Source of the DNA: Cyanidioschyzon merolae
Lineage: Eukaryota
Length of the DNA stretch: 64,000 nucleotides
NCBI GenBank assembly: GCA_000091205.1
Contig: AP006495.2
Reading direction: 5' to 3' (one strand)
The notes beneath the pieces were generated by a model, which did no database searches, was not told where the DNA came from, and saw nothing but the letters and a program-made list of their open reading frames with translations. The translations under genes were made by a program, and so were the position numbers. Positions 1 to 64,000 of the stretch are shown piece by piece; within the stretch, counting starts at the first letter, position 1, and the number at the start of each line of letters is the position of its first letter.

Positions 1-253
1 TGACAGCAAGATTCCCGCGCATCCTCCAATTCGAGCTATCCGTACGAGGCTTCTTCGGCGTATGCCGCGTGATTAGCGTATGGACGAGAACGCGTTGAGA
101 CTCACCGAGCTTGCGCCATGAAAAGACTTACTGTTGCACGATCGCGGCTGCTACAGCGCAACGCAGGAATGTGCGCTTGCGAGCGTGCACGTCCGCGAAC
201 GCTGAGCGTAGCACGCGCTGGCACCTAAGGCCTCAGTTTTCGAGAACGCTCGC

Positions 254-3200
254 TCAGCGGAAACAGATATGCTTTTCTGCGGCCGTCACTGTACCTTGGG
301 CTTGCTCTGGAAAAACGGTTACGATGCCGCAACCGCATGCCACGAGCGCAGAGCAAGTTGGCACGAGCGTGAGCAGCGCGGGATCACCGACGCCCACCAG
401 TAAACTACGTGTTGTCGTCACCGATGCACTGATCACACCACGTTCCGCAGTTAGCTCGAGCCGTAACTCGTGACAGCGGAGCCAACGGTCAGTAGACCAC
501 GTCCACAGCTCCGCGTATAGATGAAAGAGCTCGTCAGCAGCGTGAACTAGCTGAACGCGACGGAGCTGCACGCCCACGAGTGCGCCGCTATGACGTCCGA
601 TGCGCTCACTACTCCAATGGCAAGCCTGGTTCGCCAGATTGCATAGATGAAACCGGAAGTGCTGATCATCGCCACCGGCAACCAAGAGTAACCAGTCATG
701 AGACTGGAGTCGGAACCAGTGGCCGTCCACTGCGTTCACCGCTGCGGCAAGGAAAGCCGACTGCTCCCAGCACGGTTCGAACGTCGCTGGATCCGCGAGT
801 GGAGCGTTCCCAGCGTCGAGCGTGCCGCGTCTCGCTCTGAGTTCAGCTGTGTGCCAGTCATGCGGCCAGACGTATAGTGCAACACTGCCACCAGTGTCGC
901 CGGCGAAAACGTACGCCGTACCTCGGATGCTACAGAGCGCTCGCGGGTAGGCGTAGGCTTGGCGTGGACGCACGGCTACCAGCGTCATCGTCGTGTACCA
1001 GTTTCGATCGGGGGAGCGTTGCTCAAACCGCTCTGTTTTGGCCCTAATGCCCGCAGGATGCCTGGCGTCGACATGCGGCTGGACCTGCAGTCGGTAAAGC
1101 GAGAGCGTACCATCGCTACGACCACAAAGCAACCAAGCCGTGAGCAGCTTGGGCTCGGTACGCTGCTCCGCAACTGCCAGTGTCGTCTGCGTCGCGTCCA
1201 GATGAGCGCCGTGCTGTCTATCGGTAGAAGACGCAGCTCCGAGCACCACAGCAGTCACGCGCGCTAACGACTCATCACTCGGTCGACATAGACTCGCGGC
1301 AAACGGTGCTCGACTGCGGGAGCGAATATACCGTGCAAGATGATTCAGGCCAGCAGCGGAAACCCGCCAGATGGCGAGGGTATCGCTACCACCACCACTG
1401 ACCAGCAGATACGCTTCAGCGTCCTGTACTGCGTCCATGGGAGTAGCAAGCGCTGCTCGGTCAGCTTCGAAATGGGGCCAAGGCAATGCGGCCAGCGTCA
1501 GTACCCCCGAAAAGTGGACCGCACTCCCTGAAGCGACGCGTTCCCAACTCGCTGCGGAGAACAGGCCTCCTTTGCTGAGACGCTGCACCTGCCACTGATA
1601 GAGATCCAGATTGGTATCCTCGGAGGCGGTTGCTATCCAGTACATGAGAGTTTCCCCTGCATGAGAGGCATATTCCCGGGTCGCTCGTGAGTGTTGCGGT
1701 ACACCCGCGACCTGTTCTCGTTGTTGTTGTGGCTGCTGCTGCTGCTGCTGCTGCTGCTGCCTTTGTTCCTTTTGTTCCAGTCGCTTTTGCCAATGCTGCG
1801 ATACCCGACTACCAGTTTCAGGTTCAAGCATCCGAGCATCCACATCGAGAGCGCACTGGCCGGACACCCGCAACACCACGAGGCCTTGGATGCGCATGCC
1901 GCTTCCTTGGAGACGTAGCCGCTGCGGCAGATACCAATAACAACGACAACAACCACCATCAGGTGACTGGAGGATGCGCTCGTACAGGTAAACGCTGCCC
2001 GCTTTCCAAAAGCCAAAACCAATCACGCGTCCGACTGCAGGTACATTGCGTTCGTAGAGCGTATGCGGTCGACGCCAACCTCCACACGGCACAAGAAACA
2101 ACGGCTGTGCGGTATCTAGGCGCCATATCCCGGCATACTGGCCCCGAAATCCCGACGCAAACAGCATCCGGGGACTTGCTGGCACCCGTGGATCACCGGG
2201 TTCCGCACACTCTGCCAGCTCCCAGAGGCAATCGCCCTGTTCGCATTCGGATGGACATTTTTCACGACTGCACTGGACAAGGCGAAGCCTAGAAGCGTCC
2301 GTTCCATATTCCAGCGCAAAGCGCGTAAAGGTCCCATCCATTGAAAGCAGACAGAGCATCGATGCGAGCGCCTGTGGCTTGCTGGAGCGAGCGCCATCGC
2401 CCGCTACCCCAGTTGGTGCGATGCTAGAGACGCGGTCGTCATGTGGTCGCACCAGTTGAATACACCCAAGTTCTGCACATGCTTCTGCACTTGACGACAA
2501 CCCGGGATGTAGGCGCACGTGACCGGAGCGATGACCTATCAGCAGGGCGATCACTGCTGCCGGTGAATGCAGTGCTGCGTCCTTTGGCGTGTTGCACGCT
2601 GCCCCTGTCAAGTTCGCAAAAAAATGGATACAAGACGGTTGCTGGACAATACCACGTGGTGCCGGAACCCGCGCAATAACGTGTGGTGCTGTTGGTGCCC
2701 GTTCGCGAGGCAGCAGCCGCTGCTCCAGCAACGACGCGATATCGAATACCAGCACGAGTCCGTCCGCAAAGGCGGCACCGAGGAGGCGATCCTGCCAGAG
2801 CTCCACCAGGGTTACGGGATGTGCCTCAGGGCGTGCGTTCCAGCATACCTGGTGCTGCAGCAGATGCCCAGATCTCGCATCCGAAGCGTTCATATGATCC
2901 AAATCCAGGCACAACGCTAAAATGGTGCTCTGGCGATGACTTGATCCCAGGAAGAGCCAGGGCCGACTCTTGGCCGCTGCGATACAGGCTGGCATGAAGT
3001 CCACGCTGTGGTCTCCGTGGAGCACCTCCGTCCACTTGAGTGCTTCCAGTTGCAGGGCGAGTACCCTTCTGGCGCTGGTGCTGATGCAGAGTAGTTGCGG
3101 GTTTGCCAAAACTGCCATAGCGCGAGCGTGCTCACGAACAGAGGGTCGTGCTGCTGCGCTGAGCGGCGGTAGCGGTGGTGCAGCAACCAAACCCTCCGGC

Positions 3201-4924
3201 CAAAAATGGAGCTGTTGACGAACCGATGCCTCCGCAGTCGTCGAGGTCAAGTTCGCCTCAGCGCTCCCGCGACCTGGGCATGCAGGATTTTCTGCAGCTG
3301 CGCGCTGCACGATTGTGGCCGGAAGTGCCGCTTCTCGCGGCCAGGGCACGGTATGGATGCTCACGGATCCATCTGCGCCGCCACTATAGAGCTTGAGCAA
3401 AGGCCATGGTCCAGCGACCGCATTTCGTGTCGAGAGAGCGGCTAGTGCGAGGTCCAGGCACCAGCAGTTGCGTTGTCGATGCCCTCGCCAGCAGTGCAGA
3501 CAGCAGTTGCGCTGCGCATCCCAGAGTCGCACAGTATCGTCTTCACCGACGCTGGCGACCATTAAATGGAGCTTTGGTGGCGACGCTTCCGACGCTGGAC
3601 AGGTGTAGGCTCGCACTGCCCAGGGACGGGCCTGGTGCCCCCGAAGGAGTGCGATTCGTTCGAGCCCAGCCACTTGGACTGCTTCAGGTGTCGAGCTGGC
3701 ACCGCATTCGCCTACACCAATGAACACAGGATCGACTGCTTGTACCGGGGTGCACGTTGTGCTCCCTGACAGGCCATTTGTAGCAACATCACACTGGACG
3801 CGAAAGCACTGTACGGTACGATCATCGCCACATGAGCACAACCAGAGCGTGTTGAGCGCTTCCGGACCAGTCCCGTTGGATAGGGAACCAGCGGGGATGC
3901 TGTCCCTGCGAATTGTGCCATTCGAAGCGGTAAGGAATGGTCTTGCCCAAACAACGCCGTAGATCGGCCCTCGATGTGCCTGATAACGTCGGCAGGATAG
4001 CGAGGATCGCTTCGGCTCGAAAACAGGCACGCTGAAGGAAGCCTCTCGCGTCAGAAACGTCGGGTTCTGCTGTGATGCCAGCGCTTGCACCAGAATAGAG
4101 CCATCCGCCGTACCGAACGCTACCAATGACGCAGTCGGTGAAAAGGCAGCAGACCAGTAACAAGCTCGCTCGAGACTACAGCAAGTCCTGATGTGGTGAA
4201 TCCGAGCGTCATTTGAACACGTTGTCGCCCTTAGGGCTAGGACACGTCCGTCCGCAAGCGCCAGGTAGAGTCGCAGACTGGCGGTATCGTTGGACTCTCG
4301 CTTCTCAGCAACGCGATGATGATGTGTTGCGTTTCTGTCCACGCTCGCAGGACAACCTGCTCCCGCAGCGGGTTCTCGTGTTCGTGATACGGACGAGGCG
4401 GAACGTGGCGACGCCTCTGCCGCCAAAGCAGGCTCTTCAACGACCCCACCTGGAGCGCTCCAGAGCTGTGGTTCGGAGACTGCGAGGATCCAAGCGTCAG
4501 CGGCATAGGTGATGCAGCGAACGGGCAGCTGTGCGTCATCGCATGGCCAGTGACACAGACAGAGGTGCCGTCCTCCAAATACCACAAGCCACTGGGACGC
4601 AGCAGTACCAGCTGCTGGTGGTGCTGGATCTAGTGATGAAGTCTCGATGCCGTGGATGAATTGACCTGCGGGCAGACAAGCAACGGTGCCCAGTAGACAC
4701 AATGGATCCTCGCGCCAAAGCTCCAGTAGGTGTCCAACGCCGACTCCAAGAATCCACTCCGTTTCTGTCGAGGTTCCTAAGCCGCACCTATTCAACCGTT
4801 TGAGTGCCGTAACAGGCCCTAGCTGTTGTTGTTGTTGCTGCTGCTGCTGCTGCTGCTGAGGTGCCATAGTCACCAGCAAAGGCCGCACTGCCGTCGTAAA
4901 GCTTCTCGCATCCCTGCTTGCCAC
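254..4924 (-). CDS. Large WD40-repeat protein (1556 aa) with polyglutamine tracts near both termini
   Basis: Single uninterrupted ORF. Several WD-repeat-like strings are present, e.g. SVGEDDTVRLWD and SGGADGSVSIHTV. Q12 and Q10-type runs are encoded by CTG/CAG tracts at about 1722-1770 and 4823-4858. Specific family not recognised. Confidence 0.55.
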   Translation of the reverse strand: MASRDARSFTTAVRPLLVTMAPQQQQQQQQQQQQLGPVTALKRLNRCGLGTSTETEWILGVGVGHLLELWREDPLCLLGTVACLPAGQFIHGIETSSLDPAPPAAGTAASQWLVVFGGRHLCLCHWPCDDAQLPVRCITYAADAWILAVSEPQLWSAPGGVVEEPALAAEASPRSASSVSRTREPAAGAGCPASVDRNATHHHRVAEKRESNDTASLRLYLALADGRVLALRATTCSNDARIHHIRTCCSLERACYWSAAFSPTASLVAFGTADGSILVQALASQQNPTFLTREASFSVPVFEPKRSSLSCRRYQAHRGPIYGVVWARPFLTASNGTIRRDSIPAGSLSNGTGPEALNTLWLCSCGDDRTVQCFRVQCDVATNGLSGSTTCTPVQAVDPVFIGVGECGASSTPEAVQVAGLERIALLRGHQARPWAVRAYTCPASEASPPKLHLMVASVGEDDTVRLWDAQRNCCLHCWRGHRQRNCWCLDLALAALSTRNAVAGPWPLLKLYSGGADGSVSIHTVPWPREAALPATIVQRAAAENPACPGRGSAEANLTSTTAEASVRQQLHFWPEGLVAAPPLPPLSAAARPSVREHARAMAVLANPQLLCISTSARRVLALQLEALKWTEVLHGDHSVDFMPACIAAAKSRPWLFLGSSHRQSTILALCLDLDHMNASDARSGHLLQHQVCWNARPEAHPVTLVELWQDRLLGAAFADGLVLVFDIASLLEQRLLPRERAPTAPHVIARVPAPRGIVQQPSCIHFFANLTGAACNTPKDAALHSPAAVIALLIGHRSGHVRLHPGLSSSAEACAELGCIQLVRPHDDRVSSIAPTGVAGDGARSSKPQALASMLCLLSMDGTFTRFALEYGTDASRLRLVQCSREKCPSECEQGDCLWELAECAEPGDPRVPASPRMLFASGFRGQYAGIWRLDTAQPLFLVPCGGWRRPHTLYERNVPAVGRVIGFGFWKAGSVYLYERILQSPDGGCCRCYWYLPQRLRLQGSGMRIQGLVVLRVSGQCALDVDARMLEPETGSRVSQHWQKRLEQKEQRQQQQQQQQQPQQQREQVAGVPQHSRATREYASHAGETLMYWIATASEDTNLDLYQWQVQRLSKGGLFSAASWERVASGSAVHFSGVLTLAALPWPHFEADRAALATPMDAVQDAEAYLLVSGGGSDTLAIWRVSAAGLNHLARYIRSRSRAPFAASLCRPSDESLARVTAVVLGAASSTDRQHGAHLDATQTTLAVAEQRTEPKLLTAWLLCGRSDGTLSLYRLQVQPHVDARHPAGIRAKTERFEQRSPDRNWYTTMTLVAVRPRQAYAYPRALCSIRGTAYVFAGDTGGSVALYVWPHDWHTAELRARRGTLDAGNAPLADPATFEPCWEQSAFLAAAVNAVDGHWFRLQSHDWLLLVAGGDDQHFRFHLCNLANQACHWSSERIGRHSGALVGVQLRRVQLVHAADELFHLYAELWTWSTDRWLRCHELRLELTAERGVISASVTTTRSLLVGVGDPALLTLVPTCSALVACGCGIVTVFPEQAQGTVTAAEKHICFR
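1722..1770. repeat. CTG/CAG trinucleotide tract (polyQ-encoding) inside the WD40 gene
   Basis: Direct reading: gttgttgttgtggctgctgctgctgctgctgctgctgctg. Confidence 0.9.
4823..4858. repeat. CTG/CAG trinucleotide tract (polyQ-encoding) at the N-terminus of the WD40 gene
   Basis: Direct reading: ctgttgttgttgttgctgctgctgctgctgctgctg, translated as Q12 in the minus-strand ORF. Confidence 0.9.
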
Positions 4925-5106
4925 CGGATCAAGGAAGCACGGGACTTATAAAATGGAGCCACCGATCGTTCCGAAAGCTGTTTTCAAGCGTGCTCTCCAG
5001 TCCTATAACGTACACCTTGTTCTGAGGCGAGCGCAAGCCCTCACTAGTCTACAACCGTACACCCATCTCCGAAACGAAATCTTCTCGATGAGGCGCTACC
5101 GATGAT

Positions 5107-5122
5107 CCCCCCCCCCCCCCCC
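5107..5122. repeat. Poly-C homopolymer (about 16 C)
   Basis: Direct reading in the intergenic region between the WD40 and SWIB genes. Confidence 0.9.
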
Positions 5123-5438
5123 AGATACCAGAGGTTCCCTGCGTCCTCTTTATGGCTGGTAGCACTACTCATGTACCACACTGCCACCGATAGAGCACTT
5201 CTTGCGGTACCTGTCGCTTCCTTGCATGATCCTGGATGCTTCCGCATAACCTCTACGGATACCATTTCGTGTTCATAGACGCATATGATCCGAGTGGCGC
5301 TCGAGCATGCGGCTACCAATCCTCGACATAGTCTCAGTGCATGAGCAGGTTTTAGCGGATAATGGTTTAAGGCGCGTGCCATAACCAAGAGCGACGACAA
5401 CATACTATTCAAGACTCGGTAAAGCGGCCCGAGCGGCC

Positions 5439-6644
5439 TCAACTTTCCGAGTCCAGTTCCGACTGAGAACCCCTACCGACCTCATCGTTGCGTTGAAGAG
5501 GTTGCAGATGTTTCCCCAGAAAGCGGTTCATCCCAAAAGCGGTGACTCGCGTCTCACCGTCGAAGACTCGCTGAAGTTTGGCATCGCATTGGATAACCTT
5601 GCGATCATTGGGATCCTGCAACTGCTGCTTCTTGATGTACTCCCAGAGGAGGCGCACCACTTCGCACCGGCTGAGGATGCGCGCGCCTCCACAGATGTCG
5701 CTCAGCGCCTCTGAGACCTGCAGCGGTTGCGCCAGTCCCGATGCTTTCCTCTTTCCCGTTGAGGGCGTCGACGAGCGGTGGCTATCCTGCGTCGACTGGG
5801 AACCACCACTCAATGGCGAAAATGATGCTCCCAGCGCTTTCTCTTTGAGATGCTGACGTCCAGCACGAACGCGTGCTCGTTTGGCTGGGATTTTCCGTCG
5901 CTGGGTGAGTCCCTTGGCTTCCCATTCCTGACGCCAGGCTTGGATTCGAGCTTGCTCCTCTGGTGCGCATTGACTTTCTTTTCGGATGTGCTGCTCGAGC
6001 AGTTTGTTCATTTCAAAGAATGATACCGAGTCGCGATCGGGAAAGAGCTTGGCAAGCGCCGCATCCGGACGAAAGCGCATCCCCTGGCTTGGATCTCGCA
6101 GTTCGTGTTCGCGAACATAAGCATGTAGCTGTTTTGCGATCCAGGGCCGCGGAAGAATATCCTGTCCGCCGCAGACTGCCGCGAGTTCGGGAGCAAGCAT
6201 GACCGGGGCCATGAGTCCAGTAAAGCGCAGCGGCGACTCGCGATAAGTGGCAGTGTCGTCGTCGTTCTCTTGCGAGCGCTTCGCTTTGTTTGATCGTCGT
6301 TTCCTGGTCGCGGACTCGATAACGCCTGGTGGACCTTCTGGGTCTGCGGTACGGTTCACCGAGGCGTTCGGCGCTGTAGCGTTGCCTCCACTGATAGGCT
6401 GCTCGCCGCTTGCGCCGCTCGCCGTTTGCATGCGCTCGCGCAGACACCGAAGAACGTGTTCTTTTATCCAGTTTTTTCGTGACGAAAAGTCGTAGCCACC
6501 GAACTTGAACGACAAATCCTGCAGTATGGAGCGCAGAGAGGCCTGCTTTATATCGGCGTGCCGCACCATCCATTCTAGCACTGGAAGCACAGCCTCGTTG
6601 GACGGACTCGCGTCGACGTGACGTTGTCCTGGAGAAGCACTCAT
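5439..6644 (-). CDS. DEK_C domain plus two SWIB/MDM2 domain protein (Uaf30/Tri1-like chromatin protein)
   Basis: The N-terminus has a DEK-C-like segment (ILQDLSFKFGG). Two SWIB-like segments follow: GLMAPVMLAPELAAVCGG...LHAYVREHELRDP and SEALSDICGGARILSRCEVVRLLWEYIKKQQLQDPNDRKVIQCDAKLQRVF. Confidence 0.7.
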   Translation of the reverse strand: MSASPGQRHVDASPSNEAVLPVLEWMVRHADIKQASLRSILQDLSFKFGGYDFSSRKNWIKEHVLRCLRERMQTASGASGEQPISGGNATAPNASVNRTADPEGPPGVIESATRKRRSNKAKRSQENDDDTATYRESPLRFTGLMAPVMLAPELAAVCGGQDILPRPWIAKQLHAYVREHELRDPSQGMRFRPDAALAKLFPDRDSVSFFEMNKLLEQHIRKESQCAPEEQARIQAWRQEWEAKGLTQRRKIPAKRARVRAGRQHLKEKALGASFSPLSGGSQSTQDSHRSSTPSTGKRKASGLAQPLQVSEALSDICGGARILSRCEVVRLLWEYIKKQQLQDPNDRKVIQCDAKLQRVFDGETRVTAFGMNRFLGKHLQPLQRNDEVGRGSQSELDSES

Positions 6645-7064
6645 GAGCAGAACGTGTTCAAGGGATTAGAGCGCCACAGCTCTGTGAGTCTGTGAAAGCT
6701 TCGGCTGCACTGGCGTGTGCCGTTCGTGCGCCAACAAAGCTCGTAGCTCGTCGTGCGCACCACAACCAGGTAGCGTTTTACTCGCTTCCCCGGGCAGCGC
6801 GTAGAGCACTGCTAGTCGCCAGACCAACAGACGCCTCACAAACCCTGAGCACTGGCAGTGCCTTGGCACACACAGTGCTGCTGTCGGAAGTTGAGGCAGC
6901 AAAAGAACCCACAAAGCAGGCGGTATGAACGAAACGGCCAGTTGCGTTTAGCGCGCGCTAGCTAGGGCTCAGCCCAGCCCAGGCCAAGCCAGGCCAGCTC
7001 CAGGAATGCCTGTTTTTGGCCATCTGGCATCCGCTGCGCTGCGCAATCCGAAACGGCTACGCAT

Positions 7065-7375
7065 GATCGATACGACTGCCCGGGGCAAGTATACAAAGAG
7101 GTATTCGCGCTGGAGGGAATGCTCTCTCTCTCTCTCTACATATATATAACGGTTCCGAGTAAGCGTGATGCGCTCGGAAACAGTGTAGGCTCGGATTGTT
7201 TTGGGGCGATACGATCGTTGATGCGCATGAAGATGTGCAAGACTGGTTTATCGATCGATACCACTGCCTGGGGCAAGTACGAAGAGGTATTCGCGCTGGA
7301 GGGAATGCACTCTCTGTCTCTCTCCATATATTTATACATAAAACGTTTCCGAGTGGGCGCGATGCGCTTACTTGA
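7065..7375. repeat. Two-copy imperfect repeat with about 186-bp period, each unit of about 120 bp, containing a (CT)n tract
   Basis: Unit 1 at about 7065-7190 and unit 2 at about 7251-7375 share the string ...ctgcc(c/t)ggggcaagta..aagaggtattcgcgctggagggaatgc.ctctct...aacg.ttccgagt..gcg.gatgcgct. The (ct)8 tract is at 7122-7137. Confidence 0.8.
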
Positions 7376-8200
7376 ATCGCACACGTGCGACGCTCCCGCA
7401 GGCTCTTCGATAAATGCACGGCACATCTTATGGTGTTGTTCGTGTACAGTTCAGACGCAGGGGTAGCTAAGAGGCTTACCCTGCTCACTCGCTCTATCTA
7501 CATTCGTGACTTTGACCTAGTCGACAGAACTAGCGGTGGAACGTGCGGCTTGAAACGTCTCCTGTCGTGGCAAGAGTACCAGCCAGGTTACCCGCGCACC
7601 ATAAGCGGAAACAGAGCACACCGTTCTCTATCCATTGTATGGAATGCAAGGGCGTTTTTACCGGCATTCCGGCGCAGAGGGATGCCGTCGAAACAACCGC
7701 ATGAAGAATCTTTCAAAACTATGGCGGTATGGCTGCGGAATCCCTACCAATTCGTAGTGACATGGTCTCATGCGATTCGCGACATGATCCCAGAGACACC
7801 GCACGGGAAAACTCAGCCATACAGGTGAAGGTTTGACTTTAGCATACGGTATGTATCTGGTCGAGAGATTGGTTGTTTCCATACCTAATTGTAAAACATA
7901 TAACATGCCGCCCGGTTCAGCGATGTGCTGCAAAGCGTACCCAAGTCATCGGGTCACAATTCATTCCAGGTTCCTTATCCTCCGTCAGAACACTGGAAAG
8001 CGCTCCAACAATGGATTCCATATCCGAACATGTTGTTCTCGGGAGAATGTCAGAAATTTGTATGCTCGTTTGCTCCCGTACACGGAAAAACCCGCCTTCC
8101 ATTCTCAAGTGCGGAGTGTCTCTCAAAAAAGCTCCGCTTCCGGGACGCGATCGATACGACGCAGCCGAGAGGCTGTCGCTTCGCATGCTGAGCATCGCAT

Positions 8201-9097
8201 TCATCTGATATCTTTGAAGGCTGCTTGTGGGCTGAGTAACTCCCATGGATACACAATCCATTCCGAACCAGCAACCTCTTTCCCGTAGAAATCAGGTGCT
8301 TCGCCCGAGCCAAAACGATTATTTTCCGGTTTGTAATGAAGGACTGCCACATGTGCGAGCGCTGCTCTCGCTCGTTCACATCGCAAGCGAACCGCTCGTG
8401 CCGTTCGACCCGAGTCGAAAACGTCGTCCACAATCAGGACCCGTTTTCCTTCGATGAGTTTCATGTCGGGAAACATGAGCGCCCGCGGTTCCTGCAGTCC
8501 GTAAAAGCGTTCTCCCGAGTCATCATAGAAAATAACAGTTGCAGTCAAAATGTTTCGATGCTCGAAGCGTTGTGCTAACAAGGTACAGGGAATGAGTCCA
8601 CCGCGTGTAATTCCAAGCAGCAGGTCGTAACAGACTCTTCCCCGACCGGGATGTGTGCTCAAGTTTTCCCCGCCAGTCGGTACTGACTTTTCCATCACTC
8701 GTGTCGCAAGGGCGTTCGCCAGCTCCTCAACTTCTGCCCAGGTCACAATCGTATACTTTCCCCGAAAGTTCGCCATTCCCGCTGCCGTATCACCGTGCGC
8801 AGGGCCCGATGCAGGTCTCACGCACGCAAAGACACCACGAAGCACTTTTCGTTCCGCATCGCTCCAAAAACTCCGCCTCCAGAAAGATCTTTCTGAGATA
8901 CATCTTTGAGCCGGCACCGGATACCGGACTCGGTGACCCGCTGCAGGTCGCCTGTCGTACCCGTGGACGCCCTTTCCGCGTGCCACAGCAGCACGAGCAT
9001 GCCAGCACAATGATGCACAGTCAGCAGTGACCGAAGCGAAAGCAGCAGCCGGAGAAACCTTCCCTCTCAAGACTGCCAAAAGCTGATCCGACGCAGT

Positions 9098-9128
<31 letters not shown>

Positions 9129-9229
9129 AAGTCGGGAACCTTCCGCTCCATAACATTGGCGTACCGGTTGCCTACCCGTGTGCCGCGTCTACAGTCCACA
9201 GACGCGCACATCTTTCGCTGTGCGTGCAC
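8201..9229 (-). CDS. gpt: Xanthine-guanine phosphoribosyltransferase, bacterial gpt-like, with an N-terminal extension of about 150 aa that includes a polyQ run
   Basis: KYTIVTW...GITRGGLIPCTLLAQRF...KRVLIVDDVFDSGRTARAV...WIVYPWE resembles the E. coli Gpt layout (KYIVTWDML...AVSRGGLVPGALLA...VIDDLVDTGGT...WIEQPWD). The catalytic core begins at an internal Met (MANFRGK, about 8776). The CTG tract at 9101-9127 encodes the Q11 run. Confidence 0.7.
9101..9127. repeat. CTG/CAG trinucleotide tract (encodes the Q11 run in the gpt N-terminal extension)
   Basis: Direct reading: (ctg)9. Confidence 0.9.
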
Positions 9230-10374
9230 GGCGCTTCGAGTGCTTCTACAAAGTACAATATATAAAAGTTTCTAGTGATAACCTAACCGGTATACTCGAG
9301 AGATGCGTCGACACACCAACGACTTTGGCGCGGGCGGCACGACACAAGCGCTTCAGACTGGAGCATTCTTCGATGACGCCGCCAACACCACCGTCGCAGA
9401 GCTTGCGTTGGTTACTTGACAGGAACAAGAGCTGTTGCAAGAGTCACTCCAGTGACTATTGCTATGGATTGGGGGAAATATAAGTTCCTGTGAAAGGGTT
9501 CATATTTGTGCGTTGCTAAGCGGCGGCGTTTATCCAACGAGTCCGGTTAGGTGCACCGAACCATCAACGTGAAGCGGGCGGGACGATCTTTCAAGCAACG
9601 CTCATGTTGCGGCACTGCCTGAAGAACCGAGTCCGCTTCTGCACCGGCGCTTCGTGCGATGAAAGGCATCGGGTAATTTCTTGATTGCCGGATCACAAGC
9701 TCAAAGTGAAACGCTCATAACGCCTAACGCCACCCTATTAGGCTCAGTTCACCGGTATCAGCTCCCGAGCGCGATGTACAGCAACGAACTTCTGTGTTGC
9801 GCTCGGCTTGCGAGCGAGTGCGCACCGAGAGCCTCGTGCTCGTCATCGCCGTTGACATGAGCGTCATCAAGCCACCAGTACTGCAACTATCCTTCCGAGG
9901 AGAATCGCATGGATCACATAGCGCTCCGCAGACAGTGTATGAAATAAGATGAAGGAACAAGCGCATCCGCAGGCAGTGTGCGTCGTCCGCTGCCGTACCG
10001 AGTAGCATGCACGCGCTCCAGTAATGCCCAGTACGATGGCAGTGAACTGAACAGTCCCCATGTTTGGCGTCTGCATCGAGCACTTCATGACAGCGTCGAA
10101 GCACACGAACTTGACCTGCCGATTATTCAAGGCTCCGCTGAAACCAGAAGCCACTTCCACGCGCAACGAAGACGCACCAACGTCGAGCGCAAAAACAACC
10201 GCCTGCGATACATGTCTGGCCTTGCATGTGAACACTCAGTGCGGAGAGACTTGTTCTCATGAGGACTTTCACCTCAATTGTTTTGCATTATCGGGTGCAT
10301 GTCATCAAATGCTCTTTCGCGGTTCATAGCAGATGCGTTCAACTTGCGTTCATTTGAAGAAACAAAAGTCCTAG

Positions 10375-10870
10375 GCTGAGGTATGGACATGGAGGTCGGG
10401 GATCCTGCAGGGCTGGTGTCCCCGGATGTTTGCGAAAAAACGACAGAAAAAATCCTCTTCCCTCCGGCCGTCGACAGAAGACGAGCAAGTGGCGACGACG
10501 AAGAAGAACAGGGCAGATGGGCGAAAAATGGTGTTTGCCCCACGAGACGATGCCGCAACTGTATTGGAAAAGAGGGCAGGAGTTCGAGGACTCCTTGCAT
10601 GGGTGCGCTCCACCAGATGCAATACATGCAAGGAGTTCCTGAACCGGGCCTTCAGCGCCGCCATCAATATCAGATGATGTGTGGTGCTGAAGACGAGACC
10701 CGAGGGGCTGAAGCGATCCAACTTTGTAGTGCAGTCTCTGATGCTCGAAGCGTACAAAGAGAAGCTGGAATCGATAGTAGACGCCCTGTCGACAAAGACT
10801 GGGACGTGTCTCCGGGTGGGTATTCATTTACCCCACATGTTCGTTGGGCAGTTTTTGTTTCACTGATCAG
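10375..10870 (+). mobile_element. 5'-truncated 3' fragment of a TnpB/Fanzor-like element (copy A)
   Basis: ...RAGVRGLLAWVRST...KEFLNRAFSAAINIR* at 10426-10677. This is followed by a conserved tail (MVLKTRPEGLKRSNFVVQ...YKEKLESIV) shared with copies at 28.2, 41.7, 52.4 and 58.8 kb. A 1-nt indel shifts frame relative to copy C. Confidence 0.6.
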
Positions 10871-13515
10871 GTGTAAGAAGACGGCTCTATATGGACAAGG
10901 TTTTTCTGACGCATTCGTTTTCGCGCAAGTCTTACTTCCAGCTTGGATACGGTCTCTCCCAGTTTCGTGATCACGTTTTGGTAGTCCCGTTGCTGACGTC
11001 GCATGTCGCGGCGGAGATTTTCTTCGTGCTCGCGCTGTTGGGCAAGTTCTACTTTGGTTTCTATCAGTTCCTGCAGGAGCGCGTGTTCATCAAACGACAA
11101 CGGGAGCACGTCAGCATTCACGGCATACGCTGTGACGCCGTGCGTACCAGAGGCTGCTTGTCCAGCGACCGCCGCTTTCTCGCCAATCTGGTTCAGCGTT
11201 GACTGCTGCGCCTGGATGGTGCAGCTGCTGGCCTTCACGTGAGCGAGACTGGCCACGACTGACGCCCACCATTGCTGCCACTGATCGATTGCTTTCGTAC
11301 AAGTGCTTTTCAGGAGCAAAAGCTCTGTTTTGAGCCTAAGGACTTGGTGACGGGGTCGCTGCATCCGGATCGAAATCCGTTCGGGAAGCGCTTCAGCGGG
11401 TGAAAACGATGCGGCATTTTGCTGCACGAACACATGCTGTGCCTTGTTTCGCTGAAGAGCGTGGTGCAGCTCCTGAAACCCTTGAAGCATGTCCTTTTCG
11501 AAGGCTTCCCACTGCAAGCGCCAGGCAAAGAGATGTGCTCGGCAGTCGCTGGTTTCTTTGGAGAGCTTCCGCGCGAGTGTCGTCTGCCTTTGAGTCACCC
11601 GCGCTAGACGACCTTCGACGCTCACGCGGCCGCGTTGCAACCGTTCGCATGCCTCTTGCGCTTGTTGCTGCATCTCGCCTTGAAACATATGCATCTTTTT
11701 TCGCAGATGTTTCAGCTCTACTTTCGCCTGCCTCAGGGTGGAGCAAATGGAATCGTTCTCGAGTCTGGGGTCTCGCTCAGATGGAACACACGCCATCGGC
11801 CGTGTTACAGACATAGAACGATGCCGTCGCAGGCGCTCCAGCAATCCTGCAATCTGAGAAGCTGTCAAATCGAAGCAATGCTCAACGTGCTGGTACAGCG
11901 CGGGCAGCTCTGTCCCGGATAAGCGCTGCAAGACAATTACCACTTTTCTCAGCTGGTGGCTGTATCGCTTCTGGAGAATCTGATCCCGCACTAGCACTGC
12001 ATCGGAGAGATCCTTGAGTTGCTTCCTCAGTGTCACCACGGAGGTAAGTGCGGGTTCCATGCCTCGGGCTAGCGGTGCTTGCGAGTTCGGGCCTTCGCCG
12101 AGGTCGCTCCTGGTCGGTTGAGACGTCCTCACAGAGCCAACTGCTCGCCCTGGAGGTTGCTGCTCGGCAAGCGCTACAGGATGTTGATGCTCGGATGCGG
12201 CCGAATGCGGTTGCAAGTGCGCCCGCATGACGGAGAGTTGATGAGAGAGTCCGCTCAGGGCAGAGACGAGTGATGCACACTTTTTCCAGGCCAGGGTCAC
12301 GGTTTCCGCCGTATCCATTTCGTCTCCGTTGATCTGTGGGGATGAGTTGGACGGGATCTCTTGTGCTACTCGCACTGTTTCATAGCCAGACTCGCTCTCT
12401 GATGCCAGAGGTGCAGTCAGCAGAGAAAGCGTACGAGCAAGCGCTGCTGCATGTGCTGCACACTGCGCAGTGGGAAGCGTGCGCTCCTCCTCTGGAGCTA
12501 TCCCGTTCGTTGTGCCGGGGGTTCTTGAGCTCGATGGTCGCGCCCCGTGGGTTCCTGTTCCTGCAAACGCGTCCTCGATGCGAACATGGCCTCCGCTGTC
12601 TTGGTCCGTCGCATATCGCGCGGATTTCTCTTGCGAGGCAGCAGTCGATGGTGACAATACCTGGGTGGCGCTGCTTGCTGATTTCCCCACGAGCGAAGCC
12701 GTCGAGATTGCCCCTTCCTTTTTCCCGAAGACTTGTTCATCTTTTCCAGGCGTCGATGGTCTCTCATCTGGACCGGAGACGGAGCTGCTCACTCGACGCT
12801 TCATCTCTGTTGCCGGGAGCGTCCCGGTCACCCCAGCATTTGCATGTCCATCAGTTGCTGAAGAGGTGGGTTCCAACACGACGGATGGCTGAACAGGCTG
12901 GGCATGCAGCTGCTCTTTACTGAGCGTCGACGCTTCGGCAGACGACTCTGAATCATCGGACCAGAGTGTCGACTCGACGCTCCACTGACTCAGCTCCGAT
13001 GGAGCATAAGAGGAGACGCTGTCACGAGATCCCGAAGGCAGCGCTGAGCCCATCCAGGACAGACAGACTCTAGCGAAGATCCGGGAACCATTGGATAGCA
13101 CGAAGACATGTTCGCGTTGAACACCACTACCGAGTTCACCCAAGAACATCACGAGGTCAAAGTGAACTTTCTCCAAAGCCTTCGACGAAAGTTCGGAACC
13201 ACGAGATGGTTGTCGTTTGCCGGGCGCTTGCCAAGTCAACAAACGCAGTTTGCAGTCCTTGGACTCAAACTTTCCGGTCTTGCGGTCTCTGTAAAGCGAG
13301 CAGATAATAGAAAGACTCTCAGCGAGCGCAACTCGTTGACCAGCAGGGTTTGTTTCGAACGGCTGACTGGTAGCCGTGCGAAGCCCGCGTTGCAGCTGCA
13401 GAACGACGGCGCGTTGACGCGGACTCCCTTGGAAGCCCACCAGCTGTACATCAAACTGAAAGGTCTGTCGCTCTTTTTGAAGTCTACTCGGGAGTTTGGA
13501 CACCCGACGGAACAT
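10867..13515 (-). CDS. NT-C2 domain (EEIG1/EHBP1-type N-terminal C2) coiled-coil protein, 882 aa
   Basis: Uninterrupted ORF. The N-terminus (QTFQFDVQLVGFQGSPRQRAVVLQLQRG...KDCKLRL) fits the NT-C2 pattern. Long predicted coiled-coil segments follow. Function unknown. Confidence 0.5.
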   Translation of the reverse strand: MFRRVSKLPSRLQKERQTFQFDVQLVGFQGSPRQRAVVLQLQRGLRTATSQPFETNPAGQRVALAESLSIICSLYRDRKTGKFESKDCKLRLLTWQAPGKRQPSRGSELSSKALEKVHFDLVMFLGELGSGVQREHVFVLSNGSRIFARVCLSWMGSALPSGSRDSVSSYAPSELSQWSVESTLWSDDSESSAEASTLSKEQLHAQPVQPSVVLEPTSSATDGHANAGVTGTLPATEMKRRVSSSVSGPDERPSTPGKDEQVFGKKEGAISTASLVGKSASSATQVLSPSTAASQEKSARYATDQDSGGHVRIEDAFAGTGTHGARPSSSRTPGTTNGIAPEEERTLPTAQCAAHAAALARTLSLLTAPLASESESGYETVRVAQEIPSNSSPQINGDEMDTAETVTLAWKKCASLVSALSGLSHQLSVMRAHLQPHSAASEHQHPVALAEQQPPGRAVGSVRTSQPTRSDLGEGPNSQAPLARGMEPALTSVVTLRKQLKDLSDAVLVRDQILQKRYSHQLRKVVIVLQRLSGTELPALYQHVEHCFDLTASQIAGLLERLRRHRSMSVTRPMACVPSERDPRLENDSICSTLRQAKVELKHLRKKMHMFQGEMQQQAQEACERLQRGRVSVEGRLARVTQRQTTLARKLSKETSDCRAHLFAWRLQWEAFEKDMLQGFQELHHALQRNKAQHVFVQQNAASFSPAEALPERISIRMQRPRHQVLRLKTELLLLKSTCTKAIDQWQQWWASVVASLAHVKASSCTIQAQQSTLNQIGEKAAVAGQAASGTHGVTAYAVNADVLPLSFDEHALLQELIETKVELAQQREHEENLRRDMRRQQRDYQNVITKLGETVSKLEVRLARKRMRQKNLVHIEPSSYT

Positions 13516-16500
13516 GAGGCTTTGCTGCTCTGCAGTGCACAGGTGGCTGCCCGAGTTCGCGTTCGGAACGGTCGCTGCGGCCGCGTTGCTTCGAGAACCC
13601 CAGAACGAACGGTGCTGAAGGCCCAGTGCCTGGTACAGGAACGCTGGGGTGTCCTTTTGTTCTGAGCAGCTGATCGGTGTTGCGTGATGGTACGAATGCT
13701 CAGGTAGGCTTCAAGTATGCATGTTTTGAACAAGCGTCGTTGAAGCGGCCTACAATAGTGAGCAGCGCAAGTTTCCGACGTAAAGGGCTCTTTCTGTTGG
13801 GCGGGTGCTGTTGCGAAAAGGACGTATCAGTTGGGACACTCTCAGCGTTCGGATTGTGTTGTTGCGAGGGATGTAAGGATGAAGCAGCGGTATAATGGTG
13901 TTTCGGTAGTAGTAAGGTGCTACATTCGAAGCAGGACAAAGCTAGTGAAGCCGTGTCGCGAGGAACGTCCGTTTTCACCAGGAGGATCGGTGCTCTACCC
14001 TACGAAGCGTTTGCATGAACTGTAGATCAGACGGCCACCAAAACCGAAGCATGCTGTCCGTAAAATGACGCTGAAATGATTGCAGGTCGACCACGTGGCA
14101 CGAATGGAAGCAGCACGGAATACAGAAGGACGCAACGCGTTGGATCTCTGTTCGACCTCCACAGCTGCCTCGTTGATTGTTCGTACGGTATCAACGGAAG
14201 CGACAAACAACTCGGATGACACTACACATCAGATCCGGAGGACATACCAGCACATATAGACCTGAACTTGAACGACACCTGTGCAGTGCCAACGTCAGAG
14301 ACTTGCAGCAAAAGAGGCGAGTACAAGACGCTTTGTCTCAATTGTGTATGGATATAACGAGGAAAGCGTCGACTTCCGCCGACGCATGAAATGCAAACAA
14401 CGCGTCCAGAAGCAAATGACATTGAATTGTTCTGCTGCATGAAGCACCGCACTTTTATCGTTTGCATAGCCTGCTTGTTGAGCTGCTTATGTCCGCGATA
14501 ATCACTGAGATGTAACTGTGTCAGAACCAATTCGGAAGCTTCTGCTTGGGTAACGCGGGCGTAGACGCTAGCATTTTCGGTTTCTTCATGCTGTCACCAA
14601 CAGCAGCCATGCGGGCTTTCCCCCGCGAAGCCAAGTCCGAGTCCCAGATACTTTTCCATGGAAACAGCAGGGACGGAGGCATCTGAAAGCATTTGCCGTC
14701 AGCGGTACCTTCCTGGGGTCGAATGATACTTCTTCGAATACTGCTTACAGAGTAGAATTCGGTTTTCGAATGGAATCGAATCTTGGACATGAGGTTCAGT
14801 GTATTTCGGCATGAGCTTGTGAGTAAGCCGTCAAGGGACGATATCTAGAATATTGAATGTCGACTATCCAGAGGCGTGAGCTGCTGTTTCCACCACTTAC
14901 CTCGAACAAGAAAGATCGAAAACTCGCAGATTGCGTGTTTTGAGCAGGCTACACGTAAGAAAGGAGAAGCTTGGAAGTTTCTATATTTGAGCAGGATGAT
15001 GATGTCAGTTACTTTACGAAACCCTGTTCAACGACTCTACGAATCATCTTGATTCAGGTGTCGCAACGAATTCCAGCGGCAAAACTTCGAAGGAGCCCAT
15101 TAAAAAAGACGCCCGATAATCCTGAATGTGCCTATGAATCCGTAAGCTCCCCTCTCCACTCTTCCATTGTCGATGCTGTGCAACTAAAATCTGGTCGGAA
15201 GAAAATGCATACAAGTGAAGAAAGCGAGTAGTCCAGTGTTCGGGATTAAACTGACGCCAGTGCCGTTGATGAGGCAGGCACTTACGCTGCCTATCCTCCT
15301 GTGCCTCTATATCTCTATTTATCTAACCATGCGTCTATGGACCCATCGTGAATTGAGTGCTTCGATCGATAAACAGTGCAATGGAATCGTAGAAGAACGT
15401 AACTGTTCACATATTGCCCCTGGAAAACCGCTTCCAGTCCATAGGTTTGACACTCCAGTCTCTTTGGTTTTTGAAGCAGACCATGCTAGTGCAGTGCACG
15501 AGGCGGAACGCCAAGGCGCTCTCTCTCCTGGCCTCTGATTCGGTTTTCAGCACAAGGTTCCGGCGTTGCAGTACACTGCCTACAATGAGTACAAGACGAT
15601 TCTTTCAAAAAATATAACTCTCGCACGAAATAAAGCCGCAGGGCGCCTTGGAAACACATTTTTTCTCTGTGCTCATCGAGATATTCATGTCGTAGTGCAG
15701 CAAGTGCGTGTTCGCAATGTTGCCGGTGGTGTCACACCAGGCACGCTTCTCGCTCTCCATTGTCTCGTCATCGAAGGTTCGGTCCGCTGCCCGTAGCGCA
15801 TCTCGCGCATCCGTATCTGTTTCACACGCTCCTTCTCGATGTGTCTCAGAGCGTACCTTTGCTCATGATGCGCGTGTATTGTCGTGAACGCATCCATGGG
15901 AATCGTCGAGCATCCACGCTAGACCACGGGAAACGCTCCCGTCGATGGAGCACGACTGCAGCCTCTGCGCGCTGCACGACGTCTAGAACTGCAGCCCAGC
16001 ACTAAGTGACGCGAGTTGTCCGTCATTCGCCCTTCCGTCTCATGGGCAAAAGTCACGAATGGACGGTTCTTGCCTCCGTACAACCGACATTGTTGCCGGA
16101 TGCAGCGCACGCTCGCCAACTCCTGTTCAAAATCGTTCGCACGAGACTTCCACGTTCCCGTATCCGATCTGAGGCAGAGCACCCCTTCAATGAGCACCAC
16201 TCGACGGGGCCGTGCAGGTTACCGCACACCTGGTACATCGGACACACCGGAGACAAGGCTTGCAGGGCGCTGCCTCACGAAGCACTTGATATGCACCTGC
16301 ATTTGCGTTTGGGGTTTGGTTTCGTCTTTTCTGGAAACCTGTGCTGTTGATGTTCCGATCGCCGGAGTGGTGCGGAGACGCCTCAACGTTCTCTAAGAAG
16401 CGGGCGTGTAAGCTTCTTACTCTACAAGCAGGTCGTGCGGCGTCATCTGCCCGACGGATCAGTTTTGTTGTCACACGAAGAGTTGATGGAAACCTTCCGG

Positions 16501-18513
16501 AGTGTCGTGGACAGCAGGCAGTCCTGGATCCGGAACCCCTGTGAGCCGTTCCTCGCCAAGGTCCATCAAGGCAAGGCAAGCGGGGCGGAGTCTTCTTCGA
16601 ATCAGAAGCTACGTGATCCCCAATGGCGCCTGCACCGCACGTTCGAGGAAATGCTCTCGCTTGTTGGGTTTTTCTATTGGAGCGAGGCCTAGCCACCGTC
16701 TCAGACGTATGGTTCCGCTCCAGCAGCTTCGCCTTCCTGTCCCTTGACGTCCTTTTCTCGAAAGCGTCTTGTCCTTCTCTGTCAGATGGGTTTCTGCTCG
16801 TTAGCCTTTCTGTGGTTGGAGTGACATGAATGCTGGCGCTGTGCCCCGTATCCGGTCGCTTTCCCCGACATGCAGACGCACGGGATGGAATGCAGTACGC
16901 AAACGCTCCTCTTCTATACATGTATATACGCTTTCTTTCGTATGTTTTCGTCCTCGTCTGCGTCGCGAGCACGACCGCCGACAGCCGCGCGCGTTTCCGC
17001 TCCTTCCTCCGCTCACATGAAGAAGCAACTGCGCAATTCAGGGTTCGTGAAGCTAGTGAACGACTCGCTCAAGAACGATGCCACAGATACAAAAAACTCG
17101 TCTATTGATCCGTCAGCGCCTCACAGCGTTTGCCAACGTAGAAGACGTCTTCGACGGGATCGAATCAACGAGAATAGGCAGGCACCACGAGCAGTCCAGC
17201 ACCGTGCCCAGCTGCGTGCTCCTTGACCCAGTACGAGGGACAGATACTGACGTTGTCTCACAACAGCACAGATGAATTTACGAACGAGAGGCCACAAAGT
17301 GTTTCCACGGAGGATCAGCTCATGGGTGATCCTGTCGGATAGGCGGTTTACAGGTGATACCACAATCGCATCTTCGCTTGTGTTGATCCCGCCGTCATGC
17401 TCGCTTGTCTCTTCGCTACGAACTCCGATTCGCCCCATTATGACGAGCAACATATAACTCTACCATTTGTCGACCATGAATTCTCATCGTGTGAAACGAA
17501 AACCCACCGCTCCTATCATAAGCGTTCCCGTCTCCGTTCGACATCCATCGTGTGTGTTGCAGACGAGCACTGGTCCCCTACAAGGGCGAGCTTCTTTCTC
17601 GTTCATCCGCCTCGCGTCATTATCTTTCGTATCAATGGTACGGAAACTTCACATCCTGTACCTTCTATGACAGTATATCGAATGCAATGCACACCGTGGA
17701 ATGGATCTACGAGCAGAACGTCCTGATAATACAGCTCGACAGATTCCGCTTTTGATGCGCTTTCAGCATCAGGTATGCGAGAAGCGTGCATCATCCATCC
17801 GCTGACTGCGGAGTAAATCTCTCGTACAAGTGAGGCTGTTTTTTCGCAAAGCGTCAATGACAACATAACGTCATTCTGCCACCTCTGTCTCTCTCCAAGC
17901 AACAGGACACATGCTTTCTGTTAAACACCTGCCAGAGGAACACAGAAAATCATAAACAGCATGCTGACGCACGTGTTCTGGACACAGGTGCTCCTAGGAT
18001 TACGCTGCCCCCGCATGACGCAGGAAGTGAACTCGCGATGCCGCCGCAGTTACATCGCAACGCATCATGCGTTCCCGATCATCGATCCGCATACATGGGG
18101 TCTGCCTCGTACACGCCCTGACCAGCTACGAGTTGACTGCACGAAGAACCATTCAGGTCGGTACCACAGAGCAGCCATTTTCCCAAGTTCCGCTGGAACC
18201 TCCCTTTACCGCACTCAAAATGCCGAAGCTCCTGTTTTGTCTCGCTGACGCATTGGAACGGAAAGCGCTTGTACGCATCTGGTGCATCAATCATCGTTCA
18301 TCGCGGCTGATGCTACCAAGTCACTTTCCTAAACCGGGGCTGACCGCACTCAAAAGCTACCTTACCTGTGAGATTCTGCAGAAATGCATGGAACGGGACC
18401 AGATCACGGCTCTGTTGCCGTCCCTACACATATACGATAGCTGACGCTTTGCTTGTCACTGACAAAGGTTGCGCGTCATCATCTCCCATTCCGCACTCGT
18501 CAAGCAGCGAAAA

Positions 18514-19275
18514 CTAAATATACAACAGCTGACGCTTCGCGAGTAACTGGCGAAGATTGGGCATCCTAATTTCCCAGTCCGCCCTGGTGAAGCAACCAAA
18601 ACGTTCAGCAGCCAGCAGCAACGCTTCCAGCGTCGCCGGACTAGGTCCGTCGTCATCCTCGACTGCGAGGAGTGCCAGCACCGGTATCCGCAGCCAACAA
18701 CCTGCTGCTAGCAGTGCAGCTGTGATTCCACCAATGCAACCAGTCTCTACCCAGCGTAGCTGGATACGGTTCTGCTGCGTGCCCTCATCACTCCACAGAG
18801 GGCGAAGCAACGGGTCATCGATCTGCACGAGGTCATTCGCCAGGACCAAGACTTGCGAAGCGTTTTCCACGTTTGATAGTGATGGATACGACGTACTCGT
18901 CAAAATCGCTGCTGCTTGGTGCGGTTCGATGGTTCGCAAGGCAACCACCAGGTGCTGCGGGCGTGTCGCTGCCAGCAAGGAAGTGGCCACCGTCGGAGCT
19001 CGTTCGAGTGGCAGCCTGTGAATGTTGACGACCTGCCGCTCCAGGTTCCCCGTACGCTTTACACGCAACGTTTGCGCGGCCGGTCCGTCCAACACAAAGA
19101 TCAAGCGTTGCTGAGGGTCCACGAGGTTCCAGAGAGCGGCTTCCTCCCCGCTGAGGGAAGCGGTGGCGGCTGCTGCTGCCTCCTCATCTGACTCGTACCC
19201 AGAATCCGTCACTGGGTCAGCAAAGTCCTGCGATAACTGCTCACTTGGATCAACTGACAACGTATGACGAAACAT
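18514..19275 (-). CDS. Hypothetical acidic protein (253 aa)
   Basis: Uninterrupted ORF with an acidic, serine-rich N-terminus. No motif recognised. Confidence 0.35.
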   Translation of the reverse strand: MFRHTLSVDPSEQLSQDFADPVTDSGYESDEEAAAAATASLSGEEAALWNLVDPQQRLIFVLDGPAAQTLRVKRTGNLERQVVNIHRLPLERAPTVATSLLAATRPQHLVVALRTIEPHQAAAILTSTSYPSLSNVENASQVLVLANDLVQIDDPLLRPLWSDEGTQQNRIQLRWVETGCIGGITAALLAAGCWLRIPVLALLAVEDDDGPSPATLEALLLAAERFGCFTRADWEIRMPNLRQLLAKRQLLYI

Positions 19276-19574
19276 GTGCCGCTTTTGTTCTCATCTGACA
19301 ACCAGAGAGCGGTCCTGCTGGCGACGAGCACCGACTTGCAATGCAGTGCAGCCAGCAACGTGTTGAAAGAGCACGAACGCGGGCATCAAAGCATCGCAGC
19401 CCAGTCTTGAGCTGCGAGTCGCATGACGCGACGCGGATGATAGACGCCATCGAGAAGATACCAAGGAAGCGAGGGTACGAGTTGTTTCGTCGATATGTTG
19501 AGAGGCATCGCTGTCGTTCGAGGAAGACGTCCGTTCGCCATGTAGACGGTACCAATTTCAGGTATGTATAGACG

Positions 19575-21117
19575 CATAGCAGACATACATGGAACGGGCC
19601 CACAGCGCTCAATCGGGCGTACACACGAAATGCGGAGCATCTCGTATTTGTCATGAACAAATGACCCGGTAGGCCTCTTCCGACACAGCGTACTTGCTCT
19701 CGTTCGCACCTCGGGATTTTTGGACACGCCAGTCTCTCTGGACCCCGCAGTTCCACGGTCTCCCGTCGAAGGATGCTCGTGGCAGCGCCCGAGTCCCGAT
19801 CTCACAGCTGCCGGCTGTTGTCGATGCAGTTCATCCACCGGCGAGACTTGCAATCCATGCTTCGCTTGCCAGCTTCGTCTTCTTCGAATACAGCGCCGAT
19901 GCGCTTTGCGCAGCGGTCGCACTCGACTGCTGTTGTCGGGTATCCCACATGTCCAGCGCACACCCGTCACCGAGTGCAGCGCTGTGCGGCGTGAAGGACT
20001 CCTCCAGTGCTCGGTGCACGCCCCTGACGAGTACAGAAGGCGTCGCTCGATGCCGTGCTCCGTTGCCGCGCCCGGTACCGTACACTGTCGTCACGAACTT
20101 GTTCAGGGCGATCCCCTCGGCGAGTACGCTGTCCGCGGCAGACGCAAGCGAAGGCTTCTGCATTACGCAGAGGATCTGTGAAACGCGGTGCTGTCCGTGA
20201 TAGAGCACGGAGCAGACGGAAGCTTCACACTCGAGAAGTCGTCGACATACTCCGAGCCGTTTCCGATCCCTGGTTGCAAAGCGGTGACACAGGCTCCGCT
20301 GGAAGCGAGTGCCGGGAGAGCTGGTATCCGAGTCCGAGACCGAGCACCCATGGACGGGCAGGAGCCGAGCACCCGTGGACGGGCAGGAGCCGAGCACCCA
20401 TGGACGGGCAGGAGCCGAGCACCCATGGACGGGCAGGAGCCGAGCACCCGTGGACGGGCAGGAGCCGAGCACCCGTGGACGGGCAGGAGCCGAGCACCCA
20501 TGGACGGGCAGGAGCCGAGCACCCATGGACGTCCGTGCCCTGTGGGGTACCGTGCTTGCGTCGAACGCCGTCTCAGCGGTGTTAGCAAGGAGCCGGGCGA
20601 TATGTCTCCTCGGCCGAGTTCGACGCTCTGACTTGCGAAGTACGGTGAGCGATCGGCTCGAGCTTGTGAGCAAGTCGTTAACGGACGGCGTCGACGAACG
20701 TTCCGAAAGCGTCCAGGTGCTTGAGGTGGCGCGCCCACTGGGTTGCCTCGGAATAGCAAGATCGAAAACCTGAAGATTGGATACTCGGAGCGGGCTGCAA
20801 GTGAAGATAGAAGAAGAGAGGCGTCTAGCGCGTATGCATACAACGGTAGTATCGATTCGTTTACGATGCCTTGTTCGCGGGTGTCCCGAATCGTCTCGAT
20901 TCTGGTGACGTAACGAGTTGCAGCGGCACATCGTTGAACGTGTCGCTCCGCGAGAAAGAAGAACCACCGACCTAGAATCCTGAGAGTGTATACGAATCCG
21001 TAAGCATTTTATTGGTGCTCCATGAAAGTCAGCGCTTTGCATCTGAACAAGTTCAGAGGGAAATCTAAATGCAGGAACAGGGTGTGCAGTTCTTTTGTAG
21101 ACTTATATCTGACGCGG
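19575..21117. repeat. Segmental duplication, copy 1 (about 1.54 kb, direct orientation)
   Basis: Near-identical to 26608-28175, with a few SNPs and one extra 25-bp unit in copy 2. The coordinate offset is 7033 before the minisatellite and 7058 after it. Divergence points were read directly at both ends. Confidence 0.9.
20338..20530. repeat. 25-bp minisatellite, about 7.7 units (ccgagcaccc[a/g]tggacgggcaggag)
   Basis: Direct reading. Because 25 is not a multiple of 3, all three frames give a 25-aa periodic pseudo-peptide (EHPWTGRSRAPMDGQEPSTHGRAGA), explaining the overlapping ORFs. Confidence 0.9.
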
Positions 21118-21718
21118 GTGTCTGCAACTGCCAACGCAGGCATTTACGTCCGAAGCTGTGGGTCTCAATATGGTTTTCCAGTAGCGATGACTGCCAGGGT
21201 TGGTTTGCGGTGCAAACCAAGGTTCCTGAGCTTAACTTGAATGCTTCTAGCGAGCGCACTGGTTTATTGTTGCTCTCGCGAGAGGCTGGCGCGCCTTGTA
21301 TGAACCTCAAACGCTCTATGTTTCCGACCAACGGCACTTGTCTCAGAACCTGCTGATTACCTCGGCACCGCTTCCCGTACACAAGCCTTCAAAGCACATT
21401 ATTAAAGGATTCATGATAGATGCTTTTCCAGGAAACTGTCGTGCGGTTGTCTACCCGATGTTGGAGCAATAGCTAGTGCCCCCATTGTATGAGCGTGAAG
21501 CGCGCTCAGCAGGTTCCTATGCGTTGCGCGTCACCTTTCCTTGCCTGTATGATAGCGCCGCCCCTACATATGTTCCTACGCTGGGTGCACGGAGTATTCT
21601 ATATGACCGAGCGAGCGTGGAGCCAAAGCGCAATTGGCAATCGAAGATGTTCAGCATAGCGAGTACCCGAAGTCGCCATACAGTGACCTGTCTATAGAAA
21701 ACACAACTTGAAGGACAG

Positions 21719-23335
21719 CTATCGACCACGACGTCGCCTTTCGGGACGTCGGCGACTGGTGGAGCGCTTTCTTACTTTTGGCGGCCGCTGCGTGAAGTCA
21801 TCATCATCATCGTCGTCGTCGTGGTCGTCGTGGTCGTCGTCTACATTGTTACCGTCTTCGACGTTGTCATCAGCATCGTCGTCATGGATCCTACCAGGGA
21901 CGTCTTCACTGCCTATTGCCTCGTCTTCCGCGGGTTCATTTCCATCACTGATCCTTTCTGTTGGCAACCGCAGTGAAACTGGGCGGCCTTCATGCTGCTC
22001 CGGCTCTTGAATGACGCCCTGGTCATGGAAACCAGTCTGCATGCCCGATACGGGACGCTGCTCCACTGACGCTTCGGGGCCTTCGTCGGGTCTTCCGGGA
22101 AACCACCGCCCTTCCCGCGGAACATTTTCGGGCTCCACAGAAGCACTCGTCTTTGTGAGCTGGCCGCCCTCATTTTTGCCAGAGGAAGCTCGAGGACCAG
22201 GACGCAGAGTGTCCGTTCCCGCAGAGCCGTTATCCTCATCCAGATGATTCCCTGTTGCTGCAGCATTCCTGGGGAGCTGCTCCGAGCTCTCGTTCACGGT
22301 TCGGGCGCTGGCCTGGCGGAGTCGCACTGCGGCGACGCGGGAACTTTGCCGTCCCCCACCACCCCAACATTTCTCCAGATGCTGCGCATACCGAGCGGCT
22401 GAAACAGAACTTTTGCAATGAAAACAGACGAGGACACCCTCACGGGCTGCTTGCCGAGCCTGCGTACATCCATTCAAAGGCGTTTCTACGGTATCTTCAT
22501 CCAACAGGCTAGTCATGCGAAGCGCTTCGAAGAGCGGACTGTGGATGCGTGCTCGATCATTGGTGCGTAGAATGCGCGAGAAGTACTCCTCTCGAAAAGC
22601 TTCCTCACAAGCTTCACGGAAGATCGCATCCGTCAAGAGGTTGTACACGTGCAGCACACAGGAGAGCTGCTCTAGCATGGACAGCCATGCAGGCCTATCA
22701 GGTTGTGGAGCCCGGCTTTGGTCGGCATCCGCAACACTTTCCCAAGTGCTCGCAGGTGCGTTCCCAGCACTGGCGAGGTCCTGCTTCTGCTTCTCGTCTG
22801 AATTGGTGACCAGCGGCATCGGATGCGGCTCAGTCACCTCTTCACAATCCATGATGGCAGAGCTTGTCCAGGGCTTTCGTTGTTTGCAGGCTCGGAGCAG
22901 CTGCTGCAGCAAGTGCAGGTCCTGCACGCGCTCTTTTTCAACGGAGGATACGCGCCGCGGCGACTGGTCGACGGCCTCGTCTTCACGGCGGCTACCATCT
23001 CGAGACTGTGTCGTCACACCGAGTCCACCAGGAGTGTGGTCCTCTTCGACGGAAACGCCTCCGTGCTTGTTCGTAGGATGCTGCTTGTGTCGGCGGGTGC
23101 GCCGTTCTGGCACTACCGGCGGCTCCGAGGCCGGCGTCTCGTCGGAGCGCCCGGGACTGGATGCCTCAGCGAGGACCGAGGAGGTATCTGCTGAGGGCGA
23201 AGGCGAGCGCGTCTCATCCTTGGCTGATTGAGCGCTAGCTGCGTCGCTCTCTAGCAGCAAACGGCCTCGTTTTGGGCGAACGCGAGAACCACGACTTAGG
23301 CCCGTTGCACGGGCACCCAATCTACCCCGCGGCAT
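21719..23335 (-). CDS. Sgf11-type zinc-finger protein with an acidic (D-rich) C-terminal tail, possibly a SAGA DUB-module-like factor
   Basis: CFHCKSSVSAARYAQHLEKC matches the Sgf11 C-x2-C-x11-H-x3-C finger. The C-terminus is DDDHDDHDDDDDDDD. Uninterrupted ORF. Confidence 0.5.
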   Translation of the reverse strand: MPRGRLGARATGLSRGSRVRPKRGRLLLESDAASAQSAKDETRSPSPSADTSSVLAEASSPGRSDETPASEPPVVPERRTRRHKQHPTNKHGGVSVEEDHTPGGLGVTTQSRDGSRREDEAVDQSPRRVSSVEKERVQDLHLLQQLLRACKQRKPWTSSAIMDCEEVTEPHPMPLVTNSDEKQKQDLASAGNAPASTWESVADADQSRAPQPDRPAWLSMLEQLSCVLHVYNLLTDAIFREACEEAFREEYFSRILRTNDRARIHSPLFEALRMTSLLDEDTVETPLNGCTQARQAAREGVLVCFHCKSSVSAARYAQHLEKCWGGGGRQSSRVAAVRLRQASARTVNESSEQLPRNAAATGNHLDEDNGSAGTDTLRPGPRASSGKNEGGQLTKTSASVEPENVPREGRWFPGRPDEGPEASVEQRPVSGMQTGFHDQGVIQEPEQHEGRPVSLRLPTERISDGNEPAEDEAIGSEDVPGRIHDDDADDNVEDGNNVDDDHDDHDDDDDDDDFTQRPPKVRKRSTSRRRPERRRRGR

Positions 23336-24035
23336 GCTCGCAGTTGTTCATAAGACAGAAGGAGTTCCCCGTATAAACGCCCCAAAACCGTTGTTCAAGA
23401 AAATACAAGAGCGTTCTTTGCGCTGAGGTAGCACGAATGTGCCTAGTCCGGCGAGAGGCGCGCTGCCTGCGGGAACCTCTGACCTCAAGCCAATAGCAGC
23501 AGCAGCAGCTGGGGCTTTACGAGACACCTGGGTCTTTCGTGTACAGGAGTGTCCAACGTCCAGATCAAAGATTCGCTTCTTATTCGTATACCGGGCGACT
23601 CGTCCGCGAACTTTCTCAAACGCAAAGCTTGAGAGTACGCGTCAAGTCGCAGGGCTAAGTGCCGGAGCGCCCGGCAGAAAGCGCTTGTACCTCGAGCCAC
23701 AGACCGGTTGCCACTCCCTTTCTTTTCGCTTGACCAGCGACTATTCCTCAGCACCGACCTGCAGATCCTGAAATCACTTATACCCAAACGCAAGGTGCGC
23801 AAGAAAAGTGCTCTCCACAGTGGAGCTGCGGTACAGCCAAAGAGCTATGGAAGCGGTATGGACGGGCGCGTCCTGCTCTGAGGCAGTCGAGCAGAGCCAC
23901 GGGCTCTACAACGTGCACCTGTCTGAACGTTGATATCCGCTTTTCCGGAGCTGTGTTGTTACTGCGTCCTTCTGGTGCCATTAAACGCTTGTAAACCAGC
24001 GAGGAGACGTTGTTCTCGCTTCGAAACTCTTTACT

Positions 24036-25784
24036 ATGAGTACAAGTCAAGTCATCGACTACATCATTCGCAAGCTCATTGAAGCCTACGAAAACGACGA
24101 GGCCGTTTCGCTGGATCGGTTAAAACTAGAAGCTGCAAAGCATTTCGGTGTTAATGGAGTACCAAAGCTCATGGACATAGTGGCTGCTGTGCCAGACGAA
24201 TACCGCGACGTACTCGTTCCACAGCTGCGCGTCAAGCCGGTACGCTCGTCGTCGGGAATCATCATCGTTGCCGTGATGTCGAAGCCGCACCGTTGCCCTC
24301 ACATCTACACGACCGGCAGCGTCTGTATTTACTGTCCAGGGGGTCCCGACTCGTCTTTCCCGTACTCTGCTCAGTCCTATACTGGGTTAGAGCCGACGAG
24401 TATGCGAGCGATTAGGGCGCGTTACGATCCCTACCTTCAGGTACGCTCTAGGATCGATCAGTTGCAATCGCTTGGTCACGCAGCTGACAAAGTGGAGTTT
24501 ATCATTCAAGGCGGTACGTTCATGAGTTTGCCTGCAGACTACCGGGATTGGTTTATTCGTAACCTTCACGACGCGCTCTCGGGACACGCGTCCATGAGTG
24601 TTGCCGAGGCGGTCCGCTACGGCGAGCAGAGCGCCAGATACAAGTGCATAGGGCTCACCATAGAGACTCGTCCAGACTTTTGCCAACGAACACATCTAGA
24701 CGCGATGCTGCAATACGGTTGCACCCGTCTAGAAATAGGGGTGCAGAGCGTCTACGAGGATATCGCGAGACTGACCAATCGGGGTCACACGGTTGAGGCC
24801 GTCATTCGCTGCTTCCAGCTCGCCAAGGATGCCGGTTACAAAGTTGTCGCCCACCTGATGCCAAACCTCCCGGATATGGATCGAGAGCGTGATGTCGAGT
24901 GCTTCCGGGAGTTCTTCGAGAACCCGGCCTTTCGCGCCGATGGTCTGAAAATATATCCGACGCTGATCCTGGCAAACACGGGCCTCTATGAGCTGTGGCG
25001 AGCGGGAAAATATCGCAGTATGCCACCTCCTGAGCTTGTTGATCACGTTGCGGAGCTCTTGTCTCTAGTACCACCATGGGTACGAGTCTACCGCGTCCAG
25101 CGTGATATTCCGATGCCGCTGGTCACCAGCGGTGTACAGTTTGGCAACCTTCGGGAACTGGTGTTAGCACGAATGCGCGACCTGGGACTACGTTGTCGAG
25201 ACGTGCGGACTCGTGAAGTTGGTATCCGGGAAATCCATGAAGCAGTTCGACCGCAATCTATTGAACTTGTTCGGCGCGATTATGTGGCGAATGGTAGCTG
25301 GGAGACCTTCTTGGCCTACGAAGATCCGGTACGGGATATTTTGGTAGCACTGCTTCGACTGCGGCGCCTCAGCAAAGAGACAACGCATCGGATGGAACTG
25401 CGTATTGAAGACACAGCTGCCGGGGATGATTCGAGCAATAGTGGCGTTGGGCAAGGCACCGGTTGCTCTGTGGTGCGCGAGCTCCACGTCTACGGGACAG
25501 TGGTGCCCGTTCACGAACGAGACCCGACTCGATTTCAGCATCGGGGCTTCGGTACGCTCCTCATGGAAGAAGCGGAGCGGATCGCTCGCGAAGAGCATCG
25601 CAGCTGCAAGCTCGCGGTTATCTCTGGCATTGGCACTCGAAACTATTATCGCAAACTGGGTTACACACTCGAAGGGCCCTATATGGTGAAGTACTTGGCA
25701 GCGGGTACTGCGAAGGTCTCGCCCAGCGGTATGTCCAGTTGTATGGGCGAACAGATACGCGCAGATATGGCTGTTTCCGTGTAG
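24036..25784 (+). CDS. ELP3: Elongator complex protein 3 (radical SAM plus GNAT acetyltransferase)
   Basis: Matches the human/yeast ELP3 sequence as I recall it across the whole length ([17 protein letters not shown], ...[13 protein letters not shown]..., ...[22 protein letters not shown]...). Uninterrupted 582-aa ORF. Confidence 0.95.
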
Positions 25785-26607
25785 GTTCCTCTATCTGCTG
25801 GCTGTGGAGCGTGGAGATAACCCCAGGCCATGCCAGACGACAGCTTCCGTTCACCAAATCAGCGTGGATGCTGGGAAGGCTCCACGCTACATCTACGGTC
25901 AAGCGGTGCACCTTGGATGCATCCAAGGTGGTATTAGACAATAGTATCCCATCATTAGCTCCGAGCATATCCAGGGAAGCTTTGAGCGCAGCATGCGAAG
26001 CCCAGCTCCTGCGTTGTAAAGGCGCTGCTCGCTAGAAACATTTTGTTTCCAGCTTCTCATGCAGATACAGGTGAAACTGGTTTTCTAAATGGTGTCATCC
26101 ATCGGCAGTGAGTGACTGAAGCACACATGACTCCTGTGCCGACTGGACGAGGTCAAGCGCTCGGTACCTATTGAGCTGGGGACGACGCATCTGCCTGGAT
26201 TCATTTTCTGCAGAACCGCGATGCTGTGATGAGGCGTTCCCATCGAGACAAGGACATCGTGCACGGCAGGCGCCTAGCTTCTTCTGCTTCCAATATAGCG
26301 CATCTCCGCACATTGCATCGCTGGAATATAAACTGCTCATCTAGAATTTATGCGGCAAAACTTGCAACGCCCAGTTCTCCGCGTCAGAACATGTACGTTT
26401 TGCGTGCCTCATCGCAACGCTCACGAAAAGTACCATGTTCAGCAGTCGCTGCAGAGGCCTGCCCGCAGTGCGCCCTCCGCCCTAGTTCGGTAAGTGGCTG
26501 CATTCGAGCGAGTCGTCATCTGTGCCGAAACCGCATGAAGGATGCGCAGACCCTACGAGAAGTTTTTCTATCCAATGGAACGCATGAAAACATGCGCCCT
26601 CGACCCC

Positions 26608-28175
26608 CATATCAGACATACATGGAACGGGCCCACAGCGCTCAATCGGGCGTACACACGAAATGCGGAGCATCTCGTATTTGTCATGAACAAATGACCC
26701 GGTAGGCCTCTTCCGACACAGCGTACTTGCTCTCGTTCGCACCTCGGGATTTTTGGACACGCCAGTCTCTCTGGACCCCGCAGTTCCACGGTCTCCCGTC
26801 GAAGGATGCTCGTGGCAGCGCCCGAGTCCCGATCTCACAGCTGCCGGCTGTTGTCGATGCAGTTCATCCACAGGCGAGACTTGCAATCCATGCTTCGCTT
26901 GCCAGCTTCGTCTTCTTCGAATACAGCGCCGATGCGCTTTGCGCAGCGGTCGCACTCGACTGCTGTTGACGGGTACGCCACATGTCCAGCGCACACCCGT
27001 CACCGAGTGCAGCGCTGTGCGGCGTGAAGGACTCCTCCAGTGCTCGGTGCACGCCCCTGACGAGTACAGAAGGCGTCGCTCGATGCCGTGCTCCGTTGCC
27101 GCGCCCGGTACCGTACACTGTCGTCACGAACTTGTTCAGGGCGATCCCCTCGGCGAGTACGCTGTCCGCGGCAGACGCAAGCGAAGGCTTCTGCATTACG
27201 CAGAGGATCTGTGAAACGCGGTGCTGTCCGTGATAGAGCACGGAGCAGACGGAAGCTTCACACTCGAGAAGTCGTCGACATACTCCGAGCCGTTTCCGAT
27301 CCCTGGTTGCAAAGCGGTGACACAGGCTCCGCTGGAAGCGAGTGCCGGGAGAGCTGGTATCCGAGTCCGAGACCGAGCACCCATGGACGGGCAGGAGCCG
27401 AGCACCCGTGGACGGGCAGGAGCCGAGCACCCGTGGACGGGCAGGAGCCGAGCACCCGTGGACGGGCAGGAGCCGAGCACCCGTGGACGGGCAGGAGCCG
27501 AGCACCCGTGGACGGGCAGGAGCCGAGCACCCATGGACGGGCAGGAGCCGAGCACCCATGGACGGGCAGGAGCCGAGCACCCCTGGACGTCCGTGCCCTG
27601 TGGGGTACCGTGCTTGCGTCGAACGCCGTCTCAGCGGTGTTAGCAAGGAGCCGGGCGATATGTCTCCTCGGCCGAGTTCGACGCTCTGACTTGCGAAGTA
27701 CGGTGAGCGATCGGCTCGAGCTTGTGAGCAAGTCGTTAACGGACGGCGTCGACGAACGTTCCGAAAGCGTCCAGGTGCTTGAGGTGGCGCGCCCACTGGG
27801 TTGCCTCGGAATAGCAAGGTCGAAAACCTGAAGATTGGATACTCGGAGCGGGCTGCAAGTGAAGATAGAAGAAGAGAGGCGTCTAGCGCGTATGCATACA
27901 ACGGTAGTATCGATTCGTTTACGATGCCTTGTTCGCGGGTGTCCCGAATCGTCTCGATTCTGGTGACGTAACGAGTTGCAGCGGCACATCGTTGAACGTG
28001 TCGCTCCGCGAGAAAGAAGAACCACCGACCTAGAATCCTGAGAGTGTATACGAATCCGTAAGCATTTTATTGGTGCTCCATGAAAGTCAGCGCTTTGCAT
28101 CTGAACAAGTTCAGAGGGAAATCTAAATGCAGGAACAGGGTGTGCAGTTCTTTTGTAGACTTATATCTGACGCGG
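26608..28175. repeat. Segmental duplication, copy 2 (about 1.57 kb)
   Basis: See copy 1. Its right end directly abuts the TnpB/Fanzor-like fragment B. Confidence 0.9.
27370..27590. repeat. 25-bp minisatellite, about 8.7 units (one unit more than in copy 1)
   Basis: Direct reading. The A/G variant pattern differs between the arrays (copy 1: a,g,a,a,g,g,a,a; copy 2: a,g,g,g,g,g,a,a). Confidence 0.9.
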
Positions 28176-28760
28176 ATGCAGGACTGTGTGAACACTGAGC
28201 AATACAAAAAAACGTTCAACGGCCATGGAGGGTATACAGACATCCTCCCTCGCAGACGCCGCCCAGCCTTCTTCGACTGGCTCCCCTGCTATCGGCTTCA
28301 GTTTCTCCTTGTACATTTCGTGTTGGAAAAGTTGCCCCACGAAGTTCGCACGTGTCAGCTTCCCCGGTCTCGTCTTCAGCACCACTCAACACCTGATATC
28401 CTTGACGGCGTTGAAGTCTCGGTTCACGAACTCCACGCGTTTTAGTCTCTCGTGGAGCTCATTCAGGCGAGGCTTCTTCGAACTCGCGCCCCCTGCGGCA
28501 TGTGCTGCTCTATCAGCTGTCCGAGGTTTTCCAACGCCGAACCGCTCCGTTGCCTTCTCTCAACATCAGCCTTCGGAAGTGTAAACCCCAGATCAGCCTG
28601 TGTTTTGCTCGTTCGGAACACAGCTATCGGTACCGCGACCAAACGCTGCGAGCTCTCCTTGTACGCGCGCGCCAAAAGAACCAATATTCTCCCTTTTTGG
28701 GGCAAGCAGTGCCCTGACCAGTTTCCCGCTAAAAGCTTTTGACCCTCATCCTCGTTTAAG
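28176..28760 (-). mobile_element. 5'-truncated and internally deleted TnpB/Fanzor-like fragment (copy B)
   Basis: Minus-strand reading gives ...SSQRLVAVPIAVFRTSKTQADLGF...RVEFVNRDFNAVKDIRC* and then VVLKTRPGKLTRANFVGQ...YKEKLKPI (ORFs 28463..28705 and 28161..28385). Confidence 0.55.
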
Positions 28761-29012
28761 GTGCTCAGCTATCTCAAGAAATCGACACTTGTACGCTTCT
28801 TCCTTTCGTACAAACACATACGGTGGCGGGGTGGGGGCCTGTCCGCCGATGCAGACCGCCTTCCACAGCTCGTCGGTATGAGTGTTTTGAACTTTCCTGT
28901 ACTCACGAACAGCTTCAAACTCCGCTCCTCGAAACGTGACTTTCTTCATCGCATCCCGGTACTTATTTAGTGCCGGTTGTTCAGTCGTAACTTGTTTCGA
29001 CGGCTCCGTCAT
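28746..29012 (-). CDS. Small hypothetical protein (88 aa)
   Basis: Clean ORF of lower GC with a plausible start and stop. No motif recognised. Confidence 0.3.
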   Translation of the reverse strand: MTEPSKQVTTEQPALNKYRDAMKKVTFRGAEFEAVREYRKVQNTHTDELWKAVCIGGQAPTPPPYVFVRKEEAYKCRFLEIAEHLKRG

Positions 29013-30027
29013 ACCCGACTATCGGTAGTTTCAAGCTCGCTAGACCTCCAACGGATGCATCTCATTCTGGCGCAGGTTGTCGCCAATACTATTTTTCCAT
29101 GGACAAAACGTTTACGTAGGTCAGTGTTCTCCGATTATGCGCATTTTCCTCTCTTTTTGTGGGTTTTTCAGTGCACGCTGAAGTATCCATCAAAACGCCC
29201 TACCTCCAAGTTGCATCACCCATACTTTTTCTCGGATATTCTGGTCGTTTCACACTTTGTATCGTGTGTGCCTAGTGCCTGCGGAAAGCGACAGCAATGG
29301 CGCCTATAGCGCCGGTGCGGTCGCTGTACGGAGACAATGGCGTTGTCGTAGTACAGAGGGCGTTGGCTCCAGGGTCGCCAATGCGATCTGCCAAATATGG
29401 AGGTGCGTTTATCGAGCGTGCTGTATGGAAAAAAAGGACAGAAACGAAACACGAACTAGCAACGAGATAACAACTTCGTTCCTGCCTCTCCGGTAAACCT
29501 TAAAATGGGGAAAAGGTTTACGTATTGGCGAAAGGTCCCGCGAGCCAGACGACTCTACCGGGCTTGCGCTCCGTGCTTCTCCCAGTAACGGATGGTGTTG
29601 TGAGATCTAAGCAGCTCGTCCGAAACGGAGTTTATTCTGAGACCCGGAGCGAGCATGCTGCATCTGGGCCTCGGCCTGGTTTCGGTAAACTCTTATGAAA
29701 TCGCTTCGCGCTGTCGCGAGCAGAAGGTCTGTCTGCGCAGCTTGCAGGCTCGCAGCATAGTTATGGATCCCGATTCCATATCGTATGAAACACACCTCGA
29801 GCGGACGCCGTCTGTGGTATGGCAATGCCGCCCTGTCTCCATGAGGCATCCGCTCCAGCTGCATAGGCGCAAAGGCGGACCCTCAAAGCAGGCACTCCGC
29901 GGCCGATAGAACGTACAAAAAGACGAGTACATCCCAGAACAGTTGATGGAACTTGGATGCAGGGTGCAGCAGCATGATCGACACTTTCCCGAAAGCCAAT
30001 ATCGGTTCCGCACTCTGGGATCCATGG

Positions 30028-31200
30028 TCAATGGAAACGATTTGTTATTGGAAGAAAATCCGTCCCACGCTTGGGCGCAGCGATGGACATGGTATCCTTC
30101 CTCCCTGGGTCCACGCTGACGACAACGTCGTTCACCTGTACTCCATACATCGCGGGGCCCGCCTCTTTCTTTTCATGCTTCGTCATAGGCGACAGCGAAG
30201 ACAGAATAGGACGAGCCACCCTCAAGCGCCAGCAGTGAACGCACATGGATATTCCGTATCGCGTTCGATCGTTCACGTGAATGCCTTTTTCTTTCTCGTG
30301 TCGAGCCGTTCCGAAACGAGGACATTCTTTCAATACGTTTCCCGCTTTTCGCCTGTGAACTCCGTGCTGCTTACATCGGACCCGGACTTGTCTCCTTCAT
30401 GATGCCGTAAAGGACTCTGGAGTTGATGGTCCCAAAGTGTGACTTGATGTTGGATGACGCAGCGACGTCAAAGCGCTTCTCCAGAAGCGCAACCTTCCGT
30501 TTCACCGAATCTGCATCATTATTTTCAACAATATCCATATTCGTCTTGCGTTCGAGCTCTCGGTTCGAAAACACGAAACAGAGCAGAATAAGGGGATAAC
30601 ATCTTTTTTCATATCCGATGCCTTTTCTGCATGGTTGACCAGCCCCAGAACCGCGCAATGCTCTTGAATAGCTGTATGGATCACAGAATCGTCATTCGTG
30701 ATACTGTGAGACGTATCGTCGTTGACGGAATCAGTTTTGCCTTCATCCCGACGATCGTTCATGATGCCATTGATACTGGCCCATATCTCTTCTTGGGAGA
30801 GAGGCCTGGTTAGAGCGCAAAGCCGGAGCGTATCATGAAGTGTTTGAGGTTCATGGTGAATACGGTTCTTCAGATTCGTGAGGTACTTCGTCGCCCCGTG
30901 TCCGCAAATACGCGAGTCAAGCCTGTATCGAGAACCGCTGGAGCGGTATTCGACGTAATCTTCGTGGAGGCGTGTACTCCCTCATTTCTCCTCAGCGTTT
31001 CCACTGTTCAAACCATAAGGTGGCCGATAAAGGTCGAGCTGACAAAGTCTCCCGGAATATCAACTGTCTGGCTGTGCTTGACGTCGTCCAGCATCTCCTT
31101 CACCAAATGCTGTAGTCATGAAGAAATCTTTTTCATACTCGTGCAGCAGGACGCGAAACGGTTTCTGATAGCCTCCCGCAAATTTTGCATGTAGGAACCC
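30028..31200 (-). pseudogene. Degenerate copy of the N-terminal (REC to RuvC-I) half of the TnpB/Fanzor-like gene (copy F)
   Basis: Minus-strand frames give VKVYLHGLIKGSYMQNLREAIRN (vs [23 protein letters not shown] in copy D). They also give NSVIHTAIQEHCAVLGLVN..., ...NRELERK...KSHFGTINSRVLYGI..., and ...VNDVVVSVDPGRKDTMSIAAPKRG (the RuvC-I-like VDPG). Frameshifts are present. Confidence 0.6.
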
Positions 31201-32532
31201 TTGATAAGCCCATGAAGATAGACTTTCACCACCCTCTCGCCGTATTGTTGTCTTTCGAATTGCTTTTGGTGTCTGGCCTCCTGCCTCAGCTTCTTCGTCG
31301 TCTCCTGTTACTCTGGGTTCGACACTGTTTTCCGTATTTTTACGGCAGCAGGCGACACCAGGTCTCTAGGATCCTCGACTTGAACGAACATACTTTTACA
31401 TTGGATTTTTATCTCTTCAAAATCAACGCACTTCTTTATGCCCATGGATGACGAACTTCCTGGAGGGTCTAGGACTTGACGAAGGAATACATCATGTGCT
31501 CCTGGTGTATTTCGGTTTGCTGAACGCTTCAGCGATTCACCCAGTGGTGCGATCATCATGTCTCACGATAGATAACGTTCCTTCGATGTGCTGAACCATG
31601 GAGAGTACGGAGGAATGAAGCGTAGCTCTATCCCGATAGAATCGGTAACAACTCCAACGCAAGAGAAAGGTGAAATGAAAGATACCCCAATGGAAGGAGC
31701 GCTGCCAGGCTTCAGGGGAAATTCTTCAATGATTCGACGAACTATGTGCTGTTGTATGAGCCTTCTCTATGCGCGAAACTGAGACCTTCAAACGAATCCA
31801 ATGCAGCTAGAACGAATAAGCGCAAGGTTCTCTCCAGTCTCAATTTTACATACAACGGGCACCCTGCTCCGCGAATACCCATATACGCTCCGATCGTTTC
31901 GTCCGAAGTGAGTCTCATCGACTGAAAAAGCAAAATAAAGTCCCTTTGTTTCGTACTGATCGGGACGTTAACGGAACCTGTCATTCTGATTTCGGTGGAA
32001 AATGGCCGTGCACGAGCTAGGATTCTATCTTGCGACTTTATCCCAGCGATTTCAGGATCTCACGAACAAGCTGTTGAGAAATCGAGACGCCCGTGGCGGC
32101 TTCAGTCGCCACCACTGCCTCCTGTAAGATGATAAACGTGTTGTTTTCTTCCATTGACAGCAAGCACGCTTTGAAAATACCGGTTTTTGACGCGGAGCGC
32201 ATCTACTTTCTTTCAGAGTTCTCTAGCCATCTGAGTACTGTGGTATGACCGACCTGAAGGAGGAATGCCGTCCTTCTTGCACTGTACAGTAAAGATATAT
32301 ACCCTAGAGACAATTTTCTACGGTCTATACGGTACATTGTATCATGATTTCGATCTCCTGCTGTACACCGCAGCGAGGATGGAACAAAACTGAGCTGGAA
32401 GACTGAAATTGGCTGTCTGACCTGGTTTGCACTGCATGACGCGGGTCGCGGGATACATTTTTCCTGTGCAACGTTCAGTCAAAACTACTTGAAAATCCAG
32501 CCGAGTTAGCTTGGCTTTGCGGACTGCAGGAG

Positions 32533-33690
32533 GTGGACGCACCCCCGCGAGGTCATCGCTTACCGCGGGGCGCACTGGACCCCAACCGGGGTTGGACTTC
32601 GTGCTCGCGCTCAACAATGGCGCTTCAATCAACTCGGGGAAAGAAAAACATTGGCATGCCAGACGCAGTCACTAGCTCGCTTGTCCCTGATGACGACTCT
32701 TTAGCGCTAAAGCAGGCTGTCTCGCTCCTCATGCGCCAGAACGGTGTGTTGGTGTTGCACTTTTGCCGCTCACGGAAAGCGAACTCGAAACACTTCCCCG
32801 AGTGGTGTGCGCTCGAGTTGCAAGCGCTATGCCTGCTGGGACGTGAAGCAGAAGCTGTTCGCTTCGCTCGGGAACTTTTACATAAGAACGACACTGTCGG
32901 GTCGGCGTGGAGGTGCCCTCCACTGGTTCGGTGTTGCTTCAGTGTTCTGGCCAATTTCTTAGAACCGGACGAGGCTGCGTCGATAGCCAAAACGTGCTTG
33001 GAATCCTTCTTCAACTCAGTGGAAGCATCGCGCTGGGGCGAAGCGGACACGAGGGACCTGCTCGAGCGGGTCTGGCTCCGTGGCGTGCTCTTCGGCGAAG
33101 CGCTGCGCTTTCCGGGTCGTGAACAGCGGCGGGCTTGGCTCGAAAGACACCTTGCAGTGCTCGAGCATGCCATGAGTACTTCTTCCGCTGAAGGTTCAGA
33201 TGCACTGACGCATGCCCTGCATCAGTGGGTCTCGAAGGAGGCGTTGCAATCCCTGGCGAAGCGATGCATGACCAGCGACGCAGAACTCGACGAGCAGTCG
33301 ACCCTCGAACGGAATGAGCTTACGAGTCGCACTTGCGCAGCGGAAGACGAGACAACCCTGCGCTATTCTACCGATGAACGCGGACAAGTTCTCAATGCGC
33401 ATGTACGAGCTGCAGATGAGTCGGGGGCTGCTTCATGGTTGCCTATGGGAGTTTCGGCATCATTGCAGCGATTACGCCACAGGTTTCAGCATGATCCTGC
33501 ATTTGTTGCCGATTTCGTAACCTACACATGTGCTGGTATTGCTGCTCTTGGCTGGCTCATCTACGCTCACCGGACCCGTCAGCGGAAGCGGCTGCAGACC
33601 CCGGGCACTCGAATCGCGGCTAGAGGTTCGAATCGTTTCTGGCGCAGTGCCCGGGACCTGCTTCGGAGCGCGCTCTTTCTCGGTGTCTAG
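32533..33690 (+). CDS. Hypothetical protein with a single C-terminal transmembrane segment (tail-anchored type)
   Basis: Uninterrupted ORF. The C-terminal hydrophobic stretch YTCAGIAALGWLIYA is followed by HRTRQRKR. The start codon is uncertain and no motif was recognised. Confidence 0.4.
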   Translation: MDAPPRGHRLPRGALDPNRGWTSCSRSTMALQSTRGKKNIGMPDAVTSSLVPDDDSLALKQAVSLLMRQNGVLVLHFCRSRKANSKHFPEWCALELQALCLLGREAEAVRFARELLHKNDTVGSAWRCPPLVRCCFSVLANFLEPDEAASIAKTCLESFFNSVEASRWGEADTRDLLERVWLRGVLFGEALRFPGREQRRAWLERHLAVLEHAMSTSSAEGSDALTHALHQWVSKEALQSLAKRCMTSDAELDEQSTLERNELTSRTCAAEDETTLRYSTDERGQVLNAHVRAADESGAASWLPMGVSASLQRLRHRFQHDPAFVADFVTYTCAGIAALGWLIYAHRTRQRKRLQTPGTRIAARGSNRFWRSARDLLRSALFLGV

Positions 33691-34572
33691 ATATGCAGCT
33701 CGTTACTTACATGCGCTGACCACAAAATCGATGTGTGATGTCTCCGAGAAATATAAGATGAATCGAATATGCTGGGGAGGCATGATGCTTCGCTTGAGAA
33801 CCTCACGCTTTACGTCAGTTTTGGGGCCTTGGTGCAGCGATGGACCAACAGGTAGCGCTTGATGCTGTCTGGGCGACAAGAGACGTTTTTGTCTCCGTGT
33901 GCTCTACCAGAAAAGCATGGACATGCGCTCAAACACAGATTCGACACACACGCACATATAGACGCACAGCATTGTACAGACATCGCAAAAACGGTGCGAC
34001 GCTTCGTCGTCCATTGTCGTGACGGTGGCGGCTACGTACTTGTCTTTGATCTACCAACCGGGTTGAAATTGGTTCGAACATCAAGGCAGCGCATGTGGCA
34101 GCATCGGATACTTACCTCGTAATCGATTCCAGTTGCTCGCTTAGCGCTATATGCAGCGGGAGACAACCGGTCATAGAGCCGGCTTTCGATCATGGTGCAC
34201 CTTCATGCCCATTGCGTTCAAGATCCCCAGGTTGACGCAGGTTCTTCGAGCACACGTGAATCGATAAACAACGCAGCCTTTGGACTCCTCGCTTACAGTT
34301 TTTTTATGCATGGCATCGGTGTCCCTATCCATGACGAGCAATGTAGCGGGCACCGGTGCAGCACTACGCCTGCTGGGGCACAGCGCAGCCGGCCCTGAGG
34401 GCACAACGCGACGTGTGCCGTCTACGCAGCCCGGTGGCGTACAGAATCTGGGACAACACTGGATAAATCTGTCTTTGCTCGATGCGCGACGTGCAGGGTG
34501 CTGGTACCATTGCCCCGTAACTCATGTGCGGAAACGAGGCGCTATAGCGCGTGTCGACGGTAAAGACAGAGG

Positions 34573-36129
34573 ATGGAGCAGATCGAGCAAGGAACTTCAA
34601 ATATATCTCTCGATGATTACTTAAAGATGAGCGAAGAAGAACGGCAACAGCTTCCGAAAACTCGCTTGAAGAAACTGCAACGACAGGCGGCTCTGGCGGA
34701 GCGCAAAGCGGCGCGAGCGGCAGAGCTTGCAGCCAACGCTGCAACAGAGCAACGCGAACGACTAGAAGAGGCCCGGCAAGTGAGGATAGAGCTTGATTCG
34801 TCCCTGCCAAAGCCGCTGATCTGCAAACTTCGGGACATTTTCGCTTCTCCGGAGAAGTTCGTCGACCAGCGTGTGTGCTTGGCCGGCTGGGTGCACCACT
34901 GGCGCATGGACGGAAAACGTCTCGCATTCCTGGAGCTGCGCGATGGAACGGGTTTCATGCAGTGCGTATTATCGAACGAGTTGTGTATGACTTATGATGC
35001 GCTGACGCTCTGCCGCGAAGCCAGCGTGCGAGTCTGGGGCACCGTTCGCCACGACGCCCGCGCCAAAGGCGGTCTCGAGCTGCATGCCGACTTTTGGGAG
35101 CTCGTGGCACCCTCCACACCCGAGATAGAGATGGTGCTCACCCATGAATCCAATCCGGATATTCTACTGAACAACCGACACCTGGTGATTCGCGGCCGCC
35201 GAACGTCGACGACCTTGCGACTCCGCTCTCTCATAACGCAATGCTTTCGTGAGCACTACTTCCAGCGCGGGTATGTGGAACTCGCTCCGCCTACGATCGT
35301 GAATACCATGTGCGAAGGCGGCAGCACGCTCTTTAAGCTTGACTACTTTGGTATCAATGCCTATTTGACCCAGAGCAGCCAGATGTATCTGGAGAGCGGC
35401 ATTCCAGCTGTCGGAGACTGCTTCTGTGTATTGCCTTCGTATCGAGCTGAGCTGAGCGATACACGCCGCCATTTGGCTGAGTTTCATCATATCGAAGCTG
35501 AAATGCCGTTCATAACGTTCGCAGACTTGCTGGACGCTATCGAAGATCTCGTATGCGACGTCATCGCTCGAGTGCTCGCCAAGGCCGGTGACCTCGTCCG
35601 GGACCTCAACCCTGAGCTCGTGGTTCCGCGACGACCGTTCCGTCGCCTGACCTACGCTGATGCGATTGCGTATTGTCGGGAGCACGAAATCTACAAGGAC
35701 GAGGAACAGAAAATTCACTTCGAATACGGAGATGACATACCTGAACGGCCGGAACGACTTATGACGGATCAGATCGGTGAGCCGATCTTCCTCACGCATT
35801 TTCCGGTTTCCATGAAGGCTTTTTACATGCAGCCGTGCACCGATCAGCCGGATTTGACGGAAAGCGTAGATTTGTTGATGCCGGGAGTCGGGGAAATCGT
35901 TGGCGGCAGTATGCGCATCTGGCGATACAAGCAGCTCATGGACGCATATGCCCGTGAGCAGATCGACCCCAAGCCGTACTACTGGTATACGGATCAACGC
36001 AAGTTTGGATCCTGCCCTCACGGCGGCTACGGGCTTGGACTCGAACGATTCTGTTGTTATGTGCTCGGAGTGCGACACGTGCGAGAAGTATGTCTGTATC
36101 CGCGATATCGTGGCCGAATTTCGCCATAA
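34573..36129 (+). CDS. Asparaginyl-tRNA synthetase (class II), cytosolic type
   Basis: N-terminal OB-fold segment (VCLAGWVHHWR...FLELRDGTGFMQCVL). Class II motif 2 (SYRAELSDTRRHLAEFHHIEAE) and motif 3 (GGYGLGLERF) are present. Uninterrupted 518 aa. Confidence 0.9.
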   Translation: MEQIEQGTSNISLDDYLKMSEEERQQLPKTRLKKLQRQAALAERKAARAAELAANAATEQRERLEEARQVRIELDSSLPKPLICKLRDIFASPEKFVDQRVCLAGWVHHWRMDGKRLAFLELRDGTGFMQCVLSNELCMTYDALTLCREASVRVWGTVRHDARAKGGLELHADFWELVAPSTPEIEMVLTHESNPDILLNNRHLVIRGRRTSTTLRLRSLITQCFREHYFQRGYVELAPPTIVNTMCEGGSTLFKLDYFGINAYLTQSSQMYLESGIPAVGDCFCVLPSYRAELSDTRRHLAEFHHIEAEMPFITFADLLDAIEDLVCDVIARVLAKAGDLVRDLNPELVVPRRPFRRLTYADAIAYCREHEIYKDEEQKIHFEYGDDIPERPERLMTDQIGEPIFLTHFPVSMKAFYMQPCTDQPDLTESVDLLMPGVGEIVGGSMRIWRYKQLMDAYAREQIDPKPYYWYTDQRKFGSCPHGGYGLGLERFCCYVLGVRHVREVCLYPRYRGRISP

Positions 36130-36830
36130 GCCAGGCGGTGTGCTCCTCGGACGCAATGACGAGGCAGAGGCGGTGCCTAGGCGATTTTGTTCTATACGTG
36201 GCGCCCGAATAATGATTCGCTACGCAGCTTCTTGGCAGTACTGATGCGTAAAAGAGGACGCACCTGGTCTGCTGTCTTTGGGGTATCCAGTACCATGACG
36301 ACCCGAGGGTCTGCCCAGAACAGCTACGGAGCATGAGCAGCACACGCGGACGTCATTGCGCATTGTCCTCGAAGCGCATTTCGGGCAACGATGCCGCTGA
36401 ACGTTAACGATGTATGAGATGGCGGGCTTCGTTCGCGAATACGGCCGCAGCTGATCAGTGTGAGTGATGCATCGCCATCGTCACGGCAATTGGTATCATC
36501 GCGGCAGCGGTCGCTGAGATGCACGTCTGCTGTCGAAGTGCGATATGCACAGGACAATGCACGCTGCTTCGACGGAAGAGACATACCTGGCGAAAATCGC
36601 TGATGACTCGTTGGAAACCCGTGGTGGACACGCTGTCTCCGACGTCAACGAAGGTCAATGCCCGGGATGCGAACACTGCAGGATAATGTAGTAGAAGCTG
36701 CAAGGCAAGGCCACGGTGCAACTGATCCCATACCGGATAGACGCGTTTCGCTGCGCTCGAGGTATACTCGTCGCGGTATCCGTCATGACTGGGTTGGACA
36801 TCAGTTCGCATTGGACAACCCGTGAACCTT

Positions 36831-38759
36831 TTACGGATCACGACGGCGGATGAACCGCTCAAGTTGGAGCTCGAGGACTCGGGATCGACGCAGTCCGTGC
36901 ACCGCATGGTGCCGCAGCGCAATATCCAGGCTGCAGAGATGGACCGCGCCCCAGAGACCCGCCAATCCAACCAGCATTTTGGCTACCCGAGTGGTAAAGA
37001 GACGACGCACGACGAGAACGCCTAGTCCAAGAATACTGACGAGCAAAAAGAGAAAAACGAGCAAAACACCATGGTAGATGCAAGTGACATAAAGCAAGGA
37101 ATCAGTGGCGATGGCGTTTTTTCCAGTTGGCTTCCTGCTCACGCGCGCTTGCGGAAACGCAAGTAACGTCGCTTCGGCTGCCCCGATGCCGATCAGCACA
37201 ACTCGCTCTATGAAAACGAGTGTTCTGGCTCGGCGCCATGGCATGACTGGAGCAGAGGCATCCGTCGCTGTGAACGACTCGGATGCCGGTGGTGTCATGC
37301 ATCCAACGAAAACCCCAAACAGGGGAACAAGCACACCCTCCGCGAGCTGAAGCCCCATCGCGATCATATTCAAGCAGATCCTGATCATGCGATTTCCGGC
37401 AGCATACCAGGAAACAGAAGTCGCGCTGGCACGTCGAAGCGCAGTCGACTCTGGTCCATCGATGCCGAAAGGATTCTTGCACCCGATGTGCAGCAGCAGA
37501 CTGCCTACTGCTGCACAAAATGCGATCATATCCGCCTTGGTTGGATCTGATGATTCCGAGTCGGGGACGCATAACGCTTTAAGACCAGCGAATCCTGCAT
37601 TTTGGTGCGCGGCCTTCGCTCGGTCTGGTGTTCGCTGCAATTCCGCAGCGCCAACTGCACTTAGTGTACTGGCGAGCGTCCAAAGCGCCGCTGGCCACCT
37701 ATCCTCGCTCAGACTATCGTTGCAGCGACGCGTTGATCGGGGCGAGTCCCCTGTACCGGTCTGGGCGCTGCACAGTGCCCCGGGCTGCGTCTGGACATCA
37801 TCACCCTGCTCGCAAGCATGTGGTTTGCGCTCGTCATTCGAGCATGAGTCATCGTATGGTGCGAAATTCTGCAGCTCATTCGCGGGCAATGCCCTTCTAG
37901 AGAAACGTAAACTGTTGACATCGGAGCGCGTTTCCCGCAAAACCGGCGTTGAACTGCAGCGCTCGTCGTTCAGCGTTCGCGATACAAACCCCAGTAATGG
38001 TATTAGAGAAGGATCTTCTGATTTGCTTTGCTGATGCTTAGCGGGCTCTCGCTCATCCCTCGGGTAAGAGCGCTGCCTCCAAGCCGTCGACTGTGCGGCA
38101 GGGGCCTCGGGAAACGCACGTGTCGAAGTTGGACGCTGAAATGCGGTTTGAAAAGAAGTCAGCTGTGCATCTGCGCAAGCTTGTGATCGCGTCCAGTACC
38201 GCGTCCCAACGGTATGGGGACGCGTAGCCGTCACCTCGGTCAGTGGCCGCGTTTCAGCCGAGCGTTGTGGAAGCGTATCCCTGAGTGCCGTTGGTGGAAA
38301 CGCACCAGCGAAGCGCTGATGAGGCGGCGCTCCCGTCAGCGTCGCTTCGCAGGCTTCTGACACCAGAGCCGCGGCCTCTAGCGGAGGACTCACCACAGAA
38401 CGGCGGCGCCGCGGAAGCACCATGAGCCTGCAAGGCACCGATCGCCGCAGTGTACCCTGATGGCTACTCAGTAGCAAGGCTTGCTTCCCTAGTGGTGCAG
38501 CAGCAGACGCTGCGTACGACAGCGTACTTGGTTTCAGTGGACCGCGAAACGACAGGAATTTCACGTAGGGTCTTCGGAGAAGTTCTTCGGAACGATTTAG
38601 AAAGTCAAGATCCAGCTCTTTTGCACTAGAAATACCGAGTAGGTTGCTAAAAAGCACCTTAATCGGACGCTTGGCTCCTGAACAGACACGACAGCAGTCG
38701 AGCGCGGAGTTTAGAAAACCCCCGCGGCAATTGCGGCTGCCGCGCGCATCGCGCATCAC
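36831..38759 (-). CDS. Hypothetical protein, possibly membrane-associated (642 aa)
   Basis: Longest ORF in this stretch, with hydrophobic segments at the C-terminus. The composition is Ala/Arg/Ser/Pro-rich and could be a GC-driven spurious ORF. Confidence 0.3.
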   Translation of the reverse strand: MMRDARGSRNCRGGFLNSALDCCRVCSGAKRPIKVLFSNLLGISSAKELDLDFLNRSEELLRRPYVKFLSFRGPLKPSTLSYAASAAAPLGKQALLLSSHQGTLRRSVPCRLMVLPRRRRSVVSPPLEAAALVSEACEATLTGAPPHQRFAGAFPPTALRDTLPQRSAETRPLTEVTATRPHTVGTRYWTRSQACADAQLTSFQTAFQRPTSTRAFPEAPAAQSTAWRQRSYPRDEREPAKHQQSKSEDPSLIPLLGFVSRTLNDERCSSTPVLRETRSDVNSLRFSRRALPANELQNFAPYDDSCSNDERKPHACEQGDDVQTQPGALCSAQTGTGDSPRSTRRCNDSLSEDRWPAALWTLASTLSAVGAAELQRTPDRAKAAHQNAGFAGLKALCVPDSESSDPTKADMIAFCAAVGSLLLHIGCKNPFGIDGPESTALRRASATSVSWYAAGNRMIRICLNMIAMGLQLAEGVLVPLFGVFVGCMTPPASESFTATDASAPVMPWRRARTLVFIERVVLIGIGAAEATLLAFPQARVSRKPTGKNAIATDSLLYVTCIYHGVLLVFLFLLVSILGLGVLVVRRLFTTRVAKMLVGLAGLWGAVHLCSLDIALRHHAVHGLRRSRVLELQLERFIRRRDP

Positions 38760-40083
38760 CTTCGGGTGGACTTTCGCTCTCGAGAAGCGTCATCTTCAGC
38801 GCGACATGTACCGCACTCCGGATACATCGTCAATGAAACAAAACATGTCCCACGCTCGTCTAGGGCAAATGAATATCCACTCGCAGACGCCTGCCAGTCT
38901 TTTTTGGTAGGCCTACTGCTATCGACTTCAGCTTCTAGTTGAATACTTCGAGCATGAGAGGCTGCCCGACAAATTTGGATCGCGTCAGCTCCTTGGTCTC
39001 GTATTCAGTAACCCATCTTTTGGTAGTGATGGCCGCGTTGAAGTCCCAGCGCACGTATTCCATGTATTAATTGCCTCTGGTTGACCTCAGTAGTGCAAGG
39101 ATTCCGAAAACTCGCGCCCCACTGTACCACTACAGACTCGTGGCCGTTGCGTCCAAGAGATACCTTTTCTGGTCTATGTCCTCGCTTGTTCGTCACTCAC
39201 TCTTCTCCGCTCGATTGTCAGCGAGAAGAGGGCTTTTGCAATTATTTGTCGAAGTCGGCAATGACAATACTCCTGGATCCTCGACTTCCATGTCCATACC
39301 TACCCAATGGATTTTCTATTTCTCCATATGAACGCACATCGAAAGCATCTACTGAGATCCGGGATAAATCAATCAATTATGCGTACGTGGGTGCAGAACA
39401 CAATGAAAGGTGAAAGCAGGAATGATGGAGAGTTAATGGCGAACGCATTGTTTGACTACGGGGTACGCAGGGCCAGCAGGATCACCGATACGTTCGCGTC
39501 CGCTGAAGCAGAAGCAGCAGGGTTCGAGCGCGCTGCAAACTACGGGGTGTTCCTGCTGGCCTCTGATCCGACGCGTAAGCGTTTCTCGACCGTATGATGC
39601 CTACAAGAAACTGTTCTTTACATGGATGCTATCTGCCGATAGATGCTGATTTGTATAGATCCACATCACCAACTTGGGCGCTCATTCTATGCAACTCGCT
39701 TCTTTCTTGCGTCCTGTACGCGTTCTGAGGCGATAGATTGCCAATCGCCACCGTTCCGTGCCCAGCGACAAGCGAGTCGAATGATGCCTACAAGCACCAT
39801 AGCACATTCGATATACGACGTCGAAACTGGATGCTTCGCGTGCCCGCGTTCGACACGTATATAGTACAGAGGCTGGCGCGTGCCTCGTGCACGATACCCT
39901 CAACATTACAGGTGCTGAATGTAGTTCGAGCGCATGCTTACGCAGCCTGAAGTGATGCACAAGAACACGCTGTCTCCAGTCGATGCTATCGCAGACTCGA
40001 CACTTGCTTCGGCTGCAGTGCAGGTTCTGCTTGTGCGTCTGTGTGCATGTCCGGTGAGATCTTCTTTGCCGCCTTCTTAGGTT

Positions 40084-41283
40084 TCATTCCAACTTGAACA
40101 GAATCTTTCCCTTTCGATTCGGGGCAAACTGTGCCCGAAAAGCATCCTCATACTGTTCGAGTGTATATTCTTGCTCAACTTGCGGTCGCATATCACCTTT
40201 GCGAATCATTTCAAACGTTTCCTCGAAAATCGTCGGCTTCTGGTTCTTCAACCAAGTTGTAAGCGAGAAACCGCGGACAACGATGCCCTTAAAGATCAGA
40301 TCACTGTTCATGACACACGTCGGTTTGCCGCTCTGCAGCCCGTATGCCATGAAAAGGCCGCCCGGGGAGAGCGCTGCCAGCGCAGCCGAGCCCATCTCGC
40401 CGCCAACAGCGTCAACGACGGCAGCGAGCCCGCGTCCATTCGTTATCGCGTTGAGACGCTCGGCGAGGTTCGGCTCCTCGCCAAAAACGATCACCTCGTC
40501 TGCCCCGAGCTGTTTCAGTTCCGCAACAGATGCTTTCGATCGCACAAAGTTCACCGTGCACAAGCCCCGCTTTTTCGCCAGCTGGATGAACATACGACCG
40601 AGAGTCGAGTTCGCCGCTGTCTGTCCGATCCACGGGTTGCCGTGAACCGGCGCCTCCGCTTCGATCTGCTCCAACATGCCGACCACGGTCAGCGGATTCA
40701 CTATCAATTGAGCGGCCTCTTTATCACCGATATCCTGTGGTACTTTGATACAGAGGTTTTCGTCCACCACGAGGTACTGTTGCCAGCAGCCCGAGCGATC
40801 CGCAAGTGTTGGAATCACACGCGTCCCGACAGGAAGCGAGGTCGCTGGACCTTGCGCCACAACTTCTCCGACACCCTCGAGGCCGCCAACAAACCCAGGA
40901 CGACGTTCGCGCACTGCGGCTACCCCAGGGTACACGCCTTGGACGACAAACACGTCGGCAGGATGGAGGCATGCATACCGCATCTTCACGAGCACCTGAC
41001 CCGGACCAGGCTTCGGGACAGAAGCAGTGGTGTTCAACCTAAGTGCTCCCTTCAGCGGATCGCCAAAACTTACAATTTCCAGAGCTTTCTGCGTTGACGG
41101 TATATGTGTTGCCATAGAGTCTGCAAATCGGTTGCGTCTTCCAGCAACGACACCGCCAGGCCTGTGTCTGGAATCAATTTTGGGGCAGGGAGTGCGCACA
41201 TCAGGCTGGCCGCGTCCACCCGCCACACCTGGACCCGTGCCGCGGTATGCGAATGAATCTGGACTGTGGGAGGCAGCGTGCAT
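40084..41283 (-). CDS. Trans-2-enoyl-CoA reductase (MECR/Etr1-type MDR-family oxidoreductase), probably mitochondrial
   Basis: MRYACLHPADVFVVQGVYPG resembles Etr1 (NPADINQIQGVYP). The MDR-type zinc-ADH fold runs throughout. The true start is more likely the internal Met at about 41115 (MATHIPSTQKALEI...), because the upstream part of the ORF overlaps the Fanzor-like fragment C on the other strand. Confidence 0.7.
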   Translation of the reverse strand: MHAASHSPDSFAYRGTGPGVAGGRGQPDVRTPCPKIDSRHRPGGVVAGRRNRFADSMATHIPSTQKALEIVSFGDPLKGALRLNTTASVPKPGPGQVLVKMRYACLHPADVFVVQGVYPGVAAVRERRPGFVGGLEGVGEVVAQGPATSLPVGTRVIPTLADRSGCWQQYLVVDENLCIKVPQDIGDKEAAQLIVNPLTVVGMLEQIEAEAPVHGNPWIGQTAANSTLGRMFIQLAKKRGLCTVNFVRSKASVAELKQLGADEVIVFGEEPNLAERLNAITNGRGLAAVVDAVGGEMGSAALAALSPGGLFMAYGLQSGKPTCVMNSDLIFKGIVVRGFSLTTWLKNQKPTIFEETFEMIRKGDMRPQVEQEYTLEQYEDAFRAQFAPNRKGKILFKLE

Positions 41284-41925
41284 TCGTCAACTTTTTCAAT
41301 CAGTTGAGCGCCTTGAAGGAGGATCAAAGTCAGAGGCTCGTAGTAGCGTACGGAGCAGGGCGCTGGAAGACCCAAAAAGGGACGAGGCCAGCTCCAACGA
41401 CAAGAATGTATGAGGCGTGCACACGGCGTTTCGTTACGATACCGATAGATGAGTTCCGAATATCCTATACACACCATGAACTGGGATGCACACTTCAGAG
41501 GGTCGAGATGGAAACGTGCCAACGGAGCCCTGAGGATATAAAAAAGCACGGACCGCTGACGGAAGAGCAAATGGAAAGGAGGGCGAAAGTTCGTGCATTG
41601 CTTGCACTAGTGAGTACAACCAATGATAGTAAGAAACGTATGGAGTTCGTGAATCGTGACTTTAATCCTGCTATCAATATAAGGAAATGTGTGGTGCTGG
41701 AGACGAGACCTCCAGAGTAGACAAGAGAGAATTTTACTGGACAACCTCTCAAGGTTGAATCATATGAGAAAAAGCTGGAAGCAGTAGTGGGTGACCCGTC
41801 GAACAAGGCCGCGAGGCGTCTGCACATCAGTTGGTGACTTCTTGTCTAGGGCGCGGTTTCTCGCCACTACTGCACACCGCCGGCGACGTCGTTCGACTGC
41901 GAGAGGCGTTCGGCGGTGTACGAGG
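41150..41925 (+). mobile_element. 5'-truncated TnpB/Fanzor-like fragment (copy C), carrying the RuvC-II-like segment, the zinc-finger region, RuvC-III and the 3' tail
   Basis: ...RQRAFVNFFNQLSALKEDQSQRLVVAYGAGRW...TRMYEACTRRFVTIPIDEFRISYTHHELGCTLQRVEMETCQRSPEDI...RRAKVRALLALVSTT...KRMEFVNRDFNPAINIRKCVVLETRPPE*. The tail is conserved with copy D up to about 41900. Confidence 0.65.
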
Positions 41926-44900
41926 GGTGTGTGCTTTAAACGCCAAGCTTGTTTCGCTGCTTTTTTTTTGAAAACTCGACCATCGCTGGGACCCAGCACT
42001 GGCAAGGATCAATGCCGTGTGTCTGCGAACGCTCTGTCCTCTAAAAGTTCGTGGTTTCGTCTGGAAATCCAAACGAGCTTCCGTCACGGGCGGGGAACGT
42101 GTCACTCGCTTCGAAGAGGTGAACGCCGTGAACCAGAGGACGGAAAACGGTGCAAGCTTCCTATGGGAGGCGCTTTCGCTGCATACGCCATGACTCAGGC
42201 GCTCATTCTTCCCGGGAGCTCTGCTTTTATCAAAATACCACCGTACGCGAACAACCGCACGACCAGTACGTACTCGAATGGAGCAAGCTGCGTTGCCAGT
42301 CGCCGCCACTGTCGGTTTTTGGGAGCCGGCTCAGGCCGGAGCCGCGCCTTGACTGCGTTTCTGGTGAAGCAGCAGTGCTGTCGCTGCGTCGACAGTTTGC
42401 GGCGCGCACAGACAGCTAAGCGCTCACCTGGTGTCGCTGCGATCCGTCTCGCGACCGAGTCCCCGGAACAGGACCCTGTTCTTGACTGGCTCCGCAAAGA
42501 GCTCAACGACGAGCAGTTTGCAGCCGCGACGGCGCCCGTTGACGCTCCAGTTTTGGTGATGGCTGGCCCCGGATCAGGCAAGACGCGGGTTCTCACTTAC
42601 CGAATGGTGTACCTCATCATCAAAGAACTCTTCAGGGCAAGGCACTTATTGGCGGTTACGTTCACGAACAAGGCTGCTGATGAGATGCGAGCACGCGTGA
42701 TCGACCTACTAAAGTCGCGACAAGGCACCGAAGTGGAATCCTCGCACAGCGTTCCCACTGTTGGTACGATTCATTCGGCCTGTTCGCGCATCTTGCATCG
42801 GTTTGGCGCAGTCATGGGCATTAGCTCCAAGTTTAACATCTATTCCGAGTCGGATGCTAAGCGGCTGCTGCACAGGATCCTCGAAGAAAATGGCGAAACG
42901 ATGATTGACCCGAAGAAGATTGCGTTGTTCGCCGCGCTTCTCTCCGAGATGAAGCAGGAACAATTTTGCGCGGAGTTTGGTTACGAGCCGTCGCCCTCTA
43001 GGTCGCCGGCCTATGATGCTCGTGGCATCACTGCATACATGGTGGAACGCGCCAAAACCCTCCTTCCGGTGTACCAGTCGGAGCTGCGACGGCTTGGGGC
43101 ACTCGACTTTGATGATTTGATCCTGGAGGCGGGACGCCTGCTTCGGAATCACCCGGCCATTCGTCTGGAGCTCCAGAAGCAATGGCAATACATCATGGTA
43201 GATGAGACTCAGGACACCAGCCAAGCTCAGTATCATGTAATTCGATTACTGGCTGAAAGAAAACGTGAAACAGAGAAGTATTTCCCGTTGTTTCTTGTGG
43301 GTGATCCCGACCAAAGTATCTATGGATGGCGCGGGGCGGACATGCACGCTGTTCGGCGTTTTCGGGATTCGCTACCGGAAACCCGTGTCTACCTATTAGA
43401 GAACAATTACCGCTCGACGAAAGCAATTGGAGATCTAGCACAATACGTCATACAACAGGATCGTGAACGGATACATCCAGAGAAACGCATGCGTACGCAG
43501 CTAGAGGGCGAACATCCCGTTCGCTTGGTCTTTTGTAGGAACAGCAAGTCGGAAGCTGAATTCGTGGTCAAGCAAATTCGAGAACTCGTCGCACGCCACA
43601 AGCTCTCTGGTCGAGATATCGCCATCATGTACCGAACAAACGTTCAAAGCCGTACGCTCGAGGAAGCCTGCATACATGCCGGTGTGCCGTACGTCTTGGT
43701 TGGCGGTCTGCCCTTCTACGAGCGGCGCGAGGTCGCAGACATGCTGGCCTGTTTGAAGCTGCTCCTCCACGAGGGCGATACAGCAAGCTTTGAACGGGTA
43801 TTGAGCTTTGCGGTCTCCGGCATTGGCAAACGAACGACCGCCGCATTGTACGAATGGGCGAAACACCTGAACTGCACACCGATCGCGGCACTTCGGGCGC
43901 TCAGCAATGTCGATGCGGATACACCAATCGTTTCCAAAGCGATACCGAGCGTACCGCGCTCGCTGCCCGTGCATGAAACCCCAGCGGTGGACGAAAACGC
44001 CTCCAACGGAACCCGGGGTGCAGCTGAACTCGAGACTACCCCGACTTTGACCGATGAACAGGTGGCCATGCTGGGTGTCACTTCGCGGAAACGCAAAATC
44101 TTGCTCAAGTTTTTGGAGATGTATGAGCGGTGGAAGAGATTACTGCGAACACCTGTGGCCGAGATGAGCCGCAGGTATTATGTGCTTCCACTCATGATTA
44201 AGACAATTTTCGCAGACACGCAATACGAGGAATACGTCCGCAAGCAAGCGCTCCACGGACCCGCTGTCAATGAGGAGACCAGCGCTCTTCGCGTCCAGGA
44301 GCGTCTAGAGAACGTCGTTGAACTCGCACGAGCCGCCTCCACAGCCGAGGAGCTCTGCCTGAAGAGGGGTGCTCAAACGGCCGGCGACGTTCTCGTGACC
44401 TTTCTGCATGAGGTTGCACTTGTGCATGGCGCTAACCGCGACGAGAACACCCCGAAAGATGCATTCGGCTGTGTGAATCTCATGACGCTGCACGCGAGCA
44501 AAGGTCTTGAATTCGAAGCAGTTTTCATCGTTGGTATGACGGAAAGTCTTCTGCCACACAAGCTGTGTCGTACCCGAGAGTCACAGATCGCGGAGGAAAG
44601 GCGGCTGGCATATGTCGGCTTGACTCGCGCCAAGCGCCACCTGACAATCACCTGGTACCCAAATGGCTCCGAATGGCTCTCCCGGTTCCTCCTGGATGCA
44701 CCTGACGAACTCGTCAGTCGACACTGCGCCCGGGATCTGATGAAAGGTCGCCTGGACCCCATTCCACGTGAAGAATATACGCTGCGGTGCAAGCAAGCAC
44801 ACGCGGGCAGCAAGGAGCCGGTACGCATCGGTGACATAGACGTACTGGGAGAAGTGAAGGCCAGGAGCAGGGCGGCGGAATCGAAACGAGCACGTGTCCA

Positions 44901-45066
44901 GGCAAACGCGGACTCCAAACTAGCCGCTGGGGTTTTTGTAAGGCATTCAAAATATGGCAAAGGTATTGTTGTCAAGAAACTAGACGGTACACCGCTCGTT
45001 GTCGTGCGATTCTTCGAGCAGCGCGGGACAAAGGCTGTTCCTGGAAACTTCTTGGAGCGGCTCTGA
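41791..45066 (+). CDS. UvrD/PcrA-type superfamily-1 DNA helicase (bacterial architecture) with an N-terminal extension of about 200 aa
   Basis: Walker A is VLVMAGPGSGKTRVL. LAVTFTNKAADEMRARV and the helicase motifs follow, ending ...LTRAKRHLTIT.... The C-terminal HSKYGKGIVVKK...VVVRFFEQRGTK resembles the UvrD/Rep C-terminal domain. The annotated start lies next to a TE fragment and is uncertain. Confidence 0.75.
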   Translation: MTRRTRPRGVCTSVGDFLSRARFLATTAHRRRRRSTARGVRRCTRGVCFKRQACFAAFFLKTRPSLGPSTGKDQCRVSANALSSKSSWFRLEIQTSFRHGRGTCHSLRRGERREPEDGKRCKLPMGGAFAAYAMTQALILPGSSAFIKIPPYANNRTTSTYSNGASCVASRRHCRFLGAGSGRSRALTAFLVKQQCCRCVDSLRRAQTAKRSPGVAAIRLATESPEQDPVLDWLRKELNDEQFAAATAPVDAPVLVMAGPGSGKTRVLTYRMVYLIIKELFRARHLLAVTFTNKAADEMRARVIDLLKSRQGTEVESSHSVPTVGTIHSACSRILHRFGAVMGISSKFNIYSESDAKRLLHRILEENGETMIDPKKIALFAALLSEMKQEQFCAEFGYEPSPSRSPAYDARGITAYMVERAKTLLPVYQSELRRLGALDFDDLILEAGRLLRNHPAIRLELQKQWQYIMVDETQDTSQAQYHVIRLLAERKRETEKYFPLFLVGDPDQSIYGWRGADMHAVRRFRDSLPETRVYLLENNYRSTKAIGDLAQYVIQQDRERIHPEKRMRTQLEGEHPVRLVFCRNSKSEAEFVVKQIRELVARHKLSGRDIAIMYRTNVQSRTLEEACIHAGVPYVLVGGLPFYERREVADMLACLKLLLHEGDTASFERVLSFAVSGIGKRTTAALYEWAKHLNCTPIAALRALSNVDADTPIVSKAIPSVPRSLPVHETPAVDENASNGTRGAAELETTPTLTDEQVAMLGVTSRKRKILLKFLEMYERWKRLLRTPVAEMSRRYYVLPLMIKTIFADTQYEEYVRKQALHGPAVNEETSALRVQERLENVVELARAASTAEELCLKRGAQTAGDVLVTFLHEVALVHGANRDENTPKDAFGCVNLMTLHASKGLEFEAVFIVGMTESLLPHKLCRTRESQIAEERRLAYVGLTRAKRHLTITWYPNGSEWLSRFLLDAPDELVSRHCARDLMKGRLDPIPREEYTLRCKQAHAGSKEPVRIGDIDVLGEVKARSRAAESKRARVQANADSKLAAGVFVRHSKYGKGIVVKKLDGTPLVVVRFFEQRGTKAVPGNFLERL

Positions 45067-45657
45067 TAAGGATAACGAGGATCGCGAAGGCGTCTCTGTA
45101 ACGTGGGTGCGTGCGTGGGTGGATAGAGCGTACCCTCAACGCGGCCTTGTCGATGGTGACTGCGTTCACAAGACCGCACACGCCGGGCCAGCGGACGATG
45201 GGTGATCATGGACCCAAAACGTGTCGGTGCAAAGACATAAGACTGTGTCATTCGATTTCCGATAGCAACGTACAGAAGGACTGCTCGTCAGCGGTCTGTT
45301 TTTCTGGTAGAGCGCCAGGGGCCGATGCTTGACGTGGCGCCGCTGCAAGATCAGCAATAGAGGAGATCTTGAGAACAACAGTACAAAGCCGGCCACGATC
45401 GCTTGCGGTTTATGCTTCTTCTGGGGTAACAAAGCGCGTGCTTGCCGCCATCAATCGTGGATGCACTTGATGTCCACGATGGGCGTGGAGTTGCACACAA
45501 TGAGCCCGCGGATGGACGAAAGAGTTTCGTGTAGCATTCCTGTGTTTTCGCGATGCCGCCAACTTTAGTGGATGCATTCGATTTACACGATCAATTGACG
45601 TCGCTCGCAATGAGCTTGCGGATAGAACGACTAGTTTCACGTGGTGCTGCAGTATGC

Positions 45658-46698
45658 TCAGGAGCGTTGTCGAAACGCTGGTTTTGTCACGATGCGCTGA
45701 CGTCGCGGCAGAATATTCTGTAGCGAGCGCTCTTCGACAGCTGACATCTGTACTTCGGGTTCCGCGAAGCGCACGGAACGTTTCGGTGTGCCGCCTGTCC
45801 GTGACGCGCTCGAGGAGACCTGCAGGCCCGGGCTGGTCGCCGCCCTCTCGTCATGCAATGGTGCAGCGTCGCCTCCAGAGCTATGCTGCTGGCCCTGGGG
45901 CTGCTTTGTAGGCGGAAGACTCGCCATGTCCGGCGTCTTGGCTGGGATCGCTCCCGTGTTGGATGCAAGGGCGGCTTTGGGCGCAGATCGAAACCGAACA
46001 CCGTCTTTTCTAGGCGGGATTGGCGGTGCTTTTGCGAGTATGCCATTCCAGTCCGGGAGGCTGGGCGTGAGACCCGCAACCGCAGCAATGGCCTTTGTTT
46101 GCGCATTTCGGATGGTTGCATGATCTTCTCTGAGAACTGGTTTCACTGCGTCCGCGTTTGTCTCGCCAGTGGGTCGCACAAGGAAGTGGTAACCGCGATC
46201 CGCCCAGCGGAAAAGCCGTACGGGCCCTCTTTCCGTATCTTTCGGTTGGACGTTCATCGGAGTTGCTGCCGAGGCAGTCCCACAATTTCTGGACTCCGCA
46301 CCTGAAACATTTTCGTTAAAGTTTGTTTTTGGAGACGCATTCCTGCGATGCTTAGACACAGCTGTTCCAGTACCTTGCCCTGCACTGTTCAGCAGTCGAA
46401 GTGGCGATCGCTCCTGACATGCCGATACCGCTGGTGCAGAAGATGTCACTGGAGCTGGTACAACGCCCGTTTGTGATCGGGAAGGTTCACCAGTGCCCTG
46501 CTCGCTGCCTTTACGAGACCTCGCAGTGGTGTCCAACGTGCGCGGACGCAACCTTGAGAGGAACAAGCGAACGGCCATTGCGCGCTTTTCTAAAACGAAT
46601 AGCTTCCGTTCCCTTTCCTCCAGTGCCTGTTCGAGGCGACAGTACACGCGTTCGGTACCGGCAGCGGCTCTGTCAACTTCACGAGCCAGCTCTTGCAT
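45658..46698 (-). CDS. Hypothetical low-complexity (Pro/Ala/Ser/Arg-rich) protein
   Basis: Long ORF only. Possibly spurious in GC-rich DNA. Confidence 0.25.
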   Translation of the reverse strand: MQELAREVDRAAAGTERVYCRLEQALEERERKLFVLEKRAMAVRLFLSRLRPRTLDTTARSRKGSEQGTGEPSRSQTGVVPAPVTSSAPAVSACQERSPLRLLNSAGQGTGTAVSKHRRNASPKTNFNENVSGAESRNCGTASAATPMNVQPKDTERGPVRLFRWADRGYHFLVRPTGETNADAVKPVLREDHATIRNAQTKAIAAVAGLTPSLPDWNGILAKAPPIPPRKDGVRFRSAPKAALASNTGAIPAKTPDMASLPPTKQPQGQQHSSGGDAAPLHDERAATSPGLQVSSSASRTGGTPKRSVRFAEPEVQMSAVEERSLQNILPRRQRIVTKPAFRQRS

Positions 46699-46822
46699 GG
46701 GTTACAAGAAGGCTGCGTTTGGAAGGGCGCAGCTAGCTTGTGCGCGTTTCGAAATCGGCAAACGTCGAGGGGAAATCGAATGCGTGTCGCTAGGCCGCGC
46801 GCGTCCGTGCACTGCGGAATAG

Positions 46823-47050
46823 TACATAACTGGATAAGATGGACAGGAGCGCCTGGCAAGCGTCGCCGATCATGCCGCATGGCTCTGCACTGCACGGCTC
46901 TTCGGGGTGCATTCAGTGGCGTCTACAGAGAAACTGTACATAACTCATTCAAATGGACAGGACTGCCTAACCAGCGTCGCCGATCATGCCGCAGGGCGCT
47001 CTGCACTGCACGGCTCCTTGAGGCATCTGCAGTGGCGTCCGCATGCGATC
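46823..47050. repeat. Tandem repeat, 2 x 114 bp, immediately upstream of and overlapping the annotated 5' end of the MPP-beta ORF
   Basis: Unit: tacataact..a..atggacaggac/agcgcctggcaagcgtcgccgatcatgccgca.gg.tctgcactgcacggctc.t.g.gg..t.cagtggcgtc. It starts at 46823 and again at 46937. Confidence 0.85.
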
Positions 47051-48733
47051 TGTCCGCCTTGGACACCAGTCGTTGTATATGGAAAGGCCGTGCGTTGGAC
47101 CCTCGCCCGGCTGACACTTGAAAACGCACCGTTCACCATGTCCGAGTGGTTACTCCCTGTTCGAGCGTCATGGATCGGCTTGACACGACGGTGTTTTGCG
47201 TTTCAGCGGCTGGGAAGTGTACGCTATGCACACACTGGCAGTGGGAGCAGTGTGAGCAGCCATTCAACGGCTGCGGCTATGCCGCTGCCGGATCCTCTGC
47301 AGACCAGCTTCCAACCGACAGGTCTGAAAAGACTCGTTAAGCAAGTTTTCGGAGAGAACGCAGCACCGCTACCTCCTGGCTACCGTGTTGAACCGCGCCT
47401 CCTGACCCAAACACCAACCCACGTGACGACACTGACAAACGGGATGCGCGTCGCAACGGAGCGCCTGGACACGCCTACGGTGACGGTAGGACTGTGGCTG
47501 GATACGGGTACTCGATTCGAACCGGCTGCTGTGAACGGCGCAGCGCACTTTTTGGAGCACATCATTTTCAAAGGCACCCAGCGCCGAACGCAACAGCAGT
47601 TGGAGATGGAGGTAGAGGATATGGGCGCGCAACTCAATGCGTACACATCCCGCGAGCAAACCGTGTATTTTGCTCGTTGCTTGAGCGATGTGCTCCCCCA
47701 GTCAGTGGACTTGCTTGCCGATATTATTCAGAACAGCCGTCTGGATGCTGCAGCGGTGGAGCGCGAGAAAGACGTCATCTTGAGAGAGATGGAGGACATC
47801 GAATCGCAGCCAGAAGAAGTCGTATTCGACTATTTGCATGGTACTGCTTTCCAAGGGACACCTCTGTCACGGACGATCCTGGGACCGGTGGAAAATATTC
47901 AGGCAATGCAGCGGGAAGCCTTGCTCGAATACATCCGGCGACATTACCGCCCGCATCGCATGGTGCTGGTCGCTGCCGGTGGGTGTCCCGAACACGAACG
48001 GTTCGTGGAGCTCGCCGAGAAGCACTTTGGCAGCATGCCTCGTGCCGAAGATGAAAGCGTGTCTTCAGAAACACTTGCAGCCGCTGAGCCCGCGTACTTT
48101 ACCGGCTCCGATGTGCGTGTTCGGAATGATGACATGCAGCTGGCGCACTTCGCGCTCGCCTTTGAGACCTGCGGCTGGGCGCATCCAGATGCGCCCGCGC
48201 TCATGGTGATGCAGGCGCTCATGGGTGCCTACGATCGCAACGCAGCCCTGAGCCGCTTCTCGTCGTCGCGCCTGTGCAGGGGACTCCACAATGTTCCGAA
48301 CGCCGTTAGCGCACAGGCCTTCAATACGTCGTATGTAGATACGGGCCTTTTCGGTGTTTATGCTATAGCGCATCCGCCTGATCTGGATGACGTCGTCTAC
48401 GAGATTCAGATGCAGTTAACCGGGATGGCGTACAAGCTCGATGAGTCCGAGGTGGAACGGGCGAAGAGGCAACTCAAAACATCGCTTTTACTCCAGCTGT
48501 CCGATTCAAACGCCGTTGCGGAGGATATTGGCCGTCAGTTGCTGACCTACAACCGTCGTGTGCCGCTGGCTGAAACGTTCGCTCGGATCGATGCGGTAAC
48601 GGCGGAAAGTCTGATTCACATTGCGAACAAGTACCTGTGTGATCGGGAGCTTGCTGTGGCCTCTTTGGGCCCGATCGCTTCGCTGCCGGATCTGCTGTGG
48701 ATGCGACGACGCACGTACTGGTTGCGGTACTAG
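46907..48733 (+). CDS. Mitochondrial processing peptidase beta subunit (M16 metallopeptidase)
   Basis: HFLEHIIFKGT carries the M16 zinc motif HxxEH. The match continues through LTNGMRVATERLDTPTVTVGLWLDTGTRFE...EMEVEDMGAQLNAYTSREQTVYF. The likely true start is the Met at about 47138 (MSEWLLPVRASWIGLTRRCFAF..., presequence-like). Confidence 0.85.
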   Translation: MHSVASTEKLYITHSNGQDCLTSVADHAAGRSALHGSLRHLQWRPHAICPPWTPVVVYGKAVRWTLARLTLENAPFTMSEWLLPVRASWIGLTRRCFAFQRLGSVRYAHTGSGSSVSSHSTAAAMPLPDPLQTSFQPTGLKRLVKQVFGENAAPLPPGYRVEPRLLTQTPTHVTTLTNGMRVATERLDTPTVTVGLWLDTGTRFEPAAVNGAAHFLEHIIFKGTQRRTQQQLEMEVEDMGAQLNAYTSREQTVYFARCLSDVLPQSVDLLADIIQNSRLDAAAVEREKDVILREMEDIESQPEEVVFDYLHGTAFQGTPLSRTILGPVENIQAMQREALLEYIRRHYRPHRMVLVAAGGCPEHERFVELAEKHFGSMPRAEDESVSSETLAAAEPAYFTGSDVRVRNDDMQLAHFALAFETCGWAHPDAPALMVMQALMGAYDRNAALSRFSSSRLCRGLHNVPNAVSAQAFNTSYVDTGLFGVYAIAHPPDLDDVVYEIQMQLTGMAYKLDESEVERAKRQLKTSLLLQLSDSNAVAEDIGRQLLTYNRRVPLAETFARIDAVTAESLIHIANKYLCDRELAVASLGPIASLPDLLWMRRRTYWLRY

Positions 48734-50387
48734 TTTGATTCTTGTGAAAGATGTTGTTACCGTGCGCATACACTGTAAAACAGGTCGCCCGTATTCGTTC
48801 CGCGCTTTTCGTAAAGACTCTGGACACACAACCGTAGCACACGTTCTGCACCGGTCTGTTGGGACGTCGTCACCAGGCGGGGGCCTTGTTTGCGTACGCA
48901 AGGCTTAACTTTAGCAATGGCAATGCATTTCGACGCCCAGGTTGCAGCAGCAGATACGAATGGCGCCCTCGGTAGGTGCCCCGCTTGCGTCACGAGATAA
49001 ACAGAAGCGGTATGCATCATCCGATGCGGGGCCTATGTACCGGTCTCAGGGTCTGTATCGAGGACGATACCTTGAACCACGGAGCGCTTCGTGTTACCAG
49101 CACGCCGTCACGTCTCCAGCGAGCAGTTTGTCGGCTGTGGTGCGGATAGGGGGCGCCTTCGCACCGCTCGGCCCTGGCCTCGTGACGCAAAGCCAGTTCA
49201 GAGCGCTGCTGCACCGATTGCAGTCGATGGTGTGCATGGTAAAAAACAGCCGTTATTGGGCAATCGCCAACAAATATCGCACGTTTTCACAGCACAATTG
49301 TGAAGCTTCCCAATACGCAAGCCGTATACGCCGTCACCGTTACCGCCACGAACAGCTACTCCAGACCGAGCAGCGGGGAAATTGCGGTACGCGAGCACCG
49401 ACGCTACCTGCATGTCGTATTGAAACGCAACAGTGGACTGTATGATTTTGTTTCCGAGCTCTGATCTTTTTCCGAGCCATTCTTAGATGTAAAGCGTCGA
49501 CATTCGAAGCGCAGCGAGATGGCTTACGGGCGCATTCGTAGCTTTCGGGTTCTAGATTGTCTTTTTCGAGTGGCTCTCGGTACGCTTTGGTGCTCGAATT
49601 CGTTGCGGCACCGGAATCTAGATGACTCACGACGCCCCCGAACACGGGTTCTCAAACTAACCGGTATCATTATCAGGTTCCTACGTACCAGCATGCACTC
49701 GTCTCCTTTCCGTGCAGGTCGCATGCTCATATGCCACCTGCTGAATGTTTTCGATCTTTCTGATTTATGGTGTAACTCGTGGGCGCAGCCATTCGCGCCG
49801 TTGGATTGACGACGAAATAAATCTTGGACGTCATCGCTTGGCGAGCTGTTCACGAGCGCATGCCGAAAGCTCCCTGAGCTCGGCACTTCAAATAATGGAT
49901 TTCGTTCGAAAGACCAATCTCCCGATCTTTGCGGTCATCCACGAAACGGCGTTCGACGGCAGTATGCTACATCTCATTGGATTTTCTCCGAAACGCTCGT
50001 GTATATTCTGTTTGCTTGAACGTGGGTTTTGGACTTGAGTCACCGCTGCGACCGCTTCCGGTGGAGCCTGCGTTATGGATAAGCACGGACGGAGCGTAGA
50101 CGGACCAGAATATCTAGAGCGCTTCTTCAACCTGAATTTTCCTTGCGGTGGTTTTCTTTTATCATGGAAATCATCGCGTTTCACAAATCATTCATGGAAT
50201 AGAGCAGCGTGCACTCGCGCGTGCAGCGGAGAGCGTATTCACCAAAGCTGACTTTCCAGAACATAACTGTTCTCGTCCGGTACTGTATTGGACCTGGAAA
50301 CGGAGAAGGACATGTCCCGAGCGAAAAAGCTCGCTTTCACGCGCCTCAGAGCGGCACTCGGAGAGGGAATTGCGATGCATGTATGTG

Positions 50388-50580
50388 AAGACCTGATCAC
50401 GACCGAATGGAACCGCTACGAGAGACGCTCCGAAGCAGTGTGCAAAAAAATGAAAATGGGAAGCGACGCATCGTTCGCAACTTCAGCTTCTGCAAGACAT
50501 GCGAAAACGGAAGCTGTAATCCGCAAAATCGGGACTTGAACGCTGCCATCGACATCGTTCGTTTGCCGGCAACGGGACCA
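50388..50580 (+). pseudogene. Remnant of a second, distinct TnpB/Fanzor-like family (C-terminal zinc finger plus RuvC-III)
   Basis: Frame-3 translation gives ...KRRIVRNFSFCKTCENGSCNPQNRDLNAAIDIVRLPATGPG*. This is the canonical F-x-C-x2-C...(N/D)RDxNAAxNI C-terminus. The upstream frame (50288..) has GIAMHVCEDLITTEW, possibly RuvC-II-like, separated by a frameshift. Confidence 0.5.
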
Positions 50581-51068
50581 GGCTGAAAACAGTGACTGAA
50601 GTATTGAAAGCCAAAGATAGACAGGGGGAAAGAAACAAGTTACAGGAAAAGTCCGCAACGGCTAGTGTTGATGTCAGTGGCAAAGGAGTCAAAGTTGAGC
50701 ATGTTCGCTCGAGTTCGTAGATCCGTTCCATTGTACGCCAATGTGGATGTAGTCCTGGGTGTCGTGCGTGCGTGCGCCGTGGAAACTCGTGCCACGGCAC
50801 TTGCGTGTCAGAAAGCGCGGGAACCCGTGGAACGCTTGCTTTCAGAGAAAATCGAGGTTTGAGGCTTTCATCTCTTCACGCCAAGACAGAGATTCCATAG
50901 GTAATTTTTCATTGCAAGGTACGATCGTTTTCACCACGGACTTTCATAGCCAATCAAGTATTTAGCGCTTTCGCGGTACATTTGGACCACGTTTCCGTAT
51001 TCAACTTTTCGTTGCAGTCCAAATAGTGCCGCGCGGTTTGGCGTTGGAGGCGGCTCGGGTAATGTATC

Positions 51069-51764
51069 TTGTCGAGCGAACGGGACACACGGTGTCGCAC
51101 CAGTTTGGTTTCCACGAGTTTCGACCAGATGGCCGCGGACGTCAACCGTGAACCATCGTTTGCGTGTAGCGCTTGCGGTGCTTCCCAGACGCTCTTCAAA
51201 CGCTACACGCTTTGTATCGGCTACGGGAATGCGAACGGTACGGAAACTGTTTTACTGGGCTTGAAACAACGAGGCTTTGGTCGAGGCAAGTGGAACGGAT
51301 TCGGCGGCAAAGTCGAAGCAGGCGAAAACGTCTGCCAGGCGGCACTCAGAGAGCTCTACGAGGAAGCCGGCGTCCACATTGTTGCCGATGGCCATCCGTC
51401 GAGTGCGCGTTGCACCACACCTCGTCATGATATACGGCGCTTCCGATGGGCTGGTTGTCTGTGCTTTACCTTCGAGGCGAAGTCCATGCCCAGAATGCAT
51501 GTAGATGTATTCAGCGGTTCCATTTGTGCATGTCGAGAGCCACGTGCCAGCGATGAAATGATTCCGCAATGGTACGCGTACTCGCAGATACCCTACGAGA
51601 GCATGTGGCCAGATGACGCGATATGGTTGCCACTTTTACTTCAGCAGGATCAGGAGCTGCATCCTCGAATTCTAATCGCGGAGTTCATTTACAATGATGA
51701 CGCGGATAACATTTTGAAAAGCAACGTTCGGCTGTTACCTCGGGAGCAAGCTGGCATCTTCTAA
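51069..51764 (+). CDS. Nudix hydrolase, NUDT1/MTH1-like (oxidised purine nucleoside triphosphatase)
   Basis: The Nudix box is GGKVEAGENVCQAALRELYEEAGV. Flanking matches to human MTH1 include GLKQRGFGRGKWNGFGG, ...DEMIPQWYAYSQIPYESMWPDDAIWLPLLLQ.... The start is probably an internal Met (about 51129). Confidence 0.8.
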   Translation: MSSERDTRCRTSLVSTSFDQMAADVNREPSFACSACGASQTLFKRYTLCIGYGNANGTETVLLGLKQRGFGRGKWNGFGGKVEAGENVCQAALRELYEEAGVHIVADGHPSSARCTTPRHDIRRFRWAGCLCFTFEAKSMPRMHVDVFSGSICACREPRASDEMIPQWYAYSQIPYESMWPDDAIWLPLLLQQDQELHPRILIAEFIYNDDADNILKSNVRLLPREQAGIF

Positions 51765-52405
51765 CGAGTGTCACTGACGCATCGTGCGCATGGTGCAAAC
51801 GTGGTGTAAACGCTTTGCGACGGTCACCGCTGGTCATTCTAAGCTCCAGGCGACACACAGAGGGGATTTGGATCCGCAGGCAGCAATGGTTTCGATGAAG
51901 CACAACGAGTCTGCTGCGCAGCAGCAGCGCGCGTTCACCTCAGCCTAGCACCCATCAGACCAGTTCAGCGCCACCCATCTGCCCGAACCGGGACACTCGC
52001 TTTTAAAGGCCTTTTCCGCTGCTCGAGGTACCACTCACCAAGGCGACGCCCAAGTACCGTACCCAGTCCAAGCATGAGTCCTGTAACTAAAGGGTACAGA
52101 ACGACTTCTTTCGCCCTTTCGAGCGCGCGCTGCGCTCGTGAACGATCGCCCGGTGCCATGGCCCTAGGTTCAGTGAGCAACAAGCCGCTCCGGCGAAAGC
52201 GCTTTCGATTAGTAGTCTAGGCACTTTTGTCGTGCGCACGTGCCGTCTTACAAGAGCGCCCCGAAGCAGCGACCTAAACGCAGTGCGTTGGCAAACGGAA
52301 CGCGATCGAGCCTGCTTTCCGCCGCTCGCTCGATTTCAGAGACCACGGACTGACCACGAATAGGCTGCCACGCAGATACCTGTGCGTGGACGTCTTTACA
52401 AGAAC

Positions 52406-53327
52406 TCAGCTCGATGATGGGGCAAACTTCGCACGAACCAGCAAGAAACGCCGTTCTAAAGTAGAACGTCGTCGGCGGTGTACAGTAGTAGCGACCGGTG
52501 CGCCTTGGACACCAAGTCGCCTACTGACGTGCAGACGCTTCCTAGGCTTTTTCGACCGGCCGCCTACTACTGCTTCCAATTGTGTCTCATATAGTAAAAC
52601 CTTAAGAGGTTGTCCAACAAAATTCTCGCGTGTCATCTCTGGAGGTCTCGTCTCCAACACCGCACATCTCCTTATATTGATGGCGGTAATAAAATCTCGG
52701 TTCACAAAATCCATCCGTTTCGTGCCGTTGGGAGTTGTACTTACTAATGCAAGCAGTCCACGAACTTTCGCTCTCCTTTCCATTTGCTCTTCCGTCAGCT
52801 GTCTATACTTTGCTATATCCTCAGGGCTCCTCTGGCACTTTTCCATCTCGACTCTCTGAAGTGTTAACCCCTGTTCATGGTGTGTGTGCTATGTTCGAAA
52901 CTCAACTACAGGTATCGTAACGAAACGCCTTGCACACTCCTTGTACATTCTTGTCGTTGGAGCTGGTGTAGTGCCTTTCTTGGGCACCCATCGTCCTGCT
53001 CCGTACGCTACGACGAGCCTCTGACTTTCCTCCTCCTTCAGGGCGCTCAACTCATTCAAAAAATTCGCGAACGCCCGCTGCCTCCCACCGTATAGATTCA
53101 TTCGCAAACGAGCCCACGGGGGTTGGTATACTCCTCCCATAGCGCATCCCGGTGCGCCATATGCGAACTTCCATGAATTTCCGGACAGCTCCAAAGTCCG
53201 CTCCTCGGCTCGTCACCTTACTCAAAGCTTCCGGGCGATCCTTCATTCCTGCATTCCGTTTCTCGATTTTCTTCCTCGCATTCATGATTCCCGATTCTCG
53301 ATAGTATCTCGCTCTCGAGATCCTCAA
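52406..53327 (-). pseudogene. Frameshifted C-terminal half of the Fanzor/TnpB-like protein (RuvC-II-like, zinc-finger, RuvC-III and C-terminal tail)
   Basis: Three different minus-strand frames (ORFs 53052..53327, 52889..53194, 52406..52846) are needed to read it. Together they are homologous to copy C. Confidence 0.65.
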
Positions 53328-54703
53328 AAAAGACGCATGTCTTTCTGACGCAAGTTACCATCAGCACCATCTTCCGTACGCTTCGGTGCTACGATGGTTA
53401 TGATATTCGTATTCCCAGGGTCCGCGCCAACGACAAGGTCGTTATCCTGCACTTTCTGCGCGGCAGGATCCTCCTCCTTCTCATCTTTATGCATCGCCGC
53501 GCCAACGACAAAGTCGTTAGCTTGCACCTCCTGCGTCGCAGCATCCTCCTCTTTGTTTTCTTCATGCTTCGCCGCGCCAACGACAAGGTCGTTATCCTGC
53601 GCTTTCTGTGTCGCGGGACCCGCCTCTTTGTTTTCTTCATGCTTCGTGACGGGCGCAGCCGATGGAGGGACTGGACGATCTTTCTTCAACCTCCGATAGT
53701 GCACACACATGGCTACTCCATCGGGTTCGATCAACCCAGTGAATACCTTTTGTTTGCTCACTTTCAGACGTTTGAAATCGAAGATGCTCATCCAGTACGT
53801 CTCCCGGTTTCCGCCGGTGAAGTCCTCCCTGCTAACATCGAACTCCGGACAGATATCCCTCGTGATGCCGTAAAGGATTCTGGAGTTGATAGTCACAAAA
53901 TGTGACTTGATCTTGCACATTGGAACCACGTTGAAGTGCTTCCCCATTAGGACAGCCTTCCGTCTCTCCCACTCTTCCTTTGACTCTTCACTCAGCTTCA
54001 TCTCCGCTTTGCGTTCGAGCTCTCGGTCCAGAAACACAAAATAGCGCAGAACGAGGCGATCGTATCTTTCCCTATCTTTTTTCAACGCTGATATCTTGTC
54101 TGTTGGATTCGCCAGCCCCAGTACCGTACGATGCTCTTCGATAACCGCACGGATGACGGAATTCTCATTCGTGCTCTGGTTTGACTCCTTGTTGTCAACG
54201 AATTCGACCTCATTTCCATAGTTTCGATCGTTCGTGATGCCATTGATAATCGCCCATATTCCTTTGCGAGACAGGCCCCGGTAGAGTGCAAACACGGCGC
54301 GTATCATGAAACGTTCGAGGTTCATTCTGAAATGGTTCTTCAGATTCGTCAGGTACTTCATCGCCCCATATGTGTAGATATCCGCGTCACCCCTGTATTG
54401 GGTACCCTCGAAGAGGAATTCCGCGAAGTTTTCGTGGAGGACTTTCACCCGCTCATTTTCCCTCCGCGCTTCCTCTGTACCAAGCATCAGCTGACGAATA
54501 AAGGTCTTATCGAAAAACTCGTCCGGAATCTCGACCGTTTCCATGTTCGTCACGTAGAGGTACATCTCCTTCACCAAATGCATCAGTCCTGAAGATGCCT
54601 TTATCCTACTCATGGGGTACAACTCGAGAAGGTTTTTGATGGCCTCTCGCAACTTTTCCTTGTACGGATCCTTGATATATTTAAGAACACAGACTTTCAC
54701 CAC
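53324..54703 (-). CDS. Intact 459-aa ORF encoding the N-terminal (REC-like to RuvC-I) portion of the Fanzor/TnpB-like protein
   Basis: Uninterrupted ORF of lower GC. The C-terminal [15 protein letters not shown] matches the TnpB/Fanzor RuvC-I (hGhDxG) pattern. It contains a 3 x 25-aa tandem repeat just upstream of that motif. Confidence 0.65.
53422..53650. repeat. Tandem repeat, 3 x 75 bp, inside the Fanzor-like ORF (encodes [25 protein letters not shown] x 3)
   Basis: The ccgcgccaacgacaa(g/a)gtcgtta.. units start at 53422, 53497 and 53572. Confidence 0.85.
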
Positions 54704-55199
54704 TATCTCGTTGTACAGTTGTCTTTCTTGCCGCCTTCGACGTAGAACCTCCCCCTTTTTGAATCTTCATCACTTCCTGTTCCTCTTTGCTCCGCCTTGT
54801 TTATCTTTTTTTCCGGCAGCGGGTGATATCGGCCCTCCGGGATCCTCCACTTCCATTTCCATGACTTTCCTTTTAATTTTTTGAAAACGAACGCTCTTTG
54901 AACGCTTCTGTTATATACTTCGAAAAAACACTTGAATATACTCAATTGAGGGTCGGAATAGGATGGAACAGAAAACCTATACTTTGCTACGACCTCAACG
55001 CGAATACAACTTTTACAGTAGAATAGCACGCCAATGATCAGGATCACTGTTCCCCTCAAGAGCGACCAGAGCGTCGTGTCTCGTGCCCGCCGGATCTGCC
55101 AGGTGCGCGTGCACGCGCAGCGGCTGACCTGCGCCCCGCCGCCGATCAGGAGATTGCTTCTGGATATGTCTATCTCAAAGCGTGATAACCTGTTGCTGA

Positions 55200-57086
55200 A
55201 TGAACGCTCACCACAATGACTGGACTCCCGATAAAGTATTGGATACAGTGAGGGAATATGTGGACGCTGGAGCACTGTCGGAGTGTGCGGCACTGGACTT
55301 GCTGGAGCGTTTGCCGTTACCGCTGCTGGGCTGGACACTGGAGGAGTACGCGGTGCGGGCGTCGCTCGAGGCTTCAGACAGCGACGCGGTACCATCCGAC
55401 AACATATTTGATTCCGTCCGGGTATTAACGAAAACAATGGAGAAACTGGTCAAGCTCTCTGCAACAAGTGCCCGAGTGCGTCACCTCGTACCTATAGAGC
55501 AGGTGCTCCAGCTCATCCAGCTCGGTCTGAGCAGCCGGTACCCGCTGGTACGCACAGCTGCGCTTCGTCTGCTTTGTCTCCTTCTTGAACGTAATGACTT
55601 GCCTGAAGCGTTTTGTCAGCAAGTTGCAGACACCATTATCGAACGTTTTGAAAGTACGAACGAGCTTCGTCCGGAGATAGAGGCCGCACAAGCGCCAGGT
55701 CCAGAAGTGAACGCTAGCAGCACAACTGCACAGCACGCCAGCGATATCCTGTCACTGGTGCTGCTGAGCTTCCGTGATGATCCATCCACCGAAGCTGCGG
55801 GACTTTGTGAAAAAATCCTGAAGAACCTGGTACAGCTGAAGCCGTTCCGCGGCGCAGTTGTGCTCTTCAGCGAAGCACGAGGCGCGCAAATCCTCGTACA
55901 GGAGATGCTCTCGGGTGCAGCGGGTGCGGTTGCGCATATCCGAGCCTTGAACTTGCTGCTTGAGATCTGCGACTACTCGTCTGTTGCAGAGATTGCCGCA
56001 CGTCGGCTGTTGCCAACCGTGCTTGTAGCCAAAATCGCAGCTCCTGTTCGTTTGGATGAGGACATGCTACTCCGCTTGAACTTGCTGGATGTGCTTGGGG
56101 CTTTTATGCAACGCAGTGCAATAGCAGCCGAGTTGCTCGACCAAATTTCGGTATTCGATGTGCTGCTACGCCAACACCTTGCCTATTTGTTGGCGCCAGA
56201 CGAGCCTGCCTCGAGCGACTTGGCGGAACGCTGGTTTATTTGGATGTGTGGGATTCTGAGGTTCGTGCGCACCAGTGCCGGGTCCAGCCGTTGCGCCTTC
56301 CACGCTTGGATGAACGCCAATCTCGTAGAGATTCTTGGGCGCTTTCTCTTGCTTCACGTGGTAGATGGCGAGACTGAGACAGCACACTGGTCCGTACAAC
56401 TTGATCAAGTTCGTCGGACGACATTGCTGGTGCATCTGATCTCCGCGGTTGGCGCTCTGGGGCTCTGTGAACGCGGCATGGACGTGCTGCTTGCGGACGT
56501 TGACACCTTGAAACTAACGCTTCGTTTCATTCAAACGGCGAGCGTGTGCGATATTCGAGTGGCCTCCTTGCGTGCTTTGAGTGTGTTCCTGGCAGGTCTC
56601 GACGAGCCGCTTTCATCAGCAGCCGTCTCAGGGTACGGAGCCGCCGAATCCGACCTCGAATTTCGGCAGCAAAGGGTGCTGCATCTGTTCACTGATGCGA
56701 TCAGGGATGCGGATCCCGTCAAGGCGTTCACGAATGCACTGCCCATTGTCCTGGACTGTGCACGGCATCCTTCGGAAGAAGAGCGGCTCGCTGCTGCGGC
56801 GGTATTCGCTGCGCTAGGTCTGTCGAGAATCGGAGTTGTCGCGTTGGCTAGTATGGCGGGCTTTGTGGAATGGCTCTGCGACCCGGCGGACGCTTCTCTC
56901 GAGGTCCTGGAAGCTAAGATGCGCGTTGCACGACGCCTAGTTGAGCTGCACGCCAGTGACGGAGAAGTCGCATTCGGTGCGCTGAAATGGTCGCGTATTG
57001 TCGCCGTGGTCTCGAATCGAAGCGATCCTCGAGCTGTGCGTCAGCAGCGCGTGCCTGCTGTCAACATTGCCACTCTGAATCGTTAG
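55200..57086 (+). CDS. Hypothetical ARM/HEAT-like helical repeat protein (628 aa)
   Basis: Uninterrupted ORF with host-like GC and Leu/Ala-rich helical repeats. No specific family recognised. Confidence 0.45.
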   Translation: MNAHHNDWTPDKVLDTVREYVDAGALSECAALDLLERLPLPLLGWTLEEYAVRASLEASDSDAVPSDNIFDSVRVLTKTMEKLVKLSATSARVRHLVPIEQVLQLIQLGLSSRYPLVRTAALRLLCLLLERNDLPEAFCQQVADTIIERFESTNELRPEIEAAQAPGPEVNASSTTAQHASDILSLVLLSFRDDPSTEAAGLCEKILKNLVQLKPFRGAVVLFSEARGAQILVQEMLSGAAGAVAHIRALNLLLEICDYSSVAEIAARRLLPTVLVAKIAAPVRLDEDMLLRLNLLDVLGAFMQRSAIAAELLDQISVFDVLLRQHLAYLLAPDEPASSDLAERWFIWMCGILRFVRTSAGSSRCAFHAWMNANLVEILGRFLLLHVVDGETETAHWSVQLDQVRRTTLLVHLISAVGALGLCERGMDVLLADVDTLKLTLRFIQTASVCDIRVASLRALSVFLAGLDEPLSSAAVSGYGAAESDLEFRQQRVLHLFTDAIRDADPVKAFTNALPIVLDCARHPSEEERLAAAAVFAALGLSRIGVVALASMAGFVEWLCDPADASLEVLEAKMRVARRLVELHASDGEVAFGALKWSRIVAVVSNRSDPRAVRQQRVPAVNIATLNR

Positions 57087-57670
57087 ACCAAGGGCAACAT
57101 CCGCGATCGACACAGCGCTCTGCAAGTTGAGCGCGACTCGTGTGCTTGCCAATGACCGGGCTTGGAGTCGCAGCGGAACCTGCTCCTCAGCTATCAGGTG
57201 CCGTGGACCTGGTCGGGATCGGTAGCATCTACACTCGTGCAGTCCAAGCGTCAGACAGCACCGTGCTGAAAACAAACGCCTACTTGGCGCGCTTGTACGA
57301 CAGGACGCTGTGCAGAAGCATGTTTGGTGTCGTTTTCGACGATCTGAGGATCGATGCAAGGTGCGTCTTCGAGGAAGGCATGCTCGGACGGCAAAACTTG
57401 GGTACCAAGGGCACTTCGATGCCTGTTCGCATCGATCGCTGGTATGCTGCGTATCTGGTAGAGGCGAATACCGTACATAGAGGTACGCGCTCGTGCGTCC
57501 GTTCACCGTCTCGATCCGCTGCTGGTACGCGGCTGCGTTAGAATTTCGAGTACCCGACGCTGTTACGACGTAGAGGCGCTTCTGTTGATAGTCTTTCAAC
57601 TCAATTTTGTTTCATCGCGGCTACGGTATATAGGAGGAGGACGAAATCACTAGGTAATGTTCTGTATAGA

Positions 57671-58165
57671 TTGTCGACGAATTGCATACGGCATATGTAT
57701 TCTTCACTGAACAATGCAATGATGATTGCATTGCTCCTCGATGTCAACCATACTGCTATACTCAGATGCTTGACGAGCACTGAAAGAAACAAGTATATGC
57801 GCTCCGGGCCGAAACCTGATATTCTCAAAGCCTGCTTGCAATCAGTGATAGAAAACGACCAGTTGATCAATTTAAGGGAAGCAAATGCGTCCATAGTAGC
57901 CACCACGGGCGTCTCTGTTTCTCAACAGCTTATTCGCGTGATCCTGAAAACACCGGGATCCAATCGCAATAAAGTGCTAGTTCATTCACGGCCAGCTTCC
58001 ACCGAAATCGCAGGCACGGTGTTCCTGGAACGTCGCGATCGGTATGAAGCACAGGAACATCAGTTTGTTTTCTCACTCGATGAGACTTGCTTCAAACGAG
58101 ACAATCGCAGTGCAGATGAATACTTGCTGAGCGGGAGCCCGTTGCACGTACGCTCGAAATCGTAG
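57671..58165 (+). pseudogene. Possible fragment of a Tc1/mariner-type (HTH plus DDE_3) transposase
   Basis: An HTH-like segment (REANASIVATTGVSVSQQLIRVILK) is followed by ...QEHQFVFSLDETCF, reminiscent of the Tc1/mariner W..V.FSDES.F block holding the first catalytic Asp. The region is AT-richer and directly adjoins Fanzor-like fragment E. Weak. Confidence 0.3.
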
Positions 58166-58544
58166 AGAACGTCGACATCATCATCTGTTCTAGCTGCGGT
58201 GGATTCATTTGGCTGCCTCAGTTCCGCTGAAGAGAACACTCATGCAGCAGCGCCCTCTTTTTGTCGAGTCATCGAAGACTTGTCCCAAACGTCTGGTGAA
58301 GTCCTTCTATTGGACATAGTGGTATTTAGCCATTCTGCTTCAGTTCGAGCATTTGCCAATTCTATCGACGGGTAGAGCTGGTTTCATTCCTTCTTCTCAC
58401 CTGTGTTTCATTCCCATAGAAGGAGAGTTTTGCGTCCTGAATCGTCACGACCGCTCCACCGGGCGAATAGATGAAGCGTTCAGCACATGGTGACCAACCG
58501 GGGCACATTTGGTCTTTATTCCGCATGTGCTGCTCGATGCGGGA

Positions 58545-59060
58545 AGGTCGTCATCTCAGGCTATAAACAAGTGCGTTCATTTTCGAAAAATCTAAGGGAC
58601 GAGCTGGAATATACACCCTAGGATGTTGAGTTGGAGCGAGGCCAGCGGAGCGTTTCGTCGACGGATCAGCACGAAGAGCTGACAGAGCACCCAATGGCAC
58701 AGCGTGCACGAGTTCGTGGTCTCCTATCATTGGTGAGATCAACCAGCGGCAACAAACGCATGGAGTCCATGAACCGAGACCTCAACGCTGGTATCAATAT
58801 CAGGAGATGCTTGTGCTGAATGCGAGGCACGCAGCGCTGCGGCAAGCTAACTTTGTTGGGCAGCCTCACAGCGTCGGAGTGTATATGGAGAAACTGAAAC
58901 CGATACCAGAACCCTGTAAGAAAAGGCTGAGAGACGTCTGCGGGTGGATATTCATTTACACGATATTGTGGCGAAACGGGTTTGCTGCACTGACGTAACG
59001 TTGTTCGCTTCGGCATTCGCGCTGTTATCTGCTCCCGAGCAAACCGCGAAAAGCAGGCAA
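58545..59060 (+). mobile_element. 5'-truncated TnpB/Fanzor-like fragment (copy E)
   Basis: ...VELERGQRSVSSTDQHEELTEHPMAQRARVRGLLSLVRSTSGNKRMESMNRDLNAGINIRRCLC* is followed by the conserved tail (LVLNARHAALRQANFVGQPHSVGVYMEKLKPIPEP). Confidence 0.6.
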
Positions 59061-59106
59061 AATCCCCTGGTTGCACGCCTGCAGCCAACTTAAGTGGTGA
59101 ACATAG

Positions 59107-59424
59107 ATGCCGAAGGCTGCTCTGGACAGACGGATAGTTCCAGAGCAGTTGTTAGCAACGCTGGCGCGCCAACAAGCCCGCGTTGAGGTCTGGTTATTCG
59201 AAAACACCAGGTACTCTCTGGAAGGCACCTTGCGCGGCTTCGACGAACACACCAATCTAGTTCTGGTCGACACCGTGGAGCAGTGGGGAAGTACTGCAAA
59301 GCATAAGCGGCGGACGGTTGCTCTAGGGACGATCCTCCTCAAAGGCGAAAACGTCGTCCTCGTTCGGTCGCTGGGGATGCCAACCCAGCGAAAAGAGGTC
59401 ACGCACAGCGCGACTCGGGAGTGA
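59107..59424 (+). CDS. Sm-like (LSm) protein
   Basis: Sm fold signature: VEVWLFENTRYSLEGTLRGFDEHTNLVLVDTVEQ...GTILLKGENVVLV. The specific LSm paralogue is not assigned. Confidence 0.65.
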   Translation: MPKAALDRRIVPEQLLATLARQQARVEVWLFENTRYSLEGTLRGFDEHTNLVLVDTVEQWGSTAKHKRRTVALGTILLKGENVVLVRSLGMPTQRKEVTHSATRE

Positions 59425-60148
59425 GGAGCCCCAAAGCTATGATCCTGGAAACTTTGCGTAAGTTTCCCGCAGACTAGGTTTGGGTGTACCGCGTGAGCCA
59501 GCGGATGGCGATAGAGAACAGCGCTGGTGCACGTTGCAGGACGCACCGGCAACTCGGCGTCTTAAACGAGAGTCGTCGCTACTAGGGAAGTGCCTAGTTC
59601 GTCTGCCTATCTCTGATGAGTTTTGCCTTTACATGCTCGTCGCACTGAACAGAGATATGAAAAATGATGATGCCCAGCTGGAGGTTTGGGCGCAGCACGA
59701 GCGAGCGGCTCCTTCCTCAGTTGAGGTTACTACCGGAAGTTCCCGCTACGGGAACAAAACACGATGCCGTGTGCGTTCTTGCGAATGGGTTGCTGGTATG
59801 AGACAGTCAAAGCATCTCGGTGGACGACGTGTACCAGCAATGCACCAGGCTACCAATCAAAATTGCCCATATGACAAATCCAAGATATGCACACGATTCG
59901 TCACCGATGACGAAGTTCTTTGCTCAGGATATGGAGGCTGCTCACAGGTGACTCGTCTATCTTCCAGACCGTTCTGCGCAGCCCAGACCCTCAATCAATC
60001 CAGATCGATCACGTTGCATTCTTTGTGCCGTTCGCGTTCAACACGCAACACTGCATTGTTTTCGATCCTCAATCGATCAAAATGGATAAAAAATTCCGTT
60101 CTTTGCGTTCTGCAGGTAATCAGTTCACCAGCGAATTCGGCAACTTTT

Positions 60149-61192
60149 CTACATCGAATCAATGCGCGCAGACGGACCCACCTGGTCCTTCATGATCCGA
60201 TACCATTGAACGATCTCCGGCACATTGGCCGCGAGCTCATGAAACGCTGTGAAACCCTCGATGCTGCGAAGGACGCCAAACATGGCCAGGTCTGCAGCAC
60301 ATGGTCGTGCACCTCCCAGAAAACGACGTTCTGGCCAACCGACAGCCTGGAGCCAGTCACGACATGCATCATAGAGTGCTTGGCGCTCATCGACGATATG
60401 ATACTTCTTCTTGAGGCGGCGACTCACAAAATACATGGCCGCAGCACCCACGTAGCGAATCGTGAAGCGCTGCCACGGCGAGAATTTCTCCTTTTCCGTG
60501 ATGTAGTCAAACGTTTCCAGCGCCTCATGACGGGTGCGGTATATATTTGGTGGTAAGGTGTGCACAAACCAGGAGTCGATCCAGTCGAACCATTGCGTGT
60601 TTAACGGACGGTCCGGGTCCGTGATGCGCGCCAGTGCTTTGATAATAGCAGCAGAGTCGTTGAGTTGTGTGCCATTCACCACCAGAATGGGTACTTTGCG
60701 ATAGGAGCTGAATTTTAGCTCCTTCTTGCCTACTGGATTCACCTCGACAACCTTGTACGGTATTCGCCAATAGTCCAGATAGGCCCGGAGTTTATTGCAG
60801 AATGGACATGTTTCATATTGGTAAAGCACGATGTCGGCCTTGCGCAGCTCTGCAAGCGAGTCAGGCAGTTGTTTCCACAGTATTGTTGCCGGTTCCGCTG
60901 CATCGCTCAAGGGTGCAACTTTTTCCGTAGCAGCCGTGAAGTTGTGTGTACTTTCTAGCGAGGTGGACGCCTCAGCGTAGCAGAGCCACGGTCGCCATTC
61001 CGGGCGTTGAACGCTCGCTAAGCTCGCCGCGATGACGGCTGCACACGTGCTCCATACCGTGACTGGCCTCCAGTGTGATCGACTTTCCGACCCAGAGAGG
61101 CGACCAGGAAAGGATCGCAGCCTCACGATCCCGAGCGCGTTGCGGCTCCCGTGCCGTATCGTTTGGCTCCAACGCTGCAACAATAGCCGCAT
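60149..61192 (-). CDS. Prostaglandin E synthase 2-like protein (glutaredoxin-like N-domain plus GST-C domain)
   Basis: IVLYQYETCPFCNKLRAYLDYWRIPYKVVEVNPVGKKELKFSSYRKVPILVV closely parallels human PTGES2 ([34 protein letters not shown]...KFSSYRKVPILV). Downstream matches include WLVH...NIYRT..EAL.FDYI and ...YMGAAAMY... Confidence 0.85.
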   Translation of the reverse strand: MRLLLQRWSQTIRHGSRNALGIVRLRSFPGRLSGSESRSHWRPVTVWSTCAAVIAASLASVQRPEWRPWLCYAEASTSLESTHNFTAATEKVAPLSDAAEPATILWKQLPDSLAELRKADIVLYQYETCPFCNKLRAYLDYWRIPYKVVEVNPVGKKELKFSSYRKVPILVVNGTQLNDSAAIIKALARITDPDRPLNTQWFDWIDSWFVHTLPPNIYRTRHEALETFDYITEKEKFSPWQRFTIRYVGAAAMYFVSRRLKKKYHIVDERQALYDACRDWLQAVGWPERRFLGGARPCAADLAMFGVLRSIEGFTAFHELAANVPEIVQWYRIMKDQVGPSARIDSM

Positions 61193-61615
61193 GCTGAGTT
61201 TACTCGTTGCAACAACACCAGTTCGGCGATAGAACGCTTGCCCAAAGCGTCGTTTTCAGCGAATCTTCTTTCGCTGCAACAGGCAGCAAATCCTGCTCCA
61301 AGCGAAAAAGCGCTTTCCTCCGCTTTTAAAGCAGCAGGCTGCGTGCAACTGTCGAACTAGAACCGTGCCGTTCAAGCTGTCGCTTGGAAACCTGTTTCGA
61401 TTCCCTACCGCAATCAGGTCTCTGCTATACCGAACAACATCCTGAAGCACTGTGTGAATAGCGCTCTCCTCCCAAAACGTTGTGATGATGCGGCGCGCCG
61501 GCGAAGGCTGCCACAATGCGGGCTCCACCCAGGGTCTTCTCACCGAGTAGCAGCAGTGTTCGGCTACGCGTTGTCTAGCACTGGTGGTGCTGTTGCGTTA
61601 AAACCAGGGTGACTC

Positions 61616-63073
61616 TTGGGCAGAGCAAAAAGCCTTCATCGCATAGAGATTACTTTTTACGCGTTCAGAGAGTCGCGTTCGTGTGCTTTCCCGCTAAGCA
61701 TGGCATCCATCACGACGGTGGCTGCTGCTGCTGTGGGCGCCGCACTGCCGTCGAACAACCACGAACAGGACGATGAGGATCGGGCGGTAACCATGTTCCG
61801 CATTAAAAAACTGCTCAAAGGCTTGGAGGCAGCACGTGGTAACGGCACGTCCATGATTTCGTTACTGATTCCACCGGGCGACCAAGTTGCAAAGGTTGGA
61901 AAACTTCTCGCAGACGAAGCGGGAACAGCCTCCAACATCAAGTCCCGTGTCAACCGACTTTCCGTGTTGTCTGCTATCACATCTACGCAACAGCGCCTTA
62001 AGCTCTACAACAAAGTTCCACCGAACGGTCTAGCAATCTACTGTGGGACTGTTCTAACGGACAAGGGCGAGAAACAAGTGACCATCGACTTCGAGCCACA
62101 CAAGCCGATCAACACGTCGTTGTATTATTGCGACTCGCGGTTCCACGTAGAACCACTGATGAATCTGCTTGAAGATGATGAAAAGTTCGGGTTCATCATT
62201 ATCGACGGGAATGGGGCGCTTTTCGCTGTACTTTCGGGGAACACGCGCGAGATTCTGCATCGTTTCACGGTCGATTTGCCGAAGAAGCATGGTCGAGGTG
62301 GTCAGTCCGCGCTCCGTTTTGCGCGTCTCCGCATGGAAAAACGGCATAACTATCTACGACGTGTTGGCGAAGATGCGGTGCGGCTCTTTATTCCCGATGG
62401 CGACAAAGTTAATGTGAGCGGCATCGTGCTGGCTGGTTCCGCGGACTTTAAGAATGAGCTCGCACGCAGCGACCTGTTCGACCCCCGTCTACAGGCCAAA
62501 GTGATCGCGGTCGTAGATATCAGCTATGGCGGTGAGGTTGGTCTCAATCAAGCGATTGAACTGGCTGCTGACAGTCTGTCAAACGTGAAATATGTACGTG
62601 AGAAGCGGCTTTTGAAGGAATTTTATGACCAGATCGCACTGGATACTGGAAAATATTGCTACGGGGTCGACGATACCATGAAGGCGCTGGAAATGGGCGC
62701 AGTGGAGAAATTAATTGTCTGGGAGAACCTCGAGTATGAGCGTGTTGTCTTGATGAACCCGCAGTCGGGCGAAGAGACTGTGCGGATCGTTCAGAAGGAG
62801 AAGCTGGATCAGTTGGCGAGTGATACGGCCAAGGACGGCGGACCAGACATGGAAATCAAAGAGTCAGAGTCCCTGGTGGACTGGCTCGCGCAAAACTACA
62901 AGCGATTTGGAGCACATCTGGACTTGGTGACAGATCGAACCGCAGAGGGCAGTCAGTTCGTGAAAGGTTTTGGTGGCATTGGAGGTATTCTGCGATACCA
63001 AATCGATATCGCATCACTAGACCAGGAAGAAGATGATGAATCTGATTTGGATGAAGATGACTGGGCGCTGTAA
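61616..63073 (+). CDS. eRF1: Eukaryotic peptide chain release factor subunit 1
   Basis: [15 protein letters not shown] (NIKS) and [22 protein letters not shown] (GGQ) are present. The match to human ETF1 runs along the whole length. The true start is probably an internal Met at about 61697 (MASITTV...). Confidence 0.95.
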
Positions 63074-64000
63074 CGAGTCCGATGGCGCAACGATGGCAGG
63101 TGGTGGAATGGTTGAGCGCGGGAGAGCCTTGCACAGCCTCTGAGGCACCGGGGCGAATACCGATCGCACCACCAGCTCTGTACGCACGGATGCGTGGTTG
63201 TGTCTATGCCAGCAGAATCCCGATACTTGAAGGAACGCAGACTGTGCGTGCCCTCTGGATGCGGCCTTGATAAACTGTCGCATGGTTTGGGAAAACGCAT
63301 CATAAACGCTGCGAGGAACACGCGCCTTTTGCATCCAGGGGTGAGCCGGTGTGCGCTGCAGTGCAGCACTCCAGCATTACTGGCATCAGAGACCCGGGTG
63401 CAGTGTGTACCCCGAGGCCTTGCCTCAGACGCAGGGACTTCTTTGTGCAATGCTACCGGGGCAAAACAATGCGCGAAGACACAGAATTGCACTGCGTTCT
63501 TTACGATGATACCAGATCCCTGAACCTAGCTGGCTCTATTGCCGCGGCAACGCACATACGTCAAATAATTACGCTTTTGAAATGATTGCCATCCGCGCTC
63601 TGTCGTGTCGCGGTTTTGGCAAAGGACTCCATCCGAAGGATGCTTTCGGATAGTGAAGTGCTCAGTGGCAATGTACGCTTCCCCATGAATTGTTGGTGGA
63701 TCTGCTTTTCAGCATAGGACACAGTGCGAGCATGCACCTACAGATGAGGTTCCTTCATCTAACTCCTCTAGTCGTGCATGCAGTCTTCAGCAATCGTTTT
63801 GATCGGATAAGGTTCTCCTTGCGGCTTCGATGCAGTGATGAATAGGTTCAGCGGTACCTGTATCGTGCACGGTGCCGAGTCAGTGCTTTTACGCTCGCGC
63901 TTCCCGGGGCTATCGTTCATCGTCAAGCTTGCGCGCGTACGAGCGTCTATGGCTATAGCTGCGTGCCCGTTTGCCATAGCGTTCCATGGTATGGCCGGAC

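Follow-up and report, generated by a model that had tools for sequence, protein, structure and literature searches.

The repeats in the window (the whole 64,000-nucleotide stretch analysed here) belong to a Cyanidioschyzon merolae family of Fanzor1 transposons, Fanzor1 being a TnpB-like, RNA-guided nuclease. We consider it probable that the family includes ORF-less derivatives, formed by internal deletion and amplified, and that its constant 3' end represents a right-end cis region and possibly the scaffold of an omega-RNA. The window is nuclear DNA of C. merolae 10D, and its proteins match 10D entries exactly. As modelled, the encoded protein has the Fanzor1 fold: the model of an intact relative (40% identical; pLDDT 88) matched solved Fanzor1 structures with E values of 1e-15 to 1e-17 and TM scores of 0.55–0.69. 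By description, the family is the one that Nozaki et al. (2007; PMC1955436) reported as a "253-copy novel interspersed repetitive element", with units of 3.2 kb and an ORF resembling WSV486 of WSSV. It is probably also CMe-1A of Bao & Jurka (2013; PMC3627910), equated likewise by description; CMe-1A was given as a C. merolae element of ~3 kb in ~150 copies, without TIRs and with TSDs that were not determinable, and the same paper lists one Fanzor1 in white spot syndrome virus. This published element resembles the window copies in its host, its size of ~3 kb, its lack of TIRs or recognisable TSDs, its high divergence and its Fanzor1/WSV486-type ORF, and the short repeat associated with it, TE-N2_CMe, is also met here. 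Our analysis, too, identified neither a transposase nor TIRs or TSDs in this family. Both papers (PMC3627910, PMC1955436) describe long copies and TE-N2; neither describes derivatives without an ORF (A-type, 0.6 kb; E-type, 1.4 kb), the separate tails of the old and young subfamilies, the terminal hairpin and the architecture of constant 3' and variable 5' ends.

The window copies, lettered A–G and counted as seven to eight, fall into three ages: an ancient copy (G), an old subfamily (A, B, E and F) and a young subfamily (C and D). They were compared with copies in ~0.96 Mb of related contigs from related strains, at loci chosen for carrying a Fanzor copy. A reading of the window made from its sequence alone had described a dispersed family of 5'-truncated copies sharing the 3' end, and its description is borne out in part. 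Pairwise blastn matches far beyond chance joined A to E (71.5% identity, E 3e-33), A to B (69.6%), B to E (67.9%) and C to D (81% over 651 nt, E 2e-176) at the places where that reading had put them, and the division of A, B and E from C and D holds both by identity and by type of tail. All copies run through an NRDFNAAINI-type RuvC-III motif into a common tail, and the tails are conserved in dozens more copies in related strains. To the five copies of the sequence-only reading we add F and G, and we place D, for which it gave no coordinates (Table 1).

Table 1. Fanzor1 copies and associated features in the window, with the matches and landmarks that delimit them.
Feature	Position	Strand	Description	Matches and landmarks
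Copy A	10265..10866	+	ORF-less A-type mini element, ~0.6 kb, old subfamily	5' motif ACTTTCACCTCAATTG... begins at 10265; 5' block 10265-10503 (nhmmer 10266-10503 = profile 230-449) joined to separate 3' block 10564-10866 (nhmmer 10564-10813 = profile 2424-2676); 3' end TTTTTGTTTCACTGA, 10852-10866
Old-subfamily tail (as in A)	10820..10866	+	From alignments of 12 old-type copies	GGGTGGGTATTCATTTACCC..., then GTGAAAC/GTTTCAC-type hairpin, terminal ...TTTTTGTTTCACTGA
Copy G	~15550-16770	-	Remnant of an ancient Fanzor copy, highly degenerate and internally deleted; aa ~30-170 joined to ~490-end	tblastn (queries P0046/P0049/P0001) 16770-16468, 16465-16307, 16125-15730; translation with GDRNI..S.G, RLYGGKNRPF, IPMDAFTTIHAHHE and RuvC-III remnant HYDMNISMSTEKKCV
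Copy B	28196..32404	-	Full-length old-subfamily element, 4.2 kb: ~1 kb 5' region, degenerate ORF remnants, tail and nested unrelated repeat	tblastn aa 1-396 at 31382-30058, aa 506-752 at 29096-28284; nhmmer matches to profile 307-1630, 1713-1835 and 1837-2676; 5' terminus ~32404, set by five E-type copies all beginning there
Nested repeat in B	29350..30040	-	~0.7 kb, probably TE-N2_CMe; interrupts B ORF between aa 396 and aa 506	~650 nt 5' segment of long-form young copies matches window 29987-29527 (blastn); aligned with solo and attached copies
Copy F	38830..39414	-	Second A-type mini element, built like A	blastn match 38867-39120; nhmmer 39183-39414 = profile 232-451, 38883-39119 = profile 2434-2676; 3' end GTTTTGTTTCATTGA, 38844-38830
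Copy C	~41165/41245-41918	+	Young subfamily, aa ~575/590 to element right end	tblastn aa 575-752 at 41163-41741; nhmmer 41245-41916 = profile 2098-2766; in-frame stop TAG (in TTGTCTAGGGCG) at 41846-41848; terminal hairpin CACACCGCCGGCG...GGCGTTCGGCGGTG, ends 41918
Young-subfamily non-coding tail (as in C)	41849..41918	+	From alignment of 39-47 non-redundant copies; candidate right end and omega-RNA scaffold	Small GGCG...CGCC hairpin, ACUACUGYA linker, long terminal hairpin CACC...GGTG
Copy D	52432..55122	-	Element of the young subfamily, 2.7 kb and nearly full length, with two frameshifts and several stops	ORF 53324..54703 = N-terminal 459 aa; nhmmer 52439-55122 = profile 80-2769, score 2979; tblastn aa 13-752 at 54760-52613; terminal hairpin 52448-52472; element end 52432
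Copy E	57592..58993	+	ORF-less E-type derivative, 1.4 kb, old subfamily: entire ~1 kb 5' region (57592-58583) joined to 3' block (58599-58993)	5' motif TCTTTCAACTCAATTTTGTTTCATCG at 57592; blastn 57590-58583 = B 32404-31419, 58634-58942 = B 28561-28251

The 5' ends require a different account of the family, since 5' truncation describes copy C only. Copies A and E, which had been taken to start in the zinc-finger region (A at 10375), carry 5'-terminal element sequence ahead of their 3' blocks; both ends are thus retained, and what was lost is internal. Copy B, also read as 5'-truncated, is full length, as its N-terminal half and a 5' region reaching 32404 demonstrate; the internal deletion proposed for it is real, with QRLVAV fused to (P)IAVFRTS and ~30 codons lost. 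The 5' boundary of B, E and A is marked by a motif, TCTTTCA(A/G)(C/T)TC..TTTTGTTTCA, which the young copies have conserved as well; the match in A-type copies is imperfect (19/26 in A), and 5' boundaries are fuzzy.

The junctions of the short copies were shared among loci. Copies A and F and the locus L049 have the A-type junction in common (profile ~450|2424-2434), and its 3' side is found in L027, where the 5' block extends to ~512; the flanks of these four copies are unrelated. The E architecture was also found in L055 and L065, where, as in E, the 3' block begins at profile 2329-2332, while L011 is an ortholog of E. One further copy, L021b, combines the entire 5' kb with the A-type junction, which suggests a stepwise derivation of the ORF-less forms. 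Shared junctions at unlinked loci in related strains indicate that the ORF-less derivatives were amplified after the deletion had occurred. These observations bear on an alternative, an improbable one in our judgement, in which a compact genome loses sequence by random deletion, all parts of the elements decay evenly, and fragments appear to keep the 3' end because the RuvC-III region is the most conserved and hence the most recognisable. The RuvC-III motif was indeed how the copies were first spotted, the ancient pieces G, L004, L039, L040 and L047 are detectable over the RuvC-II-III region only, and, relative to B, the 5' kb of E-type copies has diverged as much as the 3' block (67–72% versus 68–71%), implying no differential constraint. 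However, independent random deletion cannot produce shared junctions at unlinked loci, and sensitivity was adequate, since tblastn readily found the N-terminal part of B and G at ~30% identity. In addition, the only 5'-only or middle-only copies met with a DNA profile of the whole element were at contig ends, and beside A, F and C there is not enough intergenic space to conceal a decayed remainder.

Preferential retention of the 3' end, as the sequence-only reading proposed, holds. The 3' block, composed of the final ~60–120 codons and a 60–85 nt tail ending in a hairpin, is the only part kept by every window copy and by every recognisable non-seed copy in the related contigs, and the last ~170–400 bp are kept in all 22 recognisable copies. 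Fragments of the 5' end alone were absent from the window and the ~0.96 Mb of related contigs, except at contig ends. Such a pattern might also arise if copying generally started at the 3' end of the element and often stopped early, whether by one-ended rolling-circle (Helitron2-like) transposition, by homology-directed copying that begins from the right flank once Fanzor has cut and then aborts, or by target-primed reverse transcription. The rolling-circle mode has been proposed for the Chlamydomonas Fanzor1 elements CRe-1/2/3, and CRe-1 provides a precedent for "5'-truncation or 3'-overabundance" (Bao & Jurka 2013, PMC3627910). Copy C, the sole truly 5'-truncated copy in the window, with neither a 5' block (nhmmer) nor a TE-N2 segment (blastn) upstream, fits this mechanism, as do two head-to-head 3' blocks in L036 and one in L045 that lack 5' sequence, so that a 3'-anchored process may play a residual part. 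The element also has a hairpin at its 3' terminus and no TIRs, with TSDs not assessable in copies so diverged, and its constant 3' end contrasts with heterogeneous 5' ends: young copies have at least four different 5' modules, and TE-N2_CMe occurs upstream of about half of them, as well as solo and nested in B. As a general cause we nevertheless regard 3'-anchored copying as unlikely. Copies A, E and F possess 5' terminal sequence and common internal junctions, B and D are full length, and true truncation affects one among the seven to eight window copies. The excess of 3'-only over 5'-only pieces (~5 to 0) is a weak signal (binomial ~0.03–0.06). The family copies showed neither poly(A) nor RT linkage, and no microsatellite tail apart from the hairpin arm; no Rep/helicase gene was noticed in the window or loci, short of a systematic search.

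We favor instead a series of events in which internal deletion of the ORF would have produced A, E and F, leaving the 5' terminal motif and the last 250–400 bp, and these forms would then have been copied to new sites without an ORF. They would form a non-autonomous class that can be compared with the "ghost" Fanzor loci of Spizellomyces, with the protein presumably supplied in trans by intact copies, and the 3' block would be the part needed by any derivative that is mobilised or maintained. Most likely the block carries right-end signals acting in cis, and by analogy it may also hold the omega-RNA scaffold, in which case the guide would be read from the DNA just past the element end, as in characterised Fanzor1 and TnpB systems. 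The location of an omega-RNA at the 3' end, raised by the sequence-only reading, is reasonable by comparison with Spizellomyces and Chlamydomonas. Folded copy by copy, the young tail averaged -27.3 kcal/mol in sense and -21.7 kcal/mol in antisense (mean z -1.56), the sense strand of the terminal hairpin being 5.6 kcal/mol more stable than the antisense, and stems of at least five unrelated sequences are found at this one hairpin position. On the other side, the 3' 400 nt of both subfamilies gave next to no consensus structure or covariation in RNAalifold, conservation of synonymous or third codon positions was not raised in the last 100 codons, and the 3' region had no match in Rfam. The terminal hairpins fit a DNA-level signal for single-strand transposition, Helitron- or IS200-like, as well as they fit RNA.

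The ghost loci of Spu-1 in Spizellomyces punctatus are ORF-less, ~550 nt long and keep both element ends, and the ~80 nt between the stop codon and right end of Spu-1 encode a functional omega-RNA (Saito et al. 2023, PMC10432273). The C. merolae derivatives share with them a short, ORF-less form with both ends, the ghost loci outnumbering ORF-bearing copies, and the post-stop tail of 60–85 nt is similar in size. In contrast, inverted repeats of 30 nt and a CA/TAM motif are found in Spu-1, whereas the C. merolae family lacks TIRs and its derivatives, which are ancient (65–72% identity), keep 170–400 bp at the 3' end, part of it once coding. Solo fRNA copies are reported for Chlamydomonas CrFNuc-1 (Jiang et al. 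2023, PMC10530073). The CRe-1/2/3 elements, as non-autonomous Helitron2, resemble the present family in that nearly all copies are 3'-intact, with 5' truncation and internal deletions. Extra stand-alone copies of the 3' RNA region and a hairpin near the 3' end are further points of resemblance to the Chlamydomonas elements. The CRe copies, however, are young (up to 98% identical), with Helitron2 termini, TSDs of 7–19 bp and insertion after TTTT; these features could not be shown in C. merolae, where most short copies are internal deletions that keep the 5' motif. The C. merolae forms also resemble the PATE/MITE-like derivatives of bacterial IS200/IS605 TnpB elements in being protein-less forms that keep both ends, with a terminal hairpin and no TIRs or TSDs identified. 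These bacterial derivatives have left and right ends with subterminal hairpins and a right end that overlaps the omega-RNA, and are mobilised by Y1 TnpA; to our knowledge they have no TIRs or TSDs. Unlike them, the C. merolae family has no transposase partner that we know of.

Retention of the 3' block could also have been imposed after insertion. The sequence-only reading had allowed for selection on whatever the 3' end encodes; nothing points to it, given the equal divergence of the two parts of E-type copies. A related and highly improbable explanation is that the block was kept for the benefit of neighbouring host genes, for example as a promoter/5' UTR or a terminator. The 3' ends of B, F, C and E do lie 100–500 bp upstream of host ORFs on the same strand, and the terminus of A abuts the stop codon of a convergent ORF. 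Yet tandem orientation in four of seven copies is the chance level at one gene per ~2.7 kb, the 3' blocks diverge at the same rate as the remainder of the element, and the block is also present in full-length copies and in many unrelated contexts.

The dispersed copies in the window are best explained as members of a known Fanzor1 transposon family whose ORF-less deletion derivatives have been amplified with both ends kept. When the reconstructed protein of copy D was used as query, 50 relatives were found, mostly in hot-spring metagenomes. Against Pfam and NCBIfam, the D protein and its relatives had no informative match; the lone signal was a weak one to Pfam PF07282 in the distant relative P0050 (E 0.0085). 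The family profile likewise matched no sequence in the PDB. Where sequence profiles gave almost nothing, Fanzor1 identity was settled by a fold search with the AlphaFold model (pLDDT 88, pTM 0.85) of P0046, an intact relative 40% identical to D. The model matched SpuFz, PpFz and GtFz over the full length (E 4.5e-17 to 5e-15, TM 0.55-0.69), the next structural matches after these Fanzor1 structures being Cas12f, Cas12o and Cas12i, and its predicted bilobed REC/WED/RuvC/TNB fold resembles that of the solved Fanzor1 structures. The Fanzor motif, D-X(125-275)-[TS][TS]-X-X-[zinc finger]-X(5-50)-RD (Bao & Jurka 2013, PMC3627910), was found as D...TS...RD in the family consensus and in the relative P0001, both of which carry GADPGNTNI, then after ~150 aa DEFRTSYTHHELGC..EKC, and after ~45 aa more NRDFNAAINI. 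The zinc-finger positions of the family read HH...C...C rather than C4, and in copy D a stop codon replaces the Ser of RTS.

Two further features of the proteins were observed. An acidic tandem repeat of ~25 aa lies directly before the RuvC-I motif in copy D and in P0001-P0004, and is present in 2 to 5 units depending on the family member; the insertions of the TE-N2 repeat in copy B and in the related metagenome locus L012 fall in this region. A large family of ~600-aa relatives (P0096-P0214), 38-47% identical to P0050 and in many cases carrying the precomputed Pfam tag PF26935, is encoded on many metagenome contigs of ~2-4 kb, as expected if each contig were a repeated ~3-kb element assembling alone.

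The family itself is already known from two published descriptions. A 3.2-kb "novel interspersed repetitive element", transcribed and present in 253 copies, was described in C. merolae, its truncated ORF resembling WSV486 of WSSV (Nozaki et al. 2007, PMC1955436), and one Fanzor1 has been listed in white spot syndrome virus (Bao & Jurka 2013, PMC3627910). The latter study also described CMe-1A of C. merolae, with ~150 copies of ~3 kb, without TIRs and with TSDs that could not be determined. The window family shares with CMe-1A its nuclear C. merolae host, a Fanzor1/WSV486-like ORF, its size (2.7 kb in D; 4.2 kb in B, including a 0.7-kb nested repeat) and the lack of TIRs, and it is probably CMe-1A and the C. 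merolae interspersed element, an assignment made by organism and published description.

The sequence-only reading had described a family of 5'-truncated copies that all keep the 3' end. Self-comparison recovered homologous copies at each of the places concerned (A-E 71.5% identity, E 3e-33; A-B 69.6%; B-E 67.9%; C-D 81% over 651 nt), as well as D at about 52466-53109 and the unlisted copy F at 38867-39120. Translations likewise bore out the NRDFN(A/P)AINI motif with a common C-terminal tail, and the internal fusion in B of QRLVAV to PIAVFRTS. The shared 3' block is real, but the truncation is mostly wrong: only copy C is without 5' sequence. Anatomy was established by tblastn with full-length relatives, by a DNA profile built from 36 non-redundant full-length copies, and by blastn against B. 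By these comparisons A, B and E do not start at internal points: B is full length, and A and E retain 5' blocks. In E, 57592-58583 matches B 32404-31419, and 58634-58942 matches B 28561-28251. The 195-aa ORF in A, which begins at the old Fanzor start codon, was rejected as a gene, because it crosses the 3' block in another frame and is not kept in F. The ancient remnant G is nearer to the distant relatives P0046 and P0049 than to the main family, and a 261-aa ORF overlaps it.

Coordinates of Fanzor copies and associated features (window positions unless a metagenome locus is named)
Feature	Position	Strand	Description
Copy A	10265-10866	+	5' block (profile ~230-450) joined to 3' block (profile 2424-2676)
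ORF in copy A	10383..10970		195 aa
Copy B	32404-28196	-	full-length old element, 4.2 kb, ~1 kb 5' region
Copy B ORF, N-terminal half	31382-30058	-	
Copy B ORF, C-terminal part	29096-28284	-	
Repeat nested in B	~30040-29350	-	~0.7 kb, between aa 396 and aa 506
Copy C	~41165/41245-41918	+	sole window copy without any 5' sequence
Copy D	55122-52432	-	near full-length young copy, 2.7 kb
Acidic repeat, copy D	53400-53640	-	~25-aa units
Copy E	57592-58993	+	~1 kb 5' region joined to 3' block
Copy F	39414-38830	-	built as copy A; 3' block from profile 2434
Copy G	~16770-15550	-	ancient remnant; internal deletion joining aa ~170 to ~490
ORF overlapping G	16187..16972		261 aa
Segmental duplicate, left	19575-21117		1.57 kb, direct
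Segmental duplicate, right	26608-28175		1.57 kb, direct
ORF in left duplicate	19831..21042	-	~400 aa, function unknown
ORF in right duplicate	27258..28100	-	~400 aa, function unknown
Tandem array, left duplicate	20336-20531		25-nt repeat
Tandem array, right duplicate	27369-27589		25-nt repeat
Solo nested-type repeat	L008 6413-6920		
Solo nested-type repeat	L023 2020-2544		
Solo nested-type repeat	L025 14186-14762		
Solo nested-type repeat	L059 5246-5693		
Old-type 3' block	L036 5043-5268	-	begins at profile 2441
Old-type 3' block	L036 5405-5655	+	begins at profile 2427

One metagenome scan, with a trimmed 3-sequence alignment as query, yielded 80 loci (~0.96 Mb) from C. merolae-like strains, and copy classes were counted without the copies that had seeded the search. 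Besides full-length elements, these loci hold copies of the E-type (in L055, L065 and, as two variants, L021) and of the A-type (L027, L049), and 3'-only blocks (two in L036, head to head, and one in L045). The young copy in L012 is truncated at profile ~1790-1829, with a TE-N2 insertion close to the 5' end of the copy. No 5'-only Fanzor pieces were found in the 80 loci except at contig ends. The A-type junction, joining profile ~450 to 2424, is common to window copies A and F and to L049, with L027 sharing its 3' side, and the E-type 3' block begins at profile 2329-2332 in window copy E, L055 and L065; the copy L021b combines the full 5' kb with the A-type junction. Loci with common junctions have unrelated flanks and keep the 5' motif and the 3' tail. 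The same junctions amid unrelated flanks indicate that successive deletions, each followed by copying, are likely to have made the ORF-less derivatives. LINE-type 5'-truncated retrocopies were rejected, as there is no poly(A), the junctions fall into discrete classes and the short copies keep 5' sequence; the GT-rich sequence at the 3' end belongs to the terminal hairpin, as its 3' arm, and is not a simple-repeat tail. A 3'-anchored truncating mechanism may contribute to copy C, L036, L045 and the variable 5' modules of young copies, although it is not the main pattern.

Other observations were made on these loci. Both L036 blocks begin at the A-type breakpoint and have no 5' blocks; they lie 137 bp apart in what looks like a palindrome. 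Weak and very old internal fragments occur in L004, L039, L040, L047, L052, L020 and L035, and were dismissed as a "third family", being too decayed, with mutual matches of just 150-350 bp at ~67-70%. A search for empty and filled orthologous sites that would define termini and TSDs yielded a single locus syntenic with the window, L011 (97.6% identity), which has the same insertions. L011 matches the window from 63898 down to 53456, and synteny breaks inside copy D, which could mean that Fanzor copies have undergone ectopic recombination or gene conversion, or that the metagenome assembly is chimeric at the repeat.

The two ends of the element differ in character. The old family starts with TCTTTCAACTCAATTTTGTTTCATCC (at B 32402 and E 57592), which is matched 19/26 at A 10265, is recognisable in F and L049, and is also conserved within the 5' region of the young family. 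Young copies have common sequence from ...CGCGCTCGGTGAGCGCACCTGGGAGATC onward, and the recurrent modules upstream of it are of at least four kinds, a TE-N2-like repeat among them. The 3' end, unlike the 5' end, is uniform. In young copies a small GGCG...CGCC hairpin comes after the stop codon; next are the linker ACTACTGTA and a terminal hairpin of ~19 bp (CACC...GGTG), after which similarity among the copies ends; the old-family tail ends ...GTGAAAC-N-TTTTTGTTTCACTGA. No inverted repeat links both ends in A, D or E. The 5' flanks are somewhat T-rich with no fixed TTTT, neither a hairpin nor an ATIR was demonstrated at the 5' end, and the copies, at 65-80% identity, are too diverged for TSD scoring. 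A short direct similarity, TTTTGTTTCA, was noted between the old-family 5' motif and 3' terminus (57604-57613; 58979-58993; 10852-10866); the occurrence at the 3' terminus is the 3' arm of the GTGAAAC/GTTTCAC hairpin.

Folding of the tail copy by copy gave a mean of -27.3 kcal/mol in the sense and -21.7 in the antisense orientation, and a mean z-score of -1.56 against shuffles, with 16 of 47 copies below -2. The position of the terminal hairpin holds at least five unrelated stem sequences. Together with the fold energies, this suggests that what is maintained is a hairpin as such, in the sense orientation. RNAalifold on MAFFT alignments (young tail, n=39; old and young 3' 400 nt, n=64; each subfamily alone) found almost no consensus pairs or covariation in the tail or the 3' 400 nt of either subfamily; the hairpins differ in register and sequence, so covariation cannot be exposed by sequence alignment. 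Third-codon positions in the last 100 codons had no raised conservation that would point to an RNA overlapping the ORF end, and the 3' block had no Rfam match. In E-type copies the 3' block is conserved no better than the 5' kb, which argues that its retention reflects what was copied rather than selection after insertion. The constant 3' block is most likely the right-end region of the element. By analogy with TnpB and Fanzor, it is also a plausible candidate for an omega-RNA scaffold, and the hairpin may just as well act in single-strand transposition, as a signal in the DNA. A role of the tails as host promoters or terminators was rejected because the orientation of the copies is as chance predicts.

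The closest analogue of the C. merolae derivatives is the set of Spizellomyces "ghost" Spu-1 loci, 134 ORF-less elements of ~550 nt that keep both ends (Saito et al. 2023, PMC10432273). Like these, the A-type and E-type elements have both ends, no ORF and several copies per short architecture; unlike Spu-1, the C. merolae family has no TIRs shared with the ORF-bearing element. In Chlamydomonas, solo copies of the fRNA number 20 (Jiang et al. 2023, PMC10530073), and its CRe-1/2/3 Fanzor1 elements were described as having "5'-truncation or 3'-overabundance" (Bao & Jurka 2013, PMC3627910). A Helitron2-borne element of the CRe-1 type would be expected to have hairpins at both ends, short asymmetric TIRs, insertion after TTTT, 7-19 bp TSDs at truncated copies and a Rep/helicase partner. 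The C. merolae family shows a 3' terminal hairpin; TSDs and Helitron2 ends were not demonstrable. The subfamilies of Mucor MCi-2 have common 3' ends and unlike 5' regions (Bao & Jurka 2013, PMC3627910). The family in C. merolae conforms to the pattern of the Spu-1, Chlamydomonas and MCi-2 elements.

A bolder reading, in our judgment rather unlikely, is that C. merolae holds a large and ancient set of ORF-less Fanzor guide modules that carry an omega-RNA in the 3' block and are copied from an anchored right end. The modules would be the short A-type and E-type elements together with solo 3' blocks; the constant 3' block would encode an omega-RNA of ~80-300 nt, with host DNA just past the element as guide; and constant 3' and variable 5' ends would arise when RNA-guided cuts are followed by copying that has its anchor at the right end. 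If this were true, C. merolae would be a natural system for testing what Fanzor does in a eukaryote for its transposon.

Fanzor activity has been demonstrated in vitro and in heterologous cells; to our knowledge, these demonstrations do not extend to the way in which Fanzor serves its transposon in eukaryotes. ORF-less elements with ends only, and possibly a guide RNA, are the type of evidence that has been brought forward in favour of trans action and homing. C. merolae offers efficient genetics by homologous recombination, and its 16.5 Mb genome is complete. Our finding is mostly confirmatory, as the literature already has the family, the retention of 3' ends by other Fanzor1 elements and the ghost loci of another species, and its main value is that the ORF-less derivatives add a tractable host with a finished genome. 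It also corrects the picture of the main C. merolae repeat family, in which shorter derivative families and nested repeats stand beside the published ~250 long copies.

The repeat nested in copy B is foreign to Fanzor. About half of the young Fanzor copies also have it immediately on their upstream side, and solo copies of it occur in four related loci. It is probably TE-N2_CMe, which was described as the 5' 635 bp of CMe-1A (Bao & Jurka 2013, PMC3627910).

The window is ~55% G+C, with about one intron-less gene per 2.7 kb, host gene models being ORFs only. Five long ORFs have eukaryotic housekeeping domains (ELP3, Sgf11, UvrD-like helicase, M16 peptidase, WD40), and three window proteins, among them BAM80969 ELP3, are identical to C. 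merolae 10D entries on the 866,983-bp chromosome. Rfam and tRNA scans of the window gave no matches. The Fanzor family and its nested repeat make up ~18% of the window (~11.7 kb of 64 kb); the genome-wide share of the repeat family is ~5% (Nozaki et al. 2007, PMC1955436). Several copies abut or overlap host ORFs. The terminal TTTTTGTTTCACTGA of copy A (from 10852) ends at 10866 and adjoins the stop codon (10867-10869, - strand) of a convergent 882-aa ORF with an NT-C2 domain, so the host 3' UTR must run antisense through the element. The 5' edge of copy C (41165-41283) overlaps the first ~40 codons of an ORF at 40084..41283 (-), and its tail (41791-41918) overlaps the UvrD-like helicase ORF (41791..45066) in an upstream extension that begins with GTG; both host ORFs probably have their true start codons outside the element. 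The 1.57-kb direct segmental duplication (97.9% identity) flanks both sides of the Sgf11-like and ELP3 genes, and its right copy stops ~20 bp from the 3' terminus of copy B.

Follow-up and report, generated by a model that had tools for sequence, protein, structure and literature searches.

The question raised by this locus on chromosome 13 of Cyanidioschyzon merolae 10D, which carries CMM091C, the Sgf11-like gene CMM093C and ELP3, is how two long segments lying on either side of a pair of host genes come to be almost identical to one another. Within the 64,000-nucleotide stretch of DNA analysed here (referred to below as the window), self-BLAST aligns positions 19575-21117 with 26608-28175 in direct orientation over 1568 columns, showing 8 mismatches and one 25-bp gap, which corresponds to 99.5% identity over the aligned bases or to 97.9% if the gap columns are included. 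The copies containing these two tracts, A1 and A2, are 7 kb apart with 5.5 kb between them, and the same comparison showed no second pair at this level of identity within the window. A previous sequence-only reading had described direct repeats more than 99% identical apart from a few SNPs and one minisatellite unit, and this description holds, the differences being 8 substitutions and a single 25-bp unit. As a feature the pair is ordinary in kind, but it is a clean example.

The minisatellite in question, located using TRF and a listing of its units, is a GC-rich array with a 25-bp unit that occupies 20340-20531 (plus strand; 7.7 units, 73% GC) in A1 and 27373-27589 (plus strand; 8.7 units) in A2. 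Not only does A2 have one unit more, but the order of the A/G variants differs, so that if each unit is represented by its A, G or C variant the arrays read AGAAGGAA versus AGGGGGAAC.

Between the copies lie two conserved genes, as had also been proposed. CMM093C, on the minus strand at 21719-23335, is recognised as SAGA-associated factor 11 by Pfam (PF08209) and matches BAM80968.1 exactly, while ELP3 (elongator complex protein 3, Elp3p), on the plus strand at 24036-25784, matches BAM80969.1 exactly; its Pfam matches comprise ELP3_N, Radical_SAM and Radical_SAM_C at full strength together with a weak match to the GNAT acetyltransferase (E 3e-4, just above its cut-off). These two genes are also adjacent in Cyanidiococcus yangmingshanensis, where they show the same divergent arrangement, with short intergenic regions and no repeats around the pair, and where the Sgf11-like protein is 39% identical. 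The enclosed gene pair is therefore ancestral. No family-A signal (see below) was found at this syntenic locus, the divergence there being too great for an empty site to be defined at the level of individual bases.

The repeated unit itself has no recognisable coding content, much as had been thought from its letters. None of its ORFs of 70 aa or more has a Pfam match, and a search of 5.8 billion proteins with the longest ORF of A1 (403 aa) returned two strain-level clusters only, with no further homologues; the longest ORFs are 345 and 280 aa in A2 and 361, 238 or 242 aa elsewhere. A codon-phase analysis of the substitutions among A1, A3 and A4 (the latter two being older copies, described below) detected no codon periodicity (p 0.56-0.97). 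Searches for structural RNAs similarly yielded no Rfam family (searched at E<=1, best E 0.5) and no tRNA.

Where the unit belongs becomes clear once diverged matches are considered. Using copy 1 as the query, nhmmer found such matches at 49478-50731 (minus strand) and 14668-15254 (plus strand), with E values from 1e-40 to 3e-30, and these proved to be parts of two old copies of what is here called family A. A3 (49412-50744, minus strand) is full-length, 56% identical to A1 and lacks the minisatellite array; it is flanked by genes that Pfam identifies as encoding an M16 peptidase and a NUDIX protein. A4 (14551-15262, plus strand) is internally deleted, family HMM positions 35-106 being joined directly to 734-1377. 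In addition, a 22-mer kept across the family pulled out 32 metagenome loci, about 26 of which hold family copies, so that in all 13 distinct copies were available, four in the window and at least nine at other loci on metagenome contigs. Their consensus is 1,377 nt long, and they are mostly full-length or internally deleted and lie in intergenic DNA. With the exception of A1 and A2, which are 99.4% identical, every pair of copies is just 53-67% identical (53-61% for full-length copies), in a star-like pattern. The minisatellite array is absent from every old copy aligned, 190 alignment columns being filled by A1 and A2 alone, and thus it expanded in the A1/A2 lineage only.

Full-length copies of the family span HMM positions 2-1377, and they begin and finish where the tract of identity between A1 and A2 does. 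In A1 (19575-21120, plus strand) HMM positions 2-1377 correspond to 19576-21120, and in A2 (26608-28178, plus strand) positions 2-1376 correspond to 26609-28177; the endpoints of the pair are within 3 nt of the termini of the multi-copy family. These termini carry imperfect inverted repeats of about 21 bp. In the consensus, the 5′ repeat CATATCAGAATAGAATGGAAC and the reverse complement of the 3′ repeat CGCGTCAGATTAAAATGGAAC match at 16 of 21 positions, this being the best of 21 offsets tested, and a binomial estimate puts the chance of such a match at roughly 1e-5. The 5′ repeat of A1, CATAGCAGACATACATGGAAC, lies at 19575-19595 (plus strand), as judged from its match to the consensus and from the fact that independent copies start there, while its 3′ repeat lies at 21096-21116 (plus strand) and is followed at 21117-21120 by GGTG, which is conserved in the family. 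The left flank of family-A copies tends to end in (C/T)ACC, a mirror of this GGTG, implying that the inverted repeat may be longer. In individual copies, A1 and A2 among them, the repeats have decayed relative to the consensus. No target-site duplication was seen in 10 copies, which are too old to display a 2-3-bp duplication, and a scan of the window with the consensus terminal repeats revealed no element combining them with an ORF, although the repeats of individual copies have decayed too far for such a scan to be informative.

It follows that the unit is not a bare low-copy duplication, as it had been taken to be, but a complete copy of a dispersed, non-autonomous family bearing terminal inverted repeats, and that A1 and A2 both belong to that family and share its termini. 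Taken as a whole, the sequence-only reading was right about the repeats, their non-LTR and non-coding nature and their Fanzor-like neighbour, and overlooked the family membership and the termini. Some other relationships were considered and rejected. A LINE-like series of 5′-truncated copies with a common 3′ end is contradicted by the family HMM, in which A4 turns out to have an internal deletion and most copies are full-length. Nor is A2 an internal piece of a longer A1, since the flanks taken alone have no homology, for which reason an apparent 180-bp extension of the A1/A3 similarity to the left of the unit, seen in an early nhmmer search, must be spurious. The neighbouring element at the right end of copy 2, mentioned above, is a decayed Fanzor1 element, CMe-1A, which was mapped with nhmmer to 28194-31433 (minus strand) using the published 3,169-nt consensus (supplement of Bao & Jurka 2013); its 3′ terminus (about 28194-28200) is some 20 bp from the right end of A2 and so outside the family-A element, and TE-N2-like pieces, likewise found with nhmmer, are nested within it at 29102-30048. 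The unit forms no part of CMe-1A or of TE-N2_CMe, to which it shows no similarity (the nhmmer search against the CMe-1A consensus being blank at E<=10).

Before any significance is attached to the near-identity, one must be sure that there really are two copies, an assembly error having been named as the obvious danger. All four junctions were found in independent metagenome and SRA assemblies, in contigs about 99% identical to the window: that from the left flank into copy 1 is crossed by contigs L040 and L025, that from copy 1 to the Sgf11 side by L001 and L025, that from the ELP3 side into copy 2 by L003 and L021, and that from copy 2 into the right flank by L021 and L006. These contigs come from strains 0.8-1.1% divergent that have both copies with their junctions in identical places. 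An assembly error can therefore be dismissed; the duplication is present in other strains, and the pair is older than the divergence of those strains. There is, however, a clear limit to what such contigs can reveal. In all likelihood they were assembled from short reads, with the interiors of A1 and A2 collapsed (each copy measures 1,392 bp in them, and the minisatellite is reduced to fewer than two units), so that the identity of A1 and A2 inside the other strains is uninformative.

With that caveat in mind, the distribution of differences is nonetheless revealing. At 14 interior sites A1 and A2 of 10D agree with one another while contig L006 carries a different base, a pattern that compares the resolved copies of 10D with another strain's consensus in which the copies have probably been collapsed. 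Outside the minisatellite A1 and A2 of 10D differ at 6 sites, as against at least about 13.5 expected without conversion (P = 0.019). Thus the paralogues within 10D are closer than the orthologues between strains, even though the duplication predates the split, always allowing for the fact that the interiors of the other copies are probably collapsed. Copy-specific differences persist solely at the extreme edges of the tract: at unit position 5, four of the five junction-anchored contigs for A1 read G, L025 being the exception with T, and all contigs covering this site in A2 read T. Position 70, also near a junction, is G in both copies in three strains and T in both copies in another, and a TTC/ACG haplotype at positions 362-370 is common to the paralogues across strains. 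The near-identity of the pair is best explained by concerted evolution rather than by a very recent duplication. Proximity alone is evidently not sufficient for this, since a linked direct pair of family copies 3 kb apart on another contig (L045) is 56.6% identical and has not been homogenised.

A quite separate line of evidence comes from base composition. In the shared alignment columns A1 and A2 have 58.2% GC, compared with 47.1-53.5% in the 11 other copies. When changes are counted relative to the consensus of an alignment from which A1 and A2 were left out, A1 shows 145 AT-to-GC against 86 GC-to-AT changes, while the other copies pooled show 833 against 1064, an odds ratio of 2.15 (p = 6e-8). 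Both the GC enrichment and the bias in the changes are thus clear for this pair, and since the unique spacers adjoining the copies have just 51-55% GC, it is only the segment with a partner that is enriched. Descent from a GC-richer source subfamily could in principle also have produced such an enrichment, and recent changes were analysed without an outgroup for polarisation.

On this evidence, the reading that we prefer, with a probability of roughly 0.68, is that A1 and A2 are ancient non-coding copies of a non-autonomous DNA-transposon-like element that have been kept alike by GC-biased ectopic gene conversion. Two complete family-A copies, oriented alike, would have inserted to the left and to the right of the ancestral Sgf11-like/ELP3 pair, and while other copies decayed to 53-67% pairwise identity, these two would repeatedly have repaired from each other by non-crossover ectopic gene conversion, which is proposed as the reason for their identity of about 99.5%. 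Conversion favouring G/C alleles would raise the GC content of the pair, and expansion of the GC-rich internal minisatellite probably accompanies it. Crossover products, by contrast, would cost a haploid both enclosed genes and be removed by selection, which would account for the pair not having collapsed into a single copy. Homologous recombination is highly efficient in C. merolae, and in the laboratory DNA flanked by direct repeats is excised through it (PMC8504449); the species is sexual, and 10D is a haploid clone (PMC13353863). We infer that the identity is owed to conversion and not to recent copying, and that conversion has been acting for a long time. A stronger version, namely that the pair is as old as the extinct family itself, has been kept at about 99.5% throughout by GC-biased conversion and has escaped collapse only because a crossover would rob a haploid of ELP3 and the Sgf11-like gene, has in our estimation slightly less than an even chance of being correct.

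The most serious competitor is that one copy is young, having arisen by recent local transposition or templated copying, in one direction or the other, between the A1 and A2 sites, long-term conversion playing little or no part. DNA transposons often reinsert nearby; the tract of identity stops at the element termini, as it would in a transposition product, and once the minisatellite is excluded just 6 sites distinguish A1 from A2 in 10D. Against this, the other copies are 33-47% diverged from one another and no transposase partner is evident, so the family looks long dead; the terminal repeats of A1 and A2 themselves have already decayed; and the protein clusters with their contigs and the metagenome scan yielded near-identical copies at these two loci only. 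One would expect a recent copy of an old, decayed element to have about 50% GC, as its relatives do, but the pair has 58% and an excess of AT-to-GC changes. Moreover, the duplication is common to strains about 1% divergent, in which the paralogues nevertheless differ less than the orthologues. On balance we regard a young copy as unlikely, though worth keeping in mind. Appreciably less probable is that selection maintains a co-opted unit, for example a regulatory module or non-coding RNA gene required in both places. Among the proteins, the run of locus tags passes over CMM092 exactly at A1, hinting that the annotation there may be of a transcript or some other feature that is not a protein, and transcription of interspersed repeats has been reported (Nozaki et al. 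2007, PMC1955436). However, there is neither an Rfam family nor a tRNA in the unit, its long ORF is not preserved between copies or strains, and the copies have no common position relative to genes, A1 being upstream of one gene and downstream of another while A2 is downstream of ELP3; in addition, purifying selection does not predict an excess of GC-biased changes.

Least probable of all, by some distance, is that the two direct copies, nearly identical and separated by 7 kb, represent nothing more than a plain segmental duplication, an LTR pair or an assembly artefact; each of these was tested and is not supported. A segmental duplication would have no reason to place both endpoints within 3 nt of multi-copy family termini, and an artefact is contradicted by the four junctions recovered independently and by the finished, telomere-to-telomere state of the 10D genome (PMC1955436). 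As to LTRs, the copies resemble them in being two direct repeats of LTR-like size, but they have the ends CATA...GGTG rather than TG...CA, the outer flanks (tagacg and atgcag) give no target-site duplication around the composite, and in place of gag and pol the interior holds the Sgf11-like gene and ELP3, whose synteny in Cyanidiococcus is free of repeats. It had already been argued from the host genes that this is not an LTR pair, a view that these findings bear out, and no LTR retrotransposons have been reported in the C. merolae genome (PMC1955436).

It is helpful to set the preferred reading, conversion between old element copies, beside systems that are already known. In its discrete ends, imperfect inverted repeats of about 21 bp and lack of coding capacity, family A is like the non-autonomous (class II, MITE-like) elements with terminal inverted repeats, but its length of 1.38 kb far exceeds that of a typical MITE, and the 10 copies inspected offer no recognisable target-site duplication. 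Only 8 class II elements have been counted in C. merolae (PMC1955436), and a MITE survey detected none in this genome (PMC3964958); as far as these sources go, family A may be absent from the published class II and MITE counts. CMe-1A and TE-N2_CMe share its genome and are likewise old interspersed repeats diverged from their consensus, copies of CMe-1A being about 80% identical to it (PMC3627910), but CMe-1A encodes Fanzor and is reported to have no terminal inverted repeats (Bao & Jurka 2013, PMC3627910), while family A has such repeats and no ORF. Converting paralogue pairs, palindrome arms and Ty/LTR or Alu sequences provide well-known cases of GC-biased ectopic conversion. A1 and A2 resemble these in their likeness within one genome, shared polymorphism, edge differences and local GC content, and differ in that the substrate would be dead transposon copies rather than genes, in that the time span is inferred, and in their arrangement as direct repeats round two housekeeping genes in a haploid alga. 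They are also similar to the low-copy repeats that mediate non-allelic recombination, being direct, 1.5 kb long, 99.5% identical and 5.5 kb apart, and given that pop-out between direct repeats is used routinely in C. merolae (PMC8504449), it is reasonable to see them, as the sequence-only reading did, as potential drivers of deletion. The contigs showed no deletion, circle or amplification allele, although collapsed short-read assemblies would hide such products.

All this matters chiefly because C. merolae is a model alga prized for its minimal, finished genome and its efficient homologous recombination. Its intergenic DNA holds an old repeat family of the type with terminal inverted repeats besides the known Fanzor elements, and the 1.5-kb direct repeats would be a ready-made substrate through which ELP3 and the Sgf11-like gene could pop out, and would lend themselves to mis-targeting and mis-assembly here. 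The locus would be a compact natural example of GC-biased ectopic conversion between linked repeats. If this interpretation is correct it would, as far as the literature searched can tell, provide the first evidence of GC-biased conversion at sequence level in Cyanidiophyceae, together with a natural read-out of ectopic recombination in that group, and it would mean that this “simplest” of genomes carries a family with terminal inverted repeats that is uncounted in its published transposon inventory.

The two copies of the 1.55-kb repeat lie in direct orientation at 19575-21117 (A1) and 26608-28175 (A2), and in a self-comparison of the window their differences amount to 8 mismatches plus one gap of 25 bp, the latter being a single additional unit of a 25-bp GC-rich minisatellite (20340-20531 in A1, 7.7 units; 27373-27589 in A2, 8.7 units) whose unit variants do not follow the same order in the two copies (AGAAGGAA vs. 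AGGGGGAAC). The 5.5 kb that separates them holds a gene with an Sgf11 domain on the minus strand (21719-23335) and ELP3 on the plus strand (24036-25784); a sequence-only reading of this DNA had proposed direct repeats more than 99% identical with conserved host genes between them, and both points hold. Exact protein look-up identifies CMM090C, CMM091C, CMM093C (Sgf11-like), Elp3p and AsnRS among the genes of the window, which lies on chromosome 13 (866,983 bp) of C. merolae 10D, a genome finished telomere to telomere (PMC1955436). The locus tag CMM092 is absent from the protein set precisely at A1 (19276-21718, between CMM091C and CMM093C), and the genome project's annotation may have a non-protein feature or transcript there, on the repeat. 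An 88-bp unit present twice at 18430-18602 (76% match) extends over the 3' end of CMM091C and the region downstream.

That there are indeed two copies is borne out by independently assembled metagenome and SRA contigs that diverge from the window by 0.8-1.1% and cross all four junctions between repeat and unique sequence; one of these, L006 (21.5 kb), contains both copies and is collinear with 17861-35959. Since other strains share the junctions and both copies, the duplication is real and older than the divergence of these roughly 1%-divergent strains; with the self-comparison, the four reproduced junctions confirm overall the initial observation of near-identical direct repeats.

With copy 1 as the profile, a search of the remaining window sequence revealed diverged copies near 49.4-50.7 kb (minus) and 14.6-15.3 kb (plus), while a metagenome scan using a 22-mer conserved among the window copies returned 32 loci, of which about 26 contain members of the same family (family A), some orthologous to the window copies and others located elsewhere in Cyanidioschyzon-like genomes. 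Loci outside the window add at least nine distinct copies, a minimum, since copies lacking an intact 22-mer escape retrieval. When a family HMM of 1,377 positions is mapped on the window, A1 (19576-21120) spans positions 2-1377, A2 (26609-28177) 2-1376 and A3 (49412-50744, minus strand) 2-1372, while A4 (14551-15262) is internally deleted, joining 35-106 to 734-1377. Independent copies share a start base (consensus CATATCAGAATAGAATGGAAC...) and an end point (...GTTCCATTTTAATCTGACGCGGGTG); the consensus ends are mutually inverted at 16 of 21 positions, and the left flank mostly closes with (C/T)ACC, the mirror of the terminal GGTG, with no target-site duplication visible at the copies. Two further clusters may be mentioned: contig L039 (7308-12581) has three copies in 5.3 kb, two of them a truncated pair in inverted orientation, and in contig L045 direct copies at 1004-2363 and 4004-5382, 3 kb apart, are 56.6% identical.

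The sequence-only reading had found no recognisable coding content in the repeat, and this is upheld: no ORF of the unit matches Pfam, the 403-aa ORF of A1 (disrupted in A2 by the additional minisatellite unit) has no relatives among 5.8 billion proteins beyond strain-level contigs, and codon periodicity is absent from the substitutions between family copies. Rfam and tRNA searches of the unit were also negative, as was comparison with the published consensus of the Fanzor1 element CMe-1A (PMC3627910, supplement 2). Given its shared and inverted termini, the lack of coding signal and of CMe-1A similarity, the unit is best read as a non-autonomous TIR-type element, without superfamily assignment. 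The earlier interpretation therefore stands only in part, in that this transposon-family context was missing from it; neither the family nor the pair came up in the literature that could be searched, Repbase aside. Identity between A1 and A2 begins at the element's first base and stops no more than three bases short of its last, which excludes an arbitrary segmental duplication.

An LTR pair, which the sequence-only reading had already discounted, is likewise ruled out, by the element's ends and by synteny. Cyanidiococcus yangmingshanensis (L050; JANCYV010000009.1, 157760-179265) keeps the order NT-C2 protein, CMM091C-like, Sgf11-like, ELP3, 349-aa protein, AsnRS, even though its Sgf11-like protein is only 39% identical to that of C. 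merolae, and its intergenic regions of 1,341 and 1,019 bp give no family-A or CMe-1A signal. The Sgf11-like/ELP3 pair is thus ancestral, and the repeats were added in the C. merolae lineage alone.

The Fanzor-like fragment said to abut the right end of copy 2 is also there: some 20 bp separate A2 from the 3' end of a CMe-1A copy on the minus strand (28249-29096 and 30059-31433, from the published consensus), so that the fragment is the known element of Bao & Jurka, equivalent to the “WSV486-like” repeat of Nozaki et al. (PMC3627910, PMC1955436). This copy is split by two pieces (29102-30048) resembling a second Fanzor1 element, TE-N2_CMe, and corresponding to CMe-1A consensus 5-257 (plus strand) and 3-681 (minus strand), forming a small nest of insertions downstream of ELP3. 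A nearly complete CMe-1A copy lies at 52450-55111 (minus; consensus 657-3168), with a 75-bp segment tandemly triplicated (53422-53646) inside its former Fanzor ORF. At 10257-10880 (plus) and 38816-39425 (minus), consensus ~791-1060 is joined to ~2831-3088; this common internal deletion and the mutual match (E 6e-69) suggest a short non-autonomous deletion derivative of the Fanzor element CMe-1A that has spread as its own subfamily. An inverted ~1-kb pair (31400-32405 and 57589-58596; ~71% identity, E 1e-116) falls outside the published consensus and adjoins CMe-1A fragments at both sites. A fragment of the CMe-1A 3' end at 41240-41897 (plus; consensus 2501-3157), directly upstream of a UvrD-like helicase ORF (41791-45066), overlaps its mechanical start, and the true start codon is probably further downstream than 41791.

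Among 13 distinct family copies all other pairs are 53-67% identical in a star-like pattern (53-61% for full-length copies), whereas A1 and A2 are 99.4% identical. Recent copying would account for this, yet the duplication is common to strains about 1% divergent and the paralogues are closer to each other than to their orthologues. Outside the minisatellite only 6 sites distinguish the two 10D copies, against at least the orthologous difference of ~13.5 sites expected without conversion (P(≤6) = 0.019). At 14 sites both 10D copies have one base and L006 another, a pattern that without conversion calls for numerous parallel changes; even with the other strain's copies collapsed in assembly, the expected number of such sites is ~3 (P(≥14) = 3e-6). 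Short-read assembly probably underlies the metagenome contigs, with a collapsed repeat traversed twice (both copies being 1,392 bp, with fewer than two minisatellite units), so that only edge sites are copy-resolved there. At unit position 5, A1 has G in four of five junction-anchored contigs (T in L025) and A2 has T in each contig covering it; at position 1531, A1 has T in six contigs from other samples and every A2 has A. In the interior, paralogues have variants in common across strains, at position 70 and in the TTC/ACG haplotype at 362-370. This confinement of copy-specific differences to the extreme edges matches the edge effect that conversion tracts should leave.

A recent copy of an old element should also share the AT-drifting look of its relatives, yet the GC content of A1/A2 is 58.2% in family-shared columns, and that of the eleven other copies is in every case lower, at 47.1-53.5%. 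Measured from the family consensus, changes in the A1 lineage number 145 AT-to-GC and 86 GC-to-AT, and in the other copies pooled 833 and 1064 (odds ratio 2.15, p = 6e-8, with A1 and A2 left out when the alignment was built; p = 2e-9 in an earlier version). The adjoining unique spacers are 51-55% GC, so the enrichment is limited to the segment that has a partner. The minisatellite is present as an array only in this pair. Taken together, the strain comparison, the edge-sited differences and the GC enrichment favour homogenisation of two old copies by gene conversion over recent copying. Proximity is not sufficient for this, as the direct pair in L045 shows no homogenisation; near-identical sequence occurs at just the two known loci among the metagenome loci and protein-cluster contigs searched.

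Homologous recombination is very efficient in C. merolae, where direct-repeat excision is used in marker recycling (PMC8504449), and the species is sexual and naturally diploid, 10D being a haploid clone of it (PMC13353863). Under gene conversion, one copy would repeatedly be repaired from the other, keeping the two alike, and a repair bias towards G/C alleles would raise the GC content of the pair; the GC-rich minisatellite may either have arisen from these events as a by-product or stimulate them. A crossover between A1 and A2 would remove ELP3 and the Sgf11-like gene, and selection against that loss would, we infer, allow the pair to escape collapse. It is reasonable to regard the repeats as putative mediators of deletion or amplification of the genes they enclose. 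The pair is best seen as a further case of phenomena already known, namely GC-biased concerted evolution together with an old non-autonomous TIR element.

Follow-up and report, generated by a model that had tools for sequence, protein, structure and literature searches.

A Probable Full-Length but Inactivated Copy of the Fanzor1 Transposon CMe-1A, Accompanied by a DDE_3 Transposase Relic, in Cyanidioschyzon merolae

Family Assignment and Structure of the Element

The minus strand between approximately 28200 and 32404 of the 64,000-nucleotide C. merolae stretch analyzed in this study (referred to as the window) very probably represents one full-length but dead copy, approximately 4.2 kb in length, of the Fanzor1 transposon family published as CMe-1A. 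Bao & Jurka (2013, Mobile DNA 4:12, PMC3627910) reported CMe-1A as a Fanzor1 element of C. merolae with about 150 copies, each approximately 80% identical to a consensus of about 3 kb, some of these copies being still intact; the transposon family of this copy is, thus, already known from the same genome since 2013. The consensus is 3169 bp long, and its open reading frame (906-3110) encodes 734 aa (PMC3627910, Additional file 2). Terminal inverted repeats (TIRs) are absent from CMe-1A, its target-site duplications (TSDs) were described as undetermined, its transposon class was given as unknown, and its 5' 635 bp are 95% identical to TE-N2_CMe, for which about 70 copies were counted (PMC3627910). 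The origin of the window was established by seven of its long open reading frames, which correspond exactly to chromosome 13 proteins of C. merolae 10D, among them CMM090C, CMM091C, CMM093C, CMM103C, Elp3, and AsnRS.

The proposed order of modules along the minus strand starts with a DDE_3 transposase pseudogene (31419-32404), followed by the N-terminal two-thirds of a Fanzor1 pseudogene (30058-31381, consensus 916-2247), a nested insertion of about 960 bp that splits the pseudogene (29094-30057), the C-terminal third of Fanzor1 (28252-29093, consensus 2248-3084), and a variant 3' terminus (28196-28251), which was recognized from an alignment of four old 3' ends; the end of the element is located near 28200-28215. 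In blastn comparisons with the CMe-1A consensus, consensus positions 916-2241 were aligned with 31381-30066 (77.1% identity over 1334 nt) and positions 2245-3084 with 29095-28252 (65.5% over 856 nt). The C-terminal third was, moreover, hit by tblastn with pieces of another copy in the window (copy D) and of the relative P0001, and matched positions 418-597 of the family profile. This copy and CMe-1A are therefore collinear over consensus 916-3084 with 65-77% identity, in the same order and on the same strand, and this level of identity falls in the range published for the ~80% identical copies. In addition, TIRs and TSDs were found in neither of them, and the nested piece is CMe-1A's own 5' module. 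The copy differs from CMe-1A at its 5' end, where the DDE_3 relic is located and both the TE-N2 module and consensus 658-915 are missing, and in its last ~100 nt, which are unlike the 3' end of the consensus.

At the protein level, the stitched translation of copy D retrieved 53 relatives, mostly from JGI metagenomes, for which DUF8286 was the only previous label; a literature search for DUF8286 found no paper mentioning it. Pfam searches with the separate open reading frame pieces of D returned no match, and an NCBIfam search no meaningful one. A profile built from six homologues was compared with the PDB and recovered SpuFz1 (8gkh) with an E-value of 3.9e-6 over about 350 residues, the next PDB match being at E 0.16. 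SpuFz1, the Fanzor1 protein of Spizellomyces punctatus, is an RNA-guided DNA endonuclease. In the alignment with 8gkh, the DPG, DEFRTS, and NRD motifs (RuvC-I D, RuvC-II E, and RuvC-III D) were in register, and the distant intact members P0047, P0052, and P0053 (29-41% identity) have the motifs (V/I)DPG, DEFRTS, and NRD.NAAINI in common. SpuFz1 is only a distant relative: where it has its CxxC...CxxC zinc finger, the C. merolae proteins have a segment poor in H and C, and the copy studied here is a pseudogene. Cysteines are largely absent between RuvC-II and RuvC-III in the C. merolae-type proteins, in which a search for PF07282 (C4 zinc ribbon) gave no match; P0052 and P0053 matched this domain below its gathering score (E 0.006-0.009). 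An AlphaFold model of the intact relative P0047, calculated from a 16-sequence alignment, reached a mean pLDDT of 43 and a pTM of 0.38.

Taken alone, this copy matters little, being one of the ~150 decayed CMe-1A copies. C. merolae is, however, a tractable model alga whose Fanzor1 family is partly intact despite its age, and the window holds old copies still attached to a relic of a mariner-type transposase beside internal-deletion derivatives that keep both ends. These copies offer a testable answer to the question of what mobilised the elements, and form a natural series in which a contribution of Fanzor1 to the retention of a cut-and-paste transposon could be examined.

Transposase Module and Possible Mariner Origin

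The 5' module at 31419-32404 (minus strand) was recognized as a degenerate transposase pseudogene of the Tc1/mariner-IS630 type (DDE_3) by tblastn with intact transposases from metagenomes (L019, L022, L016, and L025), which matched 32337-32029 and 31925-31590 (E 7e-18). The translation of the module features an HTH-like motif followed by SVDETHFGR and PPYSPWF, the relic motifs being placed at 32305-32337 (MYRIDRRKLSL, with the start codon), 31899-31925 (SVDETHFGR), and 31590-31613 (PPYSPWFS). The same intact proteins also matched two other sites in the window, 57692-58408 (E 5e-23) and 17893-17126 (up to E 7e-17). At the nucleotide level, the module is approximately 70% identical to 57590-58583 (1003 nt) and also to the locus L009 from another genome, the stitched homologue of which matched Pfam DDE_3 above the gathering score (E 6e-10). 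When the stitched transposase pseudogene was used as query in a word-indexed protein search, no match was returned.

Combinations of a transposase with Fanzor1 were previously described for the Mariner elements PUl-1 and PGv-1; the architecture was reported for Pythium (PUl-1) and not for C. merolae (PMC3627910). Both elements encode a mariner-type transposase of about 300 aa followed by Fanzor1 on the same strand, which is the order observed in this copy. PUl-1 also possesses 24-bp TIRs and TA duplications (PMC3627910), for which no counterpart was found here, and its transposase did not match the window significantly when compared directly (E 0.87). The PUl-1 transposase did find intact open reading frames of about 300 aa in the metagenome loci L019, L022, L015/L016, and L025 (E 1e-23 to 1e-17), which are matched by Pfam DDE_3 with E-values of 1e-24 to 1e-27 and are located 100-160 bp upstream of intact, co-oriented Fanzor genes.

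Since the pairing of transposase and Fanzor1 is recurrent, and intact in the metagenome relatives, the old copies in the window are regarded as relics of mariner-type transposase plus Fanzor1 elements. On balance, we somewhat favor the interpretation that the Fanzor1 repeats of C. merolae descend from an element with a Tc1/mariner-type DDE_3 transposase and Fanzor1; the copies at 28.2-32.4 kb and at 57.6-59.0 kb (copy F) as well as the 15.7-17.9 kb relic would then be remnants of the autonomous form, and the abundant CMe-1A would have been derived from it later, as a non-autonomous element having the TE-N2 module in place of the transposase. Alternatively, the DDE_3 relic could be an unrelated mariner next to a CMe-1A insertion that is ordinary except for its 5' truncation. 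The published CMe-1A indeed contains no transposase and has the TE-N2 module as its 5' end (PMC3627910), no pair of TIRs was found to bracket 28200-32404, and the stitched transposase sequence of this copy remained below Pfam significance for DDE_3 (E 0.06). Such a chance neighborhood is nevertheless unlikely, because the transposase C-terminus abuts the Fanzor start (VEDP...) in the same way in this copy, in F (57590-58975), and in L009, because a third co-oriented pair exists at 17.9-15.7 kb, and because, in the metagenome loci mentioned above, both genes are intact and equally arranged; moreover, the inverted-repeat pair of L019 spans both genes, and its 5' arm matches this copy and F.

The third pair (15688-17893, minus strand) is more diverged and consists of the DDE_3 relic at 17893-17126 upstream of a C-terminal Fanzor fragment (16218-15688, profile positions 473-595); a 261-aa open reading frame without Pfam match (16187-16972) is located between the two. 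F (57590-58975, plus strand) carries the best-preserved transposase relic of the window, joined almost directly to the last ~400 nt of Fanzor and the variant 3' end. F is an internal-deletion derivative, with the layout expected of a non-autonomous element that keeps both termini.

Termini and Candidate Guide RNA

The 5'-terminal motif CAGCTCAGTTTTGTTCCATC was located at ~32380-32400 and matches the 5' TIR of L019. In that locus, both genes are enclosed by a 23-nt imperfect inverted repeat; F and this copy both carry a match to its 5' arm (CAACTCAATTTTGTTACACC) at their 5' ends. For the region 28200-32404, no inverted partner was detected at the 3' end, with scores at the level of shuffled sequences, and when the ends of this copy, of D, and of F were searched for TIRs and TSDs, the results did not exceed chance. 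Flanking direct repeats corresponding to a TA target-site duplication were likewise not above chance at any of the three copies, where a divergence of about 25-35% may make a 2-bp duplication unrecognisable. As neither TIRs nor TSDs were found for this copy, its exact ends and superfamily are assigned by homology alone.

Four variant 3' ends, at 28196-28225 (minus), 10845-10866 (plus), 38830-38850 (minus), and 58955-58975 (plus), terminate in GTTTT(T)GTTTCAYTGA. The core of the 5'-terminal motif (CAATTTTGTTTCATC) recurs in this sequence in direct orientation, whereas a mariner TIR would be inverted.

The 3' end of this copy differs from the D-type 3' end. The last ~150 nt of the latter type (52449-52600, minus; 41740-41893, plus; and the 3' ends of L006-L082) overlap the end of the open reading frame and contain a potential long-range stem of 13 bp (GCAGTAGT.GGTGG / CCGCCACTACTGT) as well as a terminal hairpin (CGTTCGA-CTT-TCGAACG), both being conserved in 18 copies. 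The base pairs of the stem hardly vary, and its covariation term amounted to only -0.83 kcal/mol, so that support from covariation is weak. Neither an Rfam family nor a tRNA was detected when the window was scanned for them. In TnpB and Fanzor systems, the guide RNA is derived from the 3' end of the element, and the D-type 3' structure is a candidate for such a guide-RNA scaffold. The ancestor of this copy would have been a mariner-like transposon, the second gene of which specified an RNA-guided RuvC endonuclease similar to SpuFz1, and, judging from the relationship to SpuFz1 and from what is established for TnpB/Fanzor, in the intact ancestors the guide RNA would have originated from the 3' end of the element.

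Nested Insertion and Continuity of the Pseudogene

The earlier note, which described the region 30028-31200 only, had considered it to be a copy of the N-terminal half of the gene. This region is homologous to D; however, the homology already begins at 31381, and the copy continues downstream past 30028. The C-terminal half was also found to be present (28252-29095), displaced by the nested insertion of about 960 bp, so that the designation as an N-terminal half could not be maintained.

The insertion was delimited by blastn to the CMe-1A consensus and is composed of two parts. Part A (30048-29388) represents the TE-N2_CMe-like 5' module of CMe-1A in the same orientation (consensus 3-680, 77.7% over 687 nt), and part B (29199-29373, possibly extending to ~29097) corresponds to consensus 84-256 in inverted orientation (74% over 177 nt); the two parts are 65% identical to each other, inverted. 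Among the 80 metagenome loci, dozens have sequence resembling the nested module directly before their Fanzor 5'UTR, and as many as 39 overlap the nested-insertion stretch. The possibility that the ~1-kb interruption consists of unique DNA, as suggested by the lack of a second copy in the window, was ruled out by these matches and by the similarity to the CMe-1A 5' module.

At the junctions, the last host bases before the insert are ...GGGACGGAT (consensus 2247), and the first ones after it are AGTATTGGCGACAAC (consensus 2248), without a base being lost or duplicated. Because the host runs from consensus 2247 to 2248 across the insert, 30058-31381 is considered to be the 5' two-thirds of one full-length copy. 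It is very improbable that an N-terminal-only copy and a separate C-terminal fragment came to lie 1 kb apart by chance: fragments comprising only the C-terminal part are admittedly common in the window (c10, c39, c41, and F58), and the two halves differ in their divergence (77% vs. 65.5% identity), but they share strand and order, join exactly in the consensus, and enclose a recognizable transposon module. The nested piece is diverged from the consensus by 22%, compared with 23% for the N-terminal part of the host, and the second insertion therefore took place early. The one full-length copy would, according to its proposed history, have decayed neutrally after its insertion and have received a second insertion from its own family.

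An imperfect direct repeat of 15 nt (12/15 identical) was noticed at 29374-29388 and 29079-29093 on the minus strand (GATCGCATTGGCGAC / AATAGTATTGGCGAC). It flanks part B, and its second copy belongs to the host. A first nested insertion may have generated the repeat as a long target-site duplication; no such duplication was reported for the family.

Homology to Copy D and State of the Gene

The alignment with copy D that the earlier note had proposed as a check bore out the suggested relationship. In blastn, 30111-31381 matched 53572-54852 of D with 69.4% identity over 1288 nt (E 1e-147), and tblastn of the 459-aa open reading frame of D against the minus strand of 30.06-31.38 kb produced collinear segments in the frames -3, -2, -1, -3, and -2. 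The N-terminal part of the pseudogene comprises at least five reading-frame segments with at least four frame switches relative to the D open reading frame, in agreement with a degenerate, frame-shifted copy of D's TnpB/Fanzor-like family. The four peptides quoted previously were all located on the minus strand, spanning 30064-31229, namely VKVYLHGLIKGSYMQNLREAIRN at 31161-31229 (extending 29 nt beyond the former end at 31200), AIQEHCAVLGLVN at 30634-30672, NRELERK at 30545-30565 together with KSHFGTINSRVLYGI at 30401-30445, and KHEKK...VVVSVDPGRKDTMSIAAPKRG at 30064-30180. A profile of six family proteins matched five successive stop-to-stop segments (best E 1e-22). Since these matches cover profile positions 6-395, the similarity also extends outside the K/E-rich stretches, and the concern that it might be confined to them proved unfounded.

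With the insert removed, the gene was aligned to the intact coding sequence of P0001 (locus L001), which revealed 29 indels, 18 of them not being multiples of three, and 12 in-frame stops. The RuvC-I Asp is retained within VVVSVDPG (DPG codons at 30103-30111), as deduced from the family alignment and from the alignment with SpuFz1, where it is aligned with IDPNKRDI. RuvC-II reads PIAVFRTS (28607-28630), compared with PVDEFRTS in the consensus and the intact relatives; as DE is changed to AV, the catalytic Glu is gone. The RuvC-III Asp is kept in VNRDFNAV (28404-28427). In D, the RuvC-II Glu is kept and directly followed by a stop. The Fanzor1 gene of this copy is dead, with ~18 frameshifting indels, ~12 stops, and the RuvC-II Glu lost. 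No activity is plausible, and the copy as a whole would now be without function. That the similarity is a low-complexity artefact of the K/E-rich linker before DPG, or that the locus still functions as a gene by reading across its frameshifts, can practically be dismissed, given 77% nucleotide identity to the consensus over 1334 nt together with the breadth of the profile matches on the one hand, and the frameshifts, stops, replaced catalytic Glu, and internal insertion of 960 bp on the other.

Compared to a 66-sequence consensus, the substitutions showed a transition/transversion ratio of ~1.1, with 124 GC>AT and 114 AT>GC changes. RIP-like or other directional mutation was ruled out as the cause of the decay by this balanced spectrum, and ordinary neutral decay is assumed because the spectrum is unbiased.

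The RuvC-I Asp motif noted previously is kept in this copy, but the residues preceding DPG read VVSV and not VVG(A/V). Although the note had taken the copy to confirm VVG(A/V)DPG as ancestral, it is not required for establishing DPG: DPG was already invariant in the six-sequence alignment A1, which takes in the 29-41% relatives and the full-length P0001, the published consensus reads FVVGADPG, and D also has DPG. Regarding the RuvC-I motif, nothing new was learned from this copy.

The 75-bp Unit Preceding RuvC-I

A single 75-bp unit encoding 25 aa (TKHEKKEAGPAMYGVQVNDVVVSV) is located at 30112-30183 (minus strand). Tandem Repeats Finder detected no array in this copy, compared with 3.0 copies of the 75-bp unit in D (53422-53646, minus strand), so that the claimed difference of one unit here and three in D was verified; the CMe-1A consensus also has a single unit, and the distant relatives possess one linker of unit length. 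Each unit repeats the beta-strand leading into the catalytic Asp (NDLVVGA). Judging from these comparisons, the single unit is the ancestral and consensus state, and the triplication in D is derived. Across the family, one unit was counted in the consensus and this copy, two in P0002 and P0004, three in D and P0010, and four in P0001; the 75-bp unit before the RuvC-I Asp, thus, behaves as a variable-number tandem repeat.

Divergence and Age of the Copies

Copy D is 85% identical to the CMe-1A consensus in both halves, compared with 77% (N-terminal part) and 64-68% (C-terminal part) for the copy studied here. D is without the TE-N2 module, and orthologous copies with 94-96% identity occur in environmental strains. 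Since the 77% of this copy's N-terminal part is close to the published family average of ~80%, D is the young outlier. The stronger divergence of the C-terminal part (65.5% vs. 77.1% identity to the consensus) is not explained by simple neutral decay of one CMe-1A copy, and points to a source element unlike the consensus, or to a recombinant.

Over the C-terminal part that is shared within the window, D and c41 are young, with 84-88% identity, whereas this copy and the fragments c10, c39, and F58 are old, with 64-70%. A common 3' terminus unlike that of the consensus is found in these four, with only 43-58% identity to consensus 3070-3169; for this copy, the 58% identity to consensus ~3085-3169 does not amount to an alignable match. 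This distribution, along with the variant 3' end, would fit an older lineage. Regarding the older insertion wave proposed before, the copy is indeed more diverged than D; however, its N-terminal part is of average divergence for the family, and one 64-kb window cannot establish discrete waves. In a midpoint-rooted NJ tree of 68 N-part sequences, this copy formed the longest terminal branch (0.22, compared with a median of 0.012), a value that was not used as evidence of exceptional age, the comparison set having been chosen for intact genes.

Other Repeats in the Window

Two further short elements, c10 (10305-10866, plus strand) and c39 (38830-39364, minus strand), are 68.6% identical to each other. 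In c10, consensus 832-965 (5'UTR and start of the open reading frame) is joined to ~2833-3082 and the variant 3' end, and c39 matches only the 3' part of the consensus (2842-3084) and c10. The two seem to represent another type of internal-deletion derivative.

A segmental duplication of 1.57 kb (19575-21120 / 26608-28178) with 97.8% identity is far younger than any transposon copy in the window. It contains an open reading frame without Pfam match and internal arrays of 50-bp units (20340-20531 and 27373-27589), and its second copy stops approximately 20-30 bp short of the Fanzor pseudogene's 3' end.

Finally, c41 (41163-41918, plus strand) represents a young, 5'-truncated Fanzor fragment with 87.7% identity to the consensus. 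It runs into the first ~40 codons of the listed open reading frame of a UvrD-type helicase (41791-45066, plus strand), the helicase domains of which begin at residue 238; the true start codon of this gene is probably located downstream of the listed one.

Follow-up and report, generated by a model that had tools for sequence, protein, structure and literature searches.

Does the conserved tail downstream of the RuvC-III motif of a decayed nuclease gene in Cyanidioschyzon merolae mark the end of a mobile element, and could it be the template of a guide RNA scaffold? This question is raised by positions 41700-41925 of the window, that is, of the whole 64,000-nt stretch of DNA that was analyzed. 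Two of the copies of the gene in it, copy C on the plus strand (41234-41854) and copy D on the minus strand (53120-52500), share 81% nucleotide identity. Copy C has an ADH-like gene on one side and a UvrD-like helicase gene on the other. Six proteins of the window are exact matches to proteins of C. merolae 10D, and the locus tags CMM090C, CMM093C and CMM103C appear among the names of these matches where tags are given.

The sequence-only reading of this locus had taken the encoded protein to be of the TnpB/Fanzor type, an assignment that is borne out and can be narrowed to Fanzor1 by means of a family profile and the structure model of a 41%-identical relative. Both were required because single-sequence Pfam and PDB searches with C, D and a reconstructed full-length protein were unproductive, except that RuvC-III gave a faint match to PF07282. 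In a database search, 178 proteins were matched, and a profile built from 26 full-length homologs matched solved Fanzor1 chains at E-values of 3e-21 to 1e-7, including PpFz1 (9cf0, 3e-21), SpuFz1 (8gkh, 2.5e-16) and GtFz1 (9cer, 1.3e-7). Structural modeling with AlphaFold was applied to an intact relative, P0165, rather than to copy C or D; this protein shares 41% identity with the window family along 95% of its length, and its model has a pLDDT of 83. In Foldseek searches with the P0165 model, SpuFz, PpFz and GtFz were the best matches (E ~1e-17, TM 0.6-0.7; the top one was SpuFz 9cez, with E = 2e-17 and TM 0.60/0.70), followed by Cas12f, and the model displays the WED/REC/RuvC fold of the solved Fanzor1 structures. 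Three residues, D421 (GxDPG), E592 (DEFRT) and D659 (NRD), are invariant in the alignment of the 26 full-length homologs (A7). The canonical RuvC-II position (AYGxG) is occupied by an invariant Gly, with Glu located 33 residues downstream, and this rearranged RuvC-II site fits the published description of Fanzor proteins (PMC10530073). Copy C retains the catalytic Glu and the second Asp, whose GAC codon (41658-41660) corresponds to the invariant D659, and lacks RuvC-I; copy D has the catalytic motifs, but in a broken frame. As judged from the profile and the predicted structure, the window protein family is Fanzor1.

Copies C and D almost certainly represent CMe-1A, a Fanzor1 element family of C. 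merolae, on the basis of a match to the published description. In their 2013 report, Bao and Jurka describe CMe-1A as a C. merolae Fanzor1 element (PMC3627910) with a length of ~3 kb, ~150 copies that are ~80% identical to the consensus, no terminal inverted repeats (TIRs), and target-site duplications (TSDs) that are undetermined as published. The authors also state that intact Fanzor1 ORFs persist in this old, otherwise "non-autonomous" family (PMC3627910). The window copies agree with that account in host, in the 81% identity between C and D, in carrying Fanzor1 as the only gene, and in having no TIR or TSD that could be found. Both this element family and the principle of the fRNA had been described before. 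A description of the 3' hairpin module and of the sharp ...GGTG end is absent from the accessible part of Bao and Jurka (PMC3627910), a search of Rfam gave no match in 41000-42300, and the CMe-1A-type tail architecture appears to be undescribed in the searchable literature.

An intact Fanzor1 ORF is present neither in C, which is truncated and contains two nonsense codons, nor in D. When the full-length family protein was used as a tblastn query, copy C was matched over residues 485-678 (80%). The second of its nonsense codons is a TGA at 41835-41837. In copy D, an in-frame stop occurs at 52891-52889, a further break of the reading frame at ~53324, and the native stop has been mutated to CAA (52507-52505). 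Since neither copy encodes an intact nuclease, no working system is possible for C and D themselves.

The sequence-only reading had treated 41721-41925 as lying after the stop codon, but the TAG at 41718-41720 is a nonsense mutation, and coding sequence continues to 41846. The stretch 41721-41846 is assigned as coding because D, other window copies and the homologs read through it and because its codon positions behave accordingly. The frame of D goes on past the position of the TAG as ...LETRPPEMTRENFVGQPLKVLLYETQLEAVVGGRSKKPRKRLHVS..., and at the protein level the C-terminal region of the family is also matched by five additional window copies of much greater divergence, four of which extend into the C-terminal extension. 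Among the examined sequences, all homologs that span this position read through it, and many end in ...GRRLHVSWRRFV (RRLHVSWRRFV); the in-frame consensus of the extension is ...TRENFxGQPLKVxxYEKKLEAVVGxxSKKxxRRLHxSWRRFV*. Across 49 non-redundant copies, conservation is lower at third than at first and second codon positions as far as ~codon 240/250. Consequently, ~60% of the flagged interval is coding (41700-41849), and the non-coding part is limited to ~70 nt (41850-41919). The features of both copies are collected in the table.

Table. Features of copies C and D, with positions in the window
Feature	Position	Strand	Basis
Copy C, Fanzor1 pseudogene, 5'-truncated 3' fragment, ~205 codons	41234..41849	+	Identity to D, tblastn
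RuvC-III motif FVNRDFNPAINI, copy C	41646..41681	+	Sequence; faint PF07282 match
ORF-internal hairpin CTGGAG-N7-CTCCAG	41697..41715	+	RNAalifold, predicted in both subfamilies
Premature TAG, copy C	41718..41720	+	D has ATG; homologs read through
C-terminal Fanzor1 coding extension (TRENF...RRLHISW*LLV), copy C	41721..41846	+	Protein-level conservation
Native stop TAG, copy C	41847..41849	+	Aligned with family consensus GTC TAG
Stem-loop 1 (UAGGGCGNG-loop-CNCGCC-A-CUA), begins at stop codon	41847..41869	+	Folds
Near-invariant linker CCACUACUG(Y)A	41864..41874	+	Family alignments
Terminal long hairpin, copy C	41874..41919	+	Inverted repeats, folds
First ~20 nt of flank past element boundary	41920..41940	+	Not conserved among copies
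Copy D 3' tail	52437..52507	-	Alignment; R1 covariance-model match
Copy D, near full-length Fanzor1 ORF, pseudogene	52517..54706	-	tblastn residues 1-679

To locate the right end of the element, 80 related loci were collected from metagenomes, and their 3' ends were reduced to 54 non-redundant copies. Family conservation across these 54 copies continues past the stop codon and drops to background at ~41916-41920 in C, and by the same measure copy D ends at ~52437. The sequences beyond this boundary are unrelated among copies. The boundary is sharp, is common to ~50 independent copies, and coincides with the base of a hairpin; the right end can be regarded as fixed because conservation stops at one point and the flanks beyond it are unrelated. 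The sequence-only reading had placed the boundary where C and D cease to resemble each other, which was roughly right, with the identity between C and D fading past ~41895 and the family-wide end lying at ~41916-41920. Random variation of the end among genomic copies had been named as a result that would speak against an element end, and the end stays fixed in ~50 copies.

The 3' flanks differ among copies, as expected of guides, and show neither a target motif nor a TSD; the suggested comparison of the sequence immediately 3' of the elements for a target-adjacent motif (TAM) revealed none. At the 3' junctions of the copies, no Helitron-like CTRR, A|T target or Tc1-like TA was detected. A 5' end, TIRs, a TSD and a TAM were sought in the family copies, and none could be defined. 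Homology upstream of the common region falls into five or more distinct 5' modules, and the 5' boundary of one group of copies (group A) is a T-rich stretch with no motif in the flank. The tail was also found without an ORF, as one such copy present in three related loci (L071, L053 and L069). This ORF-less tail was considered as a possible shared end of the 635-bp element TE-N2_CMe, and its homology reaches the edge of the three loci.

The non-coding tail has a defined architecture, in which a small stem-loop (stem-loop 1) is followed by the near-invariant CCACUACUGUA linker and then by a long, G·U-rich terminal hairpin. Its family consensus is UAG-GGCGsG-loop-CsCGCC-ACUACUGUA-CACCGyyGGCG(n)CGUU-(apical stem)-AACGGCGUU(n)GGUG, after which the flank begins, and the element terminates (...GGUG) at the last paired base of the terminal hairpin. 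In copy C, the outer 9-bp stem of this hairpin is formed by 41874-41882 and 41911-41919, and the apical stem is partly decayed. The inverted repeat noticed in C from the sequence is present as ACACCGCCG (41874-41882) and CGGCGGTGT (41911-41919), although the coordinates originally assigned to it were 1-2 nt off, and the inner palindrome CGACGTCG was recovered at 41884-41891. Given that ~12 lone 9-bp inverted repeats are expected by chance in 64 kb, the repeat in C is considered real because the terminal hairpin sits at the equivalent position in ~30 of the 49 non-redundant family copies. In the tail of D, the linker GCTACTACTGTA (52492-52481) precedes an apical hairpin and the element end at ~52437. 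This hairpin, CGTTCTA-CTT-TAGAACG, lies on the minus strand exactly at the position first reported (52468-52452); it had been described as different from that of C, but is in fact a version of one and the same apical stem in which a single base pair carries a compensated change.

Structure may also extend upstream of the stop codon. At the ORF-internal hairpin (41697-41715), third codon positions equal first and second positions in conservation (ratio 0.99), which is suggestive, and this hairpin is possibly an upstream part of the scaffold. In addition, 9 nt of the linker (41864-41872) are complementary to positions 41782-41790 of the ORF (CAGTAGTGG). This complementarity was rejected as a candidate ORF-tail pairing: a few compensations occur, but A·C mismatches are numerous and the relatives have no equivalent.

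Folding of individual tails gave a mixed picture. The 75-nt tail of C folds at -37.4 kcal/mol (z = -2.9), which none of 200 shuffled sequences matched, and the tails of two well-kept copies also fold strongly (L070, -34.9 kcal/mol and z = -4.5; L055, z = -3.7). The tail of D is unremarkable (-20.4 kcal/mol, z = -0.45). For the hairpin, z-scores reach -5.8, and values below -2 were obtained in 22 of 49 copies. Three versions of the apical stem were found, all of them self-complementary: CGUUCGA/UCGAACG in ~14 copies, CGUUUUUC/GAAAGRCG in ~13 copies, and, in D and L045, CGUUCUA/UAGAACG, of which half-changed intermediates exist in four copies. As the copies go back to a few master lineages, these variants count as only two or three independent events. 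The two stem classes were compared by hand since MAFFT sets them in different registers.

The tail is also strand-specific. G·U pairs account for 5 of the 19 consensus pairs of the terminal hairpin, and a covariance model (R1) scored well-kept copies at 60-74 bits in the sense and 15-24 bits in the antisense orientation. The model matched D at 52486-52439 with 62.8 bits, and the terminal hairpin of C with 23 bits, as against 60-74 bits in well-kept copies. The minimum free energy was lower for the sense than for the antisense strand in 41 of 49 copies, and genomic flanks had no such bias; p-values for this bias are inflated because the copies descend from few master lineages. A sense-strand folding bias is also found in some windows of the ORF. 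When DNA parameters were used, the top strand was favored in 38 of 49 copies, and the asymmetry is not unique to an RNA reading, because a hairpin acting in top-strand single-stranded DNA (ssDNA) transposition would produce the same pattern.

Covariation within CMe-1A, which had been proposed as a check, was weak. Predicted partners are paired in 76% of alignment cells for the terminal hairpin, compared with 34-49% for slid partners, and in 80% for stem-loop 1, compared with 37-65%. Covariation scores in the covariance-model alignment of the terminal hairpin were not above those of shuffles (313 of 500), and the same held for stem-loop 1, the sequence of which is conserved. Only the pairs changed on both sides stood out, numbering 10 versus 6.2 in shuffles, a value reached by 2 of 500. 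RNAalifold recovered only three pairs from the raw 50-copy alignment, in which the stems are obscured by indels and decayed copies. Identity to the consensus is 0.72-0.87 for the tail and 0.8-0.95 for the ORF.

More distant relatives were also compared. Most of the intact homologs with 30-41% identity are encoded immediately 3' of a DDE_3 (Tc1/mariner-type) transposase gene, and their elements terminate at ...GAGTA|TA, where the end is TIR-like. In six diverse intact relatives, with DDE_3 in most loci, 165-220 nt separate the stop codon from the element end, and four helices are predicted in this stretch. Pairing was found in 88% of cells, compared with 34-54% for slid partners, and covariation was clear, with a score of 0.389 versus 0.256 in shuffles and 0 of 500 as high; these tails are only partly homologous to that of CMe-1A. 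The terminal 7 nt of the element are paired. A hairpin followed by YYACUG also comes after the stop codon in four relatives (L083, L087, L088 and L095), with stems unrelated to those of CMe-1A, and no P1-like helix homologous to the relatives' helix was found in CMe-1A. Older Fanzor1 fragments in the window have DDE_3 remnants just upstream, and a weak remnant lies upstream of one CMe-1A-type subgroup (L001; E = 0.011, below the Pfam cut-off). Copies C and D themselves lack both a neighboring DDE_3 gene and a TA at the 3' junction, features that the older window copies and the metagenomic relatives possess, and do not conform to the Tc1/mariner type.

Among known systems, the closest parallel is provided by the fRNA loci of Fanzor1 (SpuFz1, GtFz1 and PpFz1; MmFNuc, DpFNuc and CrFNuc-1 of Jiang et al. 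2023), which encode the same protein family as CMe-1A. In characterized Fanzors, the fRNA corresponds to a 3' non-coding region abutting the right end, and conservation reaches into the ORF (PMC10530073). CMe-1A likewise has a conserved structured stretch from the 3' end of the ORF to the right end, and its structure appears to extend back into the coding region; its ORF-less tail copy resembles the solo fRNA copies reported in Chlamydomonas (PMC10530073). In contrast to these loci, the CMe-1A tail is known here from DNA alone, its non-coding part is ~70 nt, there is no TIR, the last 46 nt form a single long hairpin, and the window copies are pseudogenes. The DDE_3-Fanzor1 relatives (L083-L096 and the older window copies) share with CMe-1A a Fanzor1 protein at 30-41% identity and 3'-terminal bases paired in a helix, whereas their transposase gene, 165-220-nt tails, ...GAGTA|TA end and TIR-like terminus are all missing from C and D. 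In IS200/IS605 TnpB elements, as in CMe-1A, the nuclease gene is followed by an imperfect right-end hairpin, and a guide would be taken from the flank (PMC10432273); CMe-1A differs in being eukaryotic, in lacking TnpA (Y1), and in having no target/TAM motif beside either end. Helitrons also have a hairpin near the 3' terminus and no TIRs. However, their hairpin precedes CTRR by 10-12 nt and that of CMe-1A abuts the very end, the CMe-1A flanks contain neither CTRR nor an A|T target, and the element has no Rep/helicase gene.

Taken together, the interval 41700-41925 includes the element's right end and probably a relic template of an fRNA/ωRNA scaffold that is non-functional in C and D. This reading is favored because the position of the tail, its strand bias, its structure and its fixed boundary all fit, with the tail running from the native stop at 41847 to a boundary at ~41919 that is common to ~50 copies. 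The earlier proposal of a scaffold and element end is accordingly retained as to a conserved structured module at a sharp end, and corrected in that ~60% of the interval is coding and both copies are dead. In active members, the tail would be transcribed from the sense strand, and the transcript, which probably includes the final 100-250 nt of the ORF as well, may form the 3' part of an fRNA/ωRNA scaffold bound by Fanzor1. The guide in characterized Fanzor and TnpB systems is the flanking sequence (PMC10432273, PMC10530073), and the ~20 nt of flank beyond the hairpin (41920-41940 in C) would be the candidate guide if an fRNA is made. The terminal hairpin may double as an end mark for whatever moves the element. 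Points counted against the fRNA reading were the weak family covariation, a tail of ~70 nt as opposed to 165-220 nt in relatives, the z-score of D (-0.45), the decayed apical stem of C, and the absence of a defined 5' end, TSD or TAM.

Some of the same observations could be explained if the terminal hairpin were a DNA-level transposition signal only, a top-strand or subterminal hairpin recognized by a transposase or an HUH-type enzyme, similar to those of IS200/IS605 or Helitron ends, and devoid of any RNA role. Its location exactly at the element end in ~50 copies, the lack of TIRs in the family (also stated in PMC3627910), the occurrence of the tail without an ORF (L071, L053 and L069), and the suitability of imperfect one-strand G·T hairpins for ssDNA recognition, with the top strand favored in 38 of 49 copies, would all be accounted for. 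Nevertheless, no HUH or Y1 enzyme is linked to the family, its relatives use DDE_3 and TA-flanked ends, the flanks have neither a Helitron-type CTRR end nor an A|T insertion site, and from the stop codon to the TIR the relatives' tails covary in the manner of an RNA, so that a purely DNA-level role is considered unlikely. The right-end hairpin of IS200/IS605 elements is a DNA signal and an ωRNA template at once, and because it does both jobs, a DNA signal in CMe-1A would be compatible with the fRNA reading.

Two further explanations were ranked lower and are less likely. In one of them, the tail is functionless, with copies alike through a recent common master and hairpins inherited by chance. 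In favor of this, the tail is conserved no better than the ORF (0.72-0.87 versus 0.8-0.95), family covariation scores do not exceed those of shuffles, and most copies are decaying pseudogenes. Such neutral inheritance is nonetheless very unlikely in view of the three self-complementary apical stems with half-changed intermediates, the five conserved G·U pairs that produce a strong sense/antisense asymmetry, the "hairpin + YYACUG" arrangement kept with unrelated stems in relatives at ~41% identity, and the covariation of the relatives' tails. A role as a 3'-UTR element of the Fanzor1 mRNA, serving 3'-end formation or stability and unrelated to guide RNA, is improbable to a similar degree: the tail stops exactly at the transposon boundary and not at a variable poly(A) site, and the data give no preference for a UTR over the established fRNA arrangement (PMC10530073), even though a structured, strand-specific tail that begins at the stop codon is what a 3'-UTR element would look like.

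With the relic fRNA template retained as the preferred reading, the origin of the tail can be considered. CMe-1A seems to have been derived by loss of the transposase and the TIR, with retention of the proximal tail module and gain of the terminal hairpin, because the relatives carry DDE_3 together with a hairpin and YYACUG, and DDE_3 remnants are found near window and CMe-1A-type copies. A more specific scenario, in which CMe-1A-type elements arose from DDE_3-Fanzor1 elements by losing both transposase and TIRs, had their right end replaced by the G·U-rich hairpin, and spread with Fanzor1 only, is regarded as quite unlikely. Under that scenario, Fanzor1-only spread might proceed by fRNA-guided cutting of empty sites followed by homology-directed copying, or by a hairpin-dependent single-strand mechanism. 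C. merolae has efficient homologous recombination.

For this window, the outcome is the right end of a known repeat in a decayed state, most of the flagged interval being coding sequence. For the organism, a heat- and acid-tolerant and genetically tractable alga, the consequences could be wider. Should the tail be the template of an fRNA, this alga would have a compact Fanzor1 system whose scaffold is short and whose scaffold-guide junction is precise, and because the family is without a transposase of its own, the role of Fanzor for its transposon would be testable in a simple genome.

The near-invariant tail motif CCACUACUG is exactly complementary to the ORF codons CAGUAGUGG, located about 80 nt to its 5' side. 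Compensated changes are present within this ORF-tail pairing, with a G-C pair becoming A-U in copy D, which like copy C is a Fanzor1 pseudogene of the window, and an A-U pair becoming U-A in the related metagenomic locus L012. An A·C mismatch is found in many copies, and no counterpart of the complementarity was found in distant relatives. Further upstream, a perfect 6-bp hairpin (CTGGAG-N7-CTCCAG) lies within the Fanzor1 coding region, in a 15-codon block where third codon positions show the same degree of conservation as the other two (ratio 0.99). This third-position conservation around the hairpin may reflect an RNA constraint acting on top of the ORF.

Copies of the tail lacking an ORF, about 95 nt in length, were identified in three related metagenomic loci (L071, L053 and L069), where the last ORF codons and both hairpins are retained approximately 700 nt 5' of a Fanzor1 element. 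These ORF-less tails go back to a single ancestral event and are similar to the solo copies of fRNA that have been described from Chlamydomonas (PMC10530073).

Coordinates of features in the window and in related loci
Feature	Location	Coordinates	Strand
ORF-internal hairpin	copy C	41697-41715	
ORF-internal hairpin	copy D	52657-52639	
Complementary ORF / tail segments	copy C	41782-41790 / 41864-41872	
Complementary ORF / tail segments	copy D	52572-52563 / 52492-52483	
Tail without ORF	L071	834-908	
Tail without ORF	L053	820-897	
Tail without ORF	L069	815-891	
Diverged Fanzor1 fragment	window	10564-10818	+
Diverged Fanzor1 fragment	window	16125-15730	-
Diverged Fanzor1 fragment	window	30969-28253	-
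Diverged Fanzor1 fragment	window	39117-38866	-
Diverged Fanzor1 fragment	window	58517-58905	+
DDE_3 (Tc1/mariner-type) remnant	window	57689-58487	+
DDE_3 (Tc1/mariner-type) remnant	window	32349-31590	-
DDE_3 (Tc1/mariner-type) remnant	window	17893-17126	-
75-nt tandem repeats	window	53422-53646; also 30111-30185	

The window is nuclear DNA of Cyanidioschyzon merolae strain 10D, and six of its ORFs are identical to 10D proteins, the names of the matched proteins including the locus tags CMM090C, CMM093C and CMM103C. Beside copies C and D, five more and far more diverged Fanzor1 fragments were detected, sharing 30-53% amino-acid identity with the C/D family and all carrying stops or frameshifts, which gives seven Fanzor1-derived pieces within 64 kb. 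The Fanzor1 linker N-terminal to RuvC-I contains 75-nt (25-aa) tandem repeats, roughly ATQEVEDNDxVVDxTKHEExKEAxP, whose number varies between family members. L019, a metagenomic orthologue of copy D, is 93.7% identical to the window over 5.4 kb, flanks included; upstream of about 54953 in the window (1-612 in L019) homology between the two is lost, and the strains therefore differ at the 5' end of D.

Three of the older Fanzor1 fragments are immediately preceded on their 5' side by a DDE_3 transposase remnant, an arrangement matching the DDE_3-Fanzor1 gene order of intact metagenomic relatives. Separately, two segments of about 1.1 kb (19575-20689 and 26608-27747), spaced 7 kb apart, share 98-99% identity; both contain 25-nt tandem repeats, and their ORFs are weakly similar to a DDE_3-like ORF 5' of Fanzor1 in the related locus L001.

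The intact DDE_3 + Fanzor1 relatives end in ...GAGTA|TA, and clear covariation extends across their whole 3' tail. In these loci (L083-L088 and L094-L096), the last 7 nt of the element (GRGUAUA) form base pairs with a UAUAUAC inside the element, some 65 nt to their 5' side. The 3' tail of these intact relatives represents a good candidate fRNA for experimental study.

Follow-up and report, generated by a model that had tools for sequence, protein, structure and literature searches.

A relic repeat family with a Fanzor1-like C-terminus beside CMe-1A in Cyanidioschyzon merolae

Fanzor1 proteins are eukaryotic homologues of TnpB and act as transposon-carried, RNA-guided DNA endonucleases. The motif common to TnpB and Fanzor proteins was described as D-X(125,275)-[TS][TS]-X-X-C4 zinc finger-X(5,50)-RD (Bao & Jurka 2013, PMC3627910). 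Fanzors have Gly or Pro in place of the canonical RuvC-II Glu, the catalytic triad being completed by an alternative Glu farther downstream (Jiang et al. 2023, PMC10530073). A search expression for Fanzors was given as DPG-x(120,160)-E-x6-CxxC-x(12,18)-CxxC-x(4,8)-D (Yoon et al. 2023, PMC10711439). For Cyanidioschyzon merolae, CMe-1 is the sole Fanzor family given, with approximately 150 copies and a 3169-bp consensus (Bao & Jurka 2013, PMC3627910).

We analyzed a window of the C. merolae genome, meaning the whole stretch of 64 kb. It represents an intron-poor eukaryotic genome of ~55% G+C with long host ORFs (Table 1). An 88-bp tandem duplication at 18430-18602 (2 copies, 76% identity) overlaps the 3' end of ORF 18514-19275(-). 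The main repeat family of the window is CMe-1A, the protein of which is the published CMe-1 Fanzor1. This protein has 54 database relatives, all except two from JGI metagenomes. The CMe-1A consensus matched seven places in the window by blastn (word size 9, E up to 1e-3). These matches fit a host that is Cyanidioschyzon or a close relative. The Fanzor1 frame of the best-preserved copy, 52449-55110(-), is continuous with six in-frame stops, one of which is a Tyr-to-stop change relative to copy 41245-41893, and the copy contains an 80-bp tandem duplication (53497-53576). The old, near full-length copy is interrupted by matches to the first 680 bp of CMe-1A at 29199-29373 (+) and 29388-30048 (-). 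This 5' part equals a separate repeat, TE-N2_CMe (Bao & Jurka, PMC3627910).

A different element lies between the MPP-beta-like gene, which ends at 48733, and a gene starting near 51069. We consider it probable (roughly 0.85) that this candidate is what remains of an extinct Fanzor1-type gene, namely its last 100-150 codons, inside a dead repeat element of ~1.4 kb. An earlier note, made from the sequence alone, had placed a TnpB/Fanzor-like remnant at 50388-50580, and both the peptide and the coordinates were found to be real. ORF 50407-50586 (+) encodes 59 residues, MEPLRETLRSSVQKNENGKRRIVRNFSFCKTCENGSCNPQNRDLNAAIDIVRLPATGPG, followed by a stop, and its C-terminal end is FSFCKTCENGSCNPQNRDLNAAIDIVRLPATGPG. 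The adjacent frame, ORF 50288-50539 (+), contains GIAMHVCEDLITTEW. The peptide KRRIV...GPG occupies 50461-50586 including the stop, with codon starts of 1 mod 3; it was correctly reported, but its "frame 3" is frame 1 by the usual convention, a difference of labelling only.

The pseudogene is read in the frame of ORF 50288-50539 up to an A7 run, where a slip leads into the frame of ORF 50407-50586. In the aligned stretch, copy A of the same family (see below) keeps one frame throughout. One frame of the candidate is nearly open over ~49745-50445, with 3 stops in ~234 codons. The RuvC-III motif NRDLNAAIDI aligned with nRDvnAAxNm of Fanzor1 (HMM, hhalign) and with FVNRDFNAAINI of CMe-1. Based on 300 simulations of first-order-Markov 64-kb windows in six frames, the patterns "RD.NAA..I" and "C..C x3-12 RD.NAA" are each expected 0.003 times per 64-kb window, and each was observed once. 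A relaxed RD motif occurred 5 times in the window, compared with 0.02 expected.

Table 1. Positions of the candidate, its relatives, CMe-1A matches and host genes in the 64-kb window.
Feature	Position	Strand	Remarks
Whole relic element bearing the candidate	~49350-50750	+	Extrapolated, inexact; colinear nucleotide homology to copy A
Fanzor1-like C-terminal pseudogene	50140-50586	+	Pre-Ealt segment, zinc ribbon, RuvC-III, stop
Glu of VCEDLITTE, corresponding to the Fanzor alternative RuvC-II Glu (Ealt)	50387-50389	+	Six residues before first (mutated) CxxC
First CxxC, destroyed	50408-50419	+	TGG AAC CGC TAC (W N R Y); copy A has TGC GAC CGC TGC (C D R C)
A7 run	50444-50450	+	Frame slip between ...SEAVCKK and NENGKRRIV..., from comparison of frames
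Second CxxC, intact	50491-50502	+	TGC AAG ACA TGC (C K T C), read from sequence
RuvC-III motif NRDLNAAIDI	50527-50556	+	Catalytic Asp 50533-50535, predicted by alignment
Copy A	19575-21120	-	1546 bp, sharp ends; 25-nt internal tandem repeat, 7.7 units; degenerate C-terminus ...ECDRC...DRDSGAATSI
Copy B	26608-28178	-	1571 bp, sharp ends; 25-nt internal tandem repeat, 8.7 units; 97.8% identity to copy A
Copy D, truncated	14804-15206	-	5' part of element only; 66% identity to 49464-49868
CMe-1A copy, best preserved	52449-55110	-	85% identity to consensus
CMe-1A copy	41245-41893	+	88% identity to consensus
CMe-1A copy, old, near full-length	28252-31381	-	65-77% identity to consensus; nested insertion 29199-30048
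CMe-1A match	10305-10811	+	blastn of consensus
CMe-1A match	58668-58893	+	blastn of consensus
CMe-1A match	38883-39119	-	blastn of consensus
CMe-1-type remnant, still older	15625-16110	-	Protein level
MPP-beta-like gene	46907-48733		Host ORF
eRF1 gene	61616-63073		Host ORF

Comparison of the candidate region with the window by blastn and tblastn identified a repeat of ~1.4-1.55 kb with three more copies, A, B and D, nucleotide relatives that the earlier note had overlooked. The ends of copy A, set by comparison with copy B, were the basis for the extent of the candidate element. Positions 116-468 of copy A match copy D, which in turn matches the candidate element, and positions 919-1354 match 50160-50561. 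Over ~50040-50575, the candidate is colinear with copies A and B at an estimated similarity of ~60-65% (three-way DNA alignment). A scan of metagenome contigs, which we take to be of hot-spring origin, detected the orthologous locus in related strains (L002, 99.5% identity; L003, 97.2%), additional A/B-type copies (L004-L006) and a third, "C-type" subtype (L007-L010). A fifth, "E-type" subtype (L011) was reached via the protein database. The family comprises at least five diverged subtypes across the window and the metagenome contigs. The earlier note had named a lack of further genomic copies, together with a lack of upstream RuvC-I or RuvC-II similarity, as the outcome that would make the motif a chance one; the test for further copies came out in favour of the note, since they exist in the window and on the contigs.

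Stops or frameshifts were present in every sampled copy. The least interrupted, a C-type copy (L008), has a single frame with six stops. Word-indexed protein searches with two alignments of the repaired copies brought up nothing beyond fragments of these pseudogenes (P0001, P0057, P0058, P0059, P0060), and no intact relative was detected in the protein or contig collections searched. No full-length nuclease ORF was found, as no copy is intact and the element does not exceed 1.55 kb.

Copies A and B have unrelated flanks and differ by one 25-nt repeat unit. Together with their near-identity and sharp ends, this points to a recent duplication, or to mobilisation in trans of an element unable to encode its own nuclease. 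We detected no convincing terminal inverted repeats at the ends of these two copies. The 403-codon ORF 19831-21042, which runs through the internal repeat of copy A, is spurious. Three of five candidate-family elements directly follow the 3' end of a CMe-1-type Fanzor element. The 5' end of copy B lies ~10-20 bp beyond the point where the 3' end of the old CMe-1A copy is expected (junction 28179-28260), copy D follows the older CMe-1-type remnant (interval 15206-15625), and the C-type copy in L008 adjoins a deleted CMe-1A derivative (L008 3448-3530). Since the junctions fall at different positions inside the candidate-family elements, this arrangement may stem from nested insertion among abundant repeats and not from targeting.

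The candidate Glu aligned with the DE of "vDEfrTS" in Fanzor1 (HMM, hhalign). The significance that the earlier note had attached to this upstream Glu was borne out, since its position fits the Fanzor alternative RuvC-II Glu in an E-x6-CxxC arrangement. The same spacing was observed in the candidate (E-DLITTE-[W]NR[Y]), the E-type copy (E-DPTTAS-CHC) and the C-type copy (E-YLTAVR-CQC). At the [TS][TS] position, TT is found in the candidate as well as in copy A and the E-type copy. The candidate keeps two of the four zinc ligands, its first Cys pair having changed to Trp and Tyr, and copy A is missing half of the second pair. In the columns of the second CxxC, copy A has W-M-N-C (TGG ATG AAC TGC), as does copy B (W-M-N-C), the C-type copy has C-I-stop-C, and the E-type copy has C-M-I-C. 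The CxxC differences between the candidate and copy A are single-base changes. Copies A, B and C keep the RD dipeptide, for which the E-type copy has RN. Comparison of the copies restores a probable ancestral signature of Glu-x6-CxxC ... CxxC ... (N/D)RDxxAAxxI. The two-CxxC C4 zinc finger following [TS][TS] is thus recovered for the family, but not in the candidate itself.

In the candidate, nine residues separate the second CxxC from RD (CKTC-ENGSCNPQN-RD; RD at 50530-50535), within the 5-50 range of the TnpB/Fanzor motif. The spacings CxxC-x24-CxxC and CxxC-x10-D are outside those of the Fanzor search expression (x12-18 and x4-8; Yoon et al. 2023, PMC10711439). Chlamydomonas CRe-1 likewise has 24 residues between its CxxC pairs. 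Neither HMM nor hhalign comparison aligned a RuvC-I (DPG) segment with the DPG region of CMe-1-clade proteins. A resemblance ~155 residues upstream, PIFVNIDKTG in the C-type copy versus PIFAVIHETA in the candidate, was noted by eye and is without statistical support. The earlier label "textbook" overstates the condition of the C-terminus, which keeps two of four ligands, needs a frameshift in the A7 run and has no detectable RuvC-I.

Homology to Fanzor1 was assessed with a small C-terminal reference alignment of 10 sequences (CRe-1 to CRe-5, CVu-1, CMe-1, P0047, P0055, PUl-1). The CRe-1 to CRe-5, CVu-1 and CMe-1 proteins were taken from the supplementary protein file of Bao & Jurka (2013, PMC3627910), P0047 and P0055 are database relatives of CMe-1, and the oomycete PUl-1 C-terminus, used in later runs only, was hand-translated from the supplementary DNA file of Bao & Jurka. 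A raw six-frame scan of the window with the resulting HMM, without frame repair, recovered all CMe-1A copies and matched 50416-50565 (6.7 bits), 19733-20038 and 26766-27071. The frame-repaired copies scored 10.6-17.6 bits in near-full-length colinear alignments. With 3000 shuffles per copy, the best scores were 5.7-8.9 bits, and 0 of 3000 attained the scores of the repaired copies. By hhalign, a three-copy alignment matched the 10 Fanzor1 C-termini at 96.4% probability (E 1e-9, 116 columns) with the first frame reconstruction, and at 94.9% (E 4.7e-8, 93 columns) with a conservative reconstruction using the fewest frame changes.

The frame-repaired reconstructions, on which this statistical support rests, were assembled partly by eye. 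The first of them (YHGNHRVSQ...EQRALARAA...VRYCIGPGNG) was rejected as probably out of frame upstream of ~50290, judging from the C-type copy in L008, and the upstream "AYG" and "KQRAF" correspondences are unreliable for the candidate copy. The Glu-to-RD core of ~60-90 residues is robust to the choice of frame repair; correspondences farther upstream are not. Because both reconstructions gave ~95% hhalign probability, the Fanzor1 conclusion survives.

Library searches gave no relevant match. Scans of the ORF and the repaired translations against Pfam-A and NCBIfam yielded no TnpB-type match and no OrfB_Zn_ribbon, a PHROGs scan of the same sequences yielded nothing relevant, and an HMM search of PDB sequences yielded nothing for the candidate family. 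Since the PDB-sequence search was also blank for the undoubted Fanzor1 CMe-1, these library negatives carry little weight. An HMM built from CMe-1 only, applied to raw frames, matched the RD motif alone (6-7 bits). The sole phmmer match of the 59-residue ORF among 1.84 billion representatives, P0056, was rejected as spurious. P0056 is an acidic repeat protein of 718 residues that aligned at five places via KKTNGNRRAQKQFAACLVCG, an effect of low complexity or repetition and not of homology.

The relation of the candidate family to CMe-1A was examined at both the nucleotide and the profile level. As the earlier note had stated, nucleotide similarity is lacking. The blastn searches of the candidate region and the main family, conducted both ways within the window, gave no cross-match, and the CMe-1A consensus did not match 49350-50750, 19575-21120, 26608-28178 or 14804-15206. 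An alignment of P0002-P0055, together with 52622-53125(-) and 41241-41732(+) of the window, indicated that the CMe-1 clade is without the two CxxC pairs between TS and RD. It instead carries a longer insert, TSYTHHELGC...C...(K/R)VRGLL. The missing pairs conflict with the original description of the Fanzor motif, which speaks of a "strictly conserved C4". The absence of nucleotide similarity, combined with a C4 zinc ribbon that the CMe-1 clade lacks, supports a second Fanzor1 family, distinct from CMe-1A.

Alternatively, the candidate could be a very old, strongly diverged subfamily of the red-algal Fanzor1 stock of CMe-1A, split within this genome. We regard this single-lineage origin as possible, though on balance unlikely. 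Both families are Fanzor1-type, and hhalign linked the candidate family to the CMe-1 clade at 85% probability (E 6.5e-6), so the description of the remnant as "unrelated" to the main family was not upheld. Furthermore, the candidate-family HMM scored CMe-1, P0047 and P0055 at 8.9-13.4 bits, above the green-algal and oomycete Fanzor1s, and NRDxNAAI(N/D)I is nearly identical in both families. Against a single lineage are the absence of nucleotide similarity and the lack of CxxC between TS and RD throughout the CMe-1 clade, down to 34% identity (P0055). In addition, the alignment to the CMe-1 clade is shorter (57-99 columns) than that to the mixed Fanzor1 set (93-116 columns), and the sequences are too decayed for phylogeny. 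In the reverse direction, the mixed and green-algal profiles come out ahead. As the two directions disagree, the candidate family cannot be placed nearer to the green-algal Fanzor1s or to CMe-1. Of the two independent lineages proposed in the earlier note, the evidence supports two distinct families, and their independent origin is no more than a possibility.

Family knowledge suggests that the ancestral protein would have had the Fanzor arrangement, with an inert canonical RuvC-II position and the alternative catalytic Glu. A C4 zinc ribbon would have followed six residues on, and then the RuvC-III Asp in NRDxNAAxxI. All subtypes share a short architecture, in which a 5' region without recognisable coding similarity precedes the Fanzor C-terminus. 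Based on this common architecture, the ancestor that was amplified would have been either an already internally deleted, non-autonomous element, which is more likely, or a very compact gene. The element size of only 1.4-1.55 kb and the nearly open frame over ~49745-50445 are the grounds for the compact version, in which the family descends from a TnpB-sized (~400 residues) Fanzor1-like nuclease with a full C4 ribbon, native to thermoacidophilic Cyanidiales; we consider this improbable. If it were true, an intact and possibly thermostable copy could persist in an unsampled Cyanidiales genome.

Derivation from a prokaryotic TnpB (IS200/IS605 or IS607), or alternatively from a Fanzor2, whether through horizontal transfer or contamination, appears very unlikely. 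The earlier note had likened the C-terminus to the TnpB consensus F.C..CG...D.NAA.NI. However, the element is flanked by eukaryotic genes, the same locus occurs in related strains, and its base composition resembles that of the surroundings. The NCBIfam and Pfam scans also lacked a TnpB-type match, and the alternative-Glu arrangement is that of Fanzors. By hhalign, a small Fanzor2 set (ACa-1, ACa-2) gave a probability of 0.3-0.4%. The earlier designation "TnpB/Fanzor-like" was therefore right about the superfamily, but the 95-96% obtained with Fanzor1, compared with 0.3-0.4% for Fanzor2, suggests that the candidate is specifically Fanzor1-like and not Fanzor2-like.

The candidate has lost the first Cys pair and has acquired the A7 frameshift and upstream stops in the ancestral frame. 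Mismatches between the copies are distributed evenly over the three codon positions (p 0.15-0.9), and this lack of codon periodicity indicates that the copies diverged as non-coding DNA. Differences from L003 amount to 10 per kb in the element, compared with 9.4-9.7 in the spacers and 2.7-4.3 in the flanking genes (small counts). Rfam had no match anywhere in the 64-kb window. Broken copies, the absence of codon periodicity and an orthologous locus that behaves like spacer together indicate that the sequence does nothing today. From these sequence features we class the candidate as a probable relic of a Fanzor1 gene, not a functional member.

A domesticated fragment under selection, serving either as a short zinc-binding peptide encoded by the 59-codon ORF or in regulation or guide-RNA production, would be compatible with the openness of ORF 50407-50586, its conservation at 99% or more in L002 and the recurrence of the same ORFs in public read assemblies. 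Such a role seems highly improbable, because the element diverges at the rate of spacer DNA, two of four zinc ligands are lost, Rfam matches and codon periodicity between copies are lacking, and the identical ORFs elsewhere are this locus again, in the same strain or a sister strain. A chance origin of the motif in non-coding DNA, for which one could cite the blank Pfam result and the absence of any protein match to the 59-residue ORF save the spurious repeat protein, is almost certainly wrong given an expectation of 0.003 per window, profile-profile E-values of 5e-8 to 1e-9, 0 of 3000 shuffles at the observed HMM score and, decisively, conservation of position and order over at least five diverged copies. 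On the combined evidence of motif rarity, multiple copies and the Fanzor1 hhalign match, the identification of a genuine remnant of a TnpB-superfamily nuclease was confirmed.

The preferred reading is that of a second Fanzor1 family beside CMe-1A, of which the relic, now probably functionless, would be the record. The relic is a new but ordinary pseudogene of a known nuclease type, with no evidence of present function. With it, a genome for which Bao & Jurka (2013, PMC3627910) list CMe-1 alone would gain a second Fanzor1 family, now extinct. This would imply that Fanzor1 families with and without a zinc ribbon existed side by side in a very small red-algal genome poor in introns. The value of the relic lies in repeat annotation and in the history of red-algal Fanzors, without changing the understanding of the nuclease mechanism. 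An intact copy, if discovered, would be a compact Fanzor from an acidic hot-spring organism and could be of interest for genome editing.

Among the known systems, CMe-1/CMe-1A shares with the candidate family the genome, the window, the Fanzor1 type and a very similar NRDxNAAIxI motif. It differs in being much longer and in having near-intact copies, whereas decay is far more advanced in the candidate family. Prokaryotic TnpB (IS200/IS605, IS607) and Fanzor2 belong to the same superfamily and follow the same D...[TS][TS]xx-C4-...RD logic. In canonical TnpB, however, the RuvC-II Glu lies in "vviEdL", while the candidate family shows the Fanzor-type alternative Glu. The described Fanzor1 proteins (CRe-1 to CRe-5, Chlorella CVu-1 and Pythium PUl-1; PMC3627910) have their C-terminal motifs in the same order as the candidate family and at roughly the same spacing. 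The shared features are a stretch ending in "v.vDE..TS", Ealt six residues before CxxC, the second CxxC and nRDxNAAxNi, as well as carriage by a multi-copy mobile element. Unlike these Fanzor1s, the candidate family consists entirely of pseudogenes, recognisable over the last ~100-150 residues only and without a DPG segment. Its second CxxC-to-Asp spacing is 10 residues, and its element of 1.4-1.55 kb is too short for a typical Fanzor1 protein of 600-900 residues.
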